In this document: piece by piece, positions 1-51,403 of the stretch
Position numbering within the stretch: the stretch's first letter is position 1
Layout of the letters: each line of letters starts with the position of its first letter
Assembly: GCA_044449985.1 (NCBI GenBank)
Contig: JBIOIQ010000006.1
Span: 1 to 51,403, forward strand
Direction of reading: 5' to 3'
Source: Candidatus Saccharimonadia bacterium
GTDB lineage: Bacteria; Patescibacteriota; Saccharimonadia; UBA4664; JBIOIQ01
Length of the DNA: 51,403 nt
Notes under the pieces: generated by a model
What the model saw: the letters and a program-made list of their open reading frames with translations, nothing else
Databases searched by the model: none
What the model was told of the DNA's origin: nothing
Program-made: the position numbers and the translations under genes

Positions 1-1
1 A

Positions 2-451
2 AACGGATACTGGTTGCTTGCGGCTGACGGCGGCATCTTCACCTTCGGAGATGCAACATTCCATGGGTCAACCGGGAATATTCGCTTGAACGCTCCGATT
101 GTCGGAATGGCGGCAACCCCGTCCGGAAACGGTTACTGGTTGGTTGCGGCTGACGGCGGCATTTTCTCTTTCGGTGACGCGGCATTTCACGGCTCCACTG
201 GAAACTTGAGGCTCCGTGCTCCGATTGTCGGAATGGCGGCAACCCCGTCCGGAAACGGTTACTGGTTGGTTGCGGCTGACGGCGGCATTTTCTCTTTCAA
301 TGCGCCCTTCTTTGGGTCAGGCGTTGGGTTACTCCACTTTGGTTGGGTCACTTCGTTTGTGACCACTTCAACGGGTGAGGGCTACTTGATCGCAAGCTCA
401 GCCGGAGAGATCTTCAACTTCGGAGACGCAACATTCCTGGGTGTGGCCTAA
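2..451 (+). CDS. 5'-truncated surface protein with 42-aa GYWLVAADGGIFSFGDA repeats (Acidimicrobiia-type, probably beta-propeller-like)
   Basis: Frame is open from base 2 (NGYWLLAADGG...). It has three clear repeat units plus a degenerate fourth, and stops at TAA 449-451. GC is about 57% over the first 180 nt (hand count). Confidence 0.8.
   Translation, partial: NGYWLLAADGGIFTFGDATFHGSTGNIRLNAPIVGMAATPSGNGYWLVAADGGIFSFGDAAFHGSTGNLRLRAPIVGMAATPSGNGYWLVAADGGIFSFNAPFFGSGVGLLHFGWVTSFVTTSTGEGYLIASSAGEIFNFGDATFLGVA
92..298 (+). repeat. Exact 81-bp direct repeat (92-172 and 218-298), 126-bp period, inside the CDS
   Basis: gctccgattgtcggaatggcgg...attttctctttc occurs twice identically. Confidence 0.9.
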
Positions 452-468
452 AGGCATCCAAAGTATTA

Positions 469-504
469 CTCTCAGGAGAGCGCGCATGCGCGCTCTCCTG
501 AGAG
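469..504. repeat. Perfect 36-bp palindrome with no spacer
   Basis: CTCTCAGGAGAGCGCGCA|TGCGCGCTCTCCTGAGAG is its own reverse complement. Confidence 0.9.
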
Positions 505-525
505 ACTATTAACACTTATTTATAA

Positions 526-546
526 CGGCGCGAAAGCGTTTTTTTA
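526..546 (+). terminator. Probable intrinsic terminator
   Basis: GGCGC-GAAA-GCGTT hairpin followed by a T run. Confidence 0.5.
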
Positions 547-628
547 TTTCACAAAGTCTTGTCTTCATATACATGTTCAACTAATATGAAAGCATAACAA
601 GAATGGTGGGGTCGCCAATTAATAGCTG

Positions 629-3600
629 ATGACTTGGCGTAACAACAGGTTGAATATTCAAAGTTTTAGAAACGGTTATTTTAGGCTATTGATAGTTATT
701 ATCCTGGCGGGTTTGGGAATAGTATTCGGTTTTAAAAATATTTCCGGTGCTTTAGCGGTTAGCGTCAATAGCCCCAATCAAATACCAAATAACGAAAGAG
801 TTTCTATTTCCGCCTATGATAATCCGTTTAATCCGGCCAGTGGTTGTCAGCCTTTCAATGGCAACAGGGAGTACGATACCGTCCCGTGGGTTTCACTCCA
901 ATCTGATGCAACTCAAGATGCTTCCCCTCCCGTTGGTTACACTGTTCCCACCGGAACTACCAGTGTCCCACTTCAAGTTAATGATATGGTTTTTGCATGC
1001 TGGCGAATTTCTAACCAGCCTCCATTCGGAGCTGTTTATCCTGGTTTGCCCAGAGACACAAATGTCATCAACCGTTCTTTAACCCAACAAATTGCGAATG
1101 TTGCATCCGTTACTGCAGATGTAGGAACGATTTCAGGACTTGCGCCGCAGTACACCCCTGGATCAACTATCACAATCCCTCAAAATTTACCAACGAGTTA
1201 TTGGTTCGGAAACCAATCCATACCATTTACCTGGAATGCTCCGAGCGCCTTTGCTCCGGGATCTAGCGTAACGGTGAATATCACTGTACAACTTGTCGGG
1301 GCGAACGTTTTTCACGGAAGTCAGTGGCAATGTTTGGTGCCTTCCGGATTGATAACTTCATCCAGCAACTGGATGCATGATTGTATTACGGGCTCAATCA
1401 CATTCCAAATGTTATTTGTGACTCCCGGAAACAATGCCAGTTGTGGAGTGCCTGTAACTTCCGCATCGATCGTGACTGCCGGTCAATCGTTTACGGCAAC
1501 AGTTCCGATTATTAACAACAGCTCATCAAATTGGCCAAACTCAGGGGTCAATCAATATCGAATGGCGAACGTGTCGACTGATCCGGCAATTCATTCATTT
1601 AATATAACGGCTCCGCCCGCGGCAAATCCTGGGCCATATTCTTTGCCGGGCAATCCTCAGCGTTTCAATTTGCCTGCCCCAGTTCCAATAGGTGCAACTG
1701 CCACCATTACGTATACTATAAACGCACCTGCTACGGCCGGGCTCCATACATATTATTTTGAAATGTTCCAAGAAAACGGTGCGGGGCTGGTATCTCCGGC
1801 GTGCCCAGTTAATATCAATGTTGGCATACCAATCAGTACACCCAATGTACCCCATCGGATTTATGCTGCGAATGTGCTTTCAATTATTCCGCAGCAACTT
1901 CGCGATAGCTTTCAATTTGTGACTAATTTAGTTGCTTATATGTGGCCGGATGCCGGACTTCGCTCACGTGGAGATAATATCCGAAATTTATGGCTGGCCG
2001 GAGTTTGGGGGTACAACGCTCCAGGCGGAGCCGACAATGGCGGAGGACTTAGCACTAATACCGATTTAAATATTATGAATTTGATGAATACTGGTGCCGA
2101 AGCCAACTGCCCTGCTCCAAATGTGCCCGGAGACCAGCGCACTTGTGTTGATCGCTTGCCCCTCGCCTATGTACCCGATCTTGTCGTTGACACTTTTCCG
2201 GCTACGGTCCAGACTCCGAATGGAAATAACTGGCTTTCCATCCGAGATGGAGATTTAGGTACAAACGGTGCTCGGGGTGTGGCAGATAATACGATTCATA
2301 CAACGTGTGGCGCAAATGCAGGATTTTCTAACGCTTGCGGTGGATTTTGGTCAAATTTGGTCGGCCGATATTCTTGCGTACATACACCACTTGATTATCA
2401 GGGGAGGACTACAACTTCCTGGCCGTGTCCATCAATCATGTATCCGGGCAATTACATTAACAATGCTGAAATTTCAAATATACATGTTGGGGCGACAAAT
2501 ATTACATCGATTGACCCGACAAATACCAGTTGGCAAGGAAAGCTGACCAATATTTCGAACCCACAGGCTTCGGTGTTGCAGCCCGATGCGCATTTGGCAG
2601 CGGGAAATGTTGGACAAGGGCCGGTTTCCGGCGGCCCAGCAAATGATGGTGCAGGAGTGCTCGATAATATTAAGAATGTTTCGAGCGTTAGTGTCGTTGC
2701 GAGTGCGGGTGAGTCATTGAATGTTGCCAGTTCGCCGGCAAATCCGGGCGCACCTGTCTCTTTGCCTAATTTTATCGCACCACCTTTCGTCAGTGATCCG
2801 AGCGACGTCCAGGGAACCGCCGATATTACCACCGTATCAAGTATGGTATCCGGTGTTCAGTTTGGCTCACTTCAGGCAGTCAGTCACCTACAGGATGGTC
2901 TCGGTAATGGATATCCTTCACAGACCGAAGAATTATCTTATACAGGCTCAATTAGATCGGCAGCGATTACTCTAAATTGGGATGAATATGTCGACTGGAG
3001 TCAAATCGACGATAAGGGTCATTGGGCGACGACTCGTGCAAGTGGTATTGTGACGGGAATTAATGAAGGTGCGCCAGCAACCTACGTTTATACGCCTCAA
3101 AGTCTTGGCGGTAATACTGGAACTCATCTGGTATCCACGGGTCTACCTGTTGGGTGTGGAGCTCCGGGACACCCAGCCTGTGGGCAGATGTCAGTTTGTA
3201 ACGTTGGTCCGAGTTCAATTTCGGTACTTTCGACAACATTTAATGGGCTAAGTTATTCTCCGAGCGACATAGAAAGTAGATTTGGCTGGACAAACCCAAA
3301 TACAATCCCAGCTTTTGTTACAAATCCAAACTATAACGGAACAGGAATAAGTGATTTTGGGCCGGATCCAACAACTAATTCTGCTTGGGCAACTACGAAT
3401 CCACAACTGCCGATGTGGCAAGATCCAAATATGACCACCATGGATGATAGTTCTTCGTCTTATCCGCTCAATCCAGCTGCGCTTCAACATTGGACATATA
3501 ATTCAACTGATTCGGTTTACACCAATCGCAACATCTACGGGGGAGCAGTTGTGCCGTCTTTTCCAACGGCATATTCAATGGTCGCGGGCGGATCGGGCTG

Positions 3601-4903
3601 TGGTTCAGTCGTTTTTGGCCCCCCTCAAAATCTAACCTATTATCCAGGTGCAACCCAGATTCACGAAGATGGTTCGACTCATGCAGATTTCGGAACGAAT
3701 GGACTTAATCCGGCCACCGGTACTTGTTATGACGGGGCTTGTGATGATCAGGTAGATATAGGCTGGACTTGGGTGAGTGATCTGCAACGGGTTCACTACC
3801 AAAATTCTTGGAAGGATCACACAAGAAACTTAGGTAATCGCGCGGTCGCTCCCGATGTAGGTGCGGTTCCAACCGCCGAATGTAGCTCTGGTTTCGGATC
3901 CCCGAACTATGATTTGTACTTTTTAGGAATTGCAGATACTACTAGTAACTGTTTGAGGCCCGGAAGAGCTGTTGGAACCATCTATAATCCAACATTAAGT
4001 ACCCAAAGCCAAGATGTTTTAGGAGTAGCAGGAATTAGTGGGTACTTTAATGGATCATCAGCCGGATCGGCGTTCCTGTATAGTCAATGTGGGATTATAA
4101 GTAGCTTTGGCAGTGGCGGACAATATCCTCTGTATTACAACAATCCAGCAAGCGATACGACTTACCAAAACGCGGCCACGAATCTTAACCCGACCTGTAA
4201 TGCGATAACTTCGCCAACTGGTAACCCTGCTGTTGATCCAATCCATCACGTGTTTGGTGGAAGCTTTGATTCCGACATATTAGGTATAGCTGCACAGTCA
4301 AATATTGTGTCTCCTCCGACTAACTTGAACGGAAAAATTTATCGAACTGGAAGTGGTGCTACGCTTCAGACCGGTCACGATCTGATAATCAACAGCGATC
4401 CAGTATTCTGCAATGGGTCGGGCACCATTGTTGTTGAAGGTAATCTCTACATCAACAGCAATATTAGCTATTGTCCTGGCTCCGCAAATAAATCAAATAC
4501 TCCTTCGGTTGGATTCATTGTAAATGGCAATATCATCATTGGACCTGCTGCAAGTCCAGATACGGTCAATAATATAGTTGGAGCATATTTTGCAACTGGC
4601 CAATTTCAAACTTTAACAACGGTAATTCCTGGCAATTTTACAACTAGTGATCCGGTTACGGCCTTTAATACGAATCAAAGCTGCACCTCGGTTCACGCAG
4701 CATCTTTAAATGTCTGTGGATTGATAGTCGCCGATAATTTCGATCTTGAAAGACAGCCAAGTGGGGTTGACTTGGCAGCCGGAAGTTTGCCCGAACAATT
4801 TATCTATGATGGACGCGTAGTTGTGAATCCACCTCCAGGGTTTAATAACATCTTAACTGCATCAGCTGTTTGGAATGAAGGAGTACCTTACACGACACCA
4901 TAA
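629..4903 (+). CDS. Large Cys-rich pilus-associated surface protein/adhesin with an NBR1-like Ig domain and a CPR-type C-terminal beta-solenoid-like domain
   Basis: N-terminal TM/signal. The segment AGQSFTATVPIINN...APATAGLHTYYFEMFQENG resembles an NBR1-Ig domain. The C-terminal GTIVVEGNLYINSNI...GFIVNGNIII...PEQFIYD...PPPGF pattern is typical of CPR pilus-locus proteins. It lies directly upstream of pilN. Confidence 0.65.
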   Translation: MTWRNNRLNIQSFRNGYFRLLIVIILAGLGIVFGFKNISGALAVSVNSPNQIPNNERVSISAYDNPFNPASGCQPFNGNREYDTVPWVSLQSDATQDASPPVGYTVPTGTTSVPLQVNDMVFACWRISNQPPFGAVYPGLPRDTNVINRSLTQQIANVASVTADVGTISGLAPQYTPGSTITIPQNLPTSYWFGNQSIPFTWNAPSAFAPGSSVTVNITVQLVGANVFHGSQWQCLVPSGLITSSSNWMHDCITGSITFQMLFVTPGNNASCGVPVTSASIVTAGQSFTATVPIINNSSSNWPNSGVNQYRMANVSTDPAIHSFNITAPPAANPGPYSLPGNPQRFNLPAPVPIGATATITYTINAPATAGLHTYYFEMFQENGAGLVSPACPVNINVGIPISTPNVPHRIYAANVLSIIPQQLRDSFQFVTNLVAYMWPDAGLRSRGDNIRNLWLAGVWGYNAPGGADNGGGLSTNTDLNIMNLMNTGAEANCPAPNVPGDQRTCVDRLPLAYVPDLVVDTFPATVQTPNGNNWLSIRDGDLGTNGARGVADNTIHTTCGANAGFSNACGGFWSNLVGRYSCVHTPLDYQGRTTTSWPCPSIMYPGNYINNAEISNIHVGATNITSIDPTNTSWQGKLTNISNPQASVLQPDAHLAAGNVGQGPVSGGPANDGAGVLDNIKNVSSVSVVASAGESLNVASSPANPGAPVSLPNFIAPPFVSDPSDVQGTADITTVSSMVSGVQFGSLQAVSHLQDGLGNGYPSQTEELSYTGSIRSAAITLNWDEYVDWSQIDDKGHWATTRASGIVTGINEGAPATYVYTPQSLGGNTGTHLVSTGLPVGCGAPGHPACGQMSVCNVGPSSISVLSTTFNGLSYSPSDIESRFGWTNPNTIPAFVTNPNYNGTGISDFGPDPTTNSAWATTNPQLPMWQDPNMTTMDDSSSSYPLNPAALQHWTYNSTDSVYTNRNIYGGAVVPSFPTAYSMVAGGSGCGSVVFGPPQNLTYYPGATQIHEDGSTHADFGTNGLNPATGTCYDGACDDQVDIGWTWVSDLQRVHYQNSWKDHTRNLGNRAVAPDVGAVPTAECSSGFGSPNYDLYFLGIADTTSNCLRPGRAVGTIYNPTLSTQSQDVLGVAGISGYFNGSSAGSAFLYSQCGIISSFGSGGQYPLYYNNPASDTTYQNAATNLNPTCNAITSPTGNPAVDPIHHVFGGSFDSDILGIAAQSNIVSPPTNLNGKIYRTGSGATLQTGHDLIINSDPVFCNGSGTIVVEGNLYINSNISYCPGSANKSNTPSVGFIVNGNIIIGPAASPDTVNNIVGAYFATGQFQTLTTVIPGNFTTSDPVTAFNTNQSCTSVHAASLNVCGLIVADNFDLERQPSGVDLAAGSLPEQFIYDGRVVVNPPPGFNNILTASAVWNEGVPYTTP

Positions 4904-5018
4904 CAGGTCAACTATTTGTAAATGAAAAGTCTAAAAGAGGTGAGCCATGTTAATAACTCAAAGTGCAAAGAATACCTTGTTAAACATAAGCGTGATAGTG
5001 TATTCTTAGGTTAAGCTA

Positions 5019-5594
5019 GTGGTAACGATTAATCTACTTCCTAATTTAGTTCTCGACCGAAGACGCCAAGCTCGAATAATGCGGATGGCGACTTTTGCAT
5101 TAGTCGGATGGGTCAGCCTTGCAGTTATTATTGTTTTGCTCGCCTTATCGTATAAGGCATATGAATCTCACCAAGTTACTACTCTGCAAAATCAGTATTC
5201 GAGTTTAAATAGCGACGTCAACTCTACAGACAATATTTCATTCCGAGCGACTGCAGTGGCTGTCCAAACCAGCCTAAAAGCCCTTGATCAGTTGCAGTCA
5301 TCTTATCTAGATCCTCGAGATGTTCTTAATACGGTAAGTCGGTTACTACCTAAGGGGGTAATATTAACCAACATCAAAATTTCTCCGACCCAGAATGTAG
5401 TCATTTCAGGTAAGGCTAATAGCATTCCCGAAGCGATTAAACTTTACTATGCAATCACCCAAAGCCAGACTAACAACAATAATGGCTCACTGGCTTACTT
5501 TACCGGCGTAACCTGGAGCGGAATTAGTTCGGATGGCGGTAACGCTATACCAATTACAGTTTCAGGTAACTATAAGGCGGGGTCAGGACAATGA
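5019..5594 (+). CDS. pilN: Type IV pilus assembly protein PilN-like
   Basis: N-terminal INLLP motif, TM helix, coiled coil, LPKGVILTNI...VVISGKA. Confidence 0.85.
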   Translation: MVTINLLPNLVLDRRRQARIMRMATFALVGWVSLAVIIVLLALSYKAYESHQVTTLQNQYSSLNSDVNSTDNISFRATAVAVQTSLKALDQLQSSYLDPRDVLNTVSRLLPKGVILTNIKISPTQNVVISGKANSIPEAIKLYYAITQSQTNNNNGSLAYFTGVTWSGISSDGGNAIPITVSGNYKAGSGQ

Positions 5595-6175
5595 AGATGC
5601 CCAAAACAAACAACAACCTGTGGGCGTACTTAATTGTTGCTGTAATCGTCGGCGTAGGAGCTTATTTTATTGCGAAACCACTTTATGATGGCGCTCAGAG
5701 CCAAAAAACACTAGCAGCTTCAATCCAAGTCAATATTAATGCTTTAAAAATCCTCAAAACCGAAACTGAAACGTTGCGAACTAACTTTGCAACGGTATCA
5801 AAAGATCAAACAAGAATCCTGCAAGCATTACCTGAGAAATCCCAAGAAGAATTATTACTTCCACAAATGATAAATATTGCATCTTCGACAGGTGTTGGGC
5901 TAAGCGGATTGACAATTGCGCCGGTTGAACAAGGCATCGTCGTTGCAGCAACTCCGGGTAATAATATTCCAGTTGGACTCCTAGCATATCCCTTTACCTT
6001 TACAATTACAGGTAATTATTCGAATCTAAACAATTTCTTTGGTGCTTTGAAACTAAGCGCACGTTACGTTGACGTACAGAGTATAGATTTGTCGTCTGAA
6101 AACAATAATCCTAACAATTTATCAATGAAGGTAATATTAAACGCGTATTATCAGTCAAACGGAGGCACTAACTAA
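5591..6175 (+). CDS. pilO: Type IV pilus assembly protein PilO-like
   Basis: TM, coiled coil, ALP motif, ITGNYSNLNNFF...RYVDV; overlaps the pilN stop. Confidence 0.85.
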   Translation: MKMPKTNNNLWAYLIVAVIVGVGAYFIAKPLYDGAQSQKTLAASIQVNINALKILKTETETLRTNFATVSKDQTRILQALPEKSQEELLLPQMINIASSTGVGLSGLTIAPVEQGIVVAATPGNNIPVGLLAYPFTFTITGNYSNLNNFFGALKLSARYVDVQSIDLSSENNNPNNLSMKVILNAYYQSNGGTN

Positions 6176-6432
6176 TGGCTACAGTGCAAAAAACTGAATT
6201 GCAGCGTCAAATTCCTCAGATTATTACGTTAGTAGTAATAGTACTTATTATTATCGTTTTGCTCATTGGAAATCCATTTAAACAACACACAAAAGTTAAA
6301 ACTGTTGCCCCAGCAACACTAGATACAAGTTTTGATTTGAATGCGCTTCCTGCACTTGAGCTTAGAAGCACTAGCTACCCGGTAATTGTGCCAGATGATC
6401 TCGGTGGTCGAGCTAACCCCTTCGCGCCGTAG
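6175..6432 (+). CDS. Small membrane protein at the PilP position (truncated PilP-like)
   Basis: Single TM and C-terminal GRANPFAP resembling the PilP RxPF motif; lies between pilO and pilC. Confidence 0.55.
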   Translation: MATVQKTELQRQIPQIITLVVIVLIIIVLLIGNPFKQHTKVKTVAPATLDTSFDLNALPALELRSTSYPVIVPDDLGGRANPFAP

Positions 6433-6435
6433 CTT

Positions 6436-7650
6436 ATGCAGCAATTTACCTACCGAGCTAAAGATGAAAAGGGTGTAAATATTTCTGCTCAGGTTGAAGC
6501 AGGGAGTGTTGGTGACGCCGCAAAATTGTTAATAGCCCGAAAATTGTTTCCGTTGAGCATTGAGCCATATAAGGCTAATATATTTAATGGTGGATCACTC
6601 GAAAAACTGCAAAGGGTCACTTCGAAAGACAAAGTTCTTTTTACACGACAATTGGCAACTCTTGTGAAGGCGGGACTTCCTTTAGGAAGAGCTTTGACAA
6701 TACTCCGAGATCAGACCAATAATCCTAAACTTCAGAAAGTTGTGGTAGAAATTAGCGGCAGTATCGAAGGTGGAAGCAGTTTATCCGATGCTTTGAAGAA
6801 ATATCCAAAATATTTTAACAATATATATATAAGTATGGTTCAAGCTGGTGAAGCAAGTGGTAGTCTAGACGATACATTAACACAGCTTGCAGCCCAAGAA
6901 GAGAAAACTGCCGCAGTCAATTCCAAGATAAGAGGTGCATTTACTTATCCTATAGTGGTTCTATCGGTCCTTATTATCGTGGCCGTTCTTATGATTACTC
7001 TAGTTTTACCTCAAGTTGGGAAAATGTATACTGATCTGAAAAAGCCACTCCCATTTCTGACTGCGATACTTCTGGGAACTGCAAATTTGATGATTACCTA
7101 TTGGTATGTGGCGATTTTGTTGCTCATTGGATTAATTGTTGGTGGGGGAGTATATCTTCGGTCCCAAAGTGGAAGGCGAAAATTGGATACTACCAAACTT
7201 AATCTACCTCTCTTTGGTCCACTTATACGGAAACTTTACATGGCTCGACTGGCAAGAACGCTTGGGTCGTTGATTGCTTCGGGAGTTTCCGTGCAAGAGG
7301 CGCTGCTAATATCTTCACGTTCTATGAATAATGTTCTACTCGAAGAAGCACTTCTTAAAATTACCGATAAGGTAAAATCTGGGACGGCTTTATCGACGCT
7401 GGTAGGAGATAATCCCCTGTTCTTACCCTTAGTGGGACAAATGCTAGCAGTGGGTGAGGAAACAGGCACCATTGGCGATAGCCTAAATAAGCTTGCACAG
7501 TATTATGAGGATGAAGTCGATGAAGCCGTCAATAATATATCGACACTTATTGAGCCGGCGACGATGGTTGTTCTCGGAGGGATGGTAGCATTTTTAATTG
7601 CAGCAGTGCTACTTCCGATTTATGGTCTTGTTTCTGTTGTTGGCAATTAA
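6436..7650 (+). CDS. pilC: Type IV pilus platform protein PilC (T2SS F family)
   Basis: FTRQLATLVKAGLPL, AGEASGSL, GAFTYP, VGEETG, LIEP motifs. Confidence 0.95.
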   Translation: MQQFTYRAKDEKGVNISAQVEAGSVGDAAKLLIARKLFPLSIEPYKANIFNGGSLEKLQRVTSKDKVLFTRQLATLVKAGLPLGRALTILRDQTNNPKLQKVVVEISGSIEGGSSLSDALKKYPKYFNNIYISMVQAGEASGSLDDTLTQLAAQEEKTAAVNSKIRGAFTYPIVVLSVLIIVAVLMITLVLPQVGKMYTDLKKPLPFLTAILLGTANLMITYWYVAILLLIGLIVGGGVYLRSQSGRRKLDTTKLNLPLFGPLIRKLYMARLARTLGSLIASGVSVQEALLISSRSMNNVLLEEALLKITDKVKSGTALSTLVGDNPLFLPLVGQMLAVGEETGTIGDSLNKLAQYYEDEVDEAVNNISTLIEPATMVVLGGMVAFLIAAVLLPIYGLVSVVGN

Positions 7651-7694
7651 GATTTCTTGCGTTTGATTGTTGAAATTACGAAATTAAGATAAAG

Positions 7695-7723
7695 TTGACA
7701 ACAAACTCCAATAGCATTATCTT
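7695..7723 (+). promoter_or_regulatory. Sigma70-type promoter for the major pilin
   Basis: TTGACA-17 nt-TATCTT upstream of the ATG at 7761. Confidence 0.6.
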
Positions 7724-7760
7724 TAACCATAAGAAGTAATTAATTCTAGGGTGAGCACTA

Positions 7761-8291
7761 ATGACTGAAATCACATTAAATAAACAAAGAAGCGGTTTTA
7801 CGCTTATTGAACTTGTTATCGTTTTGGCAATCGCAGCCCTAATTATTTTAGTGGTTCTTGAAGCCGTCGGCGCAGCGCAGCGTTCACAGAGGGATTCAGC
7901 GAGAAAGAATGAAGCCGGTCGCTTCGTCTCTTTACTTGAGCAATATGCTTCAAATAATGGTGGGAATTATCCAACAGTTGCGTCTGGTCTCTGGGGTGCT
8001 CCAGTTGGTGCAGCATTGACTGCTGCTCTTAGCACATACGACGCAAATCTATCTGCAAAATATTCGGTTGATCAGGTTGGCGCTACGGTAATTCTTGATC
8101 CTGGTTATGTTACAGCCGCAAGTGCGGGTTGGGCGACAGCAGGTTGTGCAACCGGAGCGGGTGCAACTCACCCAACCGACGACGTCTTGATCTATCGGCC
8201 ACAAACGATCTCTTCGCTGACGGACCGTGACTATGATTTGGCAGTTTGTCTTGAGAGTGGTGGGAATGATATGGTACATCCTTCAAACTAG
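7761..8291 (+). CDS. Type IV pilin, probably the major pilin
   Basis: Class III signal G|FTLIEL and a C-terminal Cys pair; has its own promoter and terminator. Confidence 0.9.
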   Translation: MTEITLNKQRSGFTLIELVIVLAIAALIILVVLEAVGAAQRSQRDSARKNEAGRFVSLLEQYASNNGGNYPTVASGLWGAPVGAALTAALSTYDANLSAKYSVDQVGATVILDPGYVTAASAGWATAGCATGAGATHPTDDVLIYRPQTISSLTDRDYDLAVCLESGGNDMVHPSN

Positions 8292-8306
8292 CTCACAAAT
8301 GTGTTG

Positions 8307-8337
8307 AAAAAACAGGAGCGAGAGCTCCTGTTTTTTT
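8307..8337 (+). terminator. Intrinsic terminator (bidirectional-type)
   Basis: AAAAAACAGGAGC-GAGA-GCTCCTGTTTTTTT. Confidence 0.85.
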
Positions 8338-8463
8338 AGTTAAATATTGTTGAATATCCAAAATGTAAATAAGTGCCGTATCTGTTGGGACAATTATTCA
8401 TTAGCTATTAGATGAAACTGAATGTATTTATTAGGAAAATTTGATATTATTACCATAAGGATT

Positions 8464-9201
8464 ATGACAAGTTGGAGTCAGTTTAAAAATATCAATTCAC
8501 GCGGCTTCACTCTCGTCGAAGTCTCGATAACACTTGCTATTATGATGTTAATCACAGGTTTTGTCGTCGCAGGTGCTACCACAAATATTCGCACTCAAAG
8601 ATTTAGCGAACAAGTCAAAACGTTTGCCAATCTATTTAGCTCTTCCCAGACAACCTCTTATGCAAATAAATTAACAACCAACGGAATTTCCTGTCCTTTG
8701 GCAGGCCAGTCGCCAATCAATAGTTCAAGTAGTTCAGATATTACTACTGCAGTTGGACCTGACGTATGTTTTTGGAGAGGAAATGTCTTGGATTTTACGT
8801 TAAATGGTGGAACGAACAATCCCTACACGATGAGTCTGCTCTATGGAAGTGATATTTCGCAAGCTAGTGCAAACCTTAGCCAACAGGACGGCATTCTCGG
8901 TCAGTTAGCCCCATTAAATAGTTATAATACAAATTCCAATGGACTTGATTTGACGATTAATTATGACTCTGCAAATCCGTCTTGTGGGAGCTCGAATTCT
9001 CCTGTTTGGGTCCCAACTTCTTCATTGTCTGTTGCATTTTTAGCCCCAGACGGCAGTGCTTGGACTGCTACGCCAGGCAACTACGCTTATGTAAATCGGT
9101 ATCCTCTCCAGTTTATCTTAACTGACTCTGGGGTCGCCGGCCTGACTGGAACAGTGACAGTAACTCCCTGCACCGGAAGTATAATTCAGGTAGTGAAATA
9201 A
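8464..9201 (+). CDS. Minor pilin (FimU/GspH-like)
   Basis: G|FTLVEV prepilin motif; ATG 8464 preferred over 8422. Confidence 0.8.
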   Translation: MTSWSQFKNINSRGFTLVEVSITLAIMMLITGFVVAGATTNIRTQRFSEQVKTFANLFSSSQTTSYANKLTTNGISCPLAGQSPINSSSSSDITTAVGPDVCFWRGNVLDFTLNGGTNNPYTMSLLYGSDISQASANLSQQDGILGQLAPLNSYNTNSNGLDLTINYDSANPSCGSSNSPVWVPTSSLSVAFLAPDGSAWTATPGNYAYVNRYPLQFILTDSGVAGLTGTVTVTPCTGSIIQVVK

Positions 9202-9202
9202 T

Positions 9203-9805
9203 ATGGGTATGTTAAGAAGATTTAGTAAACTTGAAAAAGGACAGACCCTGATTGACGTAATAATTGCAATGGCCTTATTAAGCTCGACGGTTGCATCCGC
9301 GGGAGCCATTTCAACTTTATCATCTAGGGTAGGAGATGAAGCCGGCCGGAGAAGCCAGGCCATGGCGCTCGCCGAACGAGATTTGGAGGGACTAAGGGAA
9401 TATCGGGCCGAGGTAATGCTAACGCCGGGGAAAACCTGGGCGGATGTTTTTACTAATGCGGTTGATTCAAGCGGTAATCCATGTACATCTAACTTTGTCA
9501 TGCAGGTAGATGCTACAGGATGGAAGCCGGCACTTTGTGGACTTGGCCATGTTAGCACTTTCGCTAATGCTGAAGCATCCGCCGTGAGCTATAGCGGAGT
9601 TAATATACTTGATACGATCGATCCAAGTATCGCGGTCAATTATCAGGCGTTTTCACGACTGGACATTGTCCAACAGAATGTTAATCCTGCGACCGGAGTT
9701 ACTGATCCGAATTCCGAAATAGTTGAAGTAATTGTTGTTTGGAACGAAGGTAATGGTATGAGATCGGTTCAACTTAATACTGTATTAGCGAATTGGCGAC
9801 AATGA
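9203..9805 (+). CDS. Minor pilin (PilV-like)
   Basis: G|QTLIDV motif (Asp at +5) and C-terminal VEVIVVW. Confidence 0.75.
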   Translation: MGMLRRFSKLEKGQTLIDVIIAMALLSSTVASAGAISTLSSRVGDEAGRRSQAMALAERDLEGLREYRAEVMLTPGKTWADVFTNAVDSSGNPCTSNFVMQVDATGWKPALCGLGHVSTFANAEASAVSYSGVNILDTIDPSIAVNYQAFSRLDIVQQNVNPATGVTDPNSEIVEVIVVWNEGNGMRSVQLNTVLANWRQ

Positions 9806-9806
9806 G

Positions 9807-10397
9807 ATGAAGATAGTATCAAAACAAACTGGGTTCACACTGATGGAGATTGTGGTTGGTATGGCGTTACTTTCTACAACGACAATTCTCGCAACTATCA
9901 GTTATGCATCGATCTCTAGATTGCAGCAGCACGGAGCGGCAGTAAGAGGTGTTCAACAGAATAGCCGATATGTGTTGGAGGCGGTCGCACGTGATATTCG
10001 AAACTCTACCTCTATCTGTATCGTAATTGGGCCTGGAAACTGCGTAACCACTCCAGGTACAAGTGGCACGGGGATGCAACTTAGTAGTAGCTACCTGGGC
10101 GATCAGACCCTGGTTACTTACAGTTTTACCCCGGCCCCAACATACCAGATAGACAGACTAAGTTGTGATGTTGTGACAGATCCAACCTGCGCTACTGCCG
10201 TCGCTCAACCATTGGCGACAGATGTTGTAGTGAAAAACGTCACTTATACTTTGGAAATAGTTAACACGAGATCTTACGTTGTTATAGACATGGATGTCCA
10301 AGAGCTTGATAATGCCGGCCTTGGGATTAACCAAAATGATCCCTATTTTAAGGACTATCAGTTATCGACGGTTGTAGCACCGAGAGGCCAGGAATAA
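9807..10397 (+). CDS. Minor pilin (PilW-like)
   Basis: G|FTLMEI and ARDIRNS motif. Confidence 0.8.
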   Translation: MKIVSKQTGFTLMEIVVGMALLSTTTILATISYASISRLQQHGAAVRGVQQNSRYVLEAVARDIRNSTSICIVIGPGNCVTTPGTSGTGMQLSSSYLGDQTLVTYSFTPAPTYQIDRLSCDVVTDPTCATAVAQPLATDVVVKNVTYTLEIVNTRSYVVIDMDVQELDNAGLGINQNDPYFKDYQLSTVVAPRGQE

Positions 10398-10399
10398 CT

Positions 10400-11701
10400 A
10401 TGAGAAATCAAAAGCAAGCTAGAATTATTGTACTTTTCAGGAAAATCTCGTCGCGTTTAGCTATAAACGAGGCCGGTGCTGTTGCAGTTTTCTTTGCCTC
10501 AATCATGGGAATATTATTACTAGTAGGTACAACTTCGGCAGCTCAGTTAATGGTCAGTGAACTAAATCAATCAACCCAAGTTGATCAGTCAGAACAAGCC
10601 TATTTTGCGGCAGAAGCTGGGGTAGAAGATGCACTCTATCATATAGAACAGTCACAGCAGCTTCATCCGTTAATTCAGGTTTCACCATATTGCATATTTC
10701 CTCAGCAGTTTAATGATATGTCAGATTTTTCGCAGTGCTCAGCAAATTTGCAATATTCACCGGCATTGTCGACTGAAGTCGGTGATTACTCCATTCTTGG
10801 GCAAAATTCAGGAAATCTTCCTCAGAATTATGCAGCATTGGCTGATCCATCACCAAATCCGACTGCCGATGCTGCGAATGTAACTTGGCGAAATCGCAAA
10901 GTATATGATTCGACGACATTTTATGTCGGTACTCAACAGAAAGATCAGACTCTCCAAATTGATGCGAGTGATCTAAGGAGACATCGTGCGACAGGTGATT
11001 GCGGAATCGATGCGTTTGGCAACTCCACTGGGCTCGATTGTGATAATGCTACTTCGATTTTTAGCGATTTTGGTGGGCTTGAATATTGTTGGCAAGCGCC
11101 AGCAGGGACTATCCCAAGTATTGAACTTACAACGGTATCTTGGGCGGCAAGTAGTGTAAATCCGCTTACCAGTACTGTAACAAATGTGCTAACAGACAAA
11201 GCACTATTTACGACTCCTCCAGGTGGTGCGACCCAACTCGTTTATGATGGAACAACGTACATCGGCGCTCTATCACCGGCGGCAAGCACTGGATTCGTAC
11301 CAAACTTACCTGGATTTGGAAATAATTGTATTGTGTTTCAGGTCGATAGTGCCAGGCGATATATTTTCAGAATCAAGCCGCTATTTCCAGTAGCTGGTAT
11401 AAATAATGTGAATCAAGCCGGATATGCAGTTCAGTACCAAGCAAATCTTTTCGATACAGTTTCGTCTCCATTTGCGACTGATGGACAGCTTTATATACCT
11501 AACAATGCGTATTACATTGATGTTGTGGGTCAGGCCGGAGATGTGCGACGTAGGATAGTTGCGAAGGTACTTGATAACAGGCAGTTGATTGGAGTTTTCG
11601 ATTATATTCTTTATTCGGGAGATCCGGTAATTCCGTTATGCAAAGCTGGTGTAGCGCCGTATTATAATACTGCGACATGCATAGCTATTCCCGGTCCATA
11701 A
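10400..11701 (+). CDS. Minor pilin (PilX-like) with a large C-terminal domain
   Basis: G|AVAVF lacks Glu5; QAYFAAEAGVEDAL is the PilX N-terminal motif. Confidence 0.8.
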   Translation: MRNQKQARIIVLFRKISSRLAINEAGAVAVFFASIMGILLLVGTTSAAQLMVSELNQSTQVDQSEQAYFAAEAGVEDALYHIEQSQQLHPLIQVSPYCIFPQQFNDMSDFSQCSANLQYSPALSTEVGDYSILGQNSGNLPQNYAALADPSPNPTADAANVTWRNRKVYDSTTFYVGTQQKDQTLQIDASDLRRHRATGDCGIDAFGNSTGLDCDNATSIFSDFGGLEYCWQAPAGTIPSIELTTVSWAASSVNPLTSTVTNVLTDKALFTTPPGGATQLVYDGTTYIGALSPAASTGFVPNLPGFGNNCIVFQVDSARRYIFRIKPLFPVAGINNVNQAGYAVQYQANLFDTVSSPFATDGQLYIPNNAYYIDVVGQAGDVRRRIVAKVLDNRQLIGVFDYILYSGDPVIPLCKAGVAPYYNTATCIAIPGP

Positions 11702-11740
11702 TGGTGTGAGCTTACTAATTTCAAAAATTGAGGGAACACG

Positions 11741-12805
11741 ATGACGAAGCAAGCCAAAAAAGAGACTAAAAAGTTACCTAGCGGTATGAGTCGTTCGTTT
11801 GTATTTGATTCGACCGGATGGCTCGCCAGTGTTGAGACAATATCTGACTGGTTTAATGGGGTTGTAGTTCGGATTTTGAAATGGCTTCAGAAATTTTCTA
11901 ATCTAGTTTGGGAAATGATTCCGAAAAAATATCGTAAACCGAAACTAATTGGCGCCTGGATTGTTGGATTTATAGCCTTAAACGTCATTATCACCGCGGT
12001 AGGTATTTATGGTTTAGGTTGGCAAAATTGGTACACTCGAAGCGTGAGCTGGATAGTGCCTTATCCGGTTGCTTTCGTAAATGGATCTATGATTAATTAC
12101 CACGATTATTATGGTTATTCGCAGATTATTAAGGCCAATTTGGAGCGTGCTCGATCAATCGATATAACCGCTAAATCAATTGATCAACAAGCACTTGGCG
12201 AATTGATTAATCAATCTTTCTATAATGTTGGTTCTACAAAATATCAGGTTAGCGTGACAGATGGGGATGTAAATAGTGCAGTAAGTTCGGTGTTTACCGA
12301 ATACGGTGGAGAAGCCACGGCGATGACTGTGATAAAACAATCTTCCGGGATGAATCTTTCCCAATATTCAAACGCAGTACGCAATTCAATCTTACGCAGT
12401 CGACTCGATAATAAGATTCAACTTGATCCTGTTGCAATTGCCGCTACCAGGACCCAAGCAACTCTAGTACTTTTATCCATCCTTCATGGTGGAGATTTTT
12501 CTTCACTTGCAAAACAATATTCAAAAGAGCAATCCTTTACGTCTGATGGTCAAGTAGCGACAACCCCGTCAACTAACCTCCCAACTATTGCACAACGTGC
12601 ACTCTATGCGGTAAACGATGGAAGTGTTGTAGCAACACTGACGATCGACGGCAACAGAATGTATATACTTAAACGAATTTCTAGCTCTAATGGGGTAATA
12701 AATGCTCAAGTAATACTTTTTGAAACTCCCGGGATCGATCAATGGTTAATTTCGCAGTATAAAAGCGCCAAAATTTATCGTTTGTTGTGGCAGACGAAAG
12801 CTTAA
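11741..12805 (+). CDS. Membrane-anchored SurA/PrsA-like foldase with degenerate parvulin domain
   Basis: TM, VPYPVAFVNG, SurA-N-like helices, GGDFSSLAKQYS. Confidence 0.7.
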   Translation: MTKQAKKETKKLPSGMSRSFVFDSTGWLASVETISDWFNGVVVRILKWLQKFSNLVWEMIPKKYRKPKLIGAWIVGFIALNVIITAVGIYGLGWQNWYTRSVSWIVPYPVAFVNGSMINYHDYYGYSQIIKANLERARSIDITAKSIDQQALGELINQSFYNVGSTKYQVSVTDGDVNSAVSSVFTEYGGEATAMTVIKQSSGMNLSQYSNAVRNSILRSRLDNKIQLDPVAIAATRTQATLVLLSILHGGDFSSLAKQYSKEQSFTSDGQVATTPSTNLPTIAQRALYAVNDGSVVATLTIDGNRMYILKRISSSNGVINAQVILFETPGIDQWLISQYKSAKIYRLLWQTKA

Positions 12806-12849
12806 GTACGATTGCCAAATGAATTACGCTTATGGTAATATCTAGTTAA

Positions 12850-13890
12850 ATGGGCATCCTTACAAGCGACTCTAATTATTTCGGACTTGATATTGGCACA
12901 ACTGCGGTGCGACTAGTGCAGTTAAAAAAGCTGCCGGGGATTCAGCCATCGCTCGTGACATATGGTGATGTCCCACTTCCACATGAGCTGATGATGAGCG
13001 ACTCACAGATAGACGAGGATAAAATCGCTCAAATTATTGCCGGACTTGTCCGCGACACCAAAGTTACGACGAAAGAAGTTGTTGCAGGACTTGCTTCGAG
13101 TCAAGCTTTTGCGACCGTCATCACTACTCCTAAGTTATCCCCGGCCGATCTGTCCAGGGCAATGAAACTCCAGGCTGAACAATATATACCAATGGCTATT
13201 GATTCCGCAAAAGTAGACTGGCAGATATTAGGGCCAGGTAAAAACGACCAAGAGATGCAGGTATTGTTAGTAGCTGCACCCAACTCTGCCGTAAACAAGA
13301 TTTTAAACATTATCCAAAAAGCTGGTCTCGAATTATCGGCGCTAGAATTAAACGCAGTTGCAGTTACAAGAAGCCTCATGCCCAATCTGGATATTGCCGT
13401 GATTATATTAGACGTTGGTAGCTCAACTACCGATATCACCATCGTTCATCAACAAGCCCCCAAGTTAATCCGATCGGTTAATGTTGGCGGTATGACGTTC
13501 CAGCGTTCGGTCGAGCAATCACTAGGTCTTGAGTCAGATCAAGCAACCCAGTTTCTTCATAACTTTGGCTTAACCAAGACTAAACTTGAAGGACAAGTTT
13601 TAAAAGCCGTGAAGCCTTCACTTGACTCCTTAACTGATGAAATAGATCGATCAATTAAATTCTTTGCCAGTCAGAATGAAGGGGTGAAGCTTGAAAAAGT
13701 TATCCTCACGGGTGGTACTTCACGCCTACCAGAGCTACAATCTTACATCGCCAATGCAACTCAATTGCCTGTTGAAATGGGTAATTCATGGGTAGGAGTA
13801 AGTTACCCGGCCAGCCTTCAGGATAAATTGATGAGCATTTCTCTCGATTACTCCGTGGCTATTGGTCTTGCCCAACGTTCGTTTGTCTAA
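12850..13890 (+). CDS. pilM: Type IV pilus assembly protein PilM
   Basis: GLDIGTTAVRLVQL, AEQYIP, ILDVGSSTT, ILTGGTS (actin-like fold). Confidence 0.93.
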   Translation: MGILTSDSNYFGLDIGTTAVRLVQLKKLPGIQPSLVTYGDVPLPHELMMSDSQIDEDKIAQIIAGLVRDTKVTTKEVVAGLASSQAFATVITTPKLSPADLSRAMKLQAEQYIPMAIDSAKVDWQILGPGKNDQEMQVLLVAAPNSAVNKILNIIQKAGLELSALELNAVAVTRSLMPNLDIAVIILDVGSSTTDITIVHQQAPKLIRSVNVGGMTFQRSVEQSLGLESDQATQFLHNFGLTKTKLEGQVLKAVKPSLDSLTDEIDRSIKFFASQNEGVKLEKVILTGGTSRLPELQSYIANATQLPVEMGNSWVGVSYPASLQDKLMSISLDYSVAIGLAQRSFV

Positions 13891-13954
13891 ACTCGGAAGT
13901 TTAATCGGATCGATCTGGTGGCGCATGAGCGTAAGCGTTATAATATAAGTATCT

Positions 13955-15736
13955 ATGTTAGCGGTTGAAACCCAAAAAATCTTCGAACGTCTGTTAGTTG
14001 AACGCAAATTACTGACACAAGCAGATATTGATTTGCTCAGGCTTCAATCGGTCAAAGATCATAAGTCAGTCTTATCACTCATCGCCGAACAAAAACTAGT
14101 ACCGGTTGAAGATTTAGTCCGAGTAACAGCCGAAGCCAATGGAGTGCCGTATGCGAATCTGCATAATGTCACTGCGACAGACAAACTGTTAAACATTTTT
14201 CCTAAAGAACTTGCCAAGAGTTATATGGCAGTTCCGTTTGGACAAATGCGAGGCAGAATTGCCGTTGGCATGCTTGATGCGGCCAATGTTCAGGCCATCG
14301 ACTTTATTAGTCGTAAAGTTGGGCAGCCCGTGGCAGTCTTTATGGTGTCCGAAGACAGTGTTAATCGAATTCTGTCACAATACCGGGCAGATGTCAGTAA
14401 AGAGGTCTCAGACGTAATTGGTGCGGTTGCCTCAATTAAAACCGAGGAGCCAAAGAAGGCTGAAAAAGCTAATAATGCTCAGGTCGCCAATCTGGTCCAA
14501 GATGCACCCATTACAAGGGCGCTCAACACAATTTTAGATTATGCTGCCCAATCAAGAGCCTCAGATATTCATATTGAACCGAGAGAAAAAGAATTAAAAA
14601 TTCGTTTTAGGATTGATGGACTGTTGCAGGATACGATGACACTGCCGAAAGATGTTGAACCGGCACTTATCTCAAGAATCAAGATACTGTCGAATTTAAA
14701 AATTGATGAACATCGGATTCCTCAGGACGGACAGTTTCAAATGCATACGCAGGGCAGAGATATTGATCTGCGTATTGCTATTGCCCCAGTGGTAAACGGT
14801 GAACAGGTAGTAATTCGACTGCTCGATAAAGAAGGTCAAATCCTGACGCTTGACGCTCTCGGATTTCGGGGACAAGCTTTGAAGCTCATCACTGTGGGCA
14901 TACACCGGCCTCATGGTATGACACTCTCGACCGGTCCGACTGGTTCGGGTAAATCAACCACTCTTTATGCCATTATTGCAGCGATTAAGAGCATCACGAC
15001 CAATATAGTGACGCTAGAAGACCCAGTTGAGTATAAGATGGATGGGATAAACCAAATGCAGATCAATCCAGAAGTCGGACTGACCTTTGCTTCGGGTTTG
15101 CGCTCAATTCTGCGACAAGATCCCAACGTCGTAATGGTCGGGGAAATTCGCGATAAAGAAACGGCGGATTTGGCAGTTCAAGCTGCACTCACGGGACACG
15201 TCGTACTCTCCACGCTCCATACCAATTCTTCATCGGGGGTACTGCCCCGACTTCTCGATATGGGAGTCGAACCCTTTTTGATTTCTTCAACCGTCAATAC
15301 CGCCATTGGTCAAAGACTCGTACGAAAGGTGTGTGACAACTGTAAAGAGGAGTATGAAAGTAGCATGGCTGAGACAGAGTCGATTAAAAAAGCGTTGTCA
15401 GGCGCGTTACCTAAAACTAAAGAGGAAGTCAAAGAGAAAGCGGAAGTCGCTGGGTACGACAGCTTGCCTTTAGCTGATCAAAACGCTTATACTTTGTACA
15501 AAGGTAAAGGTTGTAGCGAATGCCAAAACGGCTTTAAGGGTCGTATGGGAATTTATGAGGTATTTGGCATGACGCCTGCAATGGAGAAGCTATTAGTCGC
15601 CCATGCAACGACCACCGAAATTCAAGATCAGGCTCAAAAAGACGGCATGTTAACAATGAAGCAAGATGGATATCTTAAAGCCCTGGCAGGACTTACCACA
15701 CTAGAAGAGGTGGCACGGGTTGCCGCGGATTATTAA
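13955..15736 (+). CDS. pilB: Type IV pilus extension ATPase PilB (GspE family)
   Basis: ASDIHIEP, GPTGSGKSTT, LRQDPNVVMVGEIRD, TLHTN, CxxC...CxxC. Confidence 0.95.
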   Translation: MLAVETQKIFERLLVERKLLTQADIDLLRLQSVKDHKSVLSLIAEQKLVPVEDLVRVTAEANGVPYANLHNVTATDKLLNIFPKELAKSYMAVPFGQMRGRIAVGMLDAANVQAIDFISRKVGQPVAVFMVSEDSVNRILSQYRADVSKEVSDVIGAVASIKTEEPKKAEKANNAQVANLVQDAPITRALNTILDYAAQSRASDIHIEPREKELKIRFRIDGLLQDTMTLPKDVEPALISRIKILSNLKIDEHRIPQDGQFQMHTQGRDIDLRIAIAPVVNGEQVVIRLLDKEGQILTLDALGFRGQALKLITVGIHRPHGMTLSTGPTGSGKSTTLYAIIAAIKSITTNIVTLEDPVEYKMDGINQMQINPEVGLTFASGLRSILRQDPNVVMVGEIRDKETADLAVQAALTGHVVLSTLHTNSSSGVLPRLLDMGVEPFLISSTVNTAIGQRLVRKVCDNCKEEYESSMAETESIKKALSGALPKTKEEVKEKAEVAGYDSLPLADQNAYTLYKGKGCSECQNGFKGRMGIYEVFGMTPAMEKLLVAHATTTEIQDQAQKDGMLTMKQDGYLKALAGLTTLEEVARVAADY

Positions 15737-15757
15737 AGCTTAAGACAGGATAATGTA

Positions 15758-16828
15758 ATGGCTACCACTACGGTTAAAATCGAGACACTGCTCGAGCAGG
15801 TGATAAAACTTGACGCTTCTGATCTACATCTGCAAGTAGGGGTACCGCCAATGCTTCGTGTGGATGGCGCTCTTCGAAAAGCCGACGAGGCCGAGGTTCT
15901 AGACGAAGAAGACATCGAGAAACTTATATTTTCAGTAATTGATGATGAGCAAAAGGCGATATTATTAAAGGACAAAGAGTCTGATTTTTCATTCGCTTTT
16001 GGTGATTTCGGAAGATTTCGGGTTAACGCATTTCATGAGCGGGGGAACCTGGCCGCGGCGATGCGACTTATTCCAACCAAGATCCGAACTCTTGAGGAGC
16101 TGGGAATGCCAAAAGTCGTCACAAGTTTTACGCAGTTTCCTCGTGGTTTAGTGCTCGTGACCGGTCCGACTGGTTCCGGTAAATCCACCACGTTAGCCGC
16201 TATGGTTGATAAGATTAATACGGAGCGCGCAACCCACATAATAACTATCGAGGATCCGATTGAATATGCGCATCACTCTAAGAAATCGATTGTAGTCCAA
16301 CGAGAGGTGCATTATGATACTTATTCGTTCGGAGCTTCACTTCGCTCGGCGCTACGTGAAGACCCTGATGTTGTATTGATTGGTGAAATGCGTGATTTAG
16401 AGACCATCTCTGCGGCTATCACGATAGCTGAGACGGGGCATTTGGTGCTCGCTACGCTTCATACCAATAGCGCAGCCCAGTCAATTGATCGCATGATCGA
16501 TGTCTTCCCCCCATATCAACAACAACAGATTCGAATTCAACTGGCAGGTATTTTACAAGCAATCTGCGCCCAACGTTTGATCCCAGCGATTGGCGGAGGA
16601 AGAATTGCTGCTGCCGAAATACTGGTGGCAACACCGGCCGTGCGCAACATCATTCGTGAAGGTAAAACTCATCAACTCGATGCAGTCATTCAAACTGGAG
16701 CAGATCAAGGGATGCAGTCAATGGATAAGACCTTAGTAAGCTTAATCCATTCGGCTCATATCAGTTACGAAGAAGCCAAAAATTACGCGGTTGACCTCCA
16801 AGAACTTGATCGCATGATGCGAGGATAA
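15758..16828 (+). CDS. pilT: Type IV pilus retraction ATPase PilT
   Basis: ASDLHL, GPTGSGKSTT, ALREDPD, AETGHLV, AVRNIIRE, GMQ motifs. Confidence 0.95.
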   Translation: MATTTVKIETLLEQVIKLDASDLHLQVGVPPMLRVDGALRKADEAEVLDEEDIEKLIFSVIDDEQKAILLKDKESDFSFAFGDFGRFRVNAFHERGNLAAAMRLIPTKIRTLEELGMPKVVTSFTQFPRGLVLVTGPTGSGKSTTLAAMVDKINTERATHIITIEDPIEYAHHSKKSIVVQREVHYDTYSFGASLRSALREDPDVVLIGEMRDLETISAAITIAETGHLVLATLHTNSAAQSIDRMIDVFPPYQQQQIRIQLAGILQAICAQRLIPAIGGGRIAAAEILVATPAVRNIIREGKTHQLDAVIQTGADQGMQSMDKTLVSLIHSAHISYEEAKNYAVDLQELDRMMRG

Positions 16829-16894
16829 GGTGCTAAGTCCAGCCAGCTGGAAGCGTTTCATGACCCTTGAACGGGAGTTGCTTTGATTTCGAGC

Positions 16895-17686
16895 ATGGTC
16901 ATTATTGAAACTTCATTTTTTAGTATAATCGGACTTATTATTGGCAGCTTCATAAATGCTGTAGTGTGGCGCGTTCACGAAAAACGTACTATCGGGAACG
17001 ATCGCTCCATATGTCCGAATTGTCACCACGTGCTAGCTCCAATAGATCTAATCCCGGTATTAAGTTGGATTCTATTAAAAGCGCGCTGTCGCTATTGTCG
17101 TAAACCGATAAGTTGGCAGTACCCGTTAGTTGAACTACTCACAGCAATTTTATTCGGTTATTCTTACTTTGTCTTTCAACCCTCTGGACTTCTAAGCTCG
17201 GTTCAGTTTCTTATCTGGCTCTACGTGCTTGCCAGTCTATTAATTTTATCTGTCTATGACCTTCGATGGATGATTTTGCCAAATATAATAATATTTCCTG
17301 CTCTGGTCGTGACGTTTATCGGACTTCTTTTCGATTTTGGGGTAAGCCACAGTACCCACGCACTACTATTTCCAATTCTCGCTGCACTTACGGTTGGAGC
17401 GGTGTTTGCGGCCTTTGCACTGGTTGCAAATGGGAAGTTGATGGGTTTTGGAGATGTAAAACTCGTTATTCTGATGGGGCTGTTCTTAGGTTTTCAAAAA
17501 CTGGGCCTGGCGCTATTCGTGGGGTTTGATTCGGCTGCAATCATAGGCTTAGCCTTGCTGGCTACACGACTTCGTAAACGGACCGATCATATTCCATTCG
17601 GACCATTTTTAGCGGCCGGGACAATTGTCGCGGCTTTATTTGGTACCCAACTTATTAATTGGTATCTTCGCCTCATTGGTGCTTGA
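16895..17686 (+). CDS. pilD: Prepilin peptidase PilD (A24)
   Basis: GSFINAVVWR, CxxC...CxxC, YDL, MGFGDVKL, IPFGPFL; alternative start 16883. Confidence 0.93.
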   Translation: MVIIETSFFSIIGLIIGSFINAVVWRVHEKRTIGNDRSICPNCHHVLAPIDLIPVLSWILLKARCRYCRKPISWQYPLVELLTAILFGYSYFVFQPSGLLSSVQFLIWLYVLASLLILSVYDLRWMILPNIIIFPALVVTFIGLLFDFGVSHSTHALLFPILAALTVGAVFAAFALVANGKLMGFGDVKLVILMGLFLGFQKLGLALFVGFDSAAIIGLALLATRLRKRTDHIPFGPFLAAGTIVAALFGTQLINWYLRLIGA

Positions 17687-17699
17687 AATCCAGATAAAA

Positions 17700-18623
17700 C
17701 TAATTGCTGGACTTCTTATTATGAAATCTTTCGTGGACGCTTTTTAGTTGTGGGTCTGTAATGTGAGTATATATTTGAGTAGTCGAAATATTGGAGTGAC
17801 CTAAGAGCCCTTGAACGCTCCTTAAATCAGCGCCGTTTATTAACAGATCAGTGGCGAAGCTATGACGGAGTGTATGCGGGGTGACAATTTTAGTTATTCC
17901 AGCGAGGCTAGCGTAGCGTTTAACGATCCGCTGGATACTTCTCGCAGTAAGCCTGGTGTACATGCCCTCATCGATATCATCTTTTGATCCAGAATAGTGG
18001 ATAAATAACGGTTTAAAATTATCACTACGTGAGGCGAGCATTTTCGAAATCCAGTCGGCAGCTTCATCACTGATAAAAACCGGTCGATCTTTCTGGCCTT
18101 TACCTCGTACCATAAATTCTTTTCGATCGAGATTGATTTTATCCCGGTCAAGATTAACCAGCTCGGAAACTCGTAGTCCACTCGCAAATAAAAGCTCGAT
18201 AATGGAACGGTCTCGCAAACCTACCGGGTTATCAGTGGGGATAACAGACACCAGTCTGCCAACCTCTTCAATTTCCAGGAAACTGACTTGCGGTCGTTTT
18301 ACTCTAGCAAGTTCTATCCTGTCGCTGGCGATTGCTTTAATGCCCCGTTTACTGACGAATTTCAAAAAACTTCGAAGGGCTATCAAATGATAATTTTGAG
18401 TAGTTTTTGAGATTGGCTGACCGGTTTGATCCTCAAGCCGATTTAACCAAAGTCGCCATTTGCGGATCATCTCATCATCTAATTCTTTAATATCGCAATC
18501 GTCGCTGAATTCGGCCAGCCGCCTGAGGTACAGATCATAATTTGCAATCGTTCGCTGAGAACGATTCTGCTCAATTTCTAGATACTCTAAGAAATCAGTC
18601 ACAAGTTCGCTAATACTGCTCAT
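17700..18623 (-). CDS. Tyrosine recombinase, XerC/XerD family
   Basis: SGLRVSEL, GKGQKDR, TPHTLRHSFATDLL, LGHSNISTTQIYTH; the ATG at 18623 overlaps the upstream stop (ATGA). Confidence 0.92.
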   Translation of the reverse strand: MSSISELVTDFLEYLEIEQNRSQRTIANYDLYLRRLAEFSDDCDIKELDDEMIRKWRLWLNRLEDQTGQPISKTTQNYHLIALRSFLKFVSKRGIKAIASDRIELARVKRPQVSFLEIEEVGRLVSVIPTDNPVGLRDRSIIELLFASGLRVSELVNLDRDKINLDRKEFMVRGKGQKDRPVFISDEAADWISKMLASRSDNFKPLFIHYSGSKDDIDEGMYTRLTARSIQRIVKRYASLAGITKIVTPHTLRHSFATDLLINGADLRSVQGLLGHSNISTTQIYTHITDPQLKSVHERFHNKKSSN

Positions 18624-19009
18624 CTTACGCCGAAGAAGAGATAGATCATAAGTCCGATAAGTCCGGCAATAACTACGTCCACAAAACCGATGAAATAAAT
18701 GATAGTACGCCAATTTGTACTGAATTTATCTCGATGGTTAAATAATTTCCAGAAAAGATAAGAGCCGACTCCTAATACGATGAGCATAGTGAGTAAGATG
18801 TAGGTTTGGTATAAATAACCAGTAAAGCCGACGTTTAAACTCTGGTTGGCGGAAAGACTTAAAAACTTTGGCAAGAAGTAGAAGATTCCTACCAGAATTA
18901 TTTCAAGGCCAAGCAAATTTATCTCGAATGCCGAGAGAATCATTGATTGGTCATTCGGAGTACTGCTTCTCGCATGTTTATGGCCGGACTTATTATTTCT
19001 TATGCTCAT
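18620..19009 (-). CDS. Hypothetical membrane protein (3 TM), coupled to the xer gene
   Basis: Three hydrophobic segments; its stop overlaps the xer start. Confidence 0.6.
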   Translation of the reverse strand: MSIRNNKSGHKHARSSTPNDQSMILSAFEINLLGLEIILVGIFYFLPKFLSLSANQSLNVGFTGYLYQTYILLTMLIVLGVGSYLFWKLFNHRDKFSTNWRTIIYFIGFVDVVIAGLIGLMIYLFFGVR

Positions 19010-19088
19010 GGTTTCATTGTAACACTACTTGTGGCTAGTTCGAGTTATCAGGTTGAAGATATCTAGACATAATCTATACTTAAGGAGT

Positions 19089-20948
19089 ATGAGGGCAGTT
19101 ACTAAATCACGATTGGCCGTTTGGCTGTTAGTCGGCTTGACCATTCCTTGGCAACTTGGAGGGAAACAGCCTGTTGCGATATTAGTAGATTTTTTATTGG
19201 TAGCCCTTGCGGCTTTTTTACTACTGCGTAGTTTTGAATTTCGGGGCTGGAAATCTAGTATAGCCGCTTGGCTTCCGCTAGGACTTTTACTCTGGGCCAT
19301 AATGTCGCTGAGCTGGTCAGTGAATCGTTATCAAAGTGTGATTTGGATAGAGGTTTTGATCCTCGGGATAGCCATGTACTGGCTAGTAGGGAGTATTGCC
19401 CTTGATAGTGACTTGCGCAGTCAATGGCTAAGTGGGTACTCACTAGTTGCAACGCTGAGTGGATTATGGGGTATGGTAATCTATTTAACTCAAAGCTACG
19501 ACCGACTAACCTCAAGTTTTTATTTGGCTAATCCTGCTGCAGCCTTTTTGCTCCCGGCTCTACTTATTTGCTTATGGAGATATGTTAAATTTGGCAATAA
19601 ATTATCCGCAATTTGTTTGCCAGTTTTAGCCTCATCATTTGTGCTAACAGATTCAAGATCGGCATTTATCGTCGCCGGGCTGGCTGTTCTGGTCTGTGCC
19701 GGTGTCCGTATGCCGACAAAGTCCTGGCTCCGCGTCGGAGCAGTAGTAATTGTGACTTTACTGCTCGTAGTGAGTTCAAATTTAGTTAGAGCTCATGCAT
19801 ATCACAATTCTGTGTCTCTCCAGGGCACCAGGTTCGAGCTGGCCGCAACGGGTGAAACAACAAGCTTTCGAGATCGTTGGAATTATTTAATAAGTGCTTT
19901 GGATATTTGGAAGGCCTACCCGATTCTTGGAACCGGGGCTGGGACTTATGGTATCGTTCACCCAGAGTATCAGATTAGGGTGATAAGTGCCGCCACCGAA
20001 GCTCATAATTATTATGTCCAGACAGTTTCTGAGCTGGGTGTCGGAGGACTATTATTCCTAGGACTTTTGGTGATAGCTTTAGTAGCGCAAATTGTGAAAC
20101 GTTATCGGAATCGAACGGGGATGGCACTGGCAGTGATATTGGTCGCGATGATCGTGCATTTTGCACTCGATATAGATGCGATTTACCCAGCTATTATGGT
20201 AGTTCTCGGTGGCCTCGCGGGATTGGTCGTTGCTCCTGCGCAGTCAAAAGGGGTGTTACCAAGACAGCTAATTATTGCCCTTGGCATAAGTCTAATTGTG
20301 CTCGTACCCGCCTACGCGGGATTCAGGTCTTATCAATGGTCGAGTCTTGGTCTGGCCGATCAAACAGCTGGGGATTATAATTCAGCGCTTAATGATTATA
20401 CTCACGCCCACGGTTATCTAACCTATGATCCGGTAGTTCTTACCGCCGAAGGCATCGAATATTTTACACTTGCTCCGCTATCGCCTAACTTAAAAAATAT
20501 CTACTATGGCAATGCGATAAAGCTTGCTAAGCAGGCAGAAATGCTGGATCCCGACGATTCTCAACATTTGTTCTTACAGGCCAGAGTAGATTTTAAATTA
20601 TCGAAGGATCAAGAGGCGATTGCACTCTACAATCGAGCCATTACTCTCGATAGGTTTAACCATCCAGAATATTATGCCGATCTGGCGGATCTGTATTTCA
20701 TCGACGATAAGCCTGCCCAGGTGATAAGTACGGCTGACGCCGTGCTGAATCAATACCCCCCGTCTGTAGTTGCTAATCGTTCCGTTCAGCCAGATTTATT
20801 TCTGAATTTATCGCTTCTTTATTATTTTCGTGGCGCGGTTGAGGCGACCAGTCAGCCTGCGAAAGCGATCAAAGATGAACAAATGGCAGTCTCTCTTAAT
20901 CCAGACAACGCAGTCGCAAAATATGTTCTAGCCAGCCTGGGACACTAG
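19089..20948 (+). CDS. O-antigen ligase/Wzy_C family membrane protein with C-terminal TPR repeats
   Basis: About 12 TM; [32 protein letters not shown]; TPR-like C-terminus. Confidence 0.85.
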
Positions 20949-22769
20949 GGACCGCTTGTTATAGATTAGGATGATACTTAAGTCTGCCGGAGTTACTCCC
21001 TGAATCCTGGCTGCTTGACCGATTGTTTCAGGAGAGACCTCCTTTAATCTGACGCGAGCCTCGTTTCTTAGCCCCGATATACTGTCATAGTCCGAAATTA
21101 ACAAAGGCTGCTCTTCCTGAGCTCGCAGTTTTTCTGCTAGGCTTTGCTGCCTGGTGAAATAACCACGGTATTTAGCGTCTAGTTCTACTTGCTCATCGAC
21201 TTCTTCGCCATAACTGGGCAAATCGAACATATTTCGTATAGTTTGTAGACTATTTTCCGGGCGTGCCAAAAATTGATACGCTGTTGTAGCATTATTGTGT
21301 TCAGGTTTTTTGACAGATTGATAATGCATAAGTGCTTTATCCAATTGGTCTTTTTTATCCCTAACACGCGCTATTATCTGGTTATTAATTAGTCCAATTT
21401 CATGACCGATTTCGCTAAGTCTGAGGTCGGCGTTATCATTTCGAAGCAGTAAACGGTACTCGGCTCGTGAGGTAAACATCCGATATGGTTCGACATGAGT
21501 CTTTGTTACGAGATCGTCAATTAATATGCCAATGTATGCTTGGTCTCGCCGCAGAATGATGGGTACTAGCCCGGCTATTTTTCGCGCGGCATTGATGCCA
21601 GCCATTAATCCCTGCGCCGCAGCTTCTTCGTAACCGGTCGTTCCATTCATTTGACCGGCTAAATATAGCCCATCGACGCTTTTTGTTTCAAGACTAGTTT
21701 TAATCTGATGGGGGGGGAAATAATCATAGACTACGGCGTATCCATGGGCTAAAAACTTTGCCTCTTCGAATCCTCTAATCGTATGAATTATGTCTTCCTG
21801 CAATTGTTCATCAAATGCCAGTGAACCACCTTGAATATACATTTTGTCACTTGTGCGCCCAGTTGGTTCAAGAAATATTGGGTGGCGCGAGCGATCGGGA
21901 AAATTTACTACTTTTCGATCGAGCGAAGGACATGATCTGGGGGCTCTTTCCGGGATCATACCGTTATAATTGGGCGCTTTATCAAGGTTACCCAGTATCA
22001 TTTTATGGGTTTTTTGGTTGGTGTAAGTTAAATGACACGGAATCTGCTCTGAGAAATCCATGAGTTGTGTGGCTGGGTAGCTAAAGCTGATTGCCCCGGG
22101 AGTGCCGGGCGCGACTTCGAAAGCGTCAAAATCTATGGTGGTCTTATCTAGTCGGGGTGGGGTACCGGTCTTTAATCTGCCGTGAACCAGACCTAATTCG
22201 TTTAAGCTACCTGTTAGGCCTAAGCTAGCTTTTTCATCCATGCGGCCACCATCACGCACTACTCGAGTCCCGACGATAATTTGTCCGGTCATGAACGTGC
22301 CAGCTGCGATAATGAGGGATTTGGTTCCAAGTTCGAGGCCGCTAGCAACTTTAATACCCGTAATAGTGGTTTTGCCGATAATTTTTTCGGTCAGCACAGC
22401 TTTTACTTCATCCTCGAGAAACTCGAGATTTGGAGTTGCGTAAAGTTCGGCCAGCATCTCTGAATTATAGGTTGATTGCTCGATTTGAGCACGGTAGGCT
22501 CGAACCGCTGGCCCTTTACTAGTATTAAGCTCTTTAATTTGAATGGCGCTTTTATCTGCCACCCTAGCCATGACGCCCCCAAGTGCTCCAATTTCACGTA
22601 CCAAATGACCTTTTCCCGGTCCACCAATCGAAGGGTTGCACGGCAAAGTTGCTACTTTTGACATGGTGGTCGTAACTAATAGTGTCGATGCACCCAGTTT
22701 TGCAGCTGAGATGGCGGCTTCACAACCGGCATGACCTGCCCCCACTACAATAACGTCATATTGCTTCAT
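20928..22769 (-). CDS. mnmG: tRNA uridine-5-carboxymethylaminomethyl modification enzyme MnmG
   Basis: [63 protein letters not shown]. Confidence 0.96.
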
Positions 22770-22858
22770 TAGCGGTCATTATACGCTCATCACTTGAGGT
22801 TTTCCAGATTAAGTTACTAACTTTTTGCTTCTTCGTCTAGCCTGGGTATAATGCACTC

Positions 22859-23464
22859 ATGCAGTCTTTGGCCAGTTTTGCTACAAAACTTATAGGATCA
22901 TTTGGTTATTTTGGATTAGCCCTCGGACTAGTGATCGATAGTGCCGGCATACCTATTCCTTCGGAAGTCCTATTGCCCCTGGCCGGCGCCCTCGCGCGTG
23001 AAGCGAAATATAATTTAGTTCTAATTATTGTGGTCGCTACCATTGCCCAGATGATTGGGGCAGTAATTTCCTACTTTATTGGAGCATATGGTGGCCTAGC
23101 TTTGGTTGAACGCTACGGAAAATACGTCTTATTTCGTTCCCACGAGCTTGAAAAAACGAATAAACTATTTGATAAATTTGGAGCCTGGTTGACATTGGCT
23201 GGCCGTTGTATCCCGGGCGTCCGAACTTATATTGGCTATCCGGCCGGTGTGGCTAGGATGCGATTTGGTGTCTTTTTGGGAGCGACTTTCATCGGATCAC
23301 TCGTTTGGTCGATAGTTTTATCCGTAGCCGGCTACGAGCTATCGGCGAAGTTGGGTGTTATCGAGAGAATCATTCGAGAATTTGGGATCGTTGCTCTGCT
23401 TTTAGCATTGGTAATCTTTATTTGGTACGTTTACGCGGGACGATCAAGGGCAAGTAATAGTTAA
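22859..23464 (+). CDS. DedA family membrane protein
   Basis: GIPIPSEVLLPLAG, GRCIPGVRT...PAG. Confidence 0.92.
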   Translation: MQSLASFATKLIGSFGYFGLALGLVIDSAGIPIPSEVLLPLAGALAREAKYNLVLIIVVATIAQMIGAVISYFIGAYGGLALVERYGKYVLFRSHELEKTNKLFDKFGAWLTLAGRCIPGVRTYIGYPAGVARMRFGVFLGATFIGSLVWSIVLSVAGYELSAKLGVIERIIREFGIVALLLALVIFIWYVYAGRSRASNS

Positions 23465-23505
23465 GGTGTTGCACGACCGAGATTTCAGGTAAAATAGATT
23501 CACCT

Positions 23506-24810
23506 ATGAAATATGAACGAACTCAACTTCCGAATGGACTGCGCATCATATCGGTTCATTTGCGCGATGCTCAAAGTATAGCCGTCAGCGTGCTGGCTGG
23601 TGTCGGAAGTAGGCACGAAAACTTTCCGGTAAATGGCGGTGTGTCGCATTTTCTGGAGCATTTGCTATTCAAAGGAACTCGTAAACGACCGAGTACAAAA
23701 TTAATTGCGGAAATCGTTGACGGAGTGGGCGGACTTCATAATGCCTATACCTCAAATGATCTGACAAACTACTACATAAAAGTTCCCAAACAACATGCTG
23801 CTCTTGCTATCGACATCTTGGCTGACATGATTCGCGAACCGCTGCTTGATCCGGTAGAAGTTGACCGTGAACGGGGGGTGGTGATTGAAGAAATGAGTAT
23901 GTATAATGATGACCCAAGCAGATTTGTGCACGAACTCCTGCCGCCACTTTTATGGCCGGATGACCCACTGGGAAAAAGTATCCTTGGCAGCGAAGAAGTC
24001 ATCAAATCAATTTCTCGTGATGCGATCGCCGACTACCAAAAACTTCATTACAGTCCAACGAATTTGGTTGTATCAGTGGCCGGTGATATTACTCATGAAA
24101 AAGTCGTCGAACTTGTGACTAAGCTGATGGGGGATATGGAGCCCTATGAGGTTCCTATGCTTAAAGAGCTTGATGACCGAATTTCTCCAAGGCTCTCGGA
24201 TGTACTAAAAAAAGATACCAACCAGGCACATCTGTTAATCGGCTGTAAGGCTTATCCATATAACGGGAAACTCGATCCGGCCGCGAGAGTGCTGACTAAC
24301 TTATTGGGAGCCGGACTATCTTCGCGGCTGTTCATCAACGTCAGGGAAAGACAGGGACTGGCATATAATATTTATGCCGATTACAACAATTACGTGGATA
24401 CCGGGCAATTTAATGTCTATGCCGGGGTTAATTTAGATAAAATCGATCAGGCTACCGAATCAATCTTAAAAGAACTTCGCGAGTTAACCGAAGAGCTGGT
24501 TCCTCCGGCTGAGCTGGAGAAGGTTAAAAATAAAATGAGCGGGAGCTTGCAGATGGCTCTCGAAAATACTTTTGCTATGGCCGATAGAATCGGAACGAGG
24601 TTGTTACTTCTGAATCAGATCAAAACTCCAGATCAAACTTTGGCAGAAATTGCCGAAGTTACCGCAGAGGATGTACTAACTGCTGCCAAAGAGTTATTCG
24701 AAGTCGATCGATTGAGGCTCGCTATTATTGCTCCGGATCCTCAGCCAGTCGTTAATACCTTTCAAAAATTAGTAAGTAAAGGGAAGAAAGTCCATGAAAT
24801 ACGATCCTGA
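23506..24810 (+). CDS. M16 family zinc peptidase
   Basis: HFLEH (HxxEH), NAYTS, ERGVVIEE, SSRLFINVRERQGLAY. Confidence 0.93.
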   Translation: MKYERTQLPNGLRIISVHLRDAQSIAVSVLAGVGSRHENFPVNGGVSHFLEHLLFKGTRKRPSTKLIAEIVDGVGGLHNAYTSNDLTNYYIKVPKQHAALAIDILADMIREPLLDPVEVDRERGVVIEEMSMYNDDPSRFVHELLPPLLWPDDPLGKSILGSEEVIKSISRDAIADYQKLHYSPTNLVVSVAGDITHEKVVELVTKLMGDMEPYEVPMLKELDDRISPRLSDVLKKDTNQAHLLIGCKAYPYNGKLDPAARVLTNLLGAGLSSRLFINVRERQGLAYNIYADYNNYVDTGQFNVYAGVNLDKIDQATESILKELRELTEELVPPAELEKVKNKMSGSLQMALENTFAMADRIGTRLLLLNQIKTPDQTLAEIAEVTAEDVLTAAKELFEVDRLRLAIIAPDPQPVVNTFQKLVSKGKKVHEIRS

Positions 24811-25420
24811 AAAACTAGAACAAATTCGTCATGAGCGGACTTTGGTGGTTTTTAAGCCCGATGCTGTGATGCGAAAGATCATTGGTGAGTTGTTAACGAG
24901 ATTTGAACGTAAGGGCCTGAAAATTGTAGCGTTAAAAATGATTTGGCCTACTCATGCCTTGGCGGAAAAGCATTATATCGACAGTGAAGAATGGCTGCTT
25001 GATACGGGTACGAAAACTTACAATAACTATCTAGAGAATGGGGTTCAACCTGACATAACTCCTCGGGAAATTGGTCTCAATACGCGCAGAAAGTTAATGG
25101 ATCATCTTACTGCAGGTCCGGTTGTTGCGATGATTCTGGAGGGGGCACATGCCATTGAAGTAGTTAGACGGATGAGAGGCGCCACCAATCCCTTAAAAGC
25201 AGATGTCGGTACGATTGGTTTTGATTACACCTTAGAGTCATATGAACTGAGCGATGCGGGGGATTGGGCAATTAAAAATGTATTACATGCTTCAGATTCA
25301 GTAGCAAATTACGAGCGGGAACGTGATATTTGGTTTGATGCTAAAGAAATAGTTAATTACGATACGGCAATTGACCAAGTGCTGTATTCTAATAATTGGT
25401 TTCAAAAAAGGTCGGATTAA
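24794..25420 (+). CDS. ndk: Nucleoside-diphosphate kinase (long form)
   Basis: ERTLVVFKPDAV, GPVVAMILEG, GATNP, NVLHASDS. Confidence 0.92.
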   Translation: MKYDPEKLEQIRHERTLVVFKPDAVMRKIIGELLTRFERKGLKIVALKMIWPTHALAEKHYIDSEEWLLDTGTKTYNNYLENGVQPDITPREIGLNTRRKLMDHLTAGPVVAMILEGAHAIEVVRRMRGATNPLKADVGTIGFDYTLESYELSDAGDWAIKNVLHASDSVANYERERDIWFDAKEIVNYDTAIDQVLYSNNWFQKRSD

Positions 25421-25489
25421 CGAATAAATAGTATTTTGGTCACCGTTCCTTATGCAAAAAGGTTCCTCTAGAAATTGGAGGATAGATTT

Positions 25490-25565
25490 GCCTCAGTAGC
25501 TCAGTGGATAGAGCGCCTCCGTCCTAAGGAGGGCGTCGTAGGTTCGATTCCTACCTGGGGCACCA
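25490..25565 (+). tRNA. tRNA-Arg(CCT)
   Basis: Acceptor GCCTCAG/CTGGGGC, D arm GCTC/GAGC, anticodon arm CCTCC-GTCCTAA-GGAGG, T loop TTCGATT, encoded CCA; 76 nt. Confidence 0.95.
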
Positions 25566-25644
25566 ATTGCACTTAGGGAGTAAGTGGCTTGATTAACGAA
25601 ATTACTTGATCGCGTCTAATTTCATTATTGTTTTATGTTGTATT

Positions 25645-25680
25645 AAAAACTGAGCGCCCCCGAACTGGCTAGGTGCTCAG
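25645..25680 (-). terminator. Probable terminator of the pup operon
   Basis: Minus strand CTGAGCACC...GGCGCTCAG (one mismatch) followed by TTTTT. Confidence 0.5.
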
Positions 25681-25691
25681 CTTGGAAGGCG

Positions 25692-26000
25692 CTATCCCAA
25701 AATCGGGACGTGGGTGTAGTTGGTTGATCGAGCGTAGCCGGATCTCAAGAGCATAGCCCTAATTTTGCGTCGGTCGCGAGGTGATCGACGGTCCGGCCGG
25801 ATATGGGCGCTAACCTGAAAAGTTTCATTGTCAGCGTAGACAATTTCCTTGATTTCATCTGCAAAAAATTCGGCTGCCCCAAACGTCACGTCGAGGGGCT
25901 GCCTTTGAAGGACGGTCTGGTCAGCGCAGGTGAAATCGGCAATGAACTCATCAGTCCTCAAGCTTCCGAAATCGATGCTGAGCAGGACTCTTAAACGCAT
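25692..26000 (-). CDS. Hypothetical 102-aa protein directly downstream of pup
   Basis: Its ATG immediately follows the pup TAG; a terminator-like hairpin follows; no family recognised. Confidence 0.6.
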   Translation of the reverse strand: MRLRVLLSIDFGSLRTDEFIADFTCADQTVLQRQPLDVTFGAAEFFADEIKEIVYADNETFQVSAHIRPDRRSPRDRRKIRAMLLRSGYARSTNYTHVPILG

Positions 26001-26198
26001 CTATTGTCCGCCCTTTTGGACGTAGCTTCGAACGAATTCCTCGGCGTTTTCACTAAGGACTTCGTCGATCTCATCCAGGAGATCATCGAGCTCCGCTTTG
26101 ATCTTATCGGCTGTGTCGGTCGGCGGTATTTCGATTTCTTCGGTTGTTGTGGTGGAAGTGGCACGTGGACGAGCTCTTTCCTGCTCACGTTTGGCCAT
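26001..26198 (-). CDS. pup: Prokaryotic ubiquitin-like protein Pup
   Basis: C-terminal ELDDLLDEIDEVLSENAEEFVRSYVQKGGQ matches the Pup signature; disordered N-terminus; GGGAGA upstream of the ATG. Confidence 0.93.
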   Translation of the reverse strand: MAKREQERARPRATSTTTTEEIEIPPTDTADKIKAELDDLLDEIDEVLSENAEEFVRSYVQKGGQ

Positions 26199-26463
26199 CA
26201 AATTCTCCCAACATATTGTAGCGGGTGCTACGGAATGACCCCGTTCTACCCATCGTACATTCTTTATGCTTGGTTTAACAGCTCCTTTTCCAGATCTAGT
26301 TAAATTATGCTTAAGAAAAGCTCTATCGCTGGATCTTTAAAAGTTTTTTTATCTCGCGATGCTTGAACAACTCGACACCCGCAATCAATTACGTTACCAT
26401 TAACGGGATGAGTTTTTACGTTTAGCGTGTAAACTAGATATATTATTAGTTTTTTGCGAGAGA

Positions 26464-27600
26464 TTGGAGATTATTTTGGCCGACGAGACCCCTGAAGTAA
26501 AAGACAATACCGATAACAAAACCAAGTCAGAGGATCAACCGGAAAAAAAGGCTGAAGAAGTCTCGAAAAAGGCCGAAACGACTGAAAAGACGCTCAACAT
26601 GGAGAAAGTTGAGACGAAAACTACTGAGTCGAAAAAGAGCAGCACTTCATCAACCAAAAAACCAAAGCCTCAACTAAGTATGCCCAGCAAAAAAGCCATG
26701 ACATGGATTGGTAGCGCAATAGTAGCTGCAATTATTGTCCTTCTCGTTGTCTTTGGAGTACTTATTTATAAATTTAAATCGGATAGCCCCCTGGTTTATG
26801 ATGTGGCTAAATATGTACCGTATCCGGTAGAGCGAGTAAACGGTAGTTTTGTTAGCTATGGAGATTATTTATTTGAGCTGAAATCTGTCAAACAATACTA
26901 CGAAAGCCAAACTACACAATCGGGTCAGGCTGGGATCGATTTCAATTCAGCCGACGGTAAGGCCAAGCTAGCTCAGCTCAGAATCCAAATAATGGCTCAG
27001 CTGACGCAGGACACGGTTACTAAGCAACTGATATCGAAGAATAAGATTAACGTCACATCTAAGCAGGTTACCGATCAGGTAAATCAAATTGTGAATGCTT
27101 CGGGTGGGACGGCGAAAGTCAAAAGTGTGCTTGAGCAGTATTATGGTTGGACGATTAACGACTTAAAAGGCCAAGTTAAATTCCAATTGCAAAAGCAGGC
27201 TCTCCAGACCAAACTTTCAAGCGACAACTCTCTTAATGCCCAGGCCAAAGCCAAAGCTAATAGCATTCTTGCTCAGCTTAGTAGTGGTGCGGATTTTGCC
27301 ACGCTTGCAAAAAAATATTCGCAAGATTCCTCGGCTAGTAATGGGGGAGACATGGGTTTCTTTAGCAAAGGACAGGTTGGTGATACCACATTCGATAACA
27401 CTGCTTTCGGTCAAACTCCAGGACAGGTTTCGGGTGTAATTCATACTAAATTTGGCTACCAAATCATAAAAACAATTGAATTCAATAGCGACAACAGCCA
27501 GGTTCATGCCGCACAAATCTTGGTTGAACCAATCGATTTCACCCAGTTCATTACCGATCAGACAACGGCAGCCAAAGTTACCAAGTACTTTAGCGTCTAG
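26464..27600 (+). CDS. Membrane-anchored PrsA/SurA-type peptidyl-prolyl isomerase
   Basis: Charged N-tail, TM, SurA-N, parvulin GADFATLAKKYSQD...GGDMGFF...TKFGYQIIK; start uncertain. Confidence 0.85.
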   Translation: MEIILADETPEVKDNTDNKTKSEDQPEKKAEEVSKKAETTEKTLNMEKVETKTTESKKSSTSSTKKPKPQLSMPSKKAMTWIGSAIVAAIIVLLVVFGVLIYKFKSDSPLVYDVAKYVPYPVERVNGSFVSYGDYLFELKSVKQYYESQTTQSGQAGIDFNSADGKAKLAQLRIQIMAQLTQDTVTKQLISKNKINVTSKQVTDQVNQIVNASGGTAKVKSVLEQYYGWTINDLKGQVKFQLQKQALQTKLSSDNSLNAQAKAKANSILAQLSSGADFATLAKKYSQDSSASNGGDMGFFSKGQVGDTTFDNTAFGQTPGQVSGVIHTKFGYQIIKTIEFNSDNSQVHAAQILVEPIDFTQFITDQTTAAKVTKYFSV

Positions 27601-27661
27601 AGTACTTTTCAAAAAATTTGTTTAAATTTATTGGTCTAGCTCGTTACAGAAGAGGAAACTA

Positions 27662-28576
27662 CTATTGAGGCTTTTCAATACTGTGGCCACCGAATTGTTG
27701 ACGCAGCGCTGCCACAATTCGAGTAGTGTCACTGACTTTCCCATCTCTTGATGAGGCACGTATGTCTAGTGCCAGCTGAATTGACGGCATTTCCAAATTA
27801 ACTTCTTTGGCGGCATCAACCGTCCAGCGCCCTTCGCCATTTTCAGCAATGTATCCAGAAATTCCATCAAGATTTGGATTGGCTTCAAATATAGTCTTAC
27901 CGAGACCTACCAGGAAGGATTCGATGATACTTCCGTGTTGCCAAACTTCGATTAACTTGGGAAGTTCCACTCCCATGTATTGACCATTCTTTATTAGGGC
28001 AAGTCCTTCGGCGATTGACTGCATCATGCCGTATTCAATACCGTTGTGAACCATTTTGACATAATGTCCGGCACCACTTTTGCCAAAATACCCGTATCCG
28101 CCTGGCTGAGCTATGACATCTAGGGCAGGTCGAAAAATTTTGTAGGCCTCTTCATCGCCGCCAACCATCACGCAGTAACCCCTTTCTCGTCCTACTAGGC
28201 CTCCTGAAGTACCACAATCGAGCAAATGTATGCCAAATTCTTCAGTTAATTTTTTGCTATGGGCAACAGTATCGGTATAGTGCGAGTTGCCCCCATCAAT
28301 GATAATATCTCCCGCTTCTAGAGTATGGACTAGTCCTTCCGGTCCAAAGATAACTTCTTCAGTCGCTTCACCCGCCGGAACCATTACCCAGACTATGCGT
28401 GGCTTAGGTAAATTCGCAAAATCACTATAACGAAGAGCATGTTCCGCACCCAAAGCAACCAAAGGTGCCGCTTTCTCGGCGTGACGGTTAAAAACTACCA
28501 CTTCATGACCATTTTTTAAAAGGCGTTCTGATATACCTGTACCCATCCGGCCTAGGCCGACTAATCCGATTTTCAT
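27662..28576 (-). CDS. gnd: 6-phosphogluconate dehydrogenase (decarboxylating, short type)
   Basis: GLGRMG, IDGGNS, GAGHYVKMVHNGIEYG, ALRQQFGGH. Confidence 0.93.
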   Translation of the reverse strand: MKIGLVGLGRMGTGISERLLKNGHEVVVFNRHAEKAAPLVALGAEHALRYSDFANLPKPRIVWVMVPAGEATEEVIFGPEGLVHTLEAGDIIIDGGNSHYTDTVAHSKKLTEEFGIHLLDCGTSGGLVGRERGYCVMVGGDEEAYKIFRPALDVIAQPGGYGYFGKSGAGHYVKMVHNGIEYGMMQSIAEGLALIKNGQYMGVELPKLIEVWQHGSIIESFLVGLGKTIFEANPNLDGISGYIAENGEGRWTVDAAKEVNLEMPSIQLALDIRASSRDGKVSDTTRIVAALRQQFGGHSIEKPQ

Positions 28577-28683
28577 AATATCCTCCTTAAATAGCGTGTT
28601 TTACCACCATGCTTGATACCTCTATCCTAACATCTGCCGAGATTGCGGCATACTTTTACCGACTTTTTACCGGGTGCAGAGCA

Positions 28684-29376
28684 CTATTTTAAAATGATAG
28701 TACGGGGGAGATCTTGGAAAATGACACCAGGTAGTTCGTTATATTTTTGATGATTGGCGGGATCAAGTATATGATCAAGCATGTCGTGTTTTGCTTGGTC
28801 CGCTATGAGCACAATGGCGGTCTGAATGAGCTTTAAGGCGGTAATTGAAAGGGTGATTCTTTCCGGATAAGGGCCCGAACTTAGGTAACCTGTCACCAAG
28901 CTGCTGCTCAGAAAATGTTCTTTGAAGGAATCCTTATTTTCATCGGGCAGTATACCGGCGGTGTGTCCGTCACTGCCAAGCCCTAGAATTGCCAGAATCT
29001 GCCGATTTTCATGAAATATGTAGCGGTTTAGCTGGAACTCATATTGGGCGACTTCTGCCGAGATAGGAAGTCCATGGAGAATTGGAGCATAGATGGCACC
29101 AAGTTCTTCCAGATGACTGACTAATCCAGTTTCTCGAATAGTTTTATCGTTTGCATCACTGTGGAGTGGATCAATCTCATAGCGCTCATCGACCAGTCCG
29201 ACCACCAGATCACCTGGGAGAAGATTTAAACCTAAGCTTGTAGTGAGTTGCCGATAAACTTTGGTTGCAGACCCGCCTGAGAGTAAGAGCAGGACCTGTC
29301 CATCAAGAAGCATGCTCCGAAGTTCGGTTTCGATCGTCTCTACCGCAGCACTATACGGTTTTTGAATTACATTCAT
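28684..29376 (-). CDS. pgl: 6-phosphogluconolactonase-like protein
   Basis: LSGGS, VDERY, LGLGSDGHTAGI, ERITLS; lies between zwf and gnd; alternative start 29394. Confidence 0.8.
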   Translation of the reverse strand: MNVIQKPYSAAVETIETELRSMLLDGQVLLLLSGGSATKVYRQLTTSLGLNLLPGDLVVGLVDERYEIDPLHSDANDKTIRETGLVSHLEELGAIYAPILHGLPISAEVAQYEFQLNRYIFHENRQILAILGLGSDGHTAGILPDENKDSFKEHFLSSSLVTGYLSSGPYPERITLSITALKLIQTAIVLIADQAKHDMLDHILDPANHQKYNELPGVIFQDLPRTIILK

Positions 29377-29436
29377 GTATACTAACGTTAGCATATTGCG
29401 GAAGTCATGGGGAGATGTCTGCAGGTAAAGGAGTAT

Positions 29437-30888
29437 ATGGCTTTATTCACGTCAAAATTACGATTAAATAGCCCGTTTATAATGGTTATATTCGGAGTAA
29501 GTGGAGACTTAACCAGACGAAAGCTTGTCCCGGCCCTGTTTGATCTCTACAATGGTAGTTTTTTACCTGATAAATTTACCATTCTCGGGTTTGCCAGACG
29601 TGAATGGACGCGTGAAGATATGATACGTGAAGCCGGTTCTGAAATTCAAAAAAGATCCAATATTGATCAAAACAAATTGAATCAATTTTTTACTCATTTC
29701 GATTATCTTCAGGGTAATTTTGATGAACCAACGGATTATCCGAAGCTAGCCCTCAAGATTGAAAAGCTAGATTCGGCGATCGGGAAGTCTGGACGAAGGC
29801 TATTTTATTTGGCTACTCCTGCTGAAAATTATCCGGATATTCTTGAGGGCATTAAACAAGCTAAACTAGAGCAACCCTCGAAGGTTGAGAATGGCTGGAC
29901 CAGGGTAGTCATTGAAAAACCATTTGGTCGAGATCTTGCGAGTTCTAAACTGCTGAACCTGAGTTTACGCAAAATATTTCATGAAAATCAGATTTATCGA
30001 ATTGACCATTATTTAGCCAAAGAAACAGCTCAGAATATTATGACGTTTCGATTTGCCAACGCACTATTTGAACCTGTCTGGAAATCAAATTATATTGAAC
30101 GTATTGAAATCGATATGTTTGAGTCTATTGGTGTGGGGACGAGAGGAAACTTTTACGAACGAACGGGTGCAATGAGAGATGTGGTTCAAAACCATTTAAT
30201 GCAGCTAATGGCACTTGTTACGATGGATCAACCGAACGCTTCGACCGCCGATGCATTCCGCGATTCAAGGACTCGATTGCTCGAAGCAGTGCGTTGTTTC
30301 GACGTGAATCACCTAGGAAGAAACGTAGTACTTGGTCAGTATGCATCGTATCGCCGAGAAGAACATGTTGCGCCGGCATCAACCACCGAAACTTTTGCAT
30401 CAGTCCGAGTTGAGATCGATACTCAAAGGTGGTCAGGCGTCCCAATATTTTTAACTACTGGAAAAATGATGGGGCGCACGTTAACCCAAATTCGAGTAGC
30501 TTATAAAAACGCACCAGCCAGCGTCTATGAGCTACCGATGGATTTAAATCACAATGTCTTGACCTTTGATATTCAACCAAAAGAGGGCATAGGACTCCAA
30601 CTTCTCGCCAAACAGCCCGGATATGGCCATGATATCGTTCCGGTGAATATGCACTTCAGTTACAGTGAGAATTTTCCGGCCCCTTCAATTGATGCCTATG
30701 CGAGACTACTGCTCGATGCTCTTGATGGTGATCAAACATTATTTACTCGAAGCGATGAAGTGGCGGCTGAATGGACCTTTGTTGATTCTATTATCTCTCG
30801 AGTACAGGAACATATGCTCCAACCCCAAATCTACGAAGACGGCTCAGACGGACCAGCAGGTTTAAAAAGTTTACTCGCTTCAGTCTAG
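29437..30888 (+). CDS. zwf: Glucose-6-phosphate 1-dehydrogenase
   Basis: IFGVSGDLTRRKL, IEKPFG, RIDHYLAKE, RDVVQNH; AAGGAG before ATG 29437. Confidence 0.95.
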   Translation: MALFTSKLRLNSPFIMVIFGVSGDLTRRKLVPALFDLYNGSFLPDKFTILGFARREWTREDMIREAGSEIQKRSNIDQNKLNQFFTHFDYLQGNFDEPTDYPKLALKIEKLDSAIGKSGRRLFYLATPAENYPDILEGIKQAKLEQPSKVENGWTRVVIEKPFGRDLASSKLLNLSLRKIFHENQIYRIDHYLAKETAQNIMTFRFANALFEPVWKSNYIERIEIDMFESIGVGTRGNFYERTGAMRDVVQNHLMQLMALVTMDQPNASTADAFRDSRTRLLEAVRCFDVNHLGRNVVLGQYASYRREEHVAPASTTETFASVRVEIDTQRWSGVPIFLTTGKMMGRTLTQIRVAYKNAPASVYELPMDLNHNVLTFDIQPKEGIGLQLLAKQPGYGHDIVPVNMHFSYSENFPAPSIDAYARLLLDALDGDQTLFTRSDEVAAEWTFVDSIISRVQEHMLQPQIYEDGSDGPAGLKSLLASV

Positions 30889-30903
30889 TTTATCGTTATG
30901 CGG

Positions 30904-31446
30904 TTATGACTTAATGAGTTTTGCGGCAAATTTTTGGCGGAGTTTGGTGAGCTTAGGATTTATGATGATTTGGCAATATGCCTGATCAGGATTATTTCGG
31001 AAATAGTTTTGCTGATAGTCTTCAGCGGGGTAGAAGGTATCTAATGGAGCTAGCTCAGTAACGATAGGTTTATCCCAGAATTTTTTCGCGGAGTCTATAG
31101 AAGCTTTGGCTTGGGATGCCTGCGTTTCGCTTTTATAGAAAATTACGGAACGGTACTGAGTCCCGACATCATGCCCTTGGCGGTTTAAACTTGTTGGATC
31201 ATGCAAAATCCAAAAAATTTCGAGTATTTCCGCATAGGTTATGATACTGGGATCAAACTCAAGTTGTACAACTTCAGCGTGACCAGTTCTACCTGAGGTG
31301 ACTTGATCATAACTCGGATTCGGTACAGAGCCTCCGGCATATCCAGACGTAACTTTATGAATGCCAGCAACTTCTTGATAAGCTGCTTCGAGACACCAAA
31401 AACAACCTCCACCAAGTACCGTAGACTCGAACTGTAACTGATCCAT
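30904..31446 (-). CDS. msrA: Peptide-methionine (S)-S-oxide reductase
   Basis: GGGCFWC, TGHAEVV, HDPT, GTQYRS, FYPAEDY. Confidence 0.95.
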   Translation of the reverse strand: MDQLQFESTVLGGGCFWCLEAAYQEVAGIHKVTSGYAGGSVPNPSYDQVTSGRTGHAEVVQLEFDPSIITYAEILEIFWILHDPTSLNRQGHDVGTQYRSVIFYKSETQASQAKASIDSAKKFWDKPIVTELAPLDTFYPAEDYQQNYFRNNPDQAYCQIIINPKLTKLRQKFAAKLIKS

Positions 31447-31536
31447 ATTTCTATTATAACTAACTACTTCTGCCTTTTGGGAATTAATACCACTTCGGGT
31501 CGGTTGACTAGATCAGACAATGCTACAATTAGATTA

Positions 31537-32910
31537 ATGGATGCATATAAGCATATTCATATCTTAGGCATCGCAGGGCATGCCATGAGGGGATTAGCCC
31601 TCGCTTTACTTGAAAATGGGGCAATTGTCACGGGTACTGACGAGCACGCCTATCCACCGGGGACAGATTGGCTGAAGGCGAAAAACATATTGTGGTGGAA
31701 TGAGCCATCGATTGAGCATCTAACTGGTGCCGATCTTGTTATTTTAGGTGGAGGCGTTGCTCCGACTAATCCTGAACTTCTCGAAGCACAGAGTTCAAAA
31801 ATTCCCATCATGTCGTATCCAGAAGTTGTAGGTAAACTTACAAGCGGGGCTAAACGAATCGTTATTACCGGAACTCACGGTAAAACTACTACCACATCCC
31901 TTATTACTTGGGTATTAGAATCGGCCGGGCTCCATCCGGATTACTTGATAGGGATATTGCCAAATAATTTTTCTACTAGCGTTCGCCTAAAAGGCGCTCA
32001 CATTGCGGTACTTGAAGGCGATGAATACCGATCTTCACAACTTGATCCGAGTTCAAAATTTATGTATTACCACGCAACTGAAGCAATAATAACTTCAATT
32101 GAACTCGATCATCCGGACCTATTTGCCGATCTCGCCGCTGTTAAAGATCGGTTCAGTCAGTTAGTTGAAAATTTACCTCGAAATGGTAGATTGTTTGTTT
32201 GCGAATCAAGCGCCGAAGCAATTAGCGTTGCATCAAGTTCTAGCGCCCCAATTACGACGTATGGCTTCAAAGGCCATTGGAGGGCACAAAACGTTTCGTA
32301 TTTGCCTGAAGGTATTGAGTTTGAACTGATCCGTCATGACGCGACGATTGGCAAGCTCAAAGTTGGACTCTACGGAGCTCACAACGTTCTAAATGGTCTC
32401 GCCGCTGCAGCTGTTGCGATGAACGAGGGCGTATCTTTTGCAGCTGTGCAGCAAGGTTTCACATCCTTTCTAGGAGCCTCGCGGAGATTCGAAATGATCT
32501 CAAAACCGGATAGCAAGCTTCGTGTAATTGATGATTATGCTCATCATCCAACCGAGGTAGTAGCGACGATAGAGGCTGCCAAAACCCACTTTAAATCAAG
32601 AGTCATCGCTATTTTTCGTCCGCACACGTATTCTCGAACCAAGACACTGCTTAATGAGTATCATGAGGCTTTTTCTGGGGCAGACCTGGTGTTTATCGCT
32701 CCGATTGAGGGGGCCAGAGAGATTGGGCATGAACTCGTATCGTCTGAAGACGTGGCTGCGGGTGCAGGAGAACATGTGAGTGCTATAAACGATCGTGCGG
32801 AGTTGATTAAGCTGGTTACAAATTCGGCGAGAGCTGGTGACGTAATTCTTTGCATGAGCGTAAACGGGTATGAGAATATTGCCAAAGACATCGCTCTTGC
32901 ACTCGAATGA
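31537..32910 (+). CDS. Mur ligase, MurC/Mpl-like
   Basis: ILGIAGHAMRGLA, GTHGKTTT, EGDEY, DHPD, DDYAHHPTE, PHTYSRT. Confidence 0.88.
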   Translation: MDAYKHIHILGIAGHAMRGLALALLENGAIVTGTDEHAYPPGTDWLKAKNILWWNEPSIEHLTGADLVILGGGVAPTNPELLEAQSSKIPIMSYPEVVGKLTSGAKRIVITGTHGKTTTTSLITWVLESAGLHPDYLIGILPNNFSTSVRLKGAHIAVLEGDEYRSSQLDPSSKFMYYHATEAIITSIELDHPDLFADLAAVKDRFSQLVENLPRNGRLFVCESSAEAISVASSSSAPITTYGFKGHWRAQNVSYLPEGIEFELIRHDATIGKLKVGLYGAHNVLNGLAAAAVAMNEGVSFAAVQQGFTSFLGASRRFEMISKPDSKLRVIDDYAHHPTEVVATIEAAKTHFKSRVIAIFRPHTYSRTKTLLNEYHEAFSGADLVFIAPIEGAREIGHELVSSEDVAAGAGEHVSAINDRAELIKLVTNSARAGDVILCMSVNGYENIAKDIALALE

Positions 32911-32963
32911 ATTCATTAAAAGGTTTTAGTAAATTAACTTAACGATCAAGAAAGTCGGACCGT

Positions 32964-33428
32964 ATGTTTCAAATCAAGCGTCTTAATCATCTAGTGTTAT
33001 ACGTGGCTCATTTGGAAGAAGTCGCGAACTTTTATCAGTCAATTTTAGGGTTTCAGATAATCGAGCAGCTAGATAATAATGCCATCTTCTTAAGAGCAAA
33101 CGGTAGTACCAATCATCATGATTTGGGACTGTTTTCGGTAGGTCCGCACGCCTTAGGAGTGCCTGACAAAGCTCATGTCGGACTTTATCATGCGGCCTGG
33201 GAAGTTGATCAGATCGAAGATTTGGAGGAGGTCCGCAAAGCACTCATTAAAACGGAATCGTTTTTAGGTCAATCCGATCATGGCAATAGCTTTAGTTTGT
33301 ATGGTGTTGATCCTGATAAAAATGAATTCGAAGTATTCTGGATGCTACCTAAAAGTGAATGGCAGACTCGGAATTTCGGAGTGTTTGCGCTAGATCTTGA
33401 ACAAGAGATTAAAAATAGACGAAGCTAA
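32964..33428 (+). CDS. VOC/glyoxalase family protein
   Basis: LNHLVLYV, HHDLGLF, GLYHAAW, DHG...YGVDPDKNEFE. Confidence 0.85.
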   Translation: MFQIKRLNHLVLYVAHLEEVANFYQSILGFQIIEQLDNNAIFLRANGSTNHHDLGLFSVGPHALGVPDKAHVGLYHAAWEVDQIEDLEEVRKALIKTESFLGQSDHGNSFSLYGVDPDKNEFEVFWMLPKSEWQTRNFGVFALDLEQEIKNRRS

Positions 33429-33490
33429 AATGCTTGGGTGCTTGCTGATAATCTATGGAAAAATATGTGACTTAAAATTATGATTTCATA

Positions 33491-33931
33491 ATGAGCGCCA
33501 ACTCAAAGATTGATTATATCGACGGACATCCGGTTCATTTTTCAGTTGGGGCGATAATTTACAAAGACCAAAAGCTCCTTCTCATGAGCCGTAAGAACCC
33601 GCCTTTTGGGTTAGCAGGTCCGGCCGGACACATCGATGGCGGAGAATCCCCAGATCAAGCGCTGGCAAGAGAAGTGTTAGAAGAAACCGGTCTCCGCCTT
33701 ATACGAAGTAAGAAACTATTCGAAGAGTTTGTGCCCTGGAACGAATGCAAAGCCGGGATTCGCGGGCATTATTGGTACGTGTTTGAATGTGAGACTACCG
33801 GGGAGCTTGATATGAGCACAGAAGAAGCGCATTCACTTAATTGGTACCCAGTCAGTGACTTAAATACGCTTAAGCTTGAAGCAGTTTGGCAGTACTGGTT
33901 TAAAAAAATAGGGATAATCAAGGAGGATTAG
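33491..33931 (+). CDS. NUDIX hydrolase
   Basis: GHIDGGESPDQALAREVLEETGL Nudix box. Confidence 0.9.
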   Translation: MSANSKIDYIDGHPVHFSVGAIIYKDQKLLLMSRKNPPFGLAGPAGHIDGGESPDQALAREVLEETGLRLIRSKKLFEEFVPWNECKAGIRGHYWYVFECETTGELDMSTEEAHSLNWYPVSDLNTLKLEAVWQYWFKKIGIIKED

Positions 33932-33933
33932 TA

Positions 33934-34404
33934 ATGGCAGGTCCGACCATTGCGATTTGCTCAAGTGCAAATTTTTATGAACAGGTAAACGAAATATCTG
34001 ATCGATTAGCGGAGAAAGGATTTAGTGTAGTTGTTCCGCTCACAGCCAATATTATGCGAGAAAATGGAGATTATGATGTTTCGCATTATCGTACTTGGTT
34101 AAGCGATGATTCCAAGTACGATCGAAAAACGTACCTGATGAAACATCACTTTGCAAAGGTGGCAGAGTCAGACGCGATATTAGTCGTGAATAATGAAAAA
34201 CATGGAGTCCCGAACTACGTTGGGGGGAATGTGTTGATGGAAATGGCGCTGGCCATGCATCTCGATAAACCGATATTTCTGCTCAATGAAATTCCCACAC
34301 AATCGAATTTTCTCGAAGAAATTATCGGACTTGGACCAATTGTTCTACACGGAGAGCTGTCGAGATTAGCAGAATATTTTAACAACGATCTCGCGCCAGC
34401 CTAG
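33934..34404 (+). CDS. Nucleoside 2-deoxyribosyltransferase-like fold protein
   Basis: IAICSS, SDAILVVN, GGNVLMEMALAMHLDKPIFL. Confidence 0.6.
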   Translation: MAGPTIAICSSANFYEQVNEISDRLAEKGFSVVVPLTANIMRENGDYDVSHYRTWLSDDSKYDRKTYLMKHHFAKVAESDAILVVNNEKHGVPNYVGGNVLMEMALAMHLDKPIFLLNEIPTQSNFLEEIIGLGPIVLHGELSRLAEYFNNDLAPA

Positions 34405-34442
34405 AATATAGGCGCAATATTTTCGAATCGATGAAGTTGGAG

Positions 34443-34613
34443 CTAACCGAAATTCTTTTGAATAATATAGGAGAAGTTAGGTAAGTGAACTTTAACGAAG
34501 AAATAAATTATTAACCAAACAATCGGTACCATAAGCAGGGGTATGAGGGAGAATACGATTGCGATATAGGGATTTACAATTGGTTTAGTTTGAAATGTTG
34601 ATTTTAGGGCCAT
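34443..34613 (-). CDS. Possible small membrane protein
   Basis: 56-aa ORF with one long hydrophobic segment, downstream of the DUF2127 gene. Confidence 0.3.
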   Translation of the reverse strand: MALKSTFQTKPIVNPYIAIVFSLIPLLMVPIVWLIIYFFVKVHLPNFSYIIQKNFG

Positions 34614-34638
34614 TAAGACTATATTACCACAACCGTGT

Positions 34639-35121
34639 TCAAATGCCAGTCTTTTTAATCTGTTGGTATTCATGCCAACTGAGATAGGCGATACCTAAAT
34701 CGAATATTGTGATTGCGCTAAGGATCAAAGAATGGTTTGCAGCAATCTGAAATACCTGAAAGATCGCAAAGCCAAGTAGAAACACAATCAAAGCGATATA
34801 GGCCCAGAGTTTATGCCGAAACACTTGAACAACCAGAAATATTTTCACAACTCCATGGCTGATCAAATATACAGTGGCGTAGCTAAAGTGTCCGCCTTGT
34901 ATAGACTGGACTGAATGCAAAAGATACTTTGAAAACGGACTCGTCGGGTTCTCTCGAATCTCGCCGTTTATTAGTTTTTGCAGAATTAAGCTGAGATGGG
35001 TTCCGGAACTTAAGTATAGAACGATACCACCAAAGATTTCTAAGACCCCATCAATTGCCTTGCCGATCAAGCCGATTTGAAACAAGTCATTCGAAATTTT
35101 GGTTCGTTTTAAATTCGGCAT
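34639..35121 (-). CDS. DUF2127 family membrane protein
   Basis: KAIDGVLEIFGG, YLISHGVVKIFLV, KLWAY, FDLGIAYLSWHEY. Confidence 0.75.
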   Translation of the reverse strand: MPNLKRTKISNDLFQIGLIGKAIDGVLEIFGGIVLYLSSGTHLSLILQKLINGEIRENPTSPFSKYLLHSVQSIQGGHFSYATVYLISHGVVKIFLVVQVFRHKLWAYIALIVFLLGFAIFQVFQIAANHSLILSAITIFDLGIAYLSWHEYQQIKKTGI

Positions 35122-35245
35122 AAGTATATTGTAAGGTAGTATTCTTCGATCGACCATGATGTAAAACAATGTTTTGTAAGCTCTCTGGTTGTATTCGAAA
35201 TCATCTAATGGAATAATCGTTTAATAGATCTAAGGAGTTTTTGTT

Positions 35246-35644
35246 GTGAATAATCAGAAAATTATTGAAGAGTTTAGGGCAAATCAGGGAAATGTAGGCG
35301 GTCCATTTCAGACCATGAAATTGTTGCTACTTACTTCAATTGGCGCGAAAAGCGGCTTAAAGAGGACCACACCCTTGGCTTATACGATGAATAACGATGA
35401 ATATGTTGTAATAGCCTCAAAAGGGGGTGCGCCAACCCATCCCGATTGGTACTACAATTTAATAGCTAATCCGGATGTAGTGGTTGAAGTTGGGGGCGAT
35501 CAGTTTGATGCTGTTGCGACGGAAGTCAGTGGAGATGAGCGGGATAAACTTTATAGTGCACAGGCTCAGCTTTATCCGACTTTTAATGATTATAAATCCA
35601 ACACCAGTCGAGAAATCCCAGTTTTTAAACTTAAGAAAAAATAG
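35246..35644 (+). CDS. Deazaflavin (F420)-dependent nitroreductase family (DDN-like)
   Basis: IIEEFRAN.G.VGG, LLLTSIGAKSG..RTTPL, ASKGGAPTHPDWYYNLIANP, REIPVF. Confidence 0.88.
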   Translation: MNNQKIIEEFRANQGNVGGPFQTMKLLLLTSIGAKSGLKRTTPLAYTMNNDEYVVIASKGGAPTHPDWYYNLIANPDVVVEVGGDQFDAVATEVSGDERDKLYSAQAQLYPTFNDYKSNTSREIPVFKLKKK

Positions 35645-35650
35645 CTTCCG

Positions 35651-36217
35651 ATGTTACGCCATACAGGCCTAGCAGGTCTTATCGCGCTACTATTTCTTCC
35701 CGGGATAGCCAGTGCGCACGTGATAGTGACCCCCTCGGCTGCGACAGTTGCACAAGAGTTAGTGTTCTCTATTAGTGTTCCCAATGAGCGAAATACCCCC
35801 GTTTCTGAGATTCGTCTTGATATTCCCAATGGGGTAACTAGCGTGCTACCAACCTCTAATATTGGTTGGAATATTACGACAAAAACTGACCAACAAGGCA
35901 ATATCTCTGAAATCGATTGGAAGGGAGGGCAAATACCTGTTGGAGAACGACTTGATTTCTCATTTGGCGCTCAAGTCCCTGCAGTTGCTGGAGTTTTGGA
36001 TTGGAAAGCTTACCAAACGTATGCTGATGGTACGGTAATATCATGGGATCAAAAACCAGCCGGGAGTGATGATTCTACAGGAGTATTAGGACCATATTCG
36101 ACAACTAGTGTAATAAACACAGTTTCTCACACTAGTTTCAATCTGGCTTATTTTACACTAGTTATAGCAGTTCTGGGTGTTCTACTTGGTTTGGTGGCGA
36201 TTTGGCGGAGTCGCTGA
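35651..36217 (+). CDS. YcnI/DUF1775 family copper-binding surface protein
   Basis: Signal peptide ending ASA|H, VPNER, W...IDWKGG, C-terminal TM. Confidence 0.82.
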   Translation: MLRHTGLAGLIALLFLPGIASAHVIVTPSAATVAQELVFSISVPNERNTPVSEIRLDIPNGVTSVLPTSNIGWNITTKTDQQGNISEIDWKGGQIPVGERLDFSFGAQVPAVAGVLDWKAYQTYADGTVISWDQKPAGSDDSTGVLGPYSTTSVINTVSHTSFNLAYFTLVIAVLGVLLGLVAIWRSR

Positions 36218-36742
36218 AGTTGATCTTTTAAACACTATTAAGGCAATTAGAGTTAACATTACAATTATTCCGGTCAGACCTGCAATCAGCCAAATGATAA
36301 TCGAGTTTGTTTTGGTGTCGATAGAATCAACTCTTTGAAAAAAGTTGAGCGTAAAAGCATGAAAGCTATTTCCCGATAAAGGTTGCCCCGTGAGTTTAAT
36401 TGTATATGTTCCAAGAGCAGGAAATACTATTGGGTCAAAGCTGTTATCATCAAGAGCGTTTTGATCGTTAAATGTTGATTTATCGAGAATTACTTTATTT
36501 CCCAAAGTAACTAAGAGGTGACAATTGCAGTTTTTTGCCTGAAATTTGTTGGTATCGTCAAATAAGAAAAAATCTAACCTGGATGCATCTCCAGCTATCG
36601 GCGTATCGTCAGGATCGACATGCAGTAGTACTCTAATCGGCCCATCACTCCGAAACGTATGAGCGTGCGCCGAAAGGGGATAACTGAATAGGATAAAGGA
36701 CGAAACAACTGCGGCCAGACTTAACAATAATTTCTTGCCCAT
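36182..36742 (-). CDS. Secreted membrane-anchored protein with N-terminal His, possibly metal-binding
   Basis: Signal AHA|H, LLHVDPDD.P, CNC, FPALGTY, C-terminal TM. Confidence 0.6.
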   Translation of the reverse strand: MGKKLLLSLAAVVSSFILFSYPLSAHAHTFRSDGPIRVLLHVDPDDTPIAGDASRLDFFLFDDTNKFQAKNCNCHLLVTLGNKVILDKSTFNDQNALDDNSFDPIVFPALGTYTIKLTGQPLSGNSFHAFTLNFFQRVDSIDTKTNSIIIWLIAGLTGIIVMLTLIALIVFKRSTSATPPNRHQTK

Positions 36743-36934
36743 AGATAGCTTAAAGTATAAAGTTTTAAAGAAGTTAATGCGAAGATCGATGCATTATGTT
36801 TAGTGAACATTGGTGGCAGCTAAGATATTAAGCCGAACAAATTATTAGTTCGGATTACGTTAAAGTACTTGGGTAAGCCAAAAAACCACGACTCATAGTA
36901 TATTTTTTGTCTCGGTTTGATAATATGATTTAAC

Positions 36935-36962
36935 TTGAAATCGCTTTTGGTTGAGATATAAT
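36935..36962 (+). promoter_or_regulatory. Sigma70-type promoter
   Basis: TTGAAA-16 nt-TATAAT. Confidence 0.55.
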
Positions 36963-36965
36963 AGT

Positions 36966-37067
36966 GGTGCTGCATGAGAGTGTGGCAGTGGAGTCGAGGC
37001 AAGCTTTTATCGCTTGATATCTGCTTGTCCGGTACCAAGAGAGAGCTAAAAAATGCTCTCTCTTTTT
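36966..37067 (+). ncRNA. Candidate small structured RNA or leader
   Basis: Lies between a promoter and a terminator; closing stem GGTGCTG/CGGTACC plus internal hairpins. Confidence 0.4.
37037..37067 (+). terminator. Intrinsic terminator
   Basis: AAGAGAGAGC-TAAAAAAT-GCTCTCTCTTTTT. Confidence 0.7.
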
Positions 37068-37148
37068 GGTTGCAAAATATATATATACCCTTATGTCTCG
37101 GGGCAGATTTTGTTATGATATAAGCGTAAGCGTAAAACGATTGGGGTA

Positions 37149-38006
37149 ATGACGAAGCTGCAAAGAAGAATTCTTTCCAACTTGCAGATAGCCGAGCTAA
37201 TTAAGTTTAGCCTGGTGGCTTTGTGGTTACTGATCTGGTTCGTTCCGATTGGTACTTTTGCCGATACCCTGCTTTCCCAGGGCTATCAATCGAGCTCTCA
37301 ACTTGCGATCGGTTCGATTGTCAGCCTCGATAGTAATGTCACCGGTACTATTAGCGCTGCAAATACGGGAAATGTTGATAGTTTAATCGGGGTTGTTGTT
37401 GGCGCAAATAATACTCCACTTACGCTCACGAATGGCAGTAGTAATCAGGTCCAGGTGGCCACGAGCGGGGTGGTCAATGTTCTGGTATCAGATATTAGCG
37501 GCACGATTGTGACAGGTGATCCTGTGACCGCCTCACCTATAGACGGAGTCGGTATGAAAGCGACTTCAAATATTAAGGTGATTGGTGTTGCCCAAGGCGA
37601 TCTTGCAACGAGCGTCGGCAAAACTACCCAAACGTTCACGGATCAAAATGGGCAGAAACAGCAGGCACAACTTGGGGTCATTCCGGTACTTGTTAACGTT
37701 GCCTATTACTTTAAGCAGCCCTCGAAGACTTTAATTCCGAACGTTATCCAAAATATTGCTAACACCATTGCAAATAGAGTAGTTTCGCCGCTGCCAATTT
37801 TAGTAAGTTTGGGTATTTTTCTCGTCACGGTTATCAGCATTATGATTTTAATTTATGCCGCTATTCGGAGCAGTATTATTTCTGTTGGTAGAAACCCGTT
37901 GTCCCAAGCAGCGGTATATCGAAGTTTGCTGCAAGTTAGCGCACTCGTGTTATCGATCGTTGGAGTTGCGATTGGAACCATTTATCTAATTTTAACGAAG
38001 CTATGA
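37149..38006 (+). CDS. Membrane protein: signal/TM, extracellular beta domain, and C-terminal ATP-synthase c-subunit-like hairpin without carboxylate
   Basis: C-terminal helix-ISVGRNPLS-helix with no D/E in either helix; first gene of the F1-like operon. Confidence 0.6.
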   Translation: MTKLQRRILSNLQIAELIKFSLVALWLLIWFVPIGTFADTLLSQGYQSSSQLAIGSIVSLDSNVTGTISAANTGNVDSLIGVVVGANNTPLTLTNGSSNQVQVATSGVVNVLVSDISGTIVTGDPVTASPIDGVGMKATSNIKVIGVAQGDLATSVGKTTQTFTDQNGQKQQAQLGVIPVLVNVAYYFKQPSKTLIPNVIQNIANTIANRVVSPLPILVSLGIFLVTVISIMILIYAAIRSSIISVGRNPLSQAAVYRSLLQVSALVLSIVGVAIGTIYLILTKL

Positions 38007-38635
38007 TGTTACCTTTAATCATCGAAGTTGCCATAACGATTGCTAGTTTCTTCCTGGGGTTTTTAGTTGCGGAAATCTATCAATGGTTACGCATAAGGTC
38101 AAATCGAAGAAATGTCCCAATCCAAGTTGTTCCGTCGCAGCCCATTGTGCAAACGAATCTTGACGTAGCCTTGCCCGAGGGATTTAAAGAAAAATTACAA
38201 TCACAGACTCAAGCAGATTATTCCGAAGCTCTTAAAGCTTCGGCTCAACGTTTCATCGATGAGCTTCAGTCTACCTCAGAGCTTCTAAATGGACAGATTA
38301 AAAATCTTGCGACCGGTATTATTGGAAATGAACTTGAGCAGTATCAGAGTGAACTTGCCCAAGCTAGGGCTCAAGCTATATCTGATCTTGGACAGCTTCA
38401 AACGGCGATCAACGAGCAAAAATCAAAGATGGAAGCAGATCTGATGGAAGAAATTAAATCTCAGAAGCAGTTAATGTTATCCCAAATCGACACTAAACTC
38501 GGCGATGCTGTTGGATCTTTTCTGGTTGAAACCTTGCAACATAACGTAGATCTCGGTGCCCAAAATACCTATATTATGGCAATGCTTGAAGAACATAAAG
38601 CTGAGTTAAAAAGAGAACTTAACGATGAAGTATAA
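38003..38635 (+). CDS. Peripheral-stalk b-subunit-like protein
   Basis: N-terminal TM followed by a long Q/E/L-rich coiled coil; sits before the delta-like gene. Confidence 0.55.
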   Translation: MMLPLIIEVAITIASFFLGFLVAEIYQWLRIRSNRRNVPIQVVPSQPIVQTNLDVALPEGFKEKLQSQTQADYSEALKASAQRFIDELQSTSELLNGQIKNLATGIIGNELEQYQSELAQARAQAISDLGQLQTAINEQKSKMEADLMEEIKSQKQLMLSQIDTKLGDAVGSFLVETLQHNVDLGAQNTYIMAMLEEHKAELKRELNDEV

Positions 38636-39107
38636 ACTTCCAGACTCGCTTTATACTCCCCAGAGTATTCATCAAGTGCTCGCCGAACTTGTAGCCCAAA
38701 GGGTCTGGATGCAACACGAGCAGATTAAAACTCAAGTCATCGGAAGTTCGGGAGAATTAAGCACTACACCTGTTGTATCCAAATGGACGAGCGAACTTAT
38801 CAAGGTTAATAATTTATCAACACCTGAAGCAATCGATGAAATAAGTGCAGAACTAACGACGCTACTTGATAAAGCACCTCGCATTCATTTCACATTCGCT
38901 GCGCCGCCACTCGAACTAACTAAAATTCGTTTTGTCGATTGGGTTCGGACTGAACTTCATCCAAATGCTCTGGTTGAGTTTGACTTCTACTCAGGAATTT
39001 TAGGAGGAGTTGTAGTACGAACAGGTAGTCATACTTTGGACTGGTCTTTTCGAATGCAACTGTTAGCTGCTCGGGGAAGATTTGCAGAGGTGCTTCGAAA
39101 TGTTTGA
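38625..39107 (+). CDS. F1 delta-like subunit (divergent)
   Basis: C-terminal ILGGVVVRTGSHTLDWSFRMQL matches the delta/OSCP pattern. Confidence 0.75.
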   Translation: MKYKLPDSLYTPQSIHQVLAELVAQRVWMQHEQIKTQVIGSSGELSTTPVVSKWTSELIKVNNLSTPEAIDEISAELTTLLDKAPRIHFTFAAPPLELTKIRFVDWVRTELHPNALVEFDFYSGILGGVVVRTGSHTLDWSFRMQLLAARGRFAEVLRNV

Positions 39108-40582
39108 TAACCAAAATTTCGAAAAACTTGTCCAGCACGGCAATCTTACGGGAGAGGTAGTGTCGGCAAATGGGTTTATTGTTGAAGTGAAGGGTCTCTA
39201 TGGTGTAAGACTTGGCGCTCAAGTATTGTTTTCAAATGGCGATAGGGGTCTTGTTCGCGAGGCGCATGGTGATAGGGTTACTTTATTTGATTTGGATTCT
39301 GAGGAAATCGAACCCGGGGCTCTGGTTGTTCTAGAACAGAACTTGCTTCAAGTTCCAGTGGGGGAGGGCTTGATTGGTCGGGTTGTAACCCCACTTGGCG
39401 AACCTATTGATGATAAAGGTTCTATAACTTTTGCATCGACTTCGGGTATTTTCAATCCTGCACCCGGCATTATGGCAAGGAGCACATTGAAAGATCAGCT
39501 GGCAACGGGAGTAGCATTTGTAGATATGATGTTTCCGGTCGTGCTTGGTCAAAGAATTGCCGTTCTTGGCGATAGCAAATCTGGTAAAAGTACCTTTTTA
39601 ACACAACTTACACAGAATCAGAAAGGTACAAGTCGGATTGTAATCTATGTACTGATAGGCAAGCGAAAGGTTGAGATTAATAATTTAATAAACAGGCTAA
39701 AAGATTCCGGCGCAATTGCGTATTCGATCGTGGTTGTAGCAAATATCTTCGACTCTTTAACGCAGAGCTATATTGCACCGTACGCGGCCTGTGCGATGGG
39801 AGAATACCTCTGGCATAACGGCTATGATGTAATCTGCATCTATGATGATCTTTCAAGCCACGCAGAAGCTTACCGGGAGTTATCGCTCTTGCAAGAGGTT
39901 GATCCTGGTCGGGATTCATATCCAGGTGACATGTTTTATGCTCATTCTTCGCTTCTAGAACGTGCAGGAAAGTTAAAAGCCACCGGCAAAACCTTAACTG
40001 CGCTACCTGTAATCATGACCCCGAATGATGACATCACGGCCTATCTGCCTACTAGTATTATGTCGATTACCGATGGGCAAATAATATTTGATCTAAAATC
40101 ATTTCGCCAGGGGATTCGGCCAGGTGTAAATGCTGGTCTATCGGTATCCCGGGTGGGTGGTCAGGCCCAAACTGTTCGTCAAAAACGACTGTCTGGGAAT
40201 TTATTTAAGAAACTGGCTCAATTTCACTCGGCAGAAGAATTCTCTCATTTTGGTTCGAGTTTATCGTCGGAAGCGAATGTTGATTTGCAACTCGGTAGAC
40301 ATATTTATGAGGCTCTCAAGCAAACCCCTGAAGAGTTATTTACACTAACCGAGCAACAGCTTGTGTTGGAAACGGTAATTGCTGATGGCGGAAAAGAACC
40401 TCTTGATATTCCCGAGCTGAAAAAATCTGCTATCAGTGTTGGCGCAGAAGTAAAAGATGAAGCTGATTTTGACCGTTTAGTGCCGGAGCTGTTGAAAAAA
40501 CATATGAAACCGATTGAAGCTCCAATTTTACCGCCAAAAGTCCCAGAATCTAATAAGGCTGGCTCTAATCAGGGGAAAGAAC

Positions 40583-40596
<14 letters not shown>
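39100..40596 (+). CDS. atpA: F1-like ATPase alpha subunit (divergent)
   Basis: GRVVTPLGEPID, GQR, P-loop GDSKSGKST, YDDLS, PGRDSYPGDMFY, SITDGQI, SVSRVGG. Confidence 0.88.
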
Positions 40597-43096
<2,500 letters not shown>

Positions 43097-44170
43097 TTAT
43101 TGATCTATGTGGTAATCAAAAACATAGCCAACACCGATGGCTGGTGAGTTTATTGTACTTATGCTAAAGCCACTGGTACTTCGATTAACGTAGTAACCTA
43201 AGGGCACGCCAGCCGTACTGGAAGGATCTGGACCAATCGGTGTAATAGTGACGTGGGGTATTGCACCGTAAGCCGCTCTAAAACTGATATTAACTAGAGT
43301 CCCTGCGGCCGGGGATTGACCGGTATTAATAACAATGGTACCGGCCGTATCGTTGCCGCTTATTGAAACGGTACCAGCGGGGCCAACGCCTGCACCTGTT
43401 GAAACGCCTGGTTGAGAACCGCCCGTAATAATGTGCCCTCCGATGGTCAGCGTTGTGGTCGAGGTGAGACTAGCTGCCGAAAAATTACTTGTGGTCAGAG
43501 AACCCCCAACTGTTAAGTTTCCTGTAACCGTTAAGCCAGCTGTAGTTAGTAGCTGTGCGATCGTCACATCACCCTGGAGATGTGACGTGCCAGCAACTGT
43601 GACGTTGCTTCTAAATGCGGTATCTCCAAGCGTTGTTGCGCCGTTAACATTAAGTTGCGTCAGACTAGTGTTTCCCGCCGATAGTTGCGTGATACTAGTA
43701 CTACCGGCTGTTAGGTTGTTGCCTAATTTGACATCCTTTTCGACCGACAAAGTCCCGTTAAAAACCGCATTAGGTGAGACTACCAAGGATTCAGTGCCTG
43801 TCCCAATGGCGTTTCCACTTACTCCTAGCTGATCGAGTAAGTTCTTGTTCAAAACAATATTTGCGAGACTTCCTGAAGTACTCGATTTTGCCTGCTTCCT
43901 GATAAAATACGTCACAATTGCAACGTTTGCTCCTATCAGGACAACAATTACGGCGAGGGCGATAAAGGTCGCCCGGTGGCTAGGACGGAAAGTTCTGCGT
44001 GCCAGTTTGATCGGTTTCTTTGGTGCGCCTTTTTGCGATTGCGCAGCGTCATCACTACGAGGTTGCAGAACAACCGGACCGGCCTCGGGAGTGTCCGCAG
44101 TATCCGCTTCGGATGAAACCTGCTGTGCTTGATTTCGTTGCGAATCCTTTGATTGATCCATAACTTCCAC
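43097..44170 (-). CDS. Membrane-anchored fibre-like protein (beta-repeat shaft plus C-terminal beta domain)
   Basis: Cytoplasmic N-tail, TM, LTVxG repeats, GHIITGG...ISGNDTAGTIVINTG...PHVTITP; start 44170 (GTG) or 44161. Confidence 0.7.
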   Translation of the reverse strand: MEVMDQSKDSQRNQAQQVSSEADTADTPEAGPVVLQPRSDDAAQSQKGAPKKPIKLARRTFRPSHRATFIALAVIVVLIGANVAIVTYFIRKQAKSSTSGSLANIVLNKNLLDQLGVSGNAIGTGTESLVVSPNAVFNGTLSVEKDVKLGNNLTAGSTSITQLSAGNTSLTQLNVNGATTLGDTAFRSNVTVAGTSHLQGDVTIAQLLTTAGLTVTGNLTVGGSLTTSNFSAASLTSTTTLTIGGHIITGGSQPGVSTGAGVGPAGTVSISGNDTAGTIVINTGQSPAAGTLVNISFRAAYGAIPHVTITPIGPDPSSTAGVPLGYYVNRSTSGFSISTINSPAIGVGYVFDYHIDQ

Positions 44171-44279
44171 TTATTGCTTGCGTAATTATAGCGCTTAAGC
44201 TTTATCCGAAGCAAATCTATAAGGTTAGGTTTATCGTAAGCGGTTTGCAAAACAGGAGGGCATAGGCCACAATATTCAT

Positions 44280-44996
44280 ATGTTGCGGCGTTTGTTATTG
44301 GTGGCGGCGATACTTGGGCTGCTTGCACAAGTTACCTATGCTGATACGCTTAAATCTTCCCATTTTGAGGTTGATGAAAGTTTTATCGGTGGAGGTGGTT
44401 TGATCAATGAAAATTCTTCTAATTTTTCTGCTGCTGAATCGATTGGGGATGCTGGGATAGGACTGTCGAACTCAACTAGTTATATTTCCAACTCAGGATA
44501 TACTACTGATAATGATCCAGCGCTAAGTTTTTACGTTTCTTCCACGCCAGTTACATTTACAACTCTTTCTCCTCTGACTGCAGCAACCGCGACTTCAACT
44601 TTTAGCGTCGTAAATTACACCAGCTGGGGGTATGTCGTCCAGATAATTGGCAATACACCCTCCTATGTCGGTCATTCCATACCTGCTATGGGGACGTTAG
44701 GTCCATCACAGGTGGGGACCGAACAATACGGCATCAACTTAGTAGCAAACATCTCACCAATTTCATTTGGATCAAATCCGGACAATGGAACCCCGGTATT
44801 TGGCTATGGTCAGGCCGCAACGGGGTATAATACAGCGAATAATTATAAATATGCCAGCGGAGACACGATTGCTAATGCTCCTAAAAGCTCTGGTAAAACT
44901 AATTACACCATCTCATATATTATGAATGTGACCAATGTGACGCCCGGTGGAGTCTACACTACCCAGCAACAATTAATTTGCACCGGAACTTACTGA
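44280..44996 (+). CDS. Secreted WxL/pilin-like protein (single-domain paralog)
   Basis: Signal peptide; shares GTEQYGINLVAN, YNTANNYKY and YTTQQQLICTGTY with the three downstream paralogs. Confidence 0.65.
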   Translation: MLRRLLLVAAILGLLAQVTYADTLKSSHFEVDESFIGGGGLINENSSNFSAAESIGDAGIGLSNSTSYISNSGYTTDNDPALSFYVSSTPVTFTTLSPLTAATATSTFSVVNYTSWGYVVQIIGNTPSYVGHSIPAMGTLGPSQVGTEQYGINLVANISPISFGSNPDNGTPVFGYGQAATGYNTANNYKYASGDTIANAPKSSGKTNYTISYIMNVTNVTPGGVYTTQQQLICTGTY

Positions 44997-45018
44997 AAAG
45001 AGTTTGATCTGGAAAAAC

Positions 45019-45058
45019 GTTGTAAAAAATCTGTTGTAAAAAATCTGTTGTAAAAAAT
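45019..45058 (+). repeat. 14-bp tandem repeat, nearly three copies (GTTGTAAAAAATCT)
   Basis: Read directly; ends 2 bp before TTGACA. Confidence 0.9.
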
Positions 45059-45060
45059 AC

Positions 45061-45090
45061 TTGACACCCCTAAAACGCTAATGCTAAGGT
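45061..45090 (+). promoter_or_regulatory. Sigma70 promoter with AGCRTWAGCRT motif in the spacer
   Basis: TTGACA-18 nt-TAAGGT with extended TG; ACGCTAATGCT at 45075-45085. Confidence 0.65.
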
Positions 45091-45159
45091 TGAGCTAACA
45101 AACTATAAACCGTGCAAAAAGCACAACAGACAAACCAAGGGTAGGAAACCGTAACAAAA

Positions 45160-46197
45160 ATGCAAAGATTAAAGCGAGTATTATCAAGACTTGTCATAGT
45201 CGCGCTTATATTAAGCTTGATCCCGGCTTTGCCTGTGTTTGCTGGTCAGATCACTGCCCGGTCTTTGACTATTAGTACATCACAGGGCAATACTGCTGCG
45301 ACTTGGAGTTTTGCATTTACGGTACCTTCAACCACGGTACTGAAGTCTGTTCGTTTTGAAGTCTGCACCACAGCGGCTTTAACTTGTACTGTGCCAACCG
45401 GGTGGGTGAATACCGGCTCTACACTTAGCTCGACCACTGGTATTGGTGCGGGATGGACAATCGATCTCGCAACGAACTCAGATAGTTTGGGCATAACAAA
45501 TGCCAGTAACTCAACGTCTTCTTCCGGTGCTACTACGGTAGTCTTTCACACTGTGACTAACCCAAATACGGTTAATACAAGCTGGTATGTCCGGATGACC
45601 ACGTATTCAACTTCAACTTATTCAACCCAAGTTGATGCTGGTACTGTAACCGCTTCAACTACGCAACAAATTAGTTTGACCGGAATAATGCCTGAGTCAC
45701 TGGTTTTCTGTACAGGTACAACCATAACTGGTACCGACTGCAGTACAATCACGGGAAGCACTGTCAACTTCGGTCTATTCTCGGCCATCTCAACTGCATC
45801 GGGGAGCTCGGTAATGGCTGCTTCAACGAATGCCGGTTCCGGATATGTCATCACGGTCAACGGAAATACGCTTCAGTCCGGCGCAAATTCAATTACGCAA
45901 ATGTCTTCTTCGACAACATCGGTCATTGGAACTAGCCAGTTTGGGATGAACTTAAAAGCTAATACCATTCCTTCGGTCGGTGCTGAAGTTACCGGACCGG
46001 GAAGTTCAGCCTCAACAGCCGGATACAATACTGTGAATAACTTCAAATATACGACTGCCGATACAGTTGCAAACTCAGGCGGAGCCGCCTCGGACGCAAA
46101 TACTTTCACTGTTTCATATATTGTAAACGTCCCAGGAAACCAGGCCGCTGGTACCTATACCACTACACTAACTTACATCTGTACAGCAACTTTTTAA
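45160..46197 (+). CDS. Secreted two-domain WxL/pilin-like protein, paralog 1
   Basis: Signal VFA|G, Thr/Ser-rich beta protein with Cys pairs, C-terminal AGTYTTTLTYICTATF. Confidence 0.75.
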   Translation: MQRLKRVLSRLVIVALILSLIPALPVFAGQITARSLTISTSQGNTAATWSFAFTVPSTTVLKSVRFEVCTTAALTCTVPTGWVNTGSTLSSTTGIGAGWTIDLATNSDSLGITNASNSTSSSGATTVVFHTVTNPNTVNTSWYVRMTTYSTSTYSTQVDAGTVTASTTQQISLTGIMPESLVFCTGTTITGTDCSTITGSTVNFGLFSAISTASGSSVMAASTNAGSGYVITVNGNTLQSGANSITQMSSSTTSVIGTSQFGMNLKANTIPSVGAEVTGPGSSASTAGYNTVNNFKYTTADTVANSGGAASDANTFTVSYIVNVPGNQAAGTYTTTLTYICTATF

Positions 46198-46274
46198 AGG
46201 AGGGTATTGAACAAAAAATAAAACCAATTATTAACTGTTAGAACAACTACACGCACACTTTGAAATTAAAAATC

Positions 46275-46304
46275 TTGACTTCCTCATAATGCTAATGCTA
46301 ATAT
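46275..46304 (+). promoter_or_regulatory. Sigma70 promoter with AGCRTWAGCRT motif in the spacer
   Basis: TTGACT-18 nt-TAATAT with extended TG; ATGCTAATGCT at 46289-46299. Confidence 0.65.
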
Positions 46305-46370
46305 AAGTACAACCTTAAGTGCACAAAGCACGAAAAAGCAAAAACGCAAAAGGGGAAAAAAATAAAAAAT

Positions 46371-47408
46371 ATGAATAGACTGAAGAAGCTATTTTCTCGC
46401 GTAGTAATACTAAGTCTGATACTCAGTATGTTTTACGTGTTACCGGCTTCAGCATCACAAATAACCGCGCGAACGCTGCTAATCAGTACATCGCAGGGAA
46501 ATACACCGGCAACTTGGACACTGACTTTTACCGTGCCAAACTTAACGGCACTCAAGTCAGTTCGCTTTCAAGTTTGTACTACCGCAGCCCTAACCTGTAC
46601 GATACCCACCGGGTGGACAAACACCGGTGCGACTTTGGGTTCAACGATCGGCATCGGGGCAGGCTGGACTATAGATCTCGCCACAAACTCGGATAGCCTT
46701 GGTATCACAAACCCCGGTAATGTAACGGCATCTTCAGGGCCGACGACGGTGGTTTTCAATAATGTCACTAATCCAAATACTGTTAACACTAGTTGGTATG
46801 TTAGGATTACTACTTATACAGATGCGACTTATACAACGCTCCTAGACTCCGGTACTGTCACTGCTTCGACTACTCAACAGATCCAACTAACCGGAATAAT
46901 GCCTGAGTCCCTAGTGTTTTGTACTGGTACCAGTATTTCCGGCACAGACTGCAGTAGTATCACCGGCAACACGGTTAATTTTGGTTTGTTTTCAGCCATC
47001 TCGACTGCATCTGGTACTTCAGTGATGGCTGCTTCAACTAATGCGGGATCTGGTTACGCCATAACGGTAAACGGTAATACCCTGCAGTCTGGCGCCAACT
47101 CCGTCACGCAAATGTCAGCCTCAGCCGCAGCGGTTATAGGCACCAGTCAATTTGGCATGAACTTAAAAGCCAATACTGCGCCTTCGGTTGGTACTGAAGT
47201 AGCAGGACCAGGTTCGTCGGTATCTTCGGTCGGGTATAACACGGTAAATAATTTCAAATATACCACTGGTGACACAGTAGCCAGTTCTTTGGGGGCTGCT
47301 TCAGATGCGAATACTTTTACGGTTTCTTATATTGTAAATGTTCCCGGTAATCAGCAAGCCGGTACTTATACAACCACTCTAACCTATATTTGCACCGCCA
47401 CTTTTTAG
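46371..47408 (+). CDS. Secreted two-domain WxL/pilin-like protein, paralog 2
   Basis: Same length as paralog 1 and colinear with it; identical C-terminus. Confidence 0.75.
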   Translation: MNRLKKLFSRVVILSLILSMFYVLPASASQITARTLLISTSQGNTPATWTLTFTVPNLTALKSVRFQVCTTAALTCTIPTGWTNTGATLGSTIGIGAGWTIDLATNSDSLGITNPGNVTASSGPTTVVFNNVTNPNTVNTSWYVRITTYTDATYTTLLDSGTVTASTTQQIQLTGIMPESLVFCTGTSISGTDCSSITGNTVNFGLFSAISTASGTSVMAASTNAGSGYAITVNGNTLQSGANSVTQMSASAAAVIGTSQFGMNLKANTAPSVGTEVAGPGSSVSSVGYNTVNNFKYTTGDTVASSLGAASDANTFTVSYIVNVPGNQQAGTYTTTLTYICTATF

Positions 47409-47496
47409 TGACTTTGCTCTTATCTACATAAATCGTCTTTACAGCCTAATAGCACTGGTGTTAATCTAGGAGTAATTAAAGTGCTTGTGGTTTTTG

Positions 47497-48567
47497 ATGA
47501 ATTATCGACGCCTGTTGGGTGTGCCGGATGTTCGAAAGCTTGTTCGTTGGCTGACGATCGCGACATTGATCGCGGCTTTGTTGCCAATTTTACCGGCACA
47601 AGCTGCCCAGATAACTAGTCGAAAACTTACGATCGGTACGTCACTTGGAAACGCGGCGACAACTTGGAATTTTAGTTTCACGGTTCCGACTACTGGTACG
47701 ACCTTAAGAGGGATGCGTTTTGAAGTATGCACTACCGCATCTGGTACATGTACCGTGCCGACCGGTTGGGTTAATACGGGGGCCACATTGGCCTCACAAC
47801 CAACAAATGCTGGTACTGGTTGGACAATTGACCTCTCAACTTATTCGGATAGCCTAGGTATTACTACGGGATCCAGTCAATCAATTACCGGTGGTGGAGT
47901 GCTGGCGGTTAACTTCAATACTGTTACGAATCCAAATACGACGAACACCACATGGTATGTCCGAATTTCAACATATAATGGCGCATCATATACTACCCAA
48001 GTTGACACTGGTACTGTGACTGCCAGTACTGCTACACAAATTGTTGTATCCGGAACTATGCCTGAATCTCTCATCTTCTGTACTGGTACAAGTATTACCG
48101 GCACAAATTGTGCCACGATCACAGGCAGTACTGTAGCTCTAGGGTTTTTCTCGCCTACGAGTACGGTTTATGGTACGTCAATCATAGGAGCATCTACTAA
48201 TGCCGGTAGTGGGTATGTTATAACAGTTAACGGGGCAACATTAACTTCGGGGGCTAATACAATTCCTGCTATGGGATCAGCCACTACATCAAATGTTGGG
48301 ACTGGGCAATTCGGGTTAAATCTAGTGGCGAATACGTCTCCGTCTGTAGGTACGGCTGTTTCGGGACCTGGTACTTCAACTGCCTTCACCAACTACGATA
48401 CTGTCAATAATTTCAAGTTTACTACTGGCGACACCGTGGCTACTTCCGGGGGTGCTGCTTCGGATGTCAATGTGTTTACAGTGTCTTATATCGCCAACGT
48501 CGCTGGAAATCAAGCCACTGGCAACTACACCTCAACCCTAACTTATATTTGTACGGCGACTTTCTAG
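47497..48567 (+). CDS. Secreted two-domain WxL/pilin-like protein, paralog 3
   Basis: Signal AQA|A, colinear with paralogs 1 and 2, ends GNYTSTLTYICTATF; start uncertain (47485/47497/47521). Confidence 0.75.
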   Translation: MNYRRLLGVPDVRKLVRWLTIATLIAALLPILPAQAAQITSRKLTIGTSLGNAATTWNFSFTVPTTGTTLRGMRFEVCTTASGTCTVPTGWVNTGATLASQPTNAGTGWTIDLSTYSDSLGITTGSSQSITGGGVLAVNFNTVTNPNTTNTTWYVRISTYNGASYTTQVDTGTVTASTATQIVVSGTMPESLIFCTGTSITGTNCATITGSTVALGFFSPTSTVYGTSIIGASTNAGSGYVITVNGATLTSGANTIPAMGSATTSNVGTGQFGLNLVANTSPSVGTAVSGPGTSTAFTNYDTVNNFKFTTGDTVATSGGAASDVNVFTVSYIANVAGNQATGNYTSTLTYICTATF

Positions 48568-49560
48568 ATGCGCTCTAGGCGACACATCGCGACCATTAGC
48601 TTGGCCATCGGTGTTTTGGGAAACTTGGCTTTGCCTTTTATCGCATCAGGAGCAACATCTCCGGCACCTGCTAACGCACCAGGTTCGGGTGAGGGGCTCG
48701 AATTATCTCCACCAATTGTCCAACTTTCGGCCGATCCGGGTCAAACCATCGTGACTAATATTCGTATCCGAAATATTACCCAAGAAAATTTATATGCGAC
48801 ACCGGTTGCTGATGACTTTGGCGCTAAAGGTGAAAATGGCGATCCGCAAATATTACTTGATGAAACTCAAGCCACTAGATATTCGCTTAAGTATTGGATA
48901 GAGGGTATGGCACCGATACTTCTCGTACCTAATGAAATCAAGACGGCATCGGTAAAAATTGTGATTCCTGCCAATGCTGAACCCGGTGGACACTATGGTG
49001 TAGTAAGGTTCACTGCCACACCGGCCGGATTAGAGGGGAGCGGTGTGGCTTTATCTGCCAGCATCGGAACTCTAATTTTACTTCGAGTAAACGGTCCCGT
49101 GACTGAAAAACTTTCGTTGGTTGATATGTTCTTGAGTAAAAATGGCACTACCGGGTCATTTTTTGAAAATGGGCCACTTATGATTACCCAACGCATTAGT
49201 AACTCGGGGACGGTTCATTTAGAGCCCATTGGTAGCGTCATTGTGACCAATATGTTCGGGAAAAAAATTGCCTCTCTTGATATTAATAATCCGCCCCGAA
49301 ATATTTTACCGGATAGCATTCGCAGGTTTGATGAGACGCTTACGAGTACCTGGATGTTTGGTCGCTACACTGCCAGTCTAAAAGTTACATATGGACAAAC
49401 GAATGGTAGCTTTGTGACAAGTCTGAGCTTTTGGGTCATACCTTGGAAATTATTGCTTATCAGTTTAGTGTTAATAATCATATTCTTGTTTGGACTTCGA
49501 TTTGCAGTGCGACGCTACAACCAATATATAATCGCTCAAGCACGGCGAGCTAAGAAGTAA
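48568..49560 (+). CDS. DUF916/DUF3324 (WxL-interacting)-like membrane-anchored protein, putative assembly chaperone/anchor
   Basis: LELSPP, IRIRN, IPANAEPGGHYG, ISNSGTVHL, NILPDSIRRF, GRYTA, FWVIPW and a C-terminal TM with basic tail; ATG abuts the paralog 3 stop. Confidence 0.7.
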   Translation: MRSRRHIATISLAIGVLGNLALPFIASGATSPAPANAPGSGEGLELSPPIVQLSADPGQTIVTNIRIRNITQENLYATPVADDFGAKGENGDPQILLDETQATRYSLKYWIEGMAPILLVPNEIKTASVKIVIPANAEPGGHYGVVRFTATPAGLEGSGVALSASIGTLILLRVNGPVTEKLSLVDMFLSKNGTTGSFFENGPLMITQRISNSGTVHLEPIGSVIVTNMFGKKIASLDINNPPRNILPDSIRRFDETLTSTWMFGRYTASLKVTYGQTNGSFVTSLSFWVIPWKLLLISLVLIIIFLFGLRFAVRRYNQYIIAQARRAKK

Positions 49561-49602
49561 GTTCAGATGAAGAACAGGTAGCATAAGTGGTATAATACGG
49601 GC

Positions 49603-50586
49603 GTGTATTCTCGTATTAAAATTAGTTACCATCGCTACAGCGGAAGATTTTTACCCCACGCACATACATCATATGCCAGTCTGGCTTTTTTAATTATTTT
49701 GATGGCGGTAGTGCTCGGGACTACTACCGTTGGGGTAGAGTCGTACAATTATGGAGATCCAAATCCCGGTCCTTTTGCTGGTTCGGTCGCTCTTACCGGA
49801 ACGGTCAAAGAACCGCCACCGACACAGGCCGCAGTGATTACGAATCCGACGAATGGTCAGAGTTTTAGCGCAACTCCGATTACCGTTAATGGCACCTGTC
49901 CCACCGGTACGATTATCGAGCTGTTTAAAAATAATATATTTGCTGGCTCGACACCCTGTCAGAACGACGCGACTTTTAGTCTCCAGACAGATTTGCTCTA
50001 TGGGCCAAATGCATTAGTTGCCCAAGTATTTGACGTACTAGATCAGGCTGGTCCATTTTCGAATACGGTAAATGTGAATTACACCGCCTTGCCACAACAG
50101 ACGGCACCGATAGATTCGAGTAACCTTAATGATATCCAGTTATTACTCAGAACTAGCCCCGTATACCGAGGAATCTTTCCAGGTACTCCCTTAAGCGTGC
50201 CGATTGACGTGATTGCCGGAAGTCCTCCATTTGCTATCAATATCGACTGGGGAGATAACACGAGTGATCTTATATCTCGAGCCGATAATACTGAATTTAA
50301 TGCCAATCATACCTATGCGAAGCCGGGGACTTATCAAATAACGCTTCGTGCGACCGATAACAAAGGTCGTTTGGCATTTTTGACTTTTATTGCAGTTGTA
50401 AACGGGAAAGCTGAAATTGCCGGATCGGTTACTACTACTCCGACGCTAACCTCTGGACGTAATACGTTGTTAATTGTCTGGCCACTCCTGGGAGTAGCCG
50501 GTTTGCTGGTGTCAAGTTTCTGGTTTGGCGAAAGGCGTGAAAAACAAAAACTAGCCGAACGCGGCGAGTTAATTCCGGCGACATAA
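49603..50586 (+). CDS. Membrane protein with Ig-like and PKD domains
   Basis: N-terminal TM, ITNPTNG Ig-like domain, IDWGD...HTYAKPGTY PKD motif, C-terminal TM. Confidence 0.75.
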   Translation: MYSRIKISYHRYSGRFLPHAHTSYASLAFLIILMAVVLGTTTVGVESYNYGDPNPGPFAGSVALTGTVKEPPPTQAAVITNPTNGQSFSATPITVNGTCPTGTIIELFKNNIFAGSTPCQNDATFSLQTDLLYGPNALVAQVFDVLDQAGPFSNTVNVNYTALPQQTAPIDSSNLNDIQLLLRTSPVYRGIFPGTPLSVPIDVIAGSPPFAINIDWGDNTSDLISRADNTEFNANHTYAKPGTYQITLRATDNKGRLAFLTFIAVVNGKAEIAGSVTTTPTLTSGRNTLLIVWPLLGVAGLLVSSFWFGERREKQKLAERGELIPAT

Positions 50587-50672
50587 TTTGTTCAATTATT
50601 ACAGGTTCAAAATAAGCATAATAAGCTTGGCAAACCAGTAAAAAACGCTTATGCTATAGGCATAGGAGTTTA

Positions 50673-51403
50673 GTGCAAAACATATTGTTCGGTGACTGGC
50701 TACCGCCGAAAATTAGGCGGGTCAAACGCCCCCGCAATATTCACCGAAGCTTCAGAAGGTGGGTAAGGGTGGCAATAAGTATGGTTGGTGCGACTTTCTT
50801 GATCGTACCTTCTTTGACGCCGACCCAAGCTTCTGCCGGCATTAATCCTGAGATCAATTTTCAAGCAAGGCTCGAGAATTCCCTCGGTGCAACAGTACCA
50901 GACGGTTACTACAACATAGAGTTTAAAATCTACCAGGACGGCACCGGTTGTGTGTCGAGTGGTAGTTCTCCCTGTGGGGGAACGTTGAAGTGGACGGAAG
51001 ACTGGTTAAATTATAATTCCCAAGGTGTACAAGTAAAAAATGGCTATTTTTCGGTCCTCTTAGGTTCCGTTAATGCTTTTGGGGCAAGCGTTGATTTTAA
51101 CCAGAATACCCTTTGGCTCTCTCTCAACATCGGCGACACTACAAGTGCCACGACTTTTGCCGGCGCAACCCCGGACGGTGAAATGCTCCCGTTCAAACGA
51201 CTCGCCGCCAATCCTTATGCGCTTAACACCAGTGAGCTGGGTGGCTTAACCAGTTCACAATATGTCCAACTTAGCCAAGGTGTTCAAACGGATAGTTCTT
51301 CAACAAATGCCTCAATTTTTATCAACAAGACGGCCACCTCAGCCAATATTCTTGATTTGCAACGGGGAGGTGCAGATGTGTTGTTAATTAACAATGCTGG
51401 TCA
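50673..51403 (+). CDS. 3'-truncated large secreted fibre-like protein (absent from the ORF track)
   Basis: AGGAG then GTG 50673; frame open to the window end; signal ending ASA|G, then INFQARL...DGYYNIEFKIY...VKNGYFSVLLG...EMLPFKRLAANPYALN, a typical N-terminal domain of large CPR fibre proteins. Confidence 0.75.
   Translation, partial: MQNILFGDWLPPKIRRVKRPRNIHRSFRRWVRVAISMVGATFLIVPSLTPTQASAGINPEINFQARLENSLGATVPDGYYNIEFKIYQDGTGCVSSGSSPCGGTLKWTEDWLNYNSQGVQVKNGYFSVLLGSVNAFGASVDFNQNTLWLSLNIGDTTSATTFAGATPDGEMLPFKRLAANPYALNTSELGGLTSSQYVQLSQGVQTDSSSTNASIFINKTATSANILDLQRGGADVLLINNAG

Follow-up and report, generated by a model that had tools for sequence, protein, structure and literature searches.

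Two described systems resemble the promoter element reported here. Extended -10, or "-16 region", promoters carrying TRTGn are known from Gram-positive bacteria, and the marbox of MarA, SoxS and Rob is an asymmetric site for global regulators that occurs in either orientation and at several promoter positions. The box studied here is similar to the TRTGn element in that one orientation and position gives TATG(C/G) immediately before TAnnnT, but its conserved part is 5-6 bases longer and includes two GC dinucleotides, and it also occurs reversed and away from predicted -10 elements. Like the marbox, it is asymmetric, usually present as a single site and associated with a large mixed set of targets, and its orientation and position co-vary, all seven boxes before a -35-like hexamer being in one orientation; unlike the marbox, it is shorter (9-11 bp) and is a putative binding site. 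Among the proteins scanned in this genome, no AraC-family member was seen. Saccharibacteria epibionts are thought to use pili on their hosts, and a full-text literature search turned up no published promoter motif or regulon from Saccharibacteria or other CPR bacteria.

The window, a stretch of 51,403 nucleotides from a Candidatus Saccharimonadia genome (G000), had been described in a first-pass annotation as carrying a shared motif, AGCRTWAGCRT. All five exact matches, both one-mismatch copies and all four two-mismatch copies were confirmed. The chance estimate of about 0.2 exact matches agreed with dinucleotide shuffles of the window (mean 0.23, maximum 2), at least five being reached in 0 of 100 shuffles. 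The window held 10 one-mismatch matches, the 8 additional ones mostly within ORFs, and matches with at most one mismatch numbered 15 versus 5.6 expected. Genes were crude longest-ORF calls, -10 and -35 elements were consensus matches, and promoters were predicted from sequence. The copies are as follows.

4983..4993, + strand: box copy AACATAAGCGT, one mismatch to the pattern and one to the 9-mer core; 26 nt 5' of a pilN-like ORF (5019)
8452..8462, + strand: doubtful copy ACCATAAGGAT, two mismatches; inside ORF 8422-9201 of a prepilin gene, whose internal ATG (8464) follows directly
12826..12836, - strand: box copy, one mismatch, + strand ACGCTTATGGT; one-base overlap with the -10-like TAATAT upstream of pilM
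13928..13938, + strand: box copy AGCGTAAGCGT, exact; followed at once by TATAAT, 10 nt before the pilB ATG (13955)
37123..37133, + strand: box copy AGCGTAAGCGT, exact; 3 nt 3' of the -10-like TATGAT and 16 nt 5' of ORF 37149
44191..44201, - strand: near-palindromic copy, two mismatches, AGCTTAAGC on the - strand; 2 nt before the TATAAT of leftward gene 43097-44170
44233..44243, + strand: weak copy ATCGTAAGCGG, two mismatches; upstream of gene 44280
45075..45085, - strand: box copy, exact, + strand ACGCTAATGCT; in the spacer that separates TTGACA from the -10-like TAAGGT, 75 nt 5' of paralogue gene 45160
46289..46299, - strand: box copy, exact, + strand ATGCTAATGCT; flanked by TTGACT and TAATAT, 72 nt 5' of paralogue gene 46371
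49580..49590, + strand: box copy AGCATAAGTGG, two mismatches; TATAAT follows at once, its end 6 nt 5' of the GTG of gene 49603
50645..50655, - strand: exact core, + strand ACGCTTATGCT; 18 nt 5' of the large fibre gene 50673

The claim that all of these copies were intergenic and beside -10-like elements stood for every listed copy except one, these lying outside the ORF calls and adjoining -10-like hexamers; the exception, 8452-8462, was inside the longest ORF 8422-9201. This copy may be, and probably is, a ribosome-binding site (TAAGGA) rather than a box. The N_methyl motif of the prepilin ORF was found at residues 25-48, so a later start would suit this gene.

The box was kept in G001, a genome of the same family, before pilM, pilB, the fibre gene, the 43097/44280 pair and the F1-like operon. 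The pilM gene (PilM_2 match, Pfam E 4.9e-46) was preceded by a leaderless-type promoter with TAATAT ending 8 nt before the ATG (12850), and the orthologue in G001 had GCTTATGTT followed by AGGAT in the corresponding place. In two cases, pilB and the fibre gene, the orientation flipped: the pilB box of G001 was inverted relative to the window copy and at a different distance, and the G001 fibre-gene orthologue (about 7 kb; the window gene extends past the contig end) had an exact AGCATAAGC, also inverted, before TATAAT. The pilB promoter of G017, the closest PilB relative, carried TATAATGGG-AGCATAAG. ORF 37149 is the first of the F1-like ATPase operon, with alpha, gamma, beta and epsilon at 39082-43096; the 15-mer AGCGTAAGCGTAAAA was identical before the G001 orthologue, there after TATAAT, and in relatives the 9-mer with at most one mismatch was present in the 140 nt examined at 11 of the gene's 29 loci. 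The copy at 44191-44201 sits in a divergent spacer common to genes 43097-44170 and 44280, where both AGCTTAAGCg(c/t)TATAAT at the leftward gene and, as judged by eye, the block CGTAAGC(G/A)GTTTGCAAA before 44280 were kept in G001. Gene 45160 belongs to an eight-member exported family (Pam-pilin-like) with the box before six members; its G001 orthologue had no box (4 mismatches). The Pfam PilN match of ORF 5019 was weak, below the cut-off, and gene 49603 had a PKD-domain match and a leaderless-type promoter. The box was also shared with G001 before groES, trkA, gtrA and LytR_cpsA_psr. Among 202 orthologue pairs with their own upstream regions in G000 and G001, two genera of one family and the one genome pair compared, the box was present in both promoters in 18, in one only in 23 and 22, and in neither in 139, so that its presence was shared (OR 4.9, p 9e-5).

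These window copies are a local sample of a genome-wide and order-wide cis-element. Analysis of the whole genome revealed that the true core of the box is AGCATAAGC (wAGCATAAGCAtt), with 26 exact copies. The intergenic copies numbered 18, 63 and 263 at 0, 1 and 2 mismatches, versus 0.8, 16.9 and 181.5 expected from an order-2 Markov model and 0.7, 15.1 and 174.9 in coding DNA scaled to the intergenic length. The 8-mer AGCATAAG occurred 33 times in intergenic and 21 times in coding DNA, a 15-fold difference per base, which placed it among the most intergenic-enriched 8-mers alongside words containing TATAAT, TTGACA and Shine-Dalgarno sequences. Convergent spacers, which make up 13% of the intergenic length, held only one of these 33 copies. 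In total, 75 of 515 intergenic regions (about 15%) carried the box. The core word GCTTATGC was found with Pam-type pilus genes and leaderless promoters, positioned against the -10. Similar excesses were observed in G001 (24 exact and 122 one-mismatch copies versus 2.5 and 38.9 expected) and in G018, from another family (24 and 69 versus 1.1 and 16.2). The box exceeded its reversed-pattern control in 31 of 31 genomes of the order, 600-kb genomes included, mostly about 5- to 15-fold (38 versus 2 in G018 and 33 versus 5 in G008), with smaller excesses in G002 (19:8), G004 (38:17) and G025 (27:14). Such an excess was absent from most of 80 other Patescibacteria genomes, a few of which exceeded the control.

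The motif of the window is non-random and promoter-associated, and it behaves like a protein-binding site. We infer, with a probability of about 0.5, that the box serves as operator for a sequence-specific DNA-binding protein common to all Saccharimonadales. The asymmetric core is composed of two head-to-tail hexamers, AGCATA-AGCAtt, and usually one copy lies within the predicted RNA polymerase footprint in either orientation; it may abut the -10 on the upstream side, lie a few bases 5' of the -35, or closely follow the -10, at the start site. A protein bound within this footprint would modulate initiation at roughly one promoter in seven, and repression would be its likeliest effect because the box overlaps the footprint. 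No cognate binder was found; no obvious match stood out among the DNA-binding proteins, roughly 15, that could be recognised in this 76%-complete genome. The two best-conserved candidate regulators, a tandem PucR-like pair and an OmpR-type regulator, were mismatched to the box in distribution: neither genus g7 (G006, 97% complete) nor box-rich genomes outside the order yielded the former, and no orthologue of the latter was found in G002, G003, G011 or G014; both are disfavoured as binders. Carried by about 15% of promoters across the order, the box offers a concrete bait for finding the regulator and a promoter feature of practical use in the genetic tools under construction for cultivable relatives.

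That no regulator with a matching distribution was found also suits an explanation with no dedicated regulator, which we regard as rather unlikely, though with an appreciable chance of being right: the box would belong to the core promoter and be recognised by the RNA polymerase holoenzyme itself or by a general polymerase-bound factor, marking a lineage-specific class of strong promoters with an enlarged extended -10 or "-16 region" (GCTTATGn-TAnnnT). Its presence in every genome of the order, the 600-kb ones too, would fit a universal reader such as a single sigma factor. The commonest position of the box was flush with the -10, where the opposite-orientation copy supplies TATGn, similar to a TRTG extended -10; in 33 of 133 opposite-orientation sites a -10-like hexamer began at the last base or one base later (null 3.6%), giving TATG(C/G)-TAnnnT. 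This flush arrangement was kept at pilM and at the second pilB. The sites were mostly single (one in 261, two in 26 and three in 1 of 2010 regions), and no helical-phase pairing was found in these regions. However, the other orientation was equally enriched and likewise occurred before the -10, there in another register (k=2). In co-directional spacers, 9 copies had the same orientation and 15 the opposite, in contrast to 43:13 for TATAAT and 26:5 for TTGACA, and position-weight-matrix matches were split 80:79, which disfavours an extended -10 element of single orientation. When 78 exact 8-mers pooled from three genomes were scored for arrangement, only 33 had a -10-like hexamer within 0-5 nt after the box (null 15%), which disfavours an extended -10 element of fixed position. 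Seven others, all among the 38 same-orientation boxes, preceded a -35-like hexamer (null 2.6%), 14 followed a -10-like hexamer, and 24 matched none of the three arrangements (null 70%). The box was found 3' of the -10 at the F1-like operon, at trkA and at pilB of G017, the copies at the first two being conserved. In addition, the aligned -10 elements of this genome had only the usual G at -14, without the box.

The box favours genes for pili and other surface proteins without being limited to them. Genes for exported or N-terminally anchored proteins were about 2-fold enriched among the targets in three genomes (OR 2.20, p 0.0027 in G000; 2.16, p 1.8e-4 in G001; 2.04, p 0.008 in G018). The control words TTGACA, GGTATAAT and AAGGAGG gave odds ratios of about 1.0-1.2 for exported proteins, not significant, and none of the 8 matches of the reversed pattern lay before exported proteins, also not significant. 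When one gene per paralogue family was retained, significance was lost in G000 (OR 1.46, p 0.25) and the bias was 1.92 (p 0.004) in G001 and 2.07 (p 0.015) in G018. The target set leaned to both type IV pilus loci, the Pam-type pilin paralogues, dockerin proteins and cell-wall enzymes, and it also took in F1-like ATPase operons and housekeeping genes.

The narrower proposal of the first-pass annotation, a dedicated regulator site defining a surface-appendage regulon of type IV pilus, Pam-type pilus, fibre and F1-like ATPase, is largely refuted by these target lists, and we consider it very improbable. Within the window the pattern does look as proposed: among genes with their own promoters, the 9-mer with at most one mismatch preceded 10 of 17 in the pilus, F1-like and Pam blocks versus 0 of 13 in the housekeeping block (17.7-36.7 kb), groups that were defined after looking. 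The second pilB, the pilin and the pilM locus on contig C1 were boxed as well, in line with the six boxed Pam-pilin-like genes and the exported-protein bias. The observation that housekeeping genes lack the motif, valid in the window, failed genome-wide. Cytoplasmic-class genes with the box numbered 31 of 258 in G000, 56 of 525 in G001 and 25 of 221 in G018, and carriers in G000 included parA (an exact copy), the gyrB/DUF2061 spacer, groES, trkA, ftsH, dnaX, SHMT, tpiA, pgk, metK, HU and two histidine kinases, of which groES and trkA are among the copies shared with G001. With the box at about 15% of intergenic regions, many housekeeping genes among its carriers and the bias reduced to 1.5- to 2-fold once paralogues were collapsed, it does not define such a regulon, and the odds of a surface link of the F1-like ATPase are raised only modestly. 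The box is therefore not the independent evidence against a role of this ATPase in energy metabolism that it had been taken for, and it is unfit as evidence of function for any single operon. It does provide a way to predict genes, many of unknown function, that would be co-controlled with pili. On a bolder form of the operator reading, which we think rather unlikely, the box may control the surface proteome of the Saccharimonadales as its master switch, and its reader may be a protein from none of the recognised regulator families. One signal, for example host contact, would then reach both type IV pilus systems, the Pam pili, the dockerin-tagged and cell-wall enzymes and the paralogous F1-like ATPase operons; the F1-like ATPases would be co-regulated with appendages, and CPR bacteria would have their first defined global regulatory circuit.

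Very improbable, too, is the reading that the box has no separate function and simply arises from overlapping or tandem -10-like hexamers (TATGCT, TAGCAT, TAAGCT) and AT-rich spacer composition. TATGCT within the box fits TAnnnT, at some leaderless genes (C9 20056 and C2 4583 are examples) it appears itself to act as the -10, and 89 of the 133 opposite-orientation sites include such a hexamer by construction. However, the order-2 Markov intergenic model predicted 0.8 exact copies against the 18 seen, the GC dinucleotides were the best-conserved positions, only GCATAAGC of ten GCnTAnGC words compared was strongly enriched (18 versus 2.2), and most of the other Patescibacteria genomes searched, compared by box counts alone, had no excess.

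An alternative sigma promoter, a diverged DnaA box, a DNA-uptake sequence or a miniature mobile repeat is most improbable of all: a single sigma-70-family gene (PF04542 match) and no second sigma was found in each of the box-rich genomes G000, G018 (97% complete) and G008 (98%); TTATGC resembles the start of the DnaA box consensus TTATNCACA, but four one-mismatch canonical boxes cluster within the 220 nt before dnaA on contig C3, where no AGCATAAGC with at most one mismatch was found; and the 26 exact copies are tens, almost all intergenic, rather than the hundreds to thousands of an uptake sequence or dispersed repeat, with flank conservation among 33 aligned copies confined to a four-copy subfamily on contig C10.

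A pattern search of the window with AGCRT-W-AGCRT, the motif proposed in the first-pass annotation (here the GCTTATGC box, or box), returned exactly the five copies listed there, at 13928 (+), 37123 (+), 45075 (-), 46289 (-), and 50645 (-). The low chance expectation given with them was also borne out, since dinucleotide shuffles contained a mean of 0.23 exact copies and five were reached in 0 of 100. At up to one mismatch, 15 copies were found against 5.6 expected; the reported one-mismatch copies at 4983 and 12826 were among them, and the remaining eight were mostly within ORFs. The reported two-mismatch copies (8452, 44191, 44233, and 49580) had the sequence described. The gene clusters of the window were as follows:

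5019-17686, type IV pilus cluster with Pfam matches to PilN (weak), PilO, PilC, prepilins, PilM, PilB, PilT, and a prepilin peptidase
39082-43096, F1 alpha, gamma, beta, and epsilon subunits (Pfam), preceded by three ORFs without assignment
44280-50586, exported paralogues without assignment and a PKD protein (Pfam)

All five genes downstream of the exact copies were on the + strand; read on that strand, two copies were AGCGT-A-AGCGT and three were its reverse complement. The copies at 45075 and 46289 were located in the spacer from TTGACA or TTGACT to the -10 element, those at 12826, 13928, 49580, and 44191 were about 2 bases or less from a -10-like hexamer, the copy at 50645 was followed by a weaker TATAGG, and the copy at 37123 was downstream of a -10-like TATGAT (-10 and -35 assignments throughout are consensus matches). 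Directly upstream of the pilus cluster, a 1424-aa ORF (629-4903) with an N-terminal hydrophobic segment had no Pfam match, and tRNA was the sole match in an Rfam scan of the window. A sequence with one mismatch to the degenerate pattern (AACGTTAGCAT, 29384-29394) in the 12-nt gap region of the divergent genes pgl and zwf overlapped the pgl start codon, had three mismatches to the 9-mer core AGCATAAGC, and is probably a chance match.

The window is the entire contig C6 of a 692-kb assembly (G000; 18 contigs, 76% complete), in which crude, home-made gene calls (longest ORFs, greedy, non-overlapping) left 64,183 nt of intergenic DNA. This intergenic DNA contained 33 copies of the 8-mer AGCATAAG, compared with 21 in 629 kb of coding sequence, a 15-fold enrichment per base comparable to that of 8-mers containing TATAAT, TTGACA, or AAGGAGG. 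The 9-mer AGCATAAGC had 18, 63, and 263 intergenic copies at 0, 1, and 2 mismatches, against 0.8, 16.9, and 181.5 expected from an order-2 Markov model and 0.7, 15.1, and 174.9 from coding counts scaled to intergenic length. A copy at up to one mismatch was present in 75 of the 515 intergenic regions, and contig C6, with 9 copies in its 3.4 kb of spacer, had about twice the genome average. The iterated weight matrix gave wAGCATAAGCAtt, that is AGCATA-AGCAtt, so the stronger copies are reasonably well described by AGCRT-W-AGCRT. A palindromic dimer GCnTAnGC was rejected: among ten such words only GCATAAGC was strongly enriched (18 vs 2.2), with 6 copies of GCTTAAGC and none of GCATATGC, a set of counts at odds with independent, symmetric half-sites. 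The asymmetry of the site is thus genuine, with no palindrome behind it.

The excess was replicated in the closed genome of G001 (same family, different genus, 1.19 Mb) and in G018 (different family, 0.72 Mb), where intergenic counts at 0/1 mismatches were 24/122 and 24/69 against coding-scaled values of 2.5/38.9 and 1.1/16.2, respectively. In G001, AGCATAAG was the most abundant of the listed strongly intergenic-enriched 8-mers (57 intergenic, 40 coding). Compared with its reversed pattern, a rough control, AGCATAAGC was in excess in all 31 sampled genomes of the order Saccharimonadales (12 families), which are relatives and hence non-independent samples. The counts were, for example, 26:3 in G000, 46:3 in G001, and 49:5 in G012, with smaller margins in a few genomes such as G002 (19:8) and G025 (27:14). 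In 80 other Patescibacteriota genomes the two counts were mostly similar; the exceptions included G092 of the same class (23:1), G043 (21:3), G087 (20:3), G052 (15:1), and G069 (14:0); G095 was a further box-rich outlier.

The distribution of the box pointed to promoters. Spacers between convergent gene pairs account for 13% of the intergenic length of G000, yet they contained just one of the 33 copies. Relative to transcription, the same and opposite orientations were found in 9:15 copies (80:79 for weight-matrix matches), compared with 43:13 for TATAAT and 26:5 for TTGACA. Among the 133 opposite-orientation copies pooled from G000 and G001, a -10-like hexamer started at the last base of the box or the next one in 33 (null 3.6%), and this flush arrangement reads GCTTATG(C/G)-TAnnnT, a TRTGn-type extended -10. 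Among the 111 same-orientation copies, the hexamer was two bases further on in 11 (null 1.8%). For the 78 exact 8-mers of the three genomes, a -10-like hexamer followed within 0-5 nt in 33 (null 15%) and a -35-like hexamer followed in 7, all in the same orientation (null 2.6%); 14 came after a -10-like hexamer, which is no enrichment (null 12.5%), and 24 matched none of these three arrangements (null 70%). The flush arrangement is what an enlarged class of extended -10 element would look like, and recognition by polymerase itself or by a polymerase-bound general factor is kept alive by the lack of a matching binder among the candidate proteins described below; we regard this explanation as less likely than an operator (probability about one quarter). 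Paired, helically phased sites were rejected, because among 2010 regions one site was found in 261, two in 26, and three in 1, so that just 27 of the 288 occupied regions had more than one; no spacing preference was seen except for three +/- pairs at 20-24 bp. A universal spacer feature was rejected as well, since 315 aligned -10-like hexamers shared only a G at -14 and an excess of T at -22/-23, without the box. The distance from these hexamers to the start codon peaked at 6-9 nt (30, 15, 10, and 10 cases vs mostly 1-5 elsewhere), and by this spacing predicted leaderless-type promoters are heavily used and are the norm in G000. Dozens of genes had a TAnnnT ending 6-9 nt before the start codon, as at 12850, 22859, 30904, and 49603 of the window.

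Conservation at orthologous promoters was analyzed for one pair of genomes of the same family, G000 and G001, using 202 reciprocal-best-hit pairs with their own upstream region in both (box at up to one mismatch within 150 nt). The box was present in both members of 18 pairs, in one only of 23 and 22, and in neither of 139 (odds ratio 4.9, p 9e-5). Its position was kept at pilM, whereas its orientation was reversed at pilB and at the fibre gene. At the divergent pair 43097/44280, AGCTTAAGC was 2 bases upstream of TATAAT; at trkA, the sequence was TATA-ATCATAAGC with the ATG 3 bases on; and at a Pam-family gene the box was immediately before the -35. The other shared targets were the spacer between the second pilB and OTCase, the second pilM, gtrA, LytR_cpsA_psr, a PucR-like regulator, several genes without assignment, and groES, where the box was downstream of the CIRCE element. 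Upstream of groES (G000 C3, about 48420-48500), the CIRCE-like inverted repeat TTAGCACTC-N9-GAGTGCTAA was followed by AGCATAAGA, and both were kept in G001.

The first-pass annotation had read the motif as the site of a surface-appendage regulon. A Pfam survey of 81 motif-flanking genes of G000 outside the window revealed the following targets:

Surface or exported: dockerin proteins (two with GH26); second PilB, prepilin, and PilM; four genes of a Pam-type locus on C4; five C13 genes without assignment; DUF4232, class A PBP, LytR_cpsA_psr, HtrA, and peptidase A4
Housekeeping, exact copy: ParA; DUF2061/GyrB spacer; GtrA
Housekeeping, other: FtsH, DnaX, SHMT, TyrRS, NusA, GroES, Hsp20, HU, triose-phosphate isomerase, PGK, MetK, TGT, and TrkA
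Regulators: two histidine kinases, PadR, and a PucR-like protein

Exported proteins were then approximated by a home-made proxy, an N-terminal hydrophobic segment (Kyte-Doolittle, 15-residue window of at least 1.9 in the first 70 residues).

Genes positive for the exported-protein proxy, with and without a box
G000: box 35/75, no box 108/379, odds ratio 2.20, p 0.0027
G001: box 51/124, no box 174/713, odds ratio 2.16, p 1.8e-4
G018 (different family): box 33/74, no box 89/315, odds ratio 2.04, p 0.008

No significant exported bias was seen in G001 for the control words TTGACA, GGTATAAT, and AAGGAGG (odds ratios 1.0-1.2) or for the reversed pattern (8 genes matched, 0 exported); in G000, the upstream length did not differ between exported and other classes. 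The bias was inflated by paralogues, and with one gene per family the odds ratios were 1.46 (p 0.25) in G000, 1.92 (p 0.004) in G001, and 2.07 (p 0.015) in G018. In one 8-member exported family of G000, which includes window genes 44280, 45160, 46371, and 47485, 6 of 8 members were boxed. The bias towards exported proteins is thus true of three genomes, but the appendage regulon was overstated, given the many housekeeping targets and the value of p 0.25 left in G000 after paralogues were collapsed.

At the F1-like operon of G001, inspection by eye showed an identical 15-mer, AGCGTAAGCGTAAAA, after TATAAT and 18 nt upstream of the start; the operon was absent from the automated orthologue comparison because of a short ORF call upstream of it. 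With this operon, the conserved core of targets so far comprises pilM, pilB, the second pilB, gtrA, trkA, groES, LytR_cpsA_psr, and the fibre gene. Among 29 loci of the first gene of the F1-like operon in relatives, a set that includes a paralogous second cluster found in G000 on C8, 11 had the 9-mer with no more than one mismatch in the 140 nt examined, and several others contained, by eye, TATAAT-CATAA(C/G) or AAGCGTAAC-N3-TATAAT. Because the box is so common, its presence before the F1-like operon, though conserved, tells little of the role of the ATPase. The first gene of the second F1-type cluster (C8 about 21178-26982; loci L154 and L059) was 45% identical to window 37149-38006; genes for gamma, beta, and epsilon came next, with beta as two adjacent ORFs in the crude calls (L059 5343-6188 and 6195-6650). 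Many relatives had two copies of the first gene, and no Pfam Fo a or c subunit was found at either cluster among the ORFs scanned.

On this comparative sequence evidence, the box is a genuine cis-element of the order, conserved and embedded in promoters. Its most likely function is that of an operator (probability about one half), and the main weakness of this reading is that no matching binder was found among the candidates. DNA-binding proteins were surveyed in G000 among motif-flanking genes and predicted cytoplasmic proteins of up to 330 aa outside the window. An OmpR-type regulator, a Crp-like protein, ArsR, two PadR, MarR, a Fur-family protein, Xre, LexA, NrdR, HrcA, YebC, HU, ParB, and a tandem PucR-like pair were seen, of which LexA, HU, the PucR-like, and the OmpR-type proteins were best kept in G001 (85-89% identity vs a median of 63%). 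The PucR-like pair (C14 1289-3656, GGDEF_2 and HTH_30, first member 85% identical in G001) had a box at up to one mismatch upstream in both genomes and was present in 25 of 31 relatives and in 5 of 80 genomes in the rest of the phylum, where it is rare. The pair was disfavoured because no copy was detected in the three genomes of the box-rich genus g7, of which one is 97% complete, or in box-rich genomes outside the order, including G092. The OmpR-type regulator (85% identical in G001) was disfavoured because a search at E 1e-40 detected no orthologue in 7 of 31 relatives. The sole HTH_17 candidate, a 146-aa C15 protein with two weak HTH_17 segments, had no G001 orthologue. PamR was rejected as a regulator because Troman et al. 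(2026, PMC13278184) describe it as a structural RbmA-like anchor. An alternative sigma factor was excluded by the single sigma-70-family gene in each of G000, G018, and G008, and DnaA by the clustering of canonical DnaA-box variants before dnaA, where no AGCATAAGC copy was present. Immediately before dnaA (C3 5486-5705), four DnaA boxes with one mismatch each likely mark the origin or a dnaA control region. Two well-conserved proteins with boxed promoters, of 137 and 65 aa, had no significant Pfam or NCBIfam match. The former (L051, C5 5751-6164, - strand) combined a HEIGH metallopeptidase motif with a CxxC...CxxC zinc ribbon at its C terminus, was weakly IrrE/ImmA-like and 82% identical in G001, and had an exact box upstream in both genomes.

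A full-text literature search returned no description of the box, nor a promoter motif or regulon reported for Saccharibacteria; judging by title, the matches listed for motif words seemed unrelated. A longer repeat, AAGCCTC-TTTA-AGCATAAG-T-CTTTGGCTCCGG, was present four times on C10 of G000, at 2187, 3740, 4167, and 5160; one copy abutted the 3' end of tRNA-Asn, and the other three had flanks resembling tRNA 3' ends, at which ARAGORN called no tRNA. In G001, the word family TAGTTAGA/TCTAACTA (16 intergenic, 2 coding; also CTAACTAG and GTCTAACA) may be a second cis-element, and the related words GTCTAA and TCTAACA were likewise intergenic-enriched in G000.

Follow-up and report, generated by a model that had tools for sequence, protein, structure and literature searches.

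A canonical Pup gene without pupylation enzymes in a Patescibacteria genome

What use could a bacterium have for a protein tag that it has no enzymes to attach? Pupylation is regarded as a pathway complete in itself, which belongs to Actinomycetota and a small number of other phyla, and the C-terminal half of actinobacterial Pup is the part bound by Dop, PafA, and Mpa. The CPR lineage is thought to live on other bacteria. Both come together in a stretch of 51,403 nucleotides from a small draft genome (G000), analysed here as a whole and called the window below, in which a first-pass annotation made from the sequence alone noticed an actinobacterial-type Pup with no companion genes. A Pup ending in GGQ requires deamidation by Dop, after which PafA ligates it to lysines, and Mpa/ARC binds the same half of the protein (for pupylation in general, see PMC3511204 and PMC8223512). 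We are highly confident in the descriptive part of our answer, namely that a real and intact Acidimicrobiia-type pup is present in a CPR genome that lacks these enzymes, and we discuss below where the gene may have come from and what its product could be doing.

The pup gene and its surroundings

The gene, its partner, and the neighbouring features are the following.

25490..25565, plus strand: tRNA-Arg(CCT), found by ARAGORN and Rfam RF00005, converging with ORF102 and 127 nt from its stop
25646..25693, minus strand: terminator-like hairpin that begins within the ORF102 stop codon and is followed by UUUUU
25692..26000, minus strand: ORF102, an orphan 102-aa ORF whose ATG (25998-26000) abuts the pup stop codon
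26001..26198, minus strand: pup, 65 aa, with ATG at 26196-26198, stop codon TAG at 26001-26003, and C-terminus GGQ
26205-26209, minus strand: Shine-Dalgarno-like GGGAG, 6 nt before the pup ATG, read from the sequence
26215-26220, minus strand: -10-like TACAAT upstream of pup, read from the sequence
26464-27600, diverging from pup: gene for a membrane-anchored PpiC-type isomerase, by Pfam

Translation of 26001..26198 on the minus strand gives the full 65-residue protein, MAKREQERARPRATSTTTTEEIEIPPTDTADKIKAELDDLLDEIDEVLSENAEEFVRSYVQKGGQ, which ends in ...DDLLDEIDEVLSENAEEFVRSYVQKGGQ; the ORF list also offers a TTG at 26201 as an alternative start. The Pfam Pup profile (PF05639) matches this ORF over profile positions 6-69 of 69 with an E-value of 3.5e-20 and 73.1 bits (71.5 bits in the whole-genome scan), well above the curated cut-off of 27 that defines membership and far beyond chance. 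Its length falls within the 60 to 70 residues or so typical of Pup, and its C-terminal, helix-forming half closes with GGQ, one of the two endings (GGQ or GGE) of the family. A 30-sequence Pup alignment has 13 invariant columns, and the protein matches every one of them, including D38, L41, D45, V47, L48, A52, F55, V56, Q61, K62, G63, and G64. Over its last 30 residues, it departs from the consensus of 80 Pups, most of them from Acidimicrobiia, at two positions only, one of them being a serine where 99% of the 80 references have glutamate. The protein has a net charge of -8.5, and its N-terminus is charged rather than hydrophobic, with no signal peptide or export signal seen by eye. It is the sole Pup match in the assembly. 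Thus, the 65-residue protein with a Pup-type end described in the first-pass annotation is indeed a Pup. That annotation was also right about the tRNA nearby and about its hand count of some 52% GC over a lower-GC background: 25692-26198 has a GC content of 0.519, whereas 507-nt windows of the genome average 0.449 (sd 0.038). The excess in this patch, which comprises pup and ORF102, is modest; only 4.0% of the 6839 genome windows reach the same value.

The lower 309 bases of the range considered in that annotation correspond to ORF102, which it did not mention. No bases intervene between the TAG of pup and the ATG of this second frame, whose product has an acidic first part (residues 1-66, pI 4.2) and a basic tail (residues 67-102, pI 11.9). 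A search of 5.8 billion proteins returned one relative, which has the same length, is 67% identical without gaps, and comes from a contig no longer than 915 nt; this speaks for ORF102 being a real coding sequence. Other searches gave nothing comparable: no Pfam or PHROG family, no longer relatives, no relatives in two scans of metagenome contigs, no match in an Atlas feature search (the structural neighbours were mixed), and, for an AF2 model with a pLDDT of 72, no similar fold in the PDB at E<=0.001. Among the 53 genomes of the order, ORF102 is found in G000 and in none of the other 52. A 1582-aa RTX/Calx-beta repeat protein (E 3.4e-6), the only match besides itself when the ORF102 profile was run against 1.84 billion representatives, was rejected at an hhalign probability of 0.8%.

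From its sequence, pup-ORF102 looks like a compact bicistronic unit that runs from the Shine-Dalgarno site through pup, the TAG|ATG junction, and ORF102 to the terminator hairpin. The hairpin folds at -22.5 kcal/mol, with a z-score of -3.67 relative to 200 shuffled sequences, and was missed by a simple terminator scan that allowed short loops only; a sigma-70 scan of the pup strand found no two-hexamer promoter. The neighbours of pup are the PpiC-type isomerase gene, ORF102, the tRNA-Arg gene, which is the sole tRNA or Rfam match in the window, and a gene for NDK. The signs of a tRNA-borne genomic island were not found at pup, given that there is no flanking repeat longer than 15 nt and no integrase ORF between 25566 and 26463. 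More than 10 kb away from pup, the window carries type IV pilus genes of the PilC and PilB types (6436-7650 and 13955-15736), and beside these lie two long frames, at 629-4903 (1424 aa) and 10400-11701 (433 aa), with no Pfam family at E<=1e-5.

As for the organism, the assembly comprises 692,228 bp in 18 contigs, with a GC content of 0.449, 37 tRNAs, and a completeness of 76.34%. The Atlas clusters closest to the NDK encoded nearby are assigned to Minisyncoccota (that is, Patescibacteria or CPR), and the window also encodes F-type ATPase subunits, G6PD, a 6PGDH-like protein, MnmG, a Mur ligase, and PilB/PilC-type proteins. G000 is therefore a member of the Patescibacteria and no actinobacterium, and the apparent CPR genome of the first-pass annotation, of 0.69 Mb and GC 0.45, is one. 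The class is probably Saccharimonadia, because the TM7-580F primer matches perfectly the 16S rRNA of another member of the class (G108), which is a lead and not a proof. The G000 assembly contains no 16S rRNA; in that of its relative G001, the same primer has no match within two mismatches, and a second primer, 1177R, has a near-universal site. On this basis, the earlier mention of Saccharibacteria is probably correct, for a small order of 53 species genomes rather than the main Saccharimonadales-sized group.

Pupylation genes in the genome, the order, and the class

The absence of pafA, dop, arc/mpa, and prcAB, which the first-pass annotation reported for the window, extends to all 692,228 bp. 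Neither PF03136 (PafA/Dop) nor PF00227 (20S proteasome PrcA/PrcB) has a match anywhere in the assembly, and the sole match to ARC/Mpa (TIGR03689) is an FtsH-sized AAA frame of 616 aa with 152 bits against a cut-off of 505. Even custom profiles, which were built from 20 CPR ligase-family proteins and 80 actinobacterial Dop/PafA proteins and were run on all six frames with hmmsearch --max, gave a best E-value of 0.41. The dop-pup-prcB-prcA neighbourhood is absent from the locus, where tblastx shows no trace of dop or prcB, and the same search found no remnant of either gene beside pup in five other loci of the order; in the Acidimicrobiales chromosome that served as a positive control (G401), two proteasome genes do lie beside pup. 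With nothing over cut-off, the Pup of G000 is an orphan and, judging by gene content, the organism cannot run any step of pupylation with genes of its own.

Given that G000 is only 76% complete, its relatives matter for this conclusion. An ordinary pupylation system might be split across contigs, with the enzymes encoded in the roughly 24% of the genome that was not assembled, and such separation has a precedent in the class, since in G214, G106, and G207 Pup and a ligase-family gene are on separate contigs or at a large distance from each other. However, Pup occurs in 6 of the 53 genomes of the order (G000, G001, G006, G012, G017, and G021), and neither PF03136 nor PF00227 has a match in any of these six, nor does ARC exceed its cut-off in any of the five relatives. 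One of them, G001, belongs to the same family as G000 and is a single contig with 98% completeness, in which Pup is likewise found without the enzymes. The chance that one gene would be missed in all six genomes by incompleteness alone is about 3e-7, and we thus consider hidden enzymes very unlikely.

Beyond the order, Pup exceeds its cut-off in 10 of 348 sampled genomes of the class, for a total of 16 of 401. A survey of the CPR at large points to this class as well: three of 401 genomes in a phylum-wide sample have Pup, all three from the same class, and 376 phylum genomes with family codes outside the class sample gave a single match, below the cut-off. PF00227 has no match in 14 other Pup-bearing CPR genomes, a set that leaves out G333. 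PafA/Dop-family genes (PF03136) are found in 39 of the 401 class genomes, 33 of which have no Pup. The ten ligase-family genes that we scored match both the PafA and the Dop models with 77-260 bits, and we regard them as a divergent clade because they fall so far short of the 551 and 492 bits required by the equivalog models. Outside the order of G000, six of the ten Pup-bearing genomes also hold this family, again with no PF00227 match in any of the six. The ligase-family gene directly follows pup in G213 and G240 and converges with it in G108, and the pup genes of these three genomes have a recipient-like GC3 of 0.37-0.41. The Pup terminus tends to go with the number of ligase-family genes, as three genomes combine GGE with one such gene (G207, G213, and G240) and two combine GGQ with two (G106 and G108); G214, with GGQ and one gene, is the exception in this pattern of five in six.

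The most complete example is G108, a single contig, with the following genes.

C1:80573-82129: ARC, by TIGR03689 with 800 bits (cut-off 505)
C1:761361-762596: ligase-family gene (PF03136)
C1:880294-881445: ligase-family gene (PF03136)
C1:881515-881724: pup, encoding a GGQ end (locus L103)

As PF00227 has no match in G108, the gene set of this CPR bacterium resembles a pupylation system of the Corynebacterium type. The first-pass annotation had suggested that the Pup of G000 could be part of an unrecognised CPR tagging system; our results indicate that a proteasome-less system of this type does exist in the class, to judge from pup beside a ligase gene in three genomes and ARC in one of them, but not in G000 or in any of the six Pup-bearing genomes of its order. 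In fact, Pup and the ligase family never occur in the same genome of this order. The ligase family is instead found in 6 of the 26 genomes of another family (f4), none of which has a Pup detectable with Pfam, and there it lies between a gene for a VanW/PG-binding protein and lexA (L007-L013; for example, L008:1387-2766).

Two further observations were made in the class. In three genera of family f21 (L099, L100, and L102), pup has a gene for an M24 Xaa-Pro aminopeptidase on one side and uvrC on the other, a conserved site distinct from that of the order of G000. In G133 and G137, ORFs of 124-130 aa (L105:1345-1719 and L106:512-904) give sub-cut-off Pup matches and encode an LLD-x-ID-x-VL helix like that of Pup. 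Beyond this helix, their C-terminus differs from that of Pup and contains Cys, and the ORFs may represent another protein with a Pup-helix-like domain.

Origin, selection, and history of the gene

A segment of the protein had looked Acidimicrobiia-like in the first-pass annotation, and database searches agree. A scan of one genome per species yielded 447 confirmed Pup-encoding stretches, and the best 80 of these, which are 52-78% identical to the Pup of G000, come from 66 Acidimicrobiia, 10 entries named "Actinomycetes bacterium", three Actinomycetota, and one MAG labelled Acidobacteria. Among 5.8 billion proteins, the best full-length match other than itself is 72% identical, and the matches that carry names belong mostly to Acidimicrobiales or Acidimicrobiaceae. 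Acidimicrobiia Pups, at 60-72% identity, are thus its nearest relatives. Relative to the 30-position Acidimicrobiia-type C-terminal consensus, the Pups of the order have 1-6 mismatches and those of other orders 6-10. In all six loci of the order, homology to actinobacterial loci is confined to pup and does not extend to flanking sequence. These comparisons suggest that the gene was acquired horizontally from an Acidimicrobiia-like member of the Actinomycetota.

A trivial version of such an origin would be an artefact, in which an actinobacterial fragment was misjoined into a CPR contig, as the local rise in GC to 0.52 might hint. However, the patch is about 0.6 kb long and is embedded in a 51-kb contig that continues for 25 kb, with CPR-type genes, in each direction; real Acidimicrobiia pup genes have a very different GC3 (0.81 on average in 80 reference donor-type genes, against 0.53 here), the database holds no closer protein than the 72% match, and nothing but pup itself resembles actinobacterial loci. 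Moreover, five relatives carry pup, two of them within single-contig or near-closed genomes. A chimera or contamination is, in our view, extremely improbable.

The same GC3 value of 0.53, set beside the 0.42 +/- 0.06 of 447 long ORFs from G000, shows a gene that has covered most of the distance from donor to recipient. Over the C-terminal 32 codons, comparison with 12 other pup genes gives saturated synonymous differences (pS 0.61-1.0) and few nonsynonymous ones (pN 0.04-0.25), with a dN/dS of 0.02-0.21 where it can be estimated; part of the path compared runs through donor lineages, in which the gene should be under selection in any case. Toward the N-terminus, pN reaches about 0.5, close to pS. 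Saturated silent sites and a GC3 that has drifted toward the recipient, together with a conserved C-terminal half, lead us to infer that purifying selection has kept the helix-forming, GGQ-ended half of the G000 pup.

The history of pup within the order is more difficult to read. In G001 and G017, the gene sits between an HU gene (Pfam Bac_DNA_binding) and tRNA-Pro(TGG), in G012 it follows HU, and in G006 it precedes a tRNA-Pro-Gly-Arg cluster. G000 retains HU and a tRNA-Pro-Gly-Arg-His cluster on contig C1, but its own pup is elsewhere, with ORF102. At the position of pup in G001 and G017, there is a 666-nt gap between HU and the tRNA (G000:C1:55425-56090) without a convincing gene, in which blastn and tblastx detected no pup remnant. 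A 63-aa ORF within this gap was considered as a decayed pup and dismissed, since it scores no better than shuffled sequences. Synteny between G000 and G001 (M16 peptidase and NDK) stops just before the tRNA, and no borders of an insertion can be drawn. In G006, just past the tRNA cluster that follows pup, we also noted a gene with a recombinase domain and a zinc-ribbon recombinase domain (L004:1873-3114), which may mark a mobile element at the cluster.

The HU/tRNA-Pro site common to the relatives argues for one old acquisition. Two other observations argue against it: four of the six pup genes (L002-L005, from G012, G021, G006, and G001) keep a donor-like GC3 of 0.75-0.79 in loci with a GC content of 0.45-0.53, and the nearest neighbour of every Pup of the order is an Acidimicrobiia Pup. 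The Pup of G001, for instance, shares 92% protein and 79% DNA identity with that of a groundwater Acidimicrobiia MAG, with a pS of 0.80. In the phylogeny, which is compatible with either one or several transfers, the six Pups scatter among Acidimicrobiia, but good support is limited to 5 of 121 inner branches, and by an AU test the six could still form one clade (p 0.66). In this tree, a phylum-wide actinobacterial sample without group labels served only as unlabelled outgroup rows. One tentative idea is that repeated replacement from host DNA would keep donor-like codon usage at a conserved site.

Alternatively, the gene could be a relic or a passenger, either left over from a lost module of Pup and ligase or taken up recently with host DNA, and now nearing loss with little or no function. 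Its distribution is patchy, like that of the ligase family (16 and 39 of 401 class genomes, respectively); pup and ligase genes adjoin in G213, G240, and G108; the ancestral-looking HU-[pup]-tRNA-Pro site is empty in G000; and the intactness of the four genes with donor-like GC3 may reflect their recent arrival. The copy in G000, however, is largely ameliorated in composition and still has only two C-terminal mismatches in 30 positions, it is equipped with a Shine-Dalgarno site and a terminator, and, out of thousands of donor genes, pup alone recurs, beside HU/tRNA-Pro in three to four families. We therefore regard a relic as unlikely.

Possible functions and known systems

If the gene is under selection, what would its product act on? 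We lean, tentatively and at somewhat less than even confidence, toward a role in which Pup works on the pupylation machinery of its host, or by means of it, the host being an Acidimicrobiia-like actinobacterium; the first-pass annotation had likewise suggested an effector or decoy aimed at host pupylation. Under this proposal, a host-derived Pup would be retained by selection because it acts through host enzymes, as a mimic that host Dop, PafA, and Mpa accept or that titrates them, and ORF102 could be a lineage-specific accessory; export of Pup and its entry into the host would be necessary steps, both of them wholly inferred. The main reason to favour it is that G000 has no Dop, PafA, or Mpa, and yet exactly the half that these proteins bind is conserved. 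It also agrees with the recurrence of Pup in 16 of 401 class genomes and with pup having been picked out, in the six loci of the order, without flanking dop or prcB. On the other hand, we know of no route by which such bacteria deliver proteins into the cytoplasm of a host, the literature that we searched contains no link between Saccharimonadia and Acidimicrobiia as hosts, one glutamate conserved at 99% has been replaced by serine, and the f4 genomes (6 of 26) keep ligases without Pup. Elsewhere in the class, Pup goes together with CPR-encoded PafA/Dop-family genes, and the Pup of G000 may have begun in such a self-contained system whose ligase was later lost.

Alternatively, Pup could work within its own cell and independently of any ligase, as a disordered, acidic protein that binds and regulates a CPR protein, for instance ORF102 with its basic tail or the FtsH-like AAA protease, and is never conjugated. 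The tight coupling of pup to ORF102, a conserved orphan, would fit this possibility, as would the charge complementarity between Pup (-8.5) and the ORF102 tail (pI 11.9), the purifying selection on the helix-forming half, and the presence of one generic AAA protein in G000. A predicted complex of ORF102 and Pup scored 0.01, which speaks neither for nor against such binding. However, ORF102 is found in one genome of the order and so cannot account for the retention of Pup in the other five, and the conserved residues are those of Actinobacteria, down to a terminal GGQ that a binder which is never conjugated would not need. A function of this kind is conceivable, but we think it rather doubtful.

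The host-directed proposal can be extended to a more elaborate scenario, which we offer as a speculation that is improbable in its full form. Epibionts of the Saccharimonadia class would deploy a Pup matched to their host as an inter-bacterial mimic; on entering an Acidimicrobiia-like cell, it would be deamidated by Dop and ligated by PafA, or it would titrate Mpa, Dop, and PafA, and protein turnover in the host would be rewired in favour of the parasite. Re-acquisition or conversion from host DNA would keep the match, and, if repeated, it would account for the donor-like GC3 at a conserved site in several families.

The Pup of G000 is, in itself, an ordinary member of its family, and what is new is the setting: a canonical Pup under selection, without its enzymes, in a CPR genome, and recurrent in the class. 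We found no report of pupylation in Saccharibacteria or Patescibacteria in the literature searched, in which supplementary files could hold mentions, and, judging by titles, searches that combined "prokaryotic ubiquitin-like protein" with Patescibacteria or PafA with Saccharibacteria returned nothing relevant; the same literature has no report of horizontal gene transfer between Saccharimonadia and Acidimicrobiia. A canonical Pup appears to be maintained without its enzymes and recurs in about 4% of the sampled genomes of the class, part of which has proteasome-less pupylation genes of its own. If the protein acts on host machinery, this would be the first bacterial parasite carrying the protein tag of its host, and it would suggest that an uncultured CPR order finds its hosts among the Acidimicrobiia.

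Several known systems help to place these observations. The closest is the Pup of Acidimicrobiia, with which the G000 protein shares its 65-residue length, an N-terminus of the MAxREQ type, a disordered-looking variable middle, a C-terminal stretch of 30 residues that departs twice from the consensus, and the GGQ end. It differs in context, as its gene has neither dop upstream nor prcB, prcA, and pafA downstream but is followed by an orphan ORF, and in belonging to a 0.69-Mb CPR genome with a GC3 of 0.53 instead of 0.81. Corynebacterium has Pup, Dop, PafA, and ARC without a 20S proteasome, and our control with C. glutamicum gave matches for Pup, Pup ligase, and ARC and none for PF00227. The lack of a 20S proteasome is common to both, and G108, in the same class, likewise has Pup, two PafA/Dop-family genes, and ARC with no PF00227; in G000 and the other Pup-bearing genomes of its order, in contrast, ligase, deamidase, and ARC are missing too.

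Some Gram-negative phyla have a Pup-like tag, UBact, which is described as encoded with its own PafA/Dop-like and proteasome genes. It offers an analogy in that it would be another short, Pup-related tag outside Actinomycetota, but the protein of G000 scores as a canonical Pup and stands alone. Finally, virus-encoded ubiquitin genes are parasite copies of a host protein tag. We found Pup in none of 50,697 phage records, and the delivery of the G000 Pup to a host is hypothetical, so that the comparison differs in these respects; even so, the two cases would be analogous in that a dependent organism possesses the conjugatable tag of its host without the enzymes for conjugation.

Follow-up and report, generated by a model that had tools for sequence, protein, structure and literature searches.

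It is believed that ultra-small parasitic bacteria first touch their hosts through Pam pili, and each new operon therefore enlarges the catalogue of subunits and adhesins. The closest described system is the Pam pilus of Candidatus Mycosynbacter amalyticus, which was examined by cryo-EM and comprises the pilins PamA, PamB and PamE, PamT, the chaperones PamC and PamD, and PamR (Troman et al., 2026, bioRxiv, PMC13278184). In that preprint, the pilins are described as two-domain proteins whose incomplete Ig-like folds are completed by a strand of the neighboring subunit, and the fiber as extended and uncoiled; nearby genes are termed "ATP synthase components", and a link to metabolism is suggested (PMC13278184). 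The Elr pilus of Enterococcus faecalis is linear, is built by donor-strand exchange without an usher, carries a modular tip adhesin and uses a membrane-anchored DUF916/DUF3324 chaperone (10.64898/2026.10.17.759780). The same text describes the system as restricted to Bacillota, and the terms Pam, Candidate Phyla, Patescibacteria and Saccharibacteria do not occur in it (10.64898/2026.10.17.759780). The MIB-MIP surface system of mycoplasmas depends on a Type 3 "F1-like X0" ATPase, and the two co-occur systematically (PMC12994834).

Layout of the Locus

The window analyzed here, 51,403 nucleotides from a Candidatus Saccharimonadia bacterium, is the whole of one contig (C6), so that no sequence lies beyond it; its last gene (50673-51403) is incomplete at the contig end. 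An F1-like ATPase operon closes with epsilon (42797-43096, plus strand), which abuts, with no gap, the first ORF of an island of eight genes. This ORF, fib357 (43097-44170, minus strand), is transcribed divergently from PamT and convergently with epsilon and lies between the two; a divergent promoter region of its own serves the island. The gene order, a fiber gene diverging from PamT, pilins, chaperone, PamR and adhesin, is found again in many loci. Elsewhere in the same genome, contig C13 carries a divergent fiber-PamR pair beside gatCAB, and contig C4 a further Pam-like locus, both without ATPase genes. The pilus genes, the tail-fiber-like gene and the modular adhesin travel through genomes as one block.

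A first-pass annotation, which placed all eight genes as we find them, had inferred an appendage of a non-type-IV kind, with host attachment as one possible role. In this it was right, and each of its parts can now be named. Its membrane-anchored beta-repeat fiber is fib357, with a single hydrophobic helix and a beta-solenoid-like stalk; its four related secreted proteins are PamT and three Pam pilins, all above NCBIfam cut-offs; its DUF916-like anchor is a pilus chaperone; its Ig/PKD membrane protein is PamR; and its start of a large fiber protein is the N-terminal module of a secreted adhesin or fiber. Because these NCBIfam assignments mark a Pam pilus operon, of the kind described in the preprint of Troman et al. 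(2026), the appendage is already known. We regard it as probable that the island is a Pam operon bracketed by two fiber or adhesin genes, and that its position beside the ATPase, which has no a subunit, is dispensable and unneeded for building the pilus.

As the annotation had held, all island products appear to be exported or anchored: a hydrophobic segment lies at the N-terminus of each and, in the chaperone and PamR, at the C-terminus as well. The N-termini resemble ordinary Sec signals ending in A-x-A. A pattern search of the eight proteins found neither LPxTG nor, within the first 60 residues, a class III prepilin-like motif, again in agreement with the annotation. A type IV pilus was rejected because the pilins carry no class III signal in that search.

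Pilins, Chaperone, Anchor, and Fibers

PamT (44280-44996, plus strand), the single-domain tip pilin, matches NCBIfam NF058579 over residues 5-238 with 290.9 bits (cut-off 240). In length it falls short of the pilins by about 110 aa, and its family is marked by one truncated Ig-like domain that lacks a donor linker. Next on the plus strand come three similarly sized pilins (345-360 aa), at 45160-46197, 46371-47408 and 47485-48567. All three match the Pam pilin C domain, NF058581, in the range of 163-169 bits (169.2, 166.2 and 163; cut-off 55), a domain with no match in 14 control genomes. They have two domains each, and pilins 1 and 2 are 83% identical. Pilins of the Pam system are characterized by an N-terminal beta-sandwich of nine strands and by a linker strand that the next subunit receives. 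Sequence search returned no solved relative; judging from family membership, these pilins most likely undergo donor-strand exchange.

The next gene (48568-49560, plus strand) encodes a membrane-tethered chaperone of the PamC/PamD type. Its AlphaFold2 model (pLDDT 85.2) has two beta-sandwich domains followed by a C-terminal TM helix (293-329). When the model was compared with the PDB by Foldseek, the top match was WxLIP of E. faecium (9i1y/9i25, E 1.3e-11), followed by CfaA, YadV, FimC, PapD, CsuC, SafB and Caf1M. The protein itself matches no Pfam family; among its homologues, 15 of 20 match PF06030, WxLIP_PGBD (formerly DUF916), with a best E of 3e-9. PamR (49603-50586, plus strand), the RbmA-like terminator and membrane anchor, scores 367 bits against NF058578 (cut-off 300) and also matches PKD (E 2.2e-6). 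Its hydrophobic segments lie at 20-47 and 287-308, the latter being a C-terminal TM helix.

The truncated gene at 50673-51403 (plus strand) shows 243 aa of the conserved N-terminal module of a large secreted adhesin or fiber. Its homologues, which come after PamR in related loci, are 1061-2805 aa long and bear variable CBM_4_9, right-handed beta-helix and phage-depolymerase-like parts. At the other end of the island, fib357 is an N-anchored, tail-fiber-like protein of 357 aa. An alignment of 19 homologues shows a variable cytoplasmic tail, one TM helix (residues 63-91), a beta-solenoid-like stalk that weakly resembles Bactofilin (E 4e-4) and, at the C-terminus, a conserved beta-sandwich domain; the predicted structure is confident at residues of about 250-357 only. 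Among viral proteins, the top match is one of 884 aa from an uncultured Caudovirales (E 2.5e-10, 30% identity over 132 columns), with several tail-fiber proteins ranking next.

By homology with the Ca. M. amalyticus pilus, as studied by cryo-EM and AlphaFold, and with the Elr/WxL pilus of enterococci, the island most likely works as follows. Sec would carry every subunit across the membrane. There the chaperone, held by its C-terminal helix, would cap the incomplete Ig-like C-domain of each pilin; polymerization would proceed by donor-strand exchange, PamT first, and PamR would stop growth and fix the fiber to the membrane. An ATP-driven machine would be unnecessary outside the membrane. The fiber proteins, with lectin/CBM-like or phage-tail-fiber-like ends, would most likely recognize the host cell surface.

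Compared with the Pam pilus of M. amalyticus, the island shares PamT, the pilin C domain and PamR, a chaperone with a C-terminal TM helix, Sec export of all parts, and the lack of an usher and of a sortase signal; ATP-synthase-like and tail-fiber-like genes are neighbors in both, by the account in the preprint (PMC13278184). It differs, by the preprint's description, in having one chaperone rather than two and no subunit of the 55-kDa size of PamA. Like the Elr/WxL system, it has a two-domain chaperone anchored in the membrane, and the fold is shared, as the top PDB match implies. Unlike that system, its pilins have no WxL domain (no Pfam match at E<=1 in any of the eight island proteins), and TM-anchored PamR takes the place of an LPxTG base subunit and sortase anchoring. 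The chaperone fold is PapD-like, as in the chaperone-usher pili Pap/Fim, CFA/I and Csu. In contrast to these, there is no outer membrane and no usher (no family match at E<=1 among the eight proteins), the chaperone is membrane-tethered, and Pam pilins, according to the preprint, are two-domain subunits of an extended, uncoiled fiber (PMC13278184).

The Adjoining F1-like ATPase Operon

The operon that ends at epsilon begins with a gene, g1 (37149-38006, plus strand), whose product we characterized from sequence and hydropathy. The protein combines a signal peptide with an outward domain of about 170 aa, and its C-terminus forms a two-helix hairpin resembling subunit c of ATP synthase, in which the loop reads GRNP and no carboxylate is conserved. 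The loop, G[RK][NQ]P, is kept in 79 of 80 homologues, G-R-N-P being invariant in the g1 alignment, and an acidic residue occurs in helix 2 of eight of the 80. The outward domain is seen again in giant surface proteins. The remaining genes, all on the plus strand, encode a b-like subunit with one N-terminal TM helix (38003-38635; weak F0F1 subunit B match, E 0.026), a delta-like stalk subunit (38625-39107; weak delta/OSCP match, E 0.01-0.05), alpha (39082-40596; Pfam ATP-synt_ab), gamma (40514-41440; ATP-synt), beta (41437-42846; ATP-synt_ab) and the short epsilon (ATP-synt_DE_N). The position of the b-like and delta-like genes is conserved in 44-53 related loci.

Alpha and beta are 42-43% identical to a canonical pair. 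They fall under the NCBIfam equivalog cut-offs (alpha, 409.6 against 554 and, for atpA, 396.9 against 484.45; beta, for atpD, 431.1 against 462.85). Catalytic motifs are retained, with P-loop, GER motif and Walker B in beta and the SVSRVG stretch in alpha. Subunits c (PF00137) and a (PF00119) have no match at E<=1 in the genome, which is 76% complete, and the operon has no room for either gene. Among 101 Saccharimonadia genomes, 28 have alpha and beta and lack the c subunit; the a subunit was absent from all four such genomes that were tested for it, and wherever a c gene occurs in the sample, its neighbor is the other alpha gene, the one with the higher score. The operon was rejected as a canonical F1Fo ATP synthase on three grounds: no a or c match, no conserved carboxylate, and alpha and beta below equivalog scores. 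The operon is an a-less F1-like ATPase, with a c-like hairpin bearing an outward domain as its membrane subunit, and not the housekeeping ATP synthase. Lacking an Fo proton path, it is unlikely to make ATP or to pump protons.

The enzyme invites comparison with the mycoplasma F1-like X0 and gliding ATPases. The F1-like ATPase of M. mobile gliding is reportedly an atypical F1-type ATPase too. Like these, the operon encodes an atypical F1-type enzyme in a genome-reduced, host-dependent bacterium, with no normal Fo; one of its products is a membrane protein that has a signal peptide and an outward part and ends in two TM helices; and it adjoins surface-system genes. Unlike the mycoplasma operons, it retains genes for b-like and delta-like subunits and encodes no 12-TM protein, and co-occurrence with a surface system is partial in Saccharimonadia. 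The families are also distinct: the CPR alpha and beta fall below the cut-offs of all four mycoplasma models, MSC_0618/0619 and MMOB1660/1670 (for example, beta 375 against 570 for MSC_0618, and alpha 237.8 against 520 for MSC_0619).

Distribution across Saccharimonadia

Among the 101 genomes, 63 contain 70 F1-like loci, and Pam markers lie within 15 kb of the F1-like beta locus, our measure of adjacency, at 19 of the 70 (ten GTDB families). The two blocks are thus adjacent well beyond this contig, as opposed to "only here", the outcome that the first-pass annotation had set against its own proposal. Both systems are present in 43 genomes and are at most 15 kb apart in 18 of these, far above a chance expectation of roughly 4%, which is our own estimate for two loci in a 0.8-Mb genome. 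In the Pam-adjacent loci, the downstream side with the fiber and Pam genes is constant while the genes upstream of g1 vary between families, a pattern that points to selection or, at the least, to strong inertia.

Each block also occurs without the other. No Pam marker was found in 20 of the 63 genomes with an F1-like operon. Conversely, all 11 PamT loci examined in families f2/f3 keep a fib357-type gene next to PamT and are remote from any ATPase, with no F1 genes in the fetched stretches of 10.5-20 kb; among further Pam loci, F1 genes are nearby in only one of 20. In three genomes (G002, 97% complete; G015, 99%; G087, 94%), clear Pam loci are present and neither PF00006 nor beta has a match. 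Of nine full-length g1 genes in other CPR classes, eight stand first in an F1-like operon; where DNA downstream of the operon is available, in seven cases, it holds no Pam or fiber match, and four of five genomes with such operons have no Pam pilin domain. Partial adjacency, the f2/f3 loci and the ATPase-free Pam genomes together imply that the neighborhood recurs yet is dispensable, and that the motor is unneeded for assembly. The Pam block beside the ATPase is an old arrangement, kept in part of the class.

Discussion

The first-pass annotation proposed that the F1-like motor powers assembly, export or movement of the appendage. Recurrent adjacency in ten families with identical gene order, the catalytic motifs kept in beta, the missing proton path and the mycoplasma precedent of a surface system that needs such an ATPase all speak for this proposal, as does the preprint, which notes ATP synthase genes co-localized with pam (PMC13278184). 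We nevertheless judge it very unlikely, given the island's own promoter region, the convergent gene between epsilon and PamT, the 11 f2/f3 loci, the three Pam genomes without alpha/beta ATPase, the 20 of 63 genomes with the operon alone, and the operons outside the class. Moreover, donor-strand exchange in chaperone-usher and Elr pili runs without external energy. It is scarcely credible, on the other hand, that the island is no filament at all but a Csc/WxL-type surface complex for carbohydrate capture or wall-bound display. The WxLIP/DUF916-like chaperone and the carbohydrate-binding modules of the adhesin homologues would fit such a complex, but the WxL domain and the LPxTG partner are absent from the eight proteins, the pilins and PamT belong to a family whose members cryo-EM showed as filaments (PMC13278184), and the WxL/Elr cluster is itself now shown to build a pilus (10.64898/2026.10.17.759780).

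The recurrence of the adjacency at 19 loci in ten families may reflect a looser functional tie, perhaps one through the N-anchored fibers. Fib357 belongs to a superfamily of such fibers, with a shared N-terminal anchor module, whose genes lie next to the F1-like operon in 29 of 44 cases and next to a stand-alone g1 in 13 of 16, and part of the island could therefore be a client of the ATPase. One form of this idea is that the ATPase and its c-like ring serve the fibers rather than the pilus, by inserting, holding, turning or tensioning them, and that the Pam block adjoins the ATPase only through carrying one such gene. The fiber gene lies between epsilon and PamT in all 15 Pam-adjacent operons among the 44, and giant surface proteins share the outward domain of g1. 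We consider this form unlikely, because the fiber gene accompanies Pam far from any ATPase or g1 (the f2/f3 loci and C13), 15 of the 44 operons have neither fiber nor Pam beside them, and none of the seven outside the class has a fiber match. The b-like subunit, furthermore, has a TM helix only, and we know of no mechanism for a stator that lacks a wall anchor. A broader version, in which the a-less ATPase, with its carboxylate-free c-like ring and outward domain, would be an ATP-driven mechanical device for N-anchored, tail-fiber-like fibers and would keep the Pam block beside it in ten Saccharimonadia families because the fiber of that block, and perhaps the pilus base, is its client, as a CPR counterpart of mycoplasma F1-like X0/MIB-MIP, we likewise hold to be unlikely.

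The preferred reading, a Pam operon in a recurrent but dispensable position beside the ATPase, adds to the published account in four respects. Pilus genes, tail-fiber-like gene and modular adhesin move between genomes together; the neighboring "ATP synthase" of the preprint is here a second, F1-like paralogue without the a and c subunits and without a proton channel; the pilus genes adjoin only about one in four of the examined F1-like loci; and Pam-type pili occur in genomes without any F-type ATPase. Whether the motor builds the pilus is no longer the question. Finally, the pilins have at least 2639 relatives at E<=1e-5 among 8000 candidates scored, and these, where named by their source, are called "hypothetical protein".

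A Pam pilus operon beside the F1-like genes

The seven-protein F1-like operon (37149-43096, plus strand) runs in the order g1, b-like, delta-like, alpha, gamma, beta and short epsilon. Convergent with epsilon, and with its stop codon abutting, lies the gene for a 357-residue fibre (43097-44170, minus strand); a gap of 109 bases separates its start from seven plus-strand genes (44280-51403) encoding PamT, three pilins, a chaperone, PamR and the start of a large adhesin. The first-pass annotation had described these eight genes one by one, and its account of their families, anchors and missing motifs was correct throughout: all eight products have an N-terminal hydrophobic segment, the chaperone and PamR have an additional C-terminal one, and neither an LPxTG nor a class III prepilin-like motif occurs in any of the eight.

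NCBIfam models identified most of the plus-strand products. PamT scored 290.9 bits against a cut-off of 240 and PamR 367 bits against 300, and the Pam pilin C domain was found in all three 345-360-residue proteins (163-169 bits; cut-off 55). The 330-residue protein between the pilins and PamR had no family match of its own; PF06030 (WxLIP_PGBD, formerly DUF916) was matched by 15 of 20 of its homologues. In its AlphaFold2 model (pLDDT 85.2), two beta-sandwich domains precede a C-terminal helix (residues 293-329), and the best structural match was Enterococcus faecium WxLIP (9i1y/9i25; E 1.3e-11), followed by the chaperone-usher chaperones CfaA, YadV, FimC, PapD, CsuC, SafB and Caf1M. A sequence search of solved structures at E<=1 returned nothing for the pilin or the chaperone, and one chance-level match for the fibre.

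The family definitions derive from the pili of Candidatus Mycosynbacter amalyticus (Troman et al. 2026, PMC13278184), and the matches therefore place the island in the Pam system. We conclude, on the basis of family membership, that it is a Pam pilus operon, predicted to encode a further example of an appendage of an already known kind. In that work, cryo-EM of the M. amalyticus pilus reveals two-domain pilins linked by donor-strand exchange, and AlphaFold modelling suggests that PamT nucleates the tip, that membrane-anchored, PapD-like PamC and PamD prime the subunits, and that PamR terminates growth and serves as the anchor of the fibre; the authors' conclusion is that a trans-envelope machine is unnecessary (PMC13278184). 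A later preprint shows the same assembly logic for the WxL pilus of Enterococcus faecalis: there, WxL pilins are joined through donor-strand exchange by a DUF916/DUF3324 chaperone that is anchored in the membrane (10.64898/2026.10.17.759780). The words Pam, Candidate Phyla, Patescibacteria and Saccharibacteria do not occur in that preprint.

The first and second pilins (45160-47408) share 83% identity, which marks their genes as the product of a recent tandem duplication; identity between the third and the first is about 65%. An inter-subunit disulfide through the odd cysteine close to the C termini of the pilins and PamT was considered and rejected, as the residue is kept in only 2 of 13 PamT and 14 of 32 pilin homologues. 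We also discarded the idea of a prophage remnant: the phage-like part of the island is confined to the C-terminal domain of the fibre, and other phage genes are missing.

Promoter and terminator scanning gave counts no higher than the shuffled expectation (25 versus 27.1 and 12 versus 14.0); the best promoter-like site (36935-36962) is upstream of g1. A run search for 42000-51403 found no sequencing run. The three genes just 5' of the F1-like operon (35246-36742) encode a member of the F420H2-dependent quinone reductase family, a secreted DUF1775 (YcnI-like) protein and, convergently, a 186-residue protein that combines a signal peptide with a C-terminal transmembrane helix.

The neighbouring ATPase is not a housekeeping ATP synthase

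The genome (692 kb, 18 contigs, 76% complete), of which the window makes up all of contig C6 (51,403 bases), has two F1-like operons, one here and one of the same gene order on contig C8 (20722-28980; locus L012:10723-18981). The beta gene on C8 is split by an in-frame TAA (25343-26188 and 26195-26650), and that operon is followed by a plus-strand, N-terminally anchored fibre gene of at least 632 codons that runs off the contig. PF00137 and PF00119 had no match at E<=1 in this partial genome. The 285-residue g1 ends in a two-helix hairpin that resembles subunit c, with a G-R-N-P loop that is invariant in the alignment (79/80 homologues with the loop). The conserved carboxylate is missing from this hairpin, helix 2 bearing an acidic residue in 8 of 80 homologues. 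Beta retains the P-loop, the GER motif and Walker B, and alpha the SVSRVG stretch, all of which we take to have catalytic roles. The F1-like alpha and beta are 42-43% identical to a canonical pair.

Alpha/beta genes were present in 74 of the 101 sampled genomes of the class Saccharimonadia. A c gene, found in 46 of the 101, always adjoined the higher-scoring alpha; 28 genomes had alpha/beta without c, and the a subunit was also absent in all four of these that were tested. We conclude that the operon next to the island is not the housekeeping ATP synthase. The canonical enzyme may lie in the missing quarter of the genome, because G061, a genome of the same family, has both kinds: at 605-611 kb it carries a, c, alpha and beta, and it has two F1-like operons as well. 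Within the literature collection searched, no paper joined 'F1-like' with Saccharibacteria or Patescibacteria.

The outward domain of g1 (residues ~40-165; 37260-37650) recurs across the class and phylum, in many sampled genomes, within giant proteins (ORFs of ~700-4000 residues), and is also found in genomes that have no alpha/beta ATPase, for example G001, G002, G040, G052 and G082. Its only Pfam hint was a weak phage minor-capsid match (E 4e-4). At one locus (L025, genome G085), several ORFs of 200-740 residues and unknown function lie between alpha, gamma and beta of the F1-like operon, in what looks like an insertion.

A conserved neighbourhood without obligate coupling

In the 101 class genomes we counted 70 F1-like beta loci, in 63 genomes, and scored Pam markers at fixed thresholds within 15 kb on the same contig. 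The first-pass annotation would have abandoned its proposed link had the two blocks been adjacent only here; the arrangement in fact recurs, with a Pam marker at 19 of the 70 loci, spread over 18 genomes and 10 GTDB families. This count is a minimum, since contigs are broken and the marker list missed the pilin of one more locus (G031), and, because related genomes are not independent, the counts are descriptive rather than a test. Fixed thresholds also under-count divergent Pam-like loci, such as one without ATPase genes on contig C4 of the window's genome. Pam was present somewhere in 43 of the 63 genomes, and the other 20 had no Pam marker.

Counting from g1 gave a related picture. The 44 g1-alpha-beta operons followed by at least 3 kb of DNA included 15 with Pam genes within 12 kb, 29 adjoined by an N-anchored fibre gene, and 15 with neither (ten in family f2, two in f3 and three in f16, families and genera being given here by code). 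At eight f2 loci (L023, L024, L030, L032, L034, L037, L040, L046), the genes 3' of epsilon are an ABC transporter pair and DsbA-like and DsbB-like genes, and fibre and Pam genes are absent there.

Each partner also occurs alone. Three nearly complete genomes, G002, G015 and G087 (97, 99 and 94%), have clear Pam loci and no alpha/beta ATPase match by family or by protein search. Of 20 Pam loci not linked earlier, one (in G095) had F1 genes nearby. G055 had a PamR-like gene only. Outside the class, eight of nine full-length homologues of g1 are the first gene of an F1-like operon; the seven with downstream DNA gave no Pam or fibre matches, and four of five such genomes had no Pam pilin domain. 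In the window's genome, contig C13 (10316-12424; locus L092) has a third divergent pair, fibre-like (361 residues, minus strand) and PamR-like (329 residues, plus strand), directly after ligA-gatCAB-YtxH and without ATPase genes, then three ORFs of secreted size and unknown function.

At Pam-adjacent loci the genes 5' of g1 vary between families, and the fibre-Pam side is constant. At 11 of 11 PamT loci of f2 and f3, PamT and the fibre gene remain divergently oriented, usually with a large adhesin 3' of PamR, implying that the island moves whole, as a single block. In a beta-subunit tree built with FastTree (support values uninspected), the Pam-adjacent operons are spread over several clades that alternate with Pam-less ones (f2, f3, part of f4, f9), and the deepest clades of the class (f12, f16, f20) have long fibres and no Pam. 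The simplest account would be that the F1-like operon is older, that fibre genes joined it, and that the Pam block settled next to it within the class and later left that position on at least two occasions.

What, then, does the neighbourhood mean? The proposal that the F1-like motor powers assembly of the appendage is unsupported: Pam loci in ATPase-free genomes directly imply that the pilus is assembled without this enzyme, a reading that also suits donor-strand exchange, whose chemistry needs no energy input. The pair is best described as a conserved neighbourhood, not an obligate coupling. It could reflect surface structures being regulated together, or a genuine link of the ATPase and g1 to N-anchored fibres. 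Such a link is possible, given that the mycoplasma F1-like X0 ATPase is needed for the MIB-MIP surface system (PMC12994834). Of the loci with stand-alone g1, 13 of 16 g1 paralogues without ATPase genes have a long N-anchored fibre gene directly 3' (L035, L047, L048, L053, L056, L064, L069, L075, L077, L085, L090, L091, L036), which ties the c-like fusion protein to fibres even where no motor adjoins. A complex prediction for g1 (39-285) and the fibre (60-357), both entered as alignments, scored 0.01 against a mark of 0.32, which speaks neither for nor against a contact. This looser motor-fibre link, the only part of the proposal with real novelty, is unproven. In Southlakia, Wang et al. (2023, PMC10633639) found the predicted F-type ATP synthase, which may be the canonical or the F1-like one, to be dispensable.

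The two fibre genes

Alignment of homologues divides the 357-residue protein into a variable cytoplasmic tail, one transmembrane helix, a stalk of repeats and a C-terminal domain of ~110 residues that is strongly conserved. Its model (pLDDT 61.5) is confident only in this last domain, at residues 250-357. The best viral match was an 884-residue uncultured Caudovirales protein (E 2.5e-10; 30% identity over 132 columns), followed by annotated tail-fibre and minor-tail proteins. VIA-align gave only generic beta-solenoid and beta-sandwich matches, the best of them (Z 7.5, below Z 8) falling short of a meaningful score; tailspikes reached Z 6.3 and Helix pomatia agglutinin Z 5.7. The last gene of the window opens with a conserved module of ~200 residues; full-length relatives have 1061-2805 residues, and their later parts vary (carbohydrate-binding, beta-helix, depolymerase-like). 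Both proteins look like host-recognition fibres.

The window's end shares no terminal overlap with another contig of the genome. On contig C12, a 1108-residue ORF runs on the minus strand from the contig's last base, its 5' end open at the contig end, and resembles the middle parts of large adhesins of related loci; it is only a candidate for the lost remainder of either the window's last gene or the C8 fibre.
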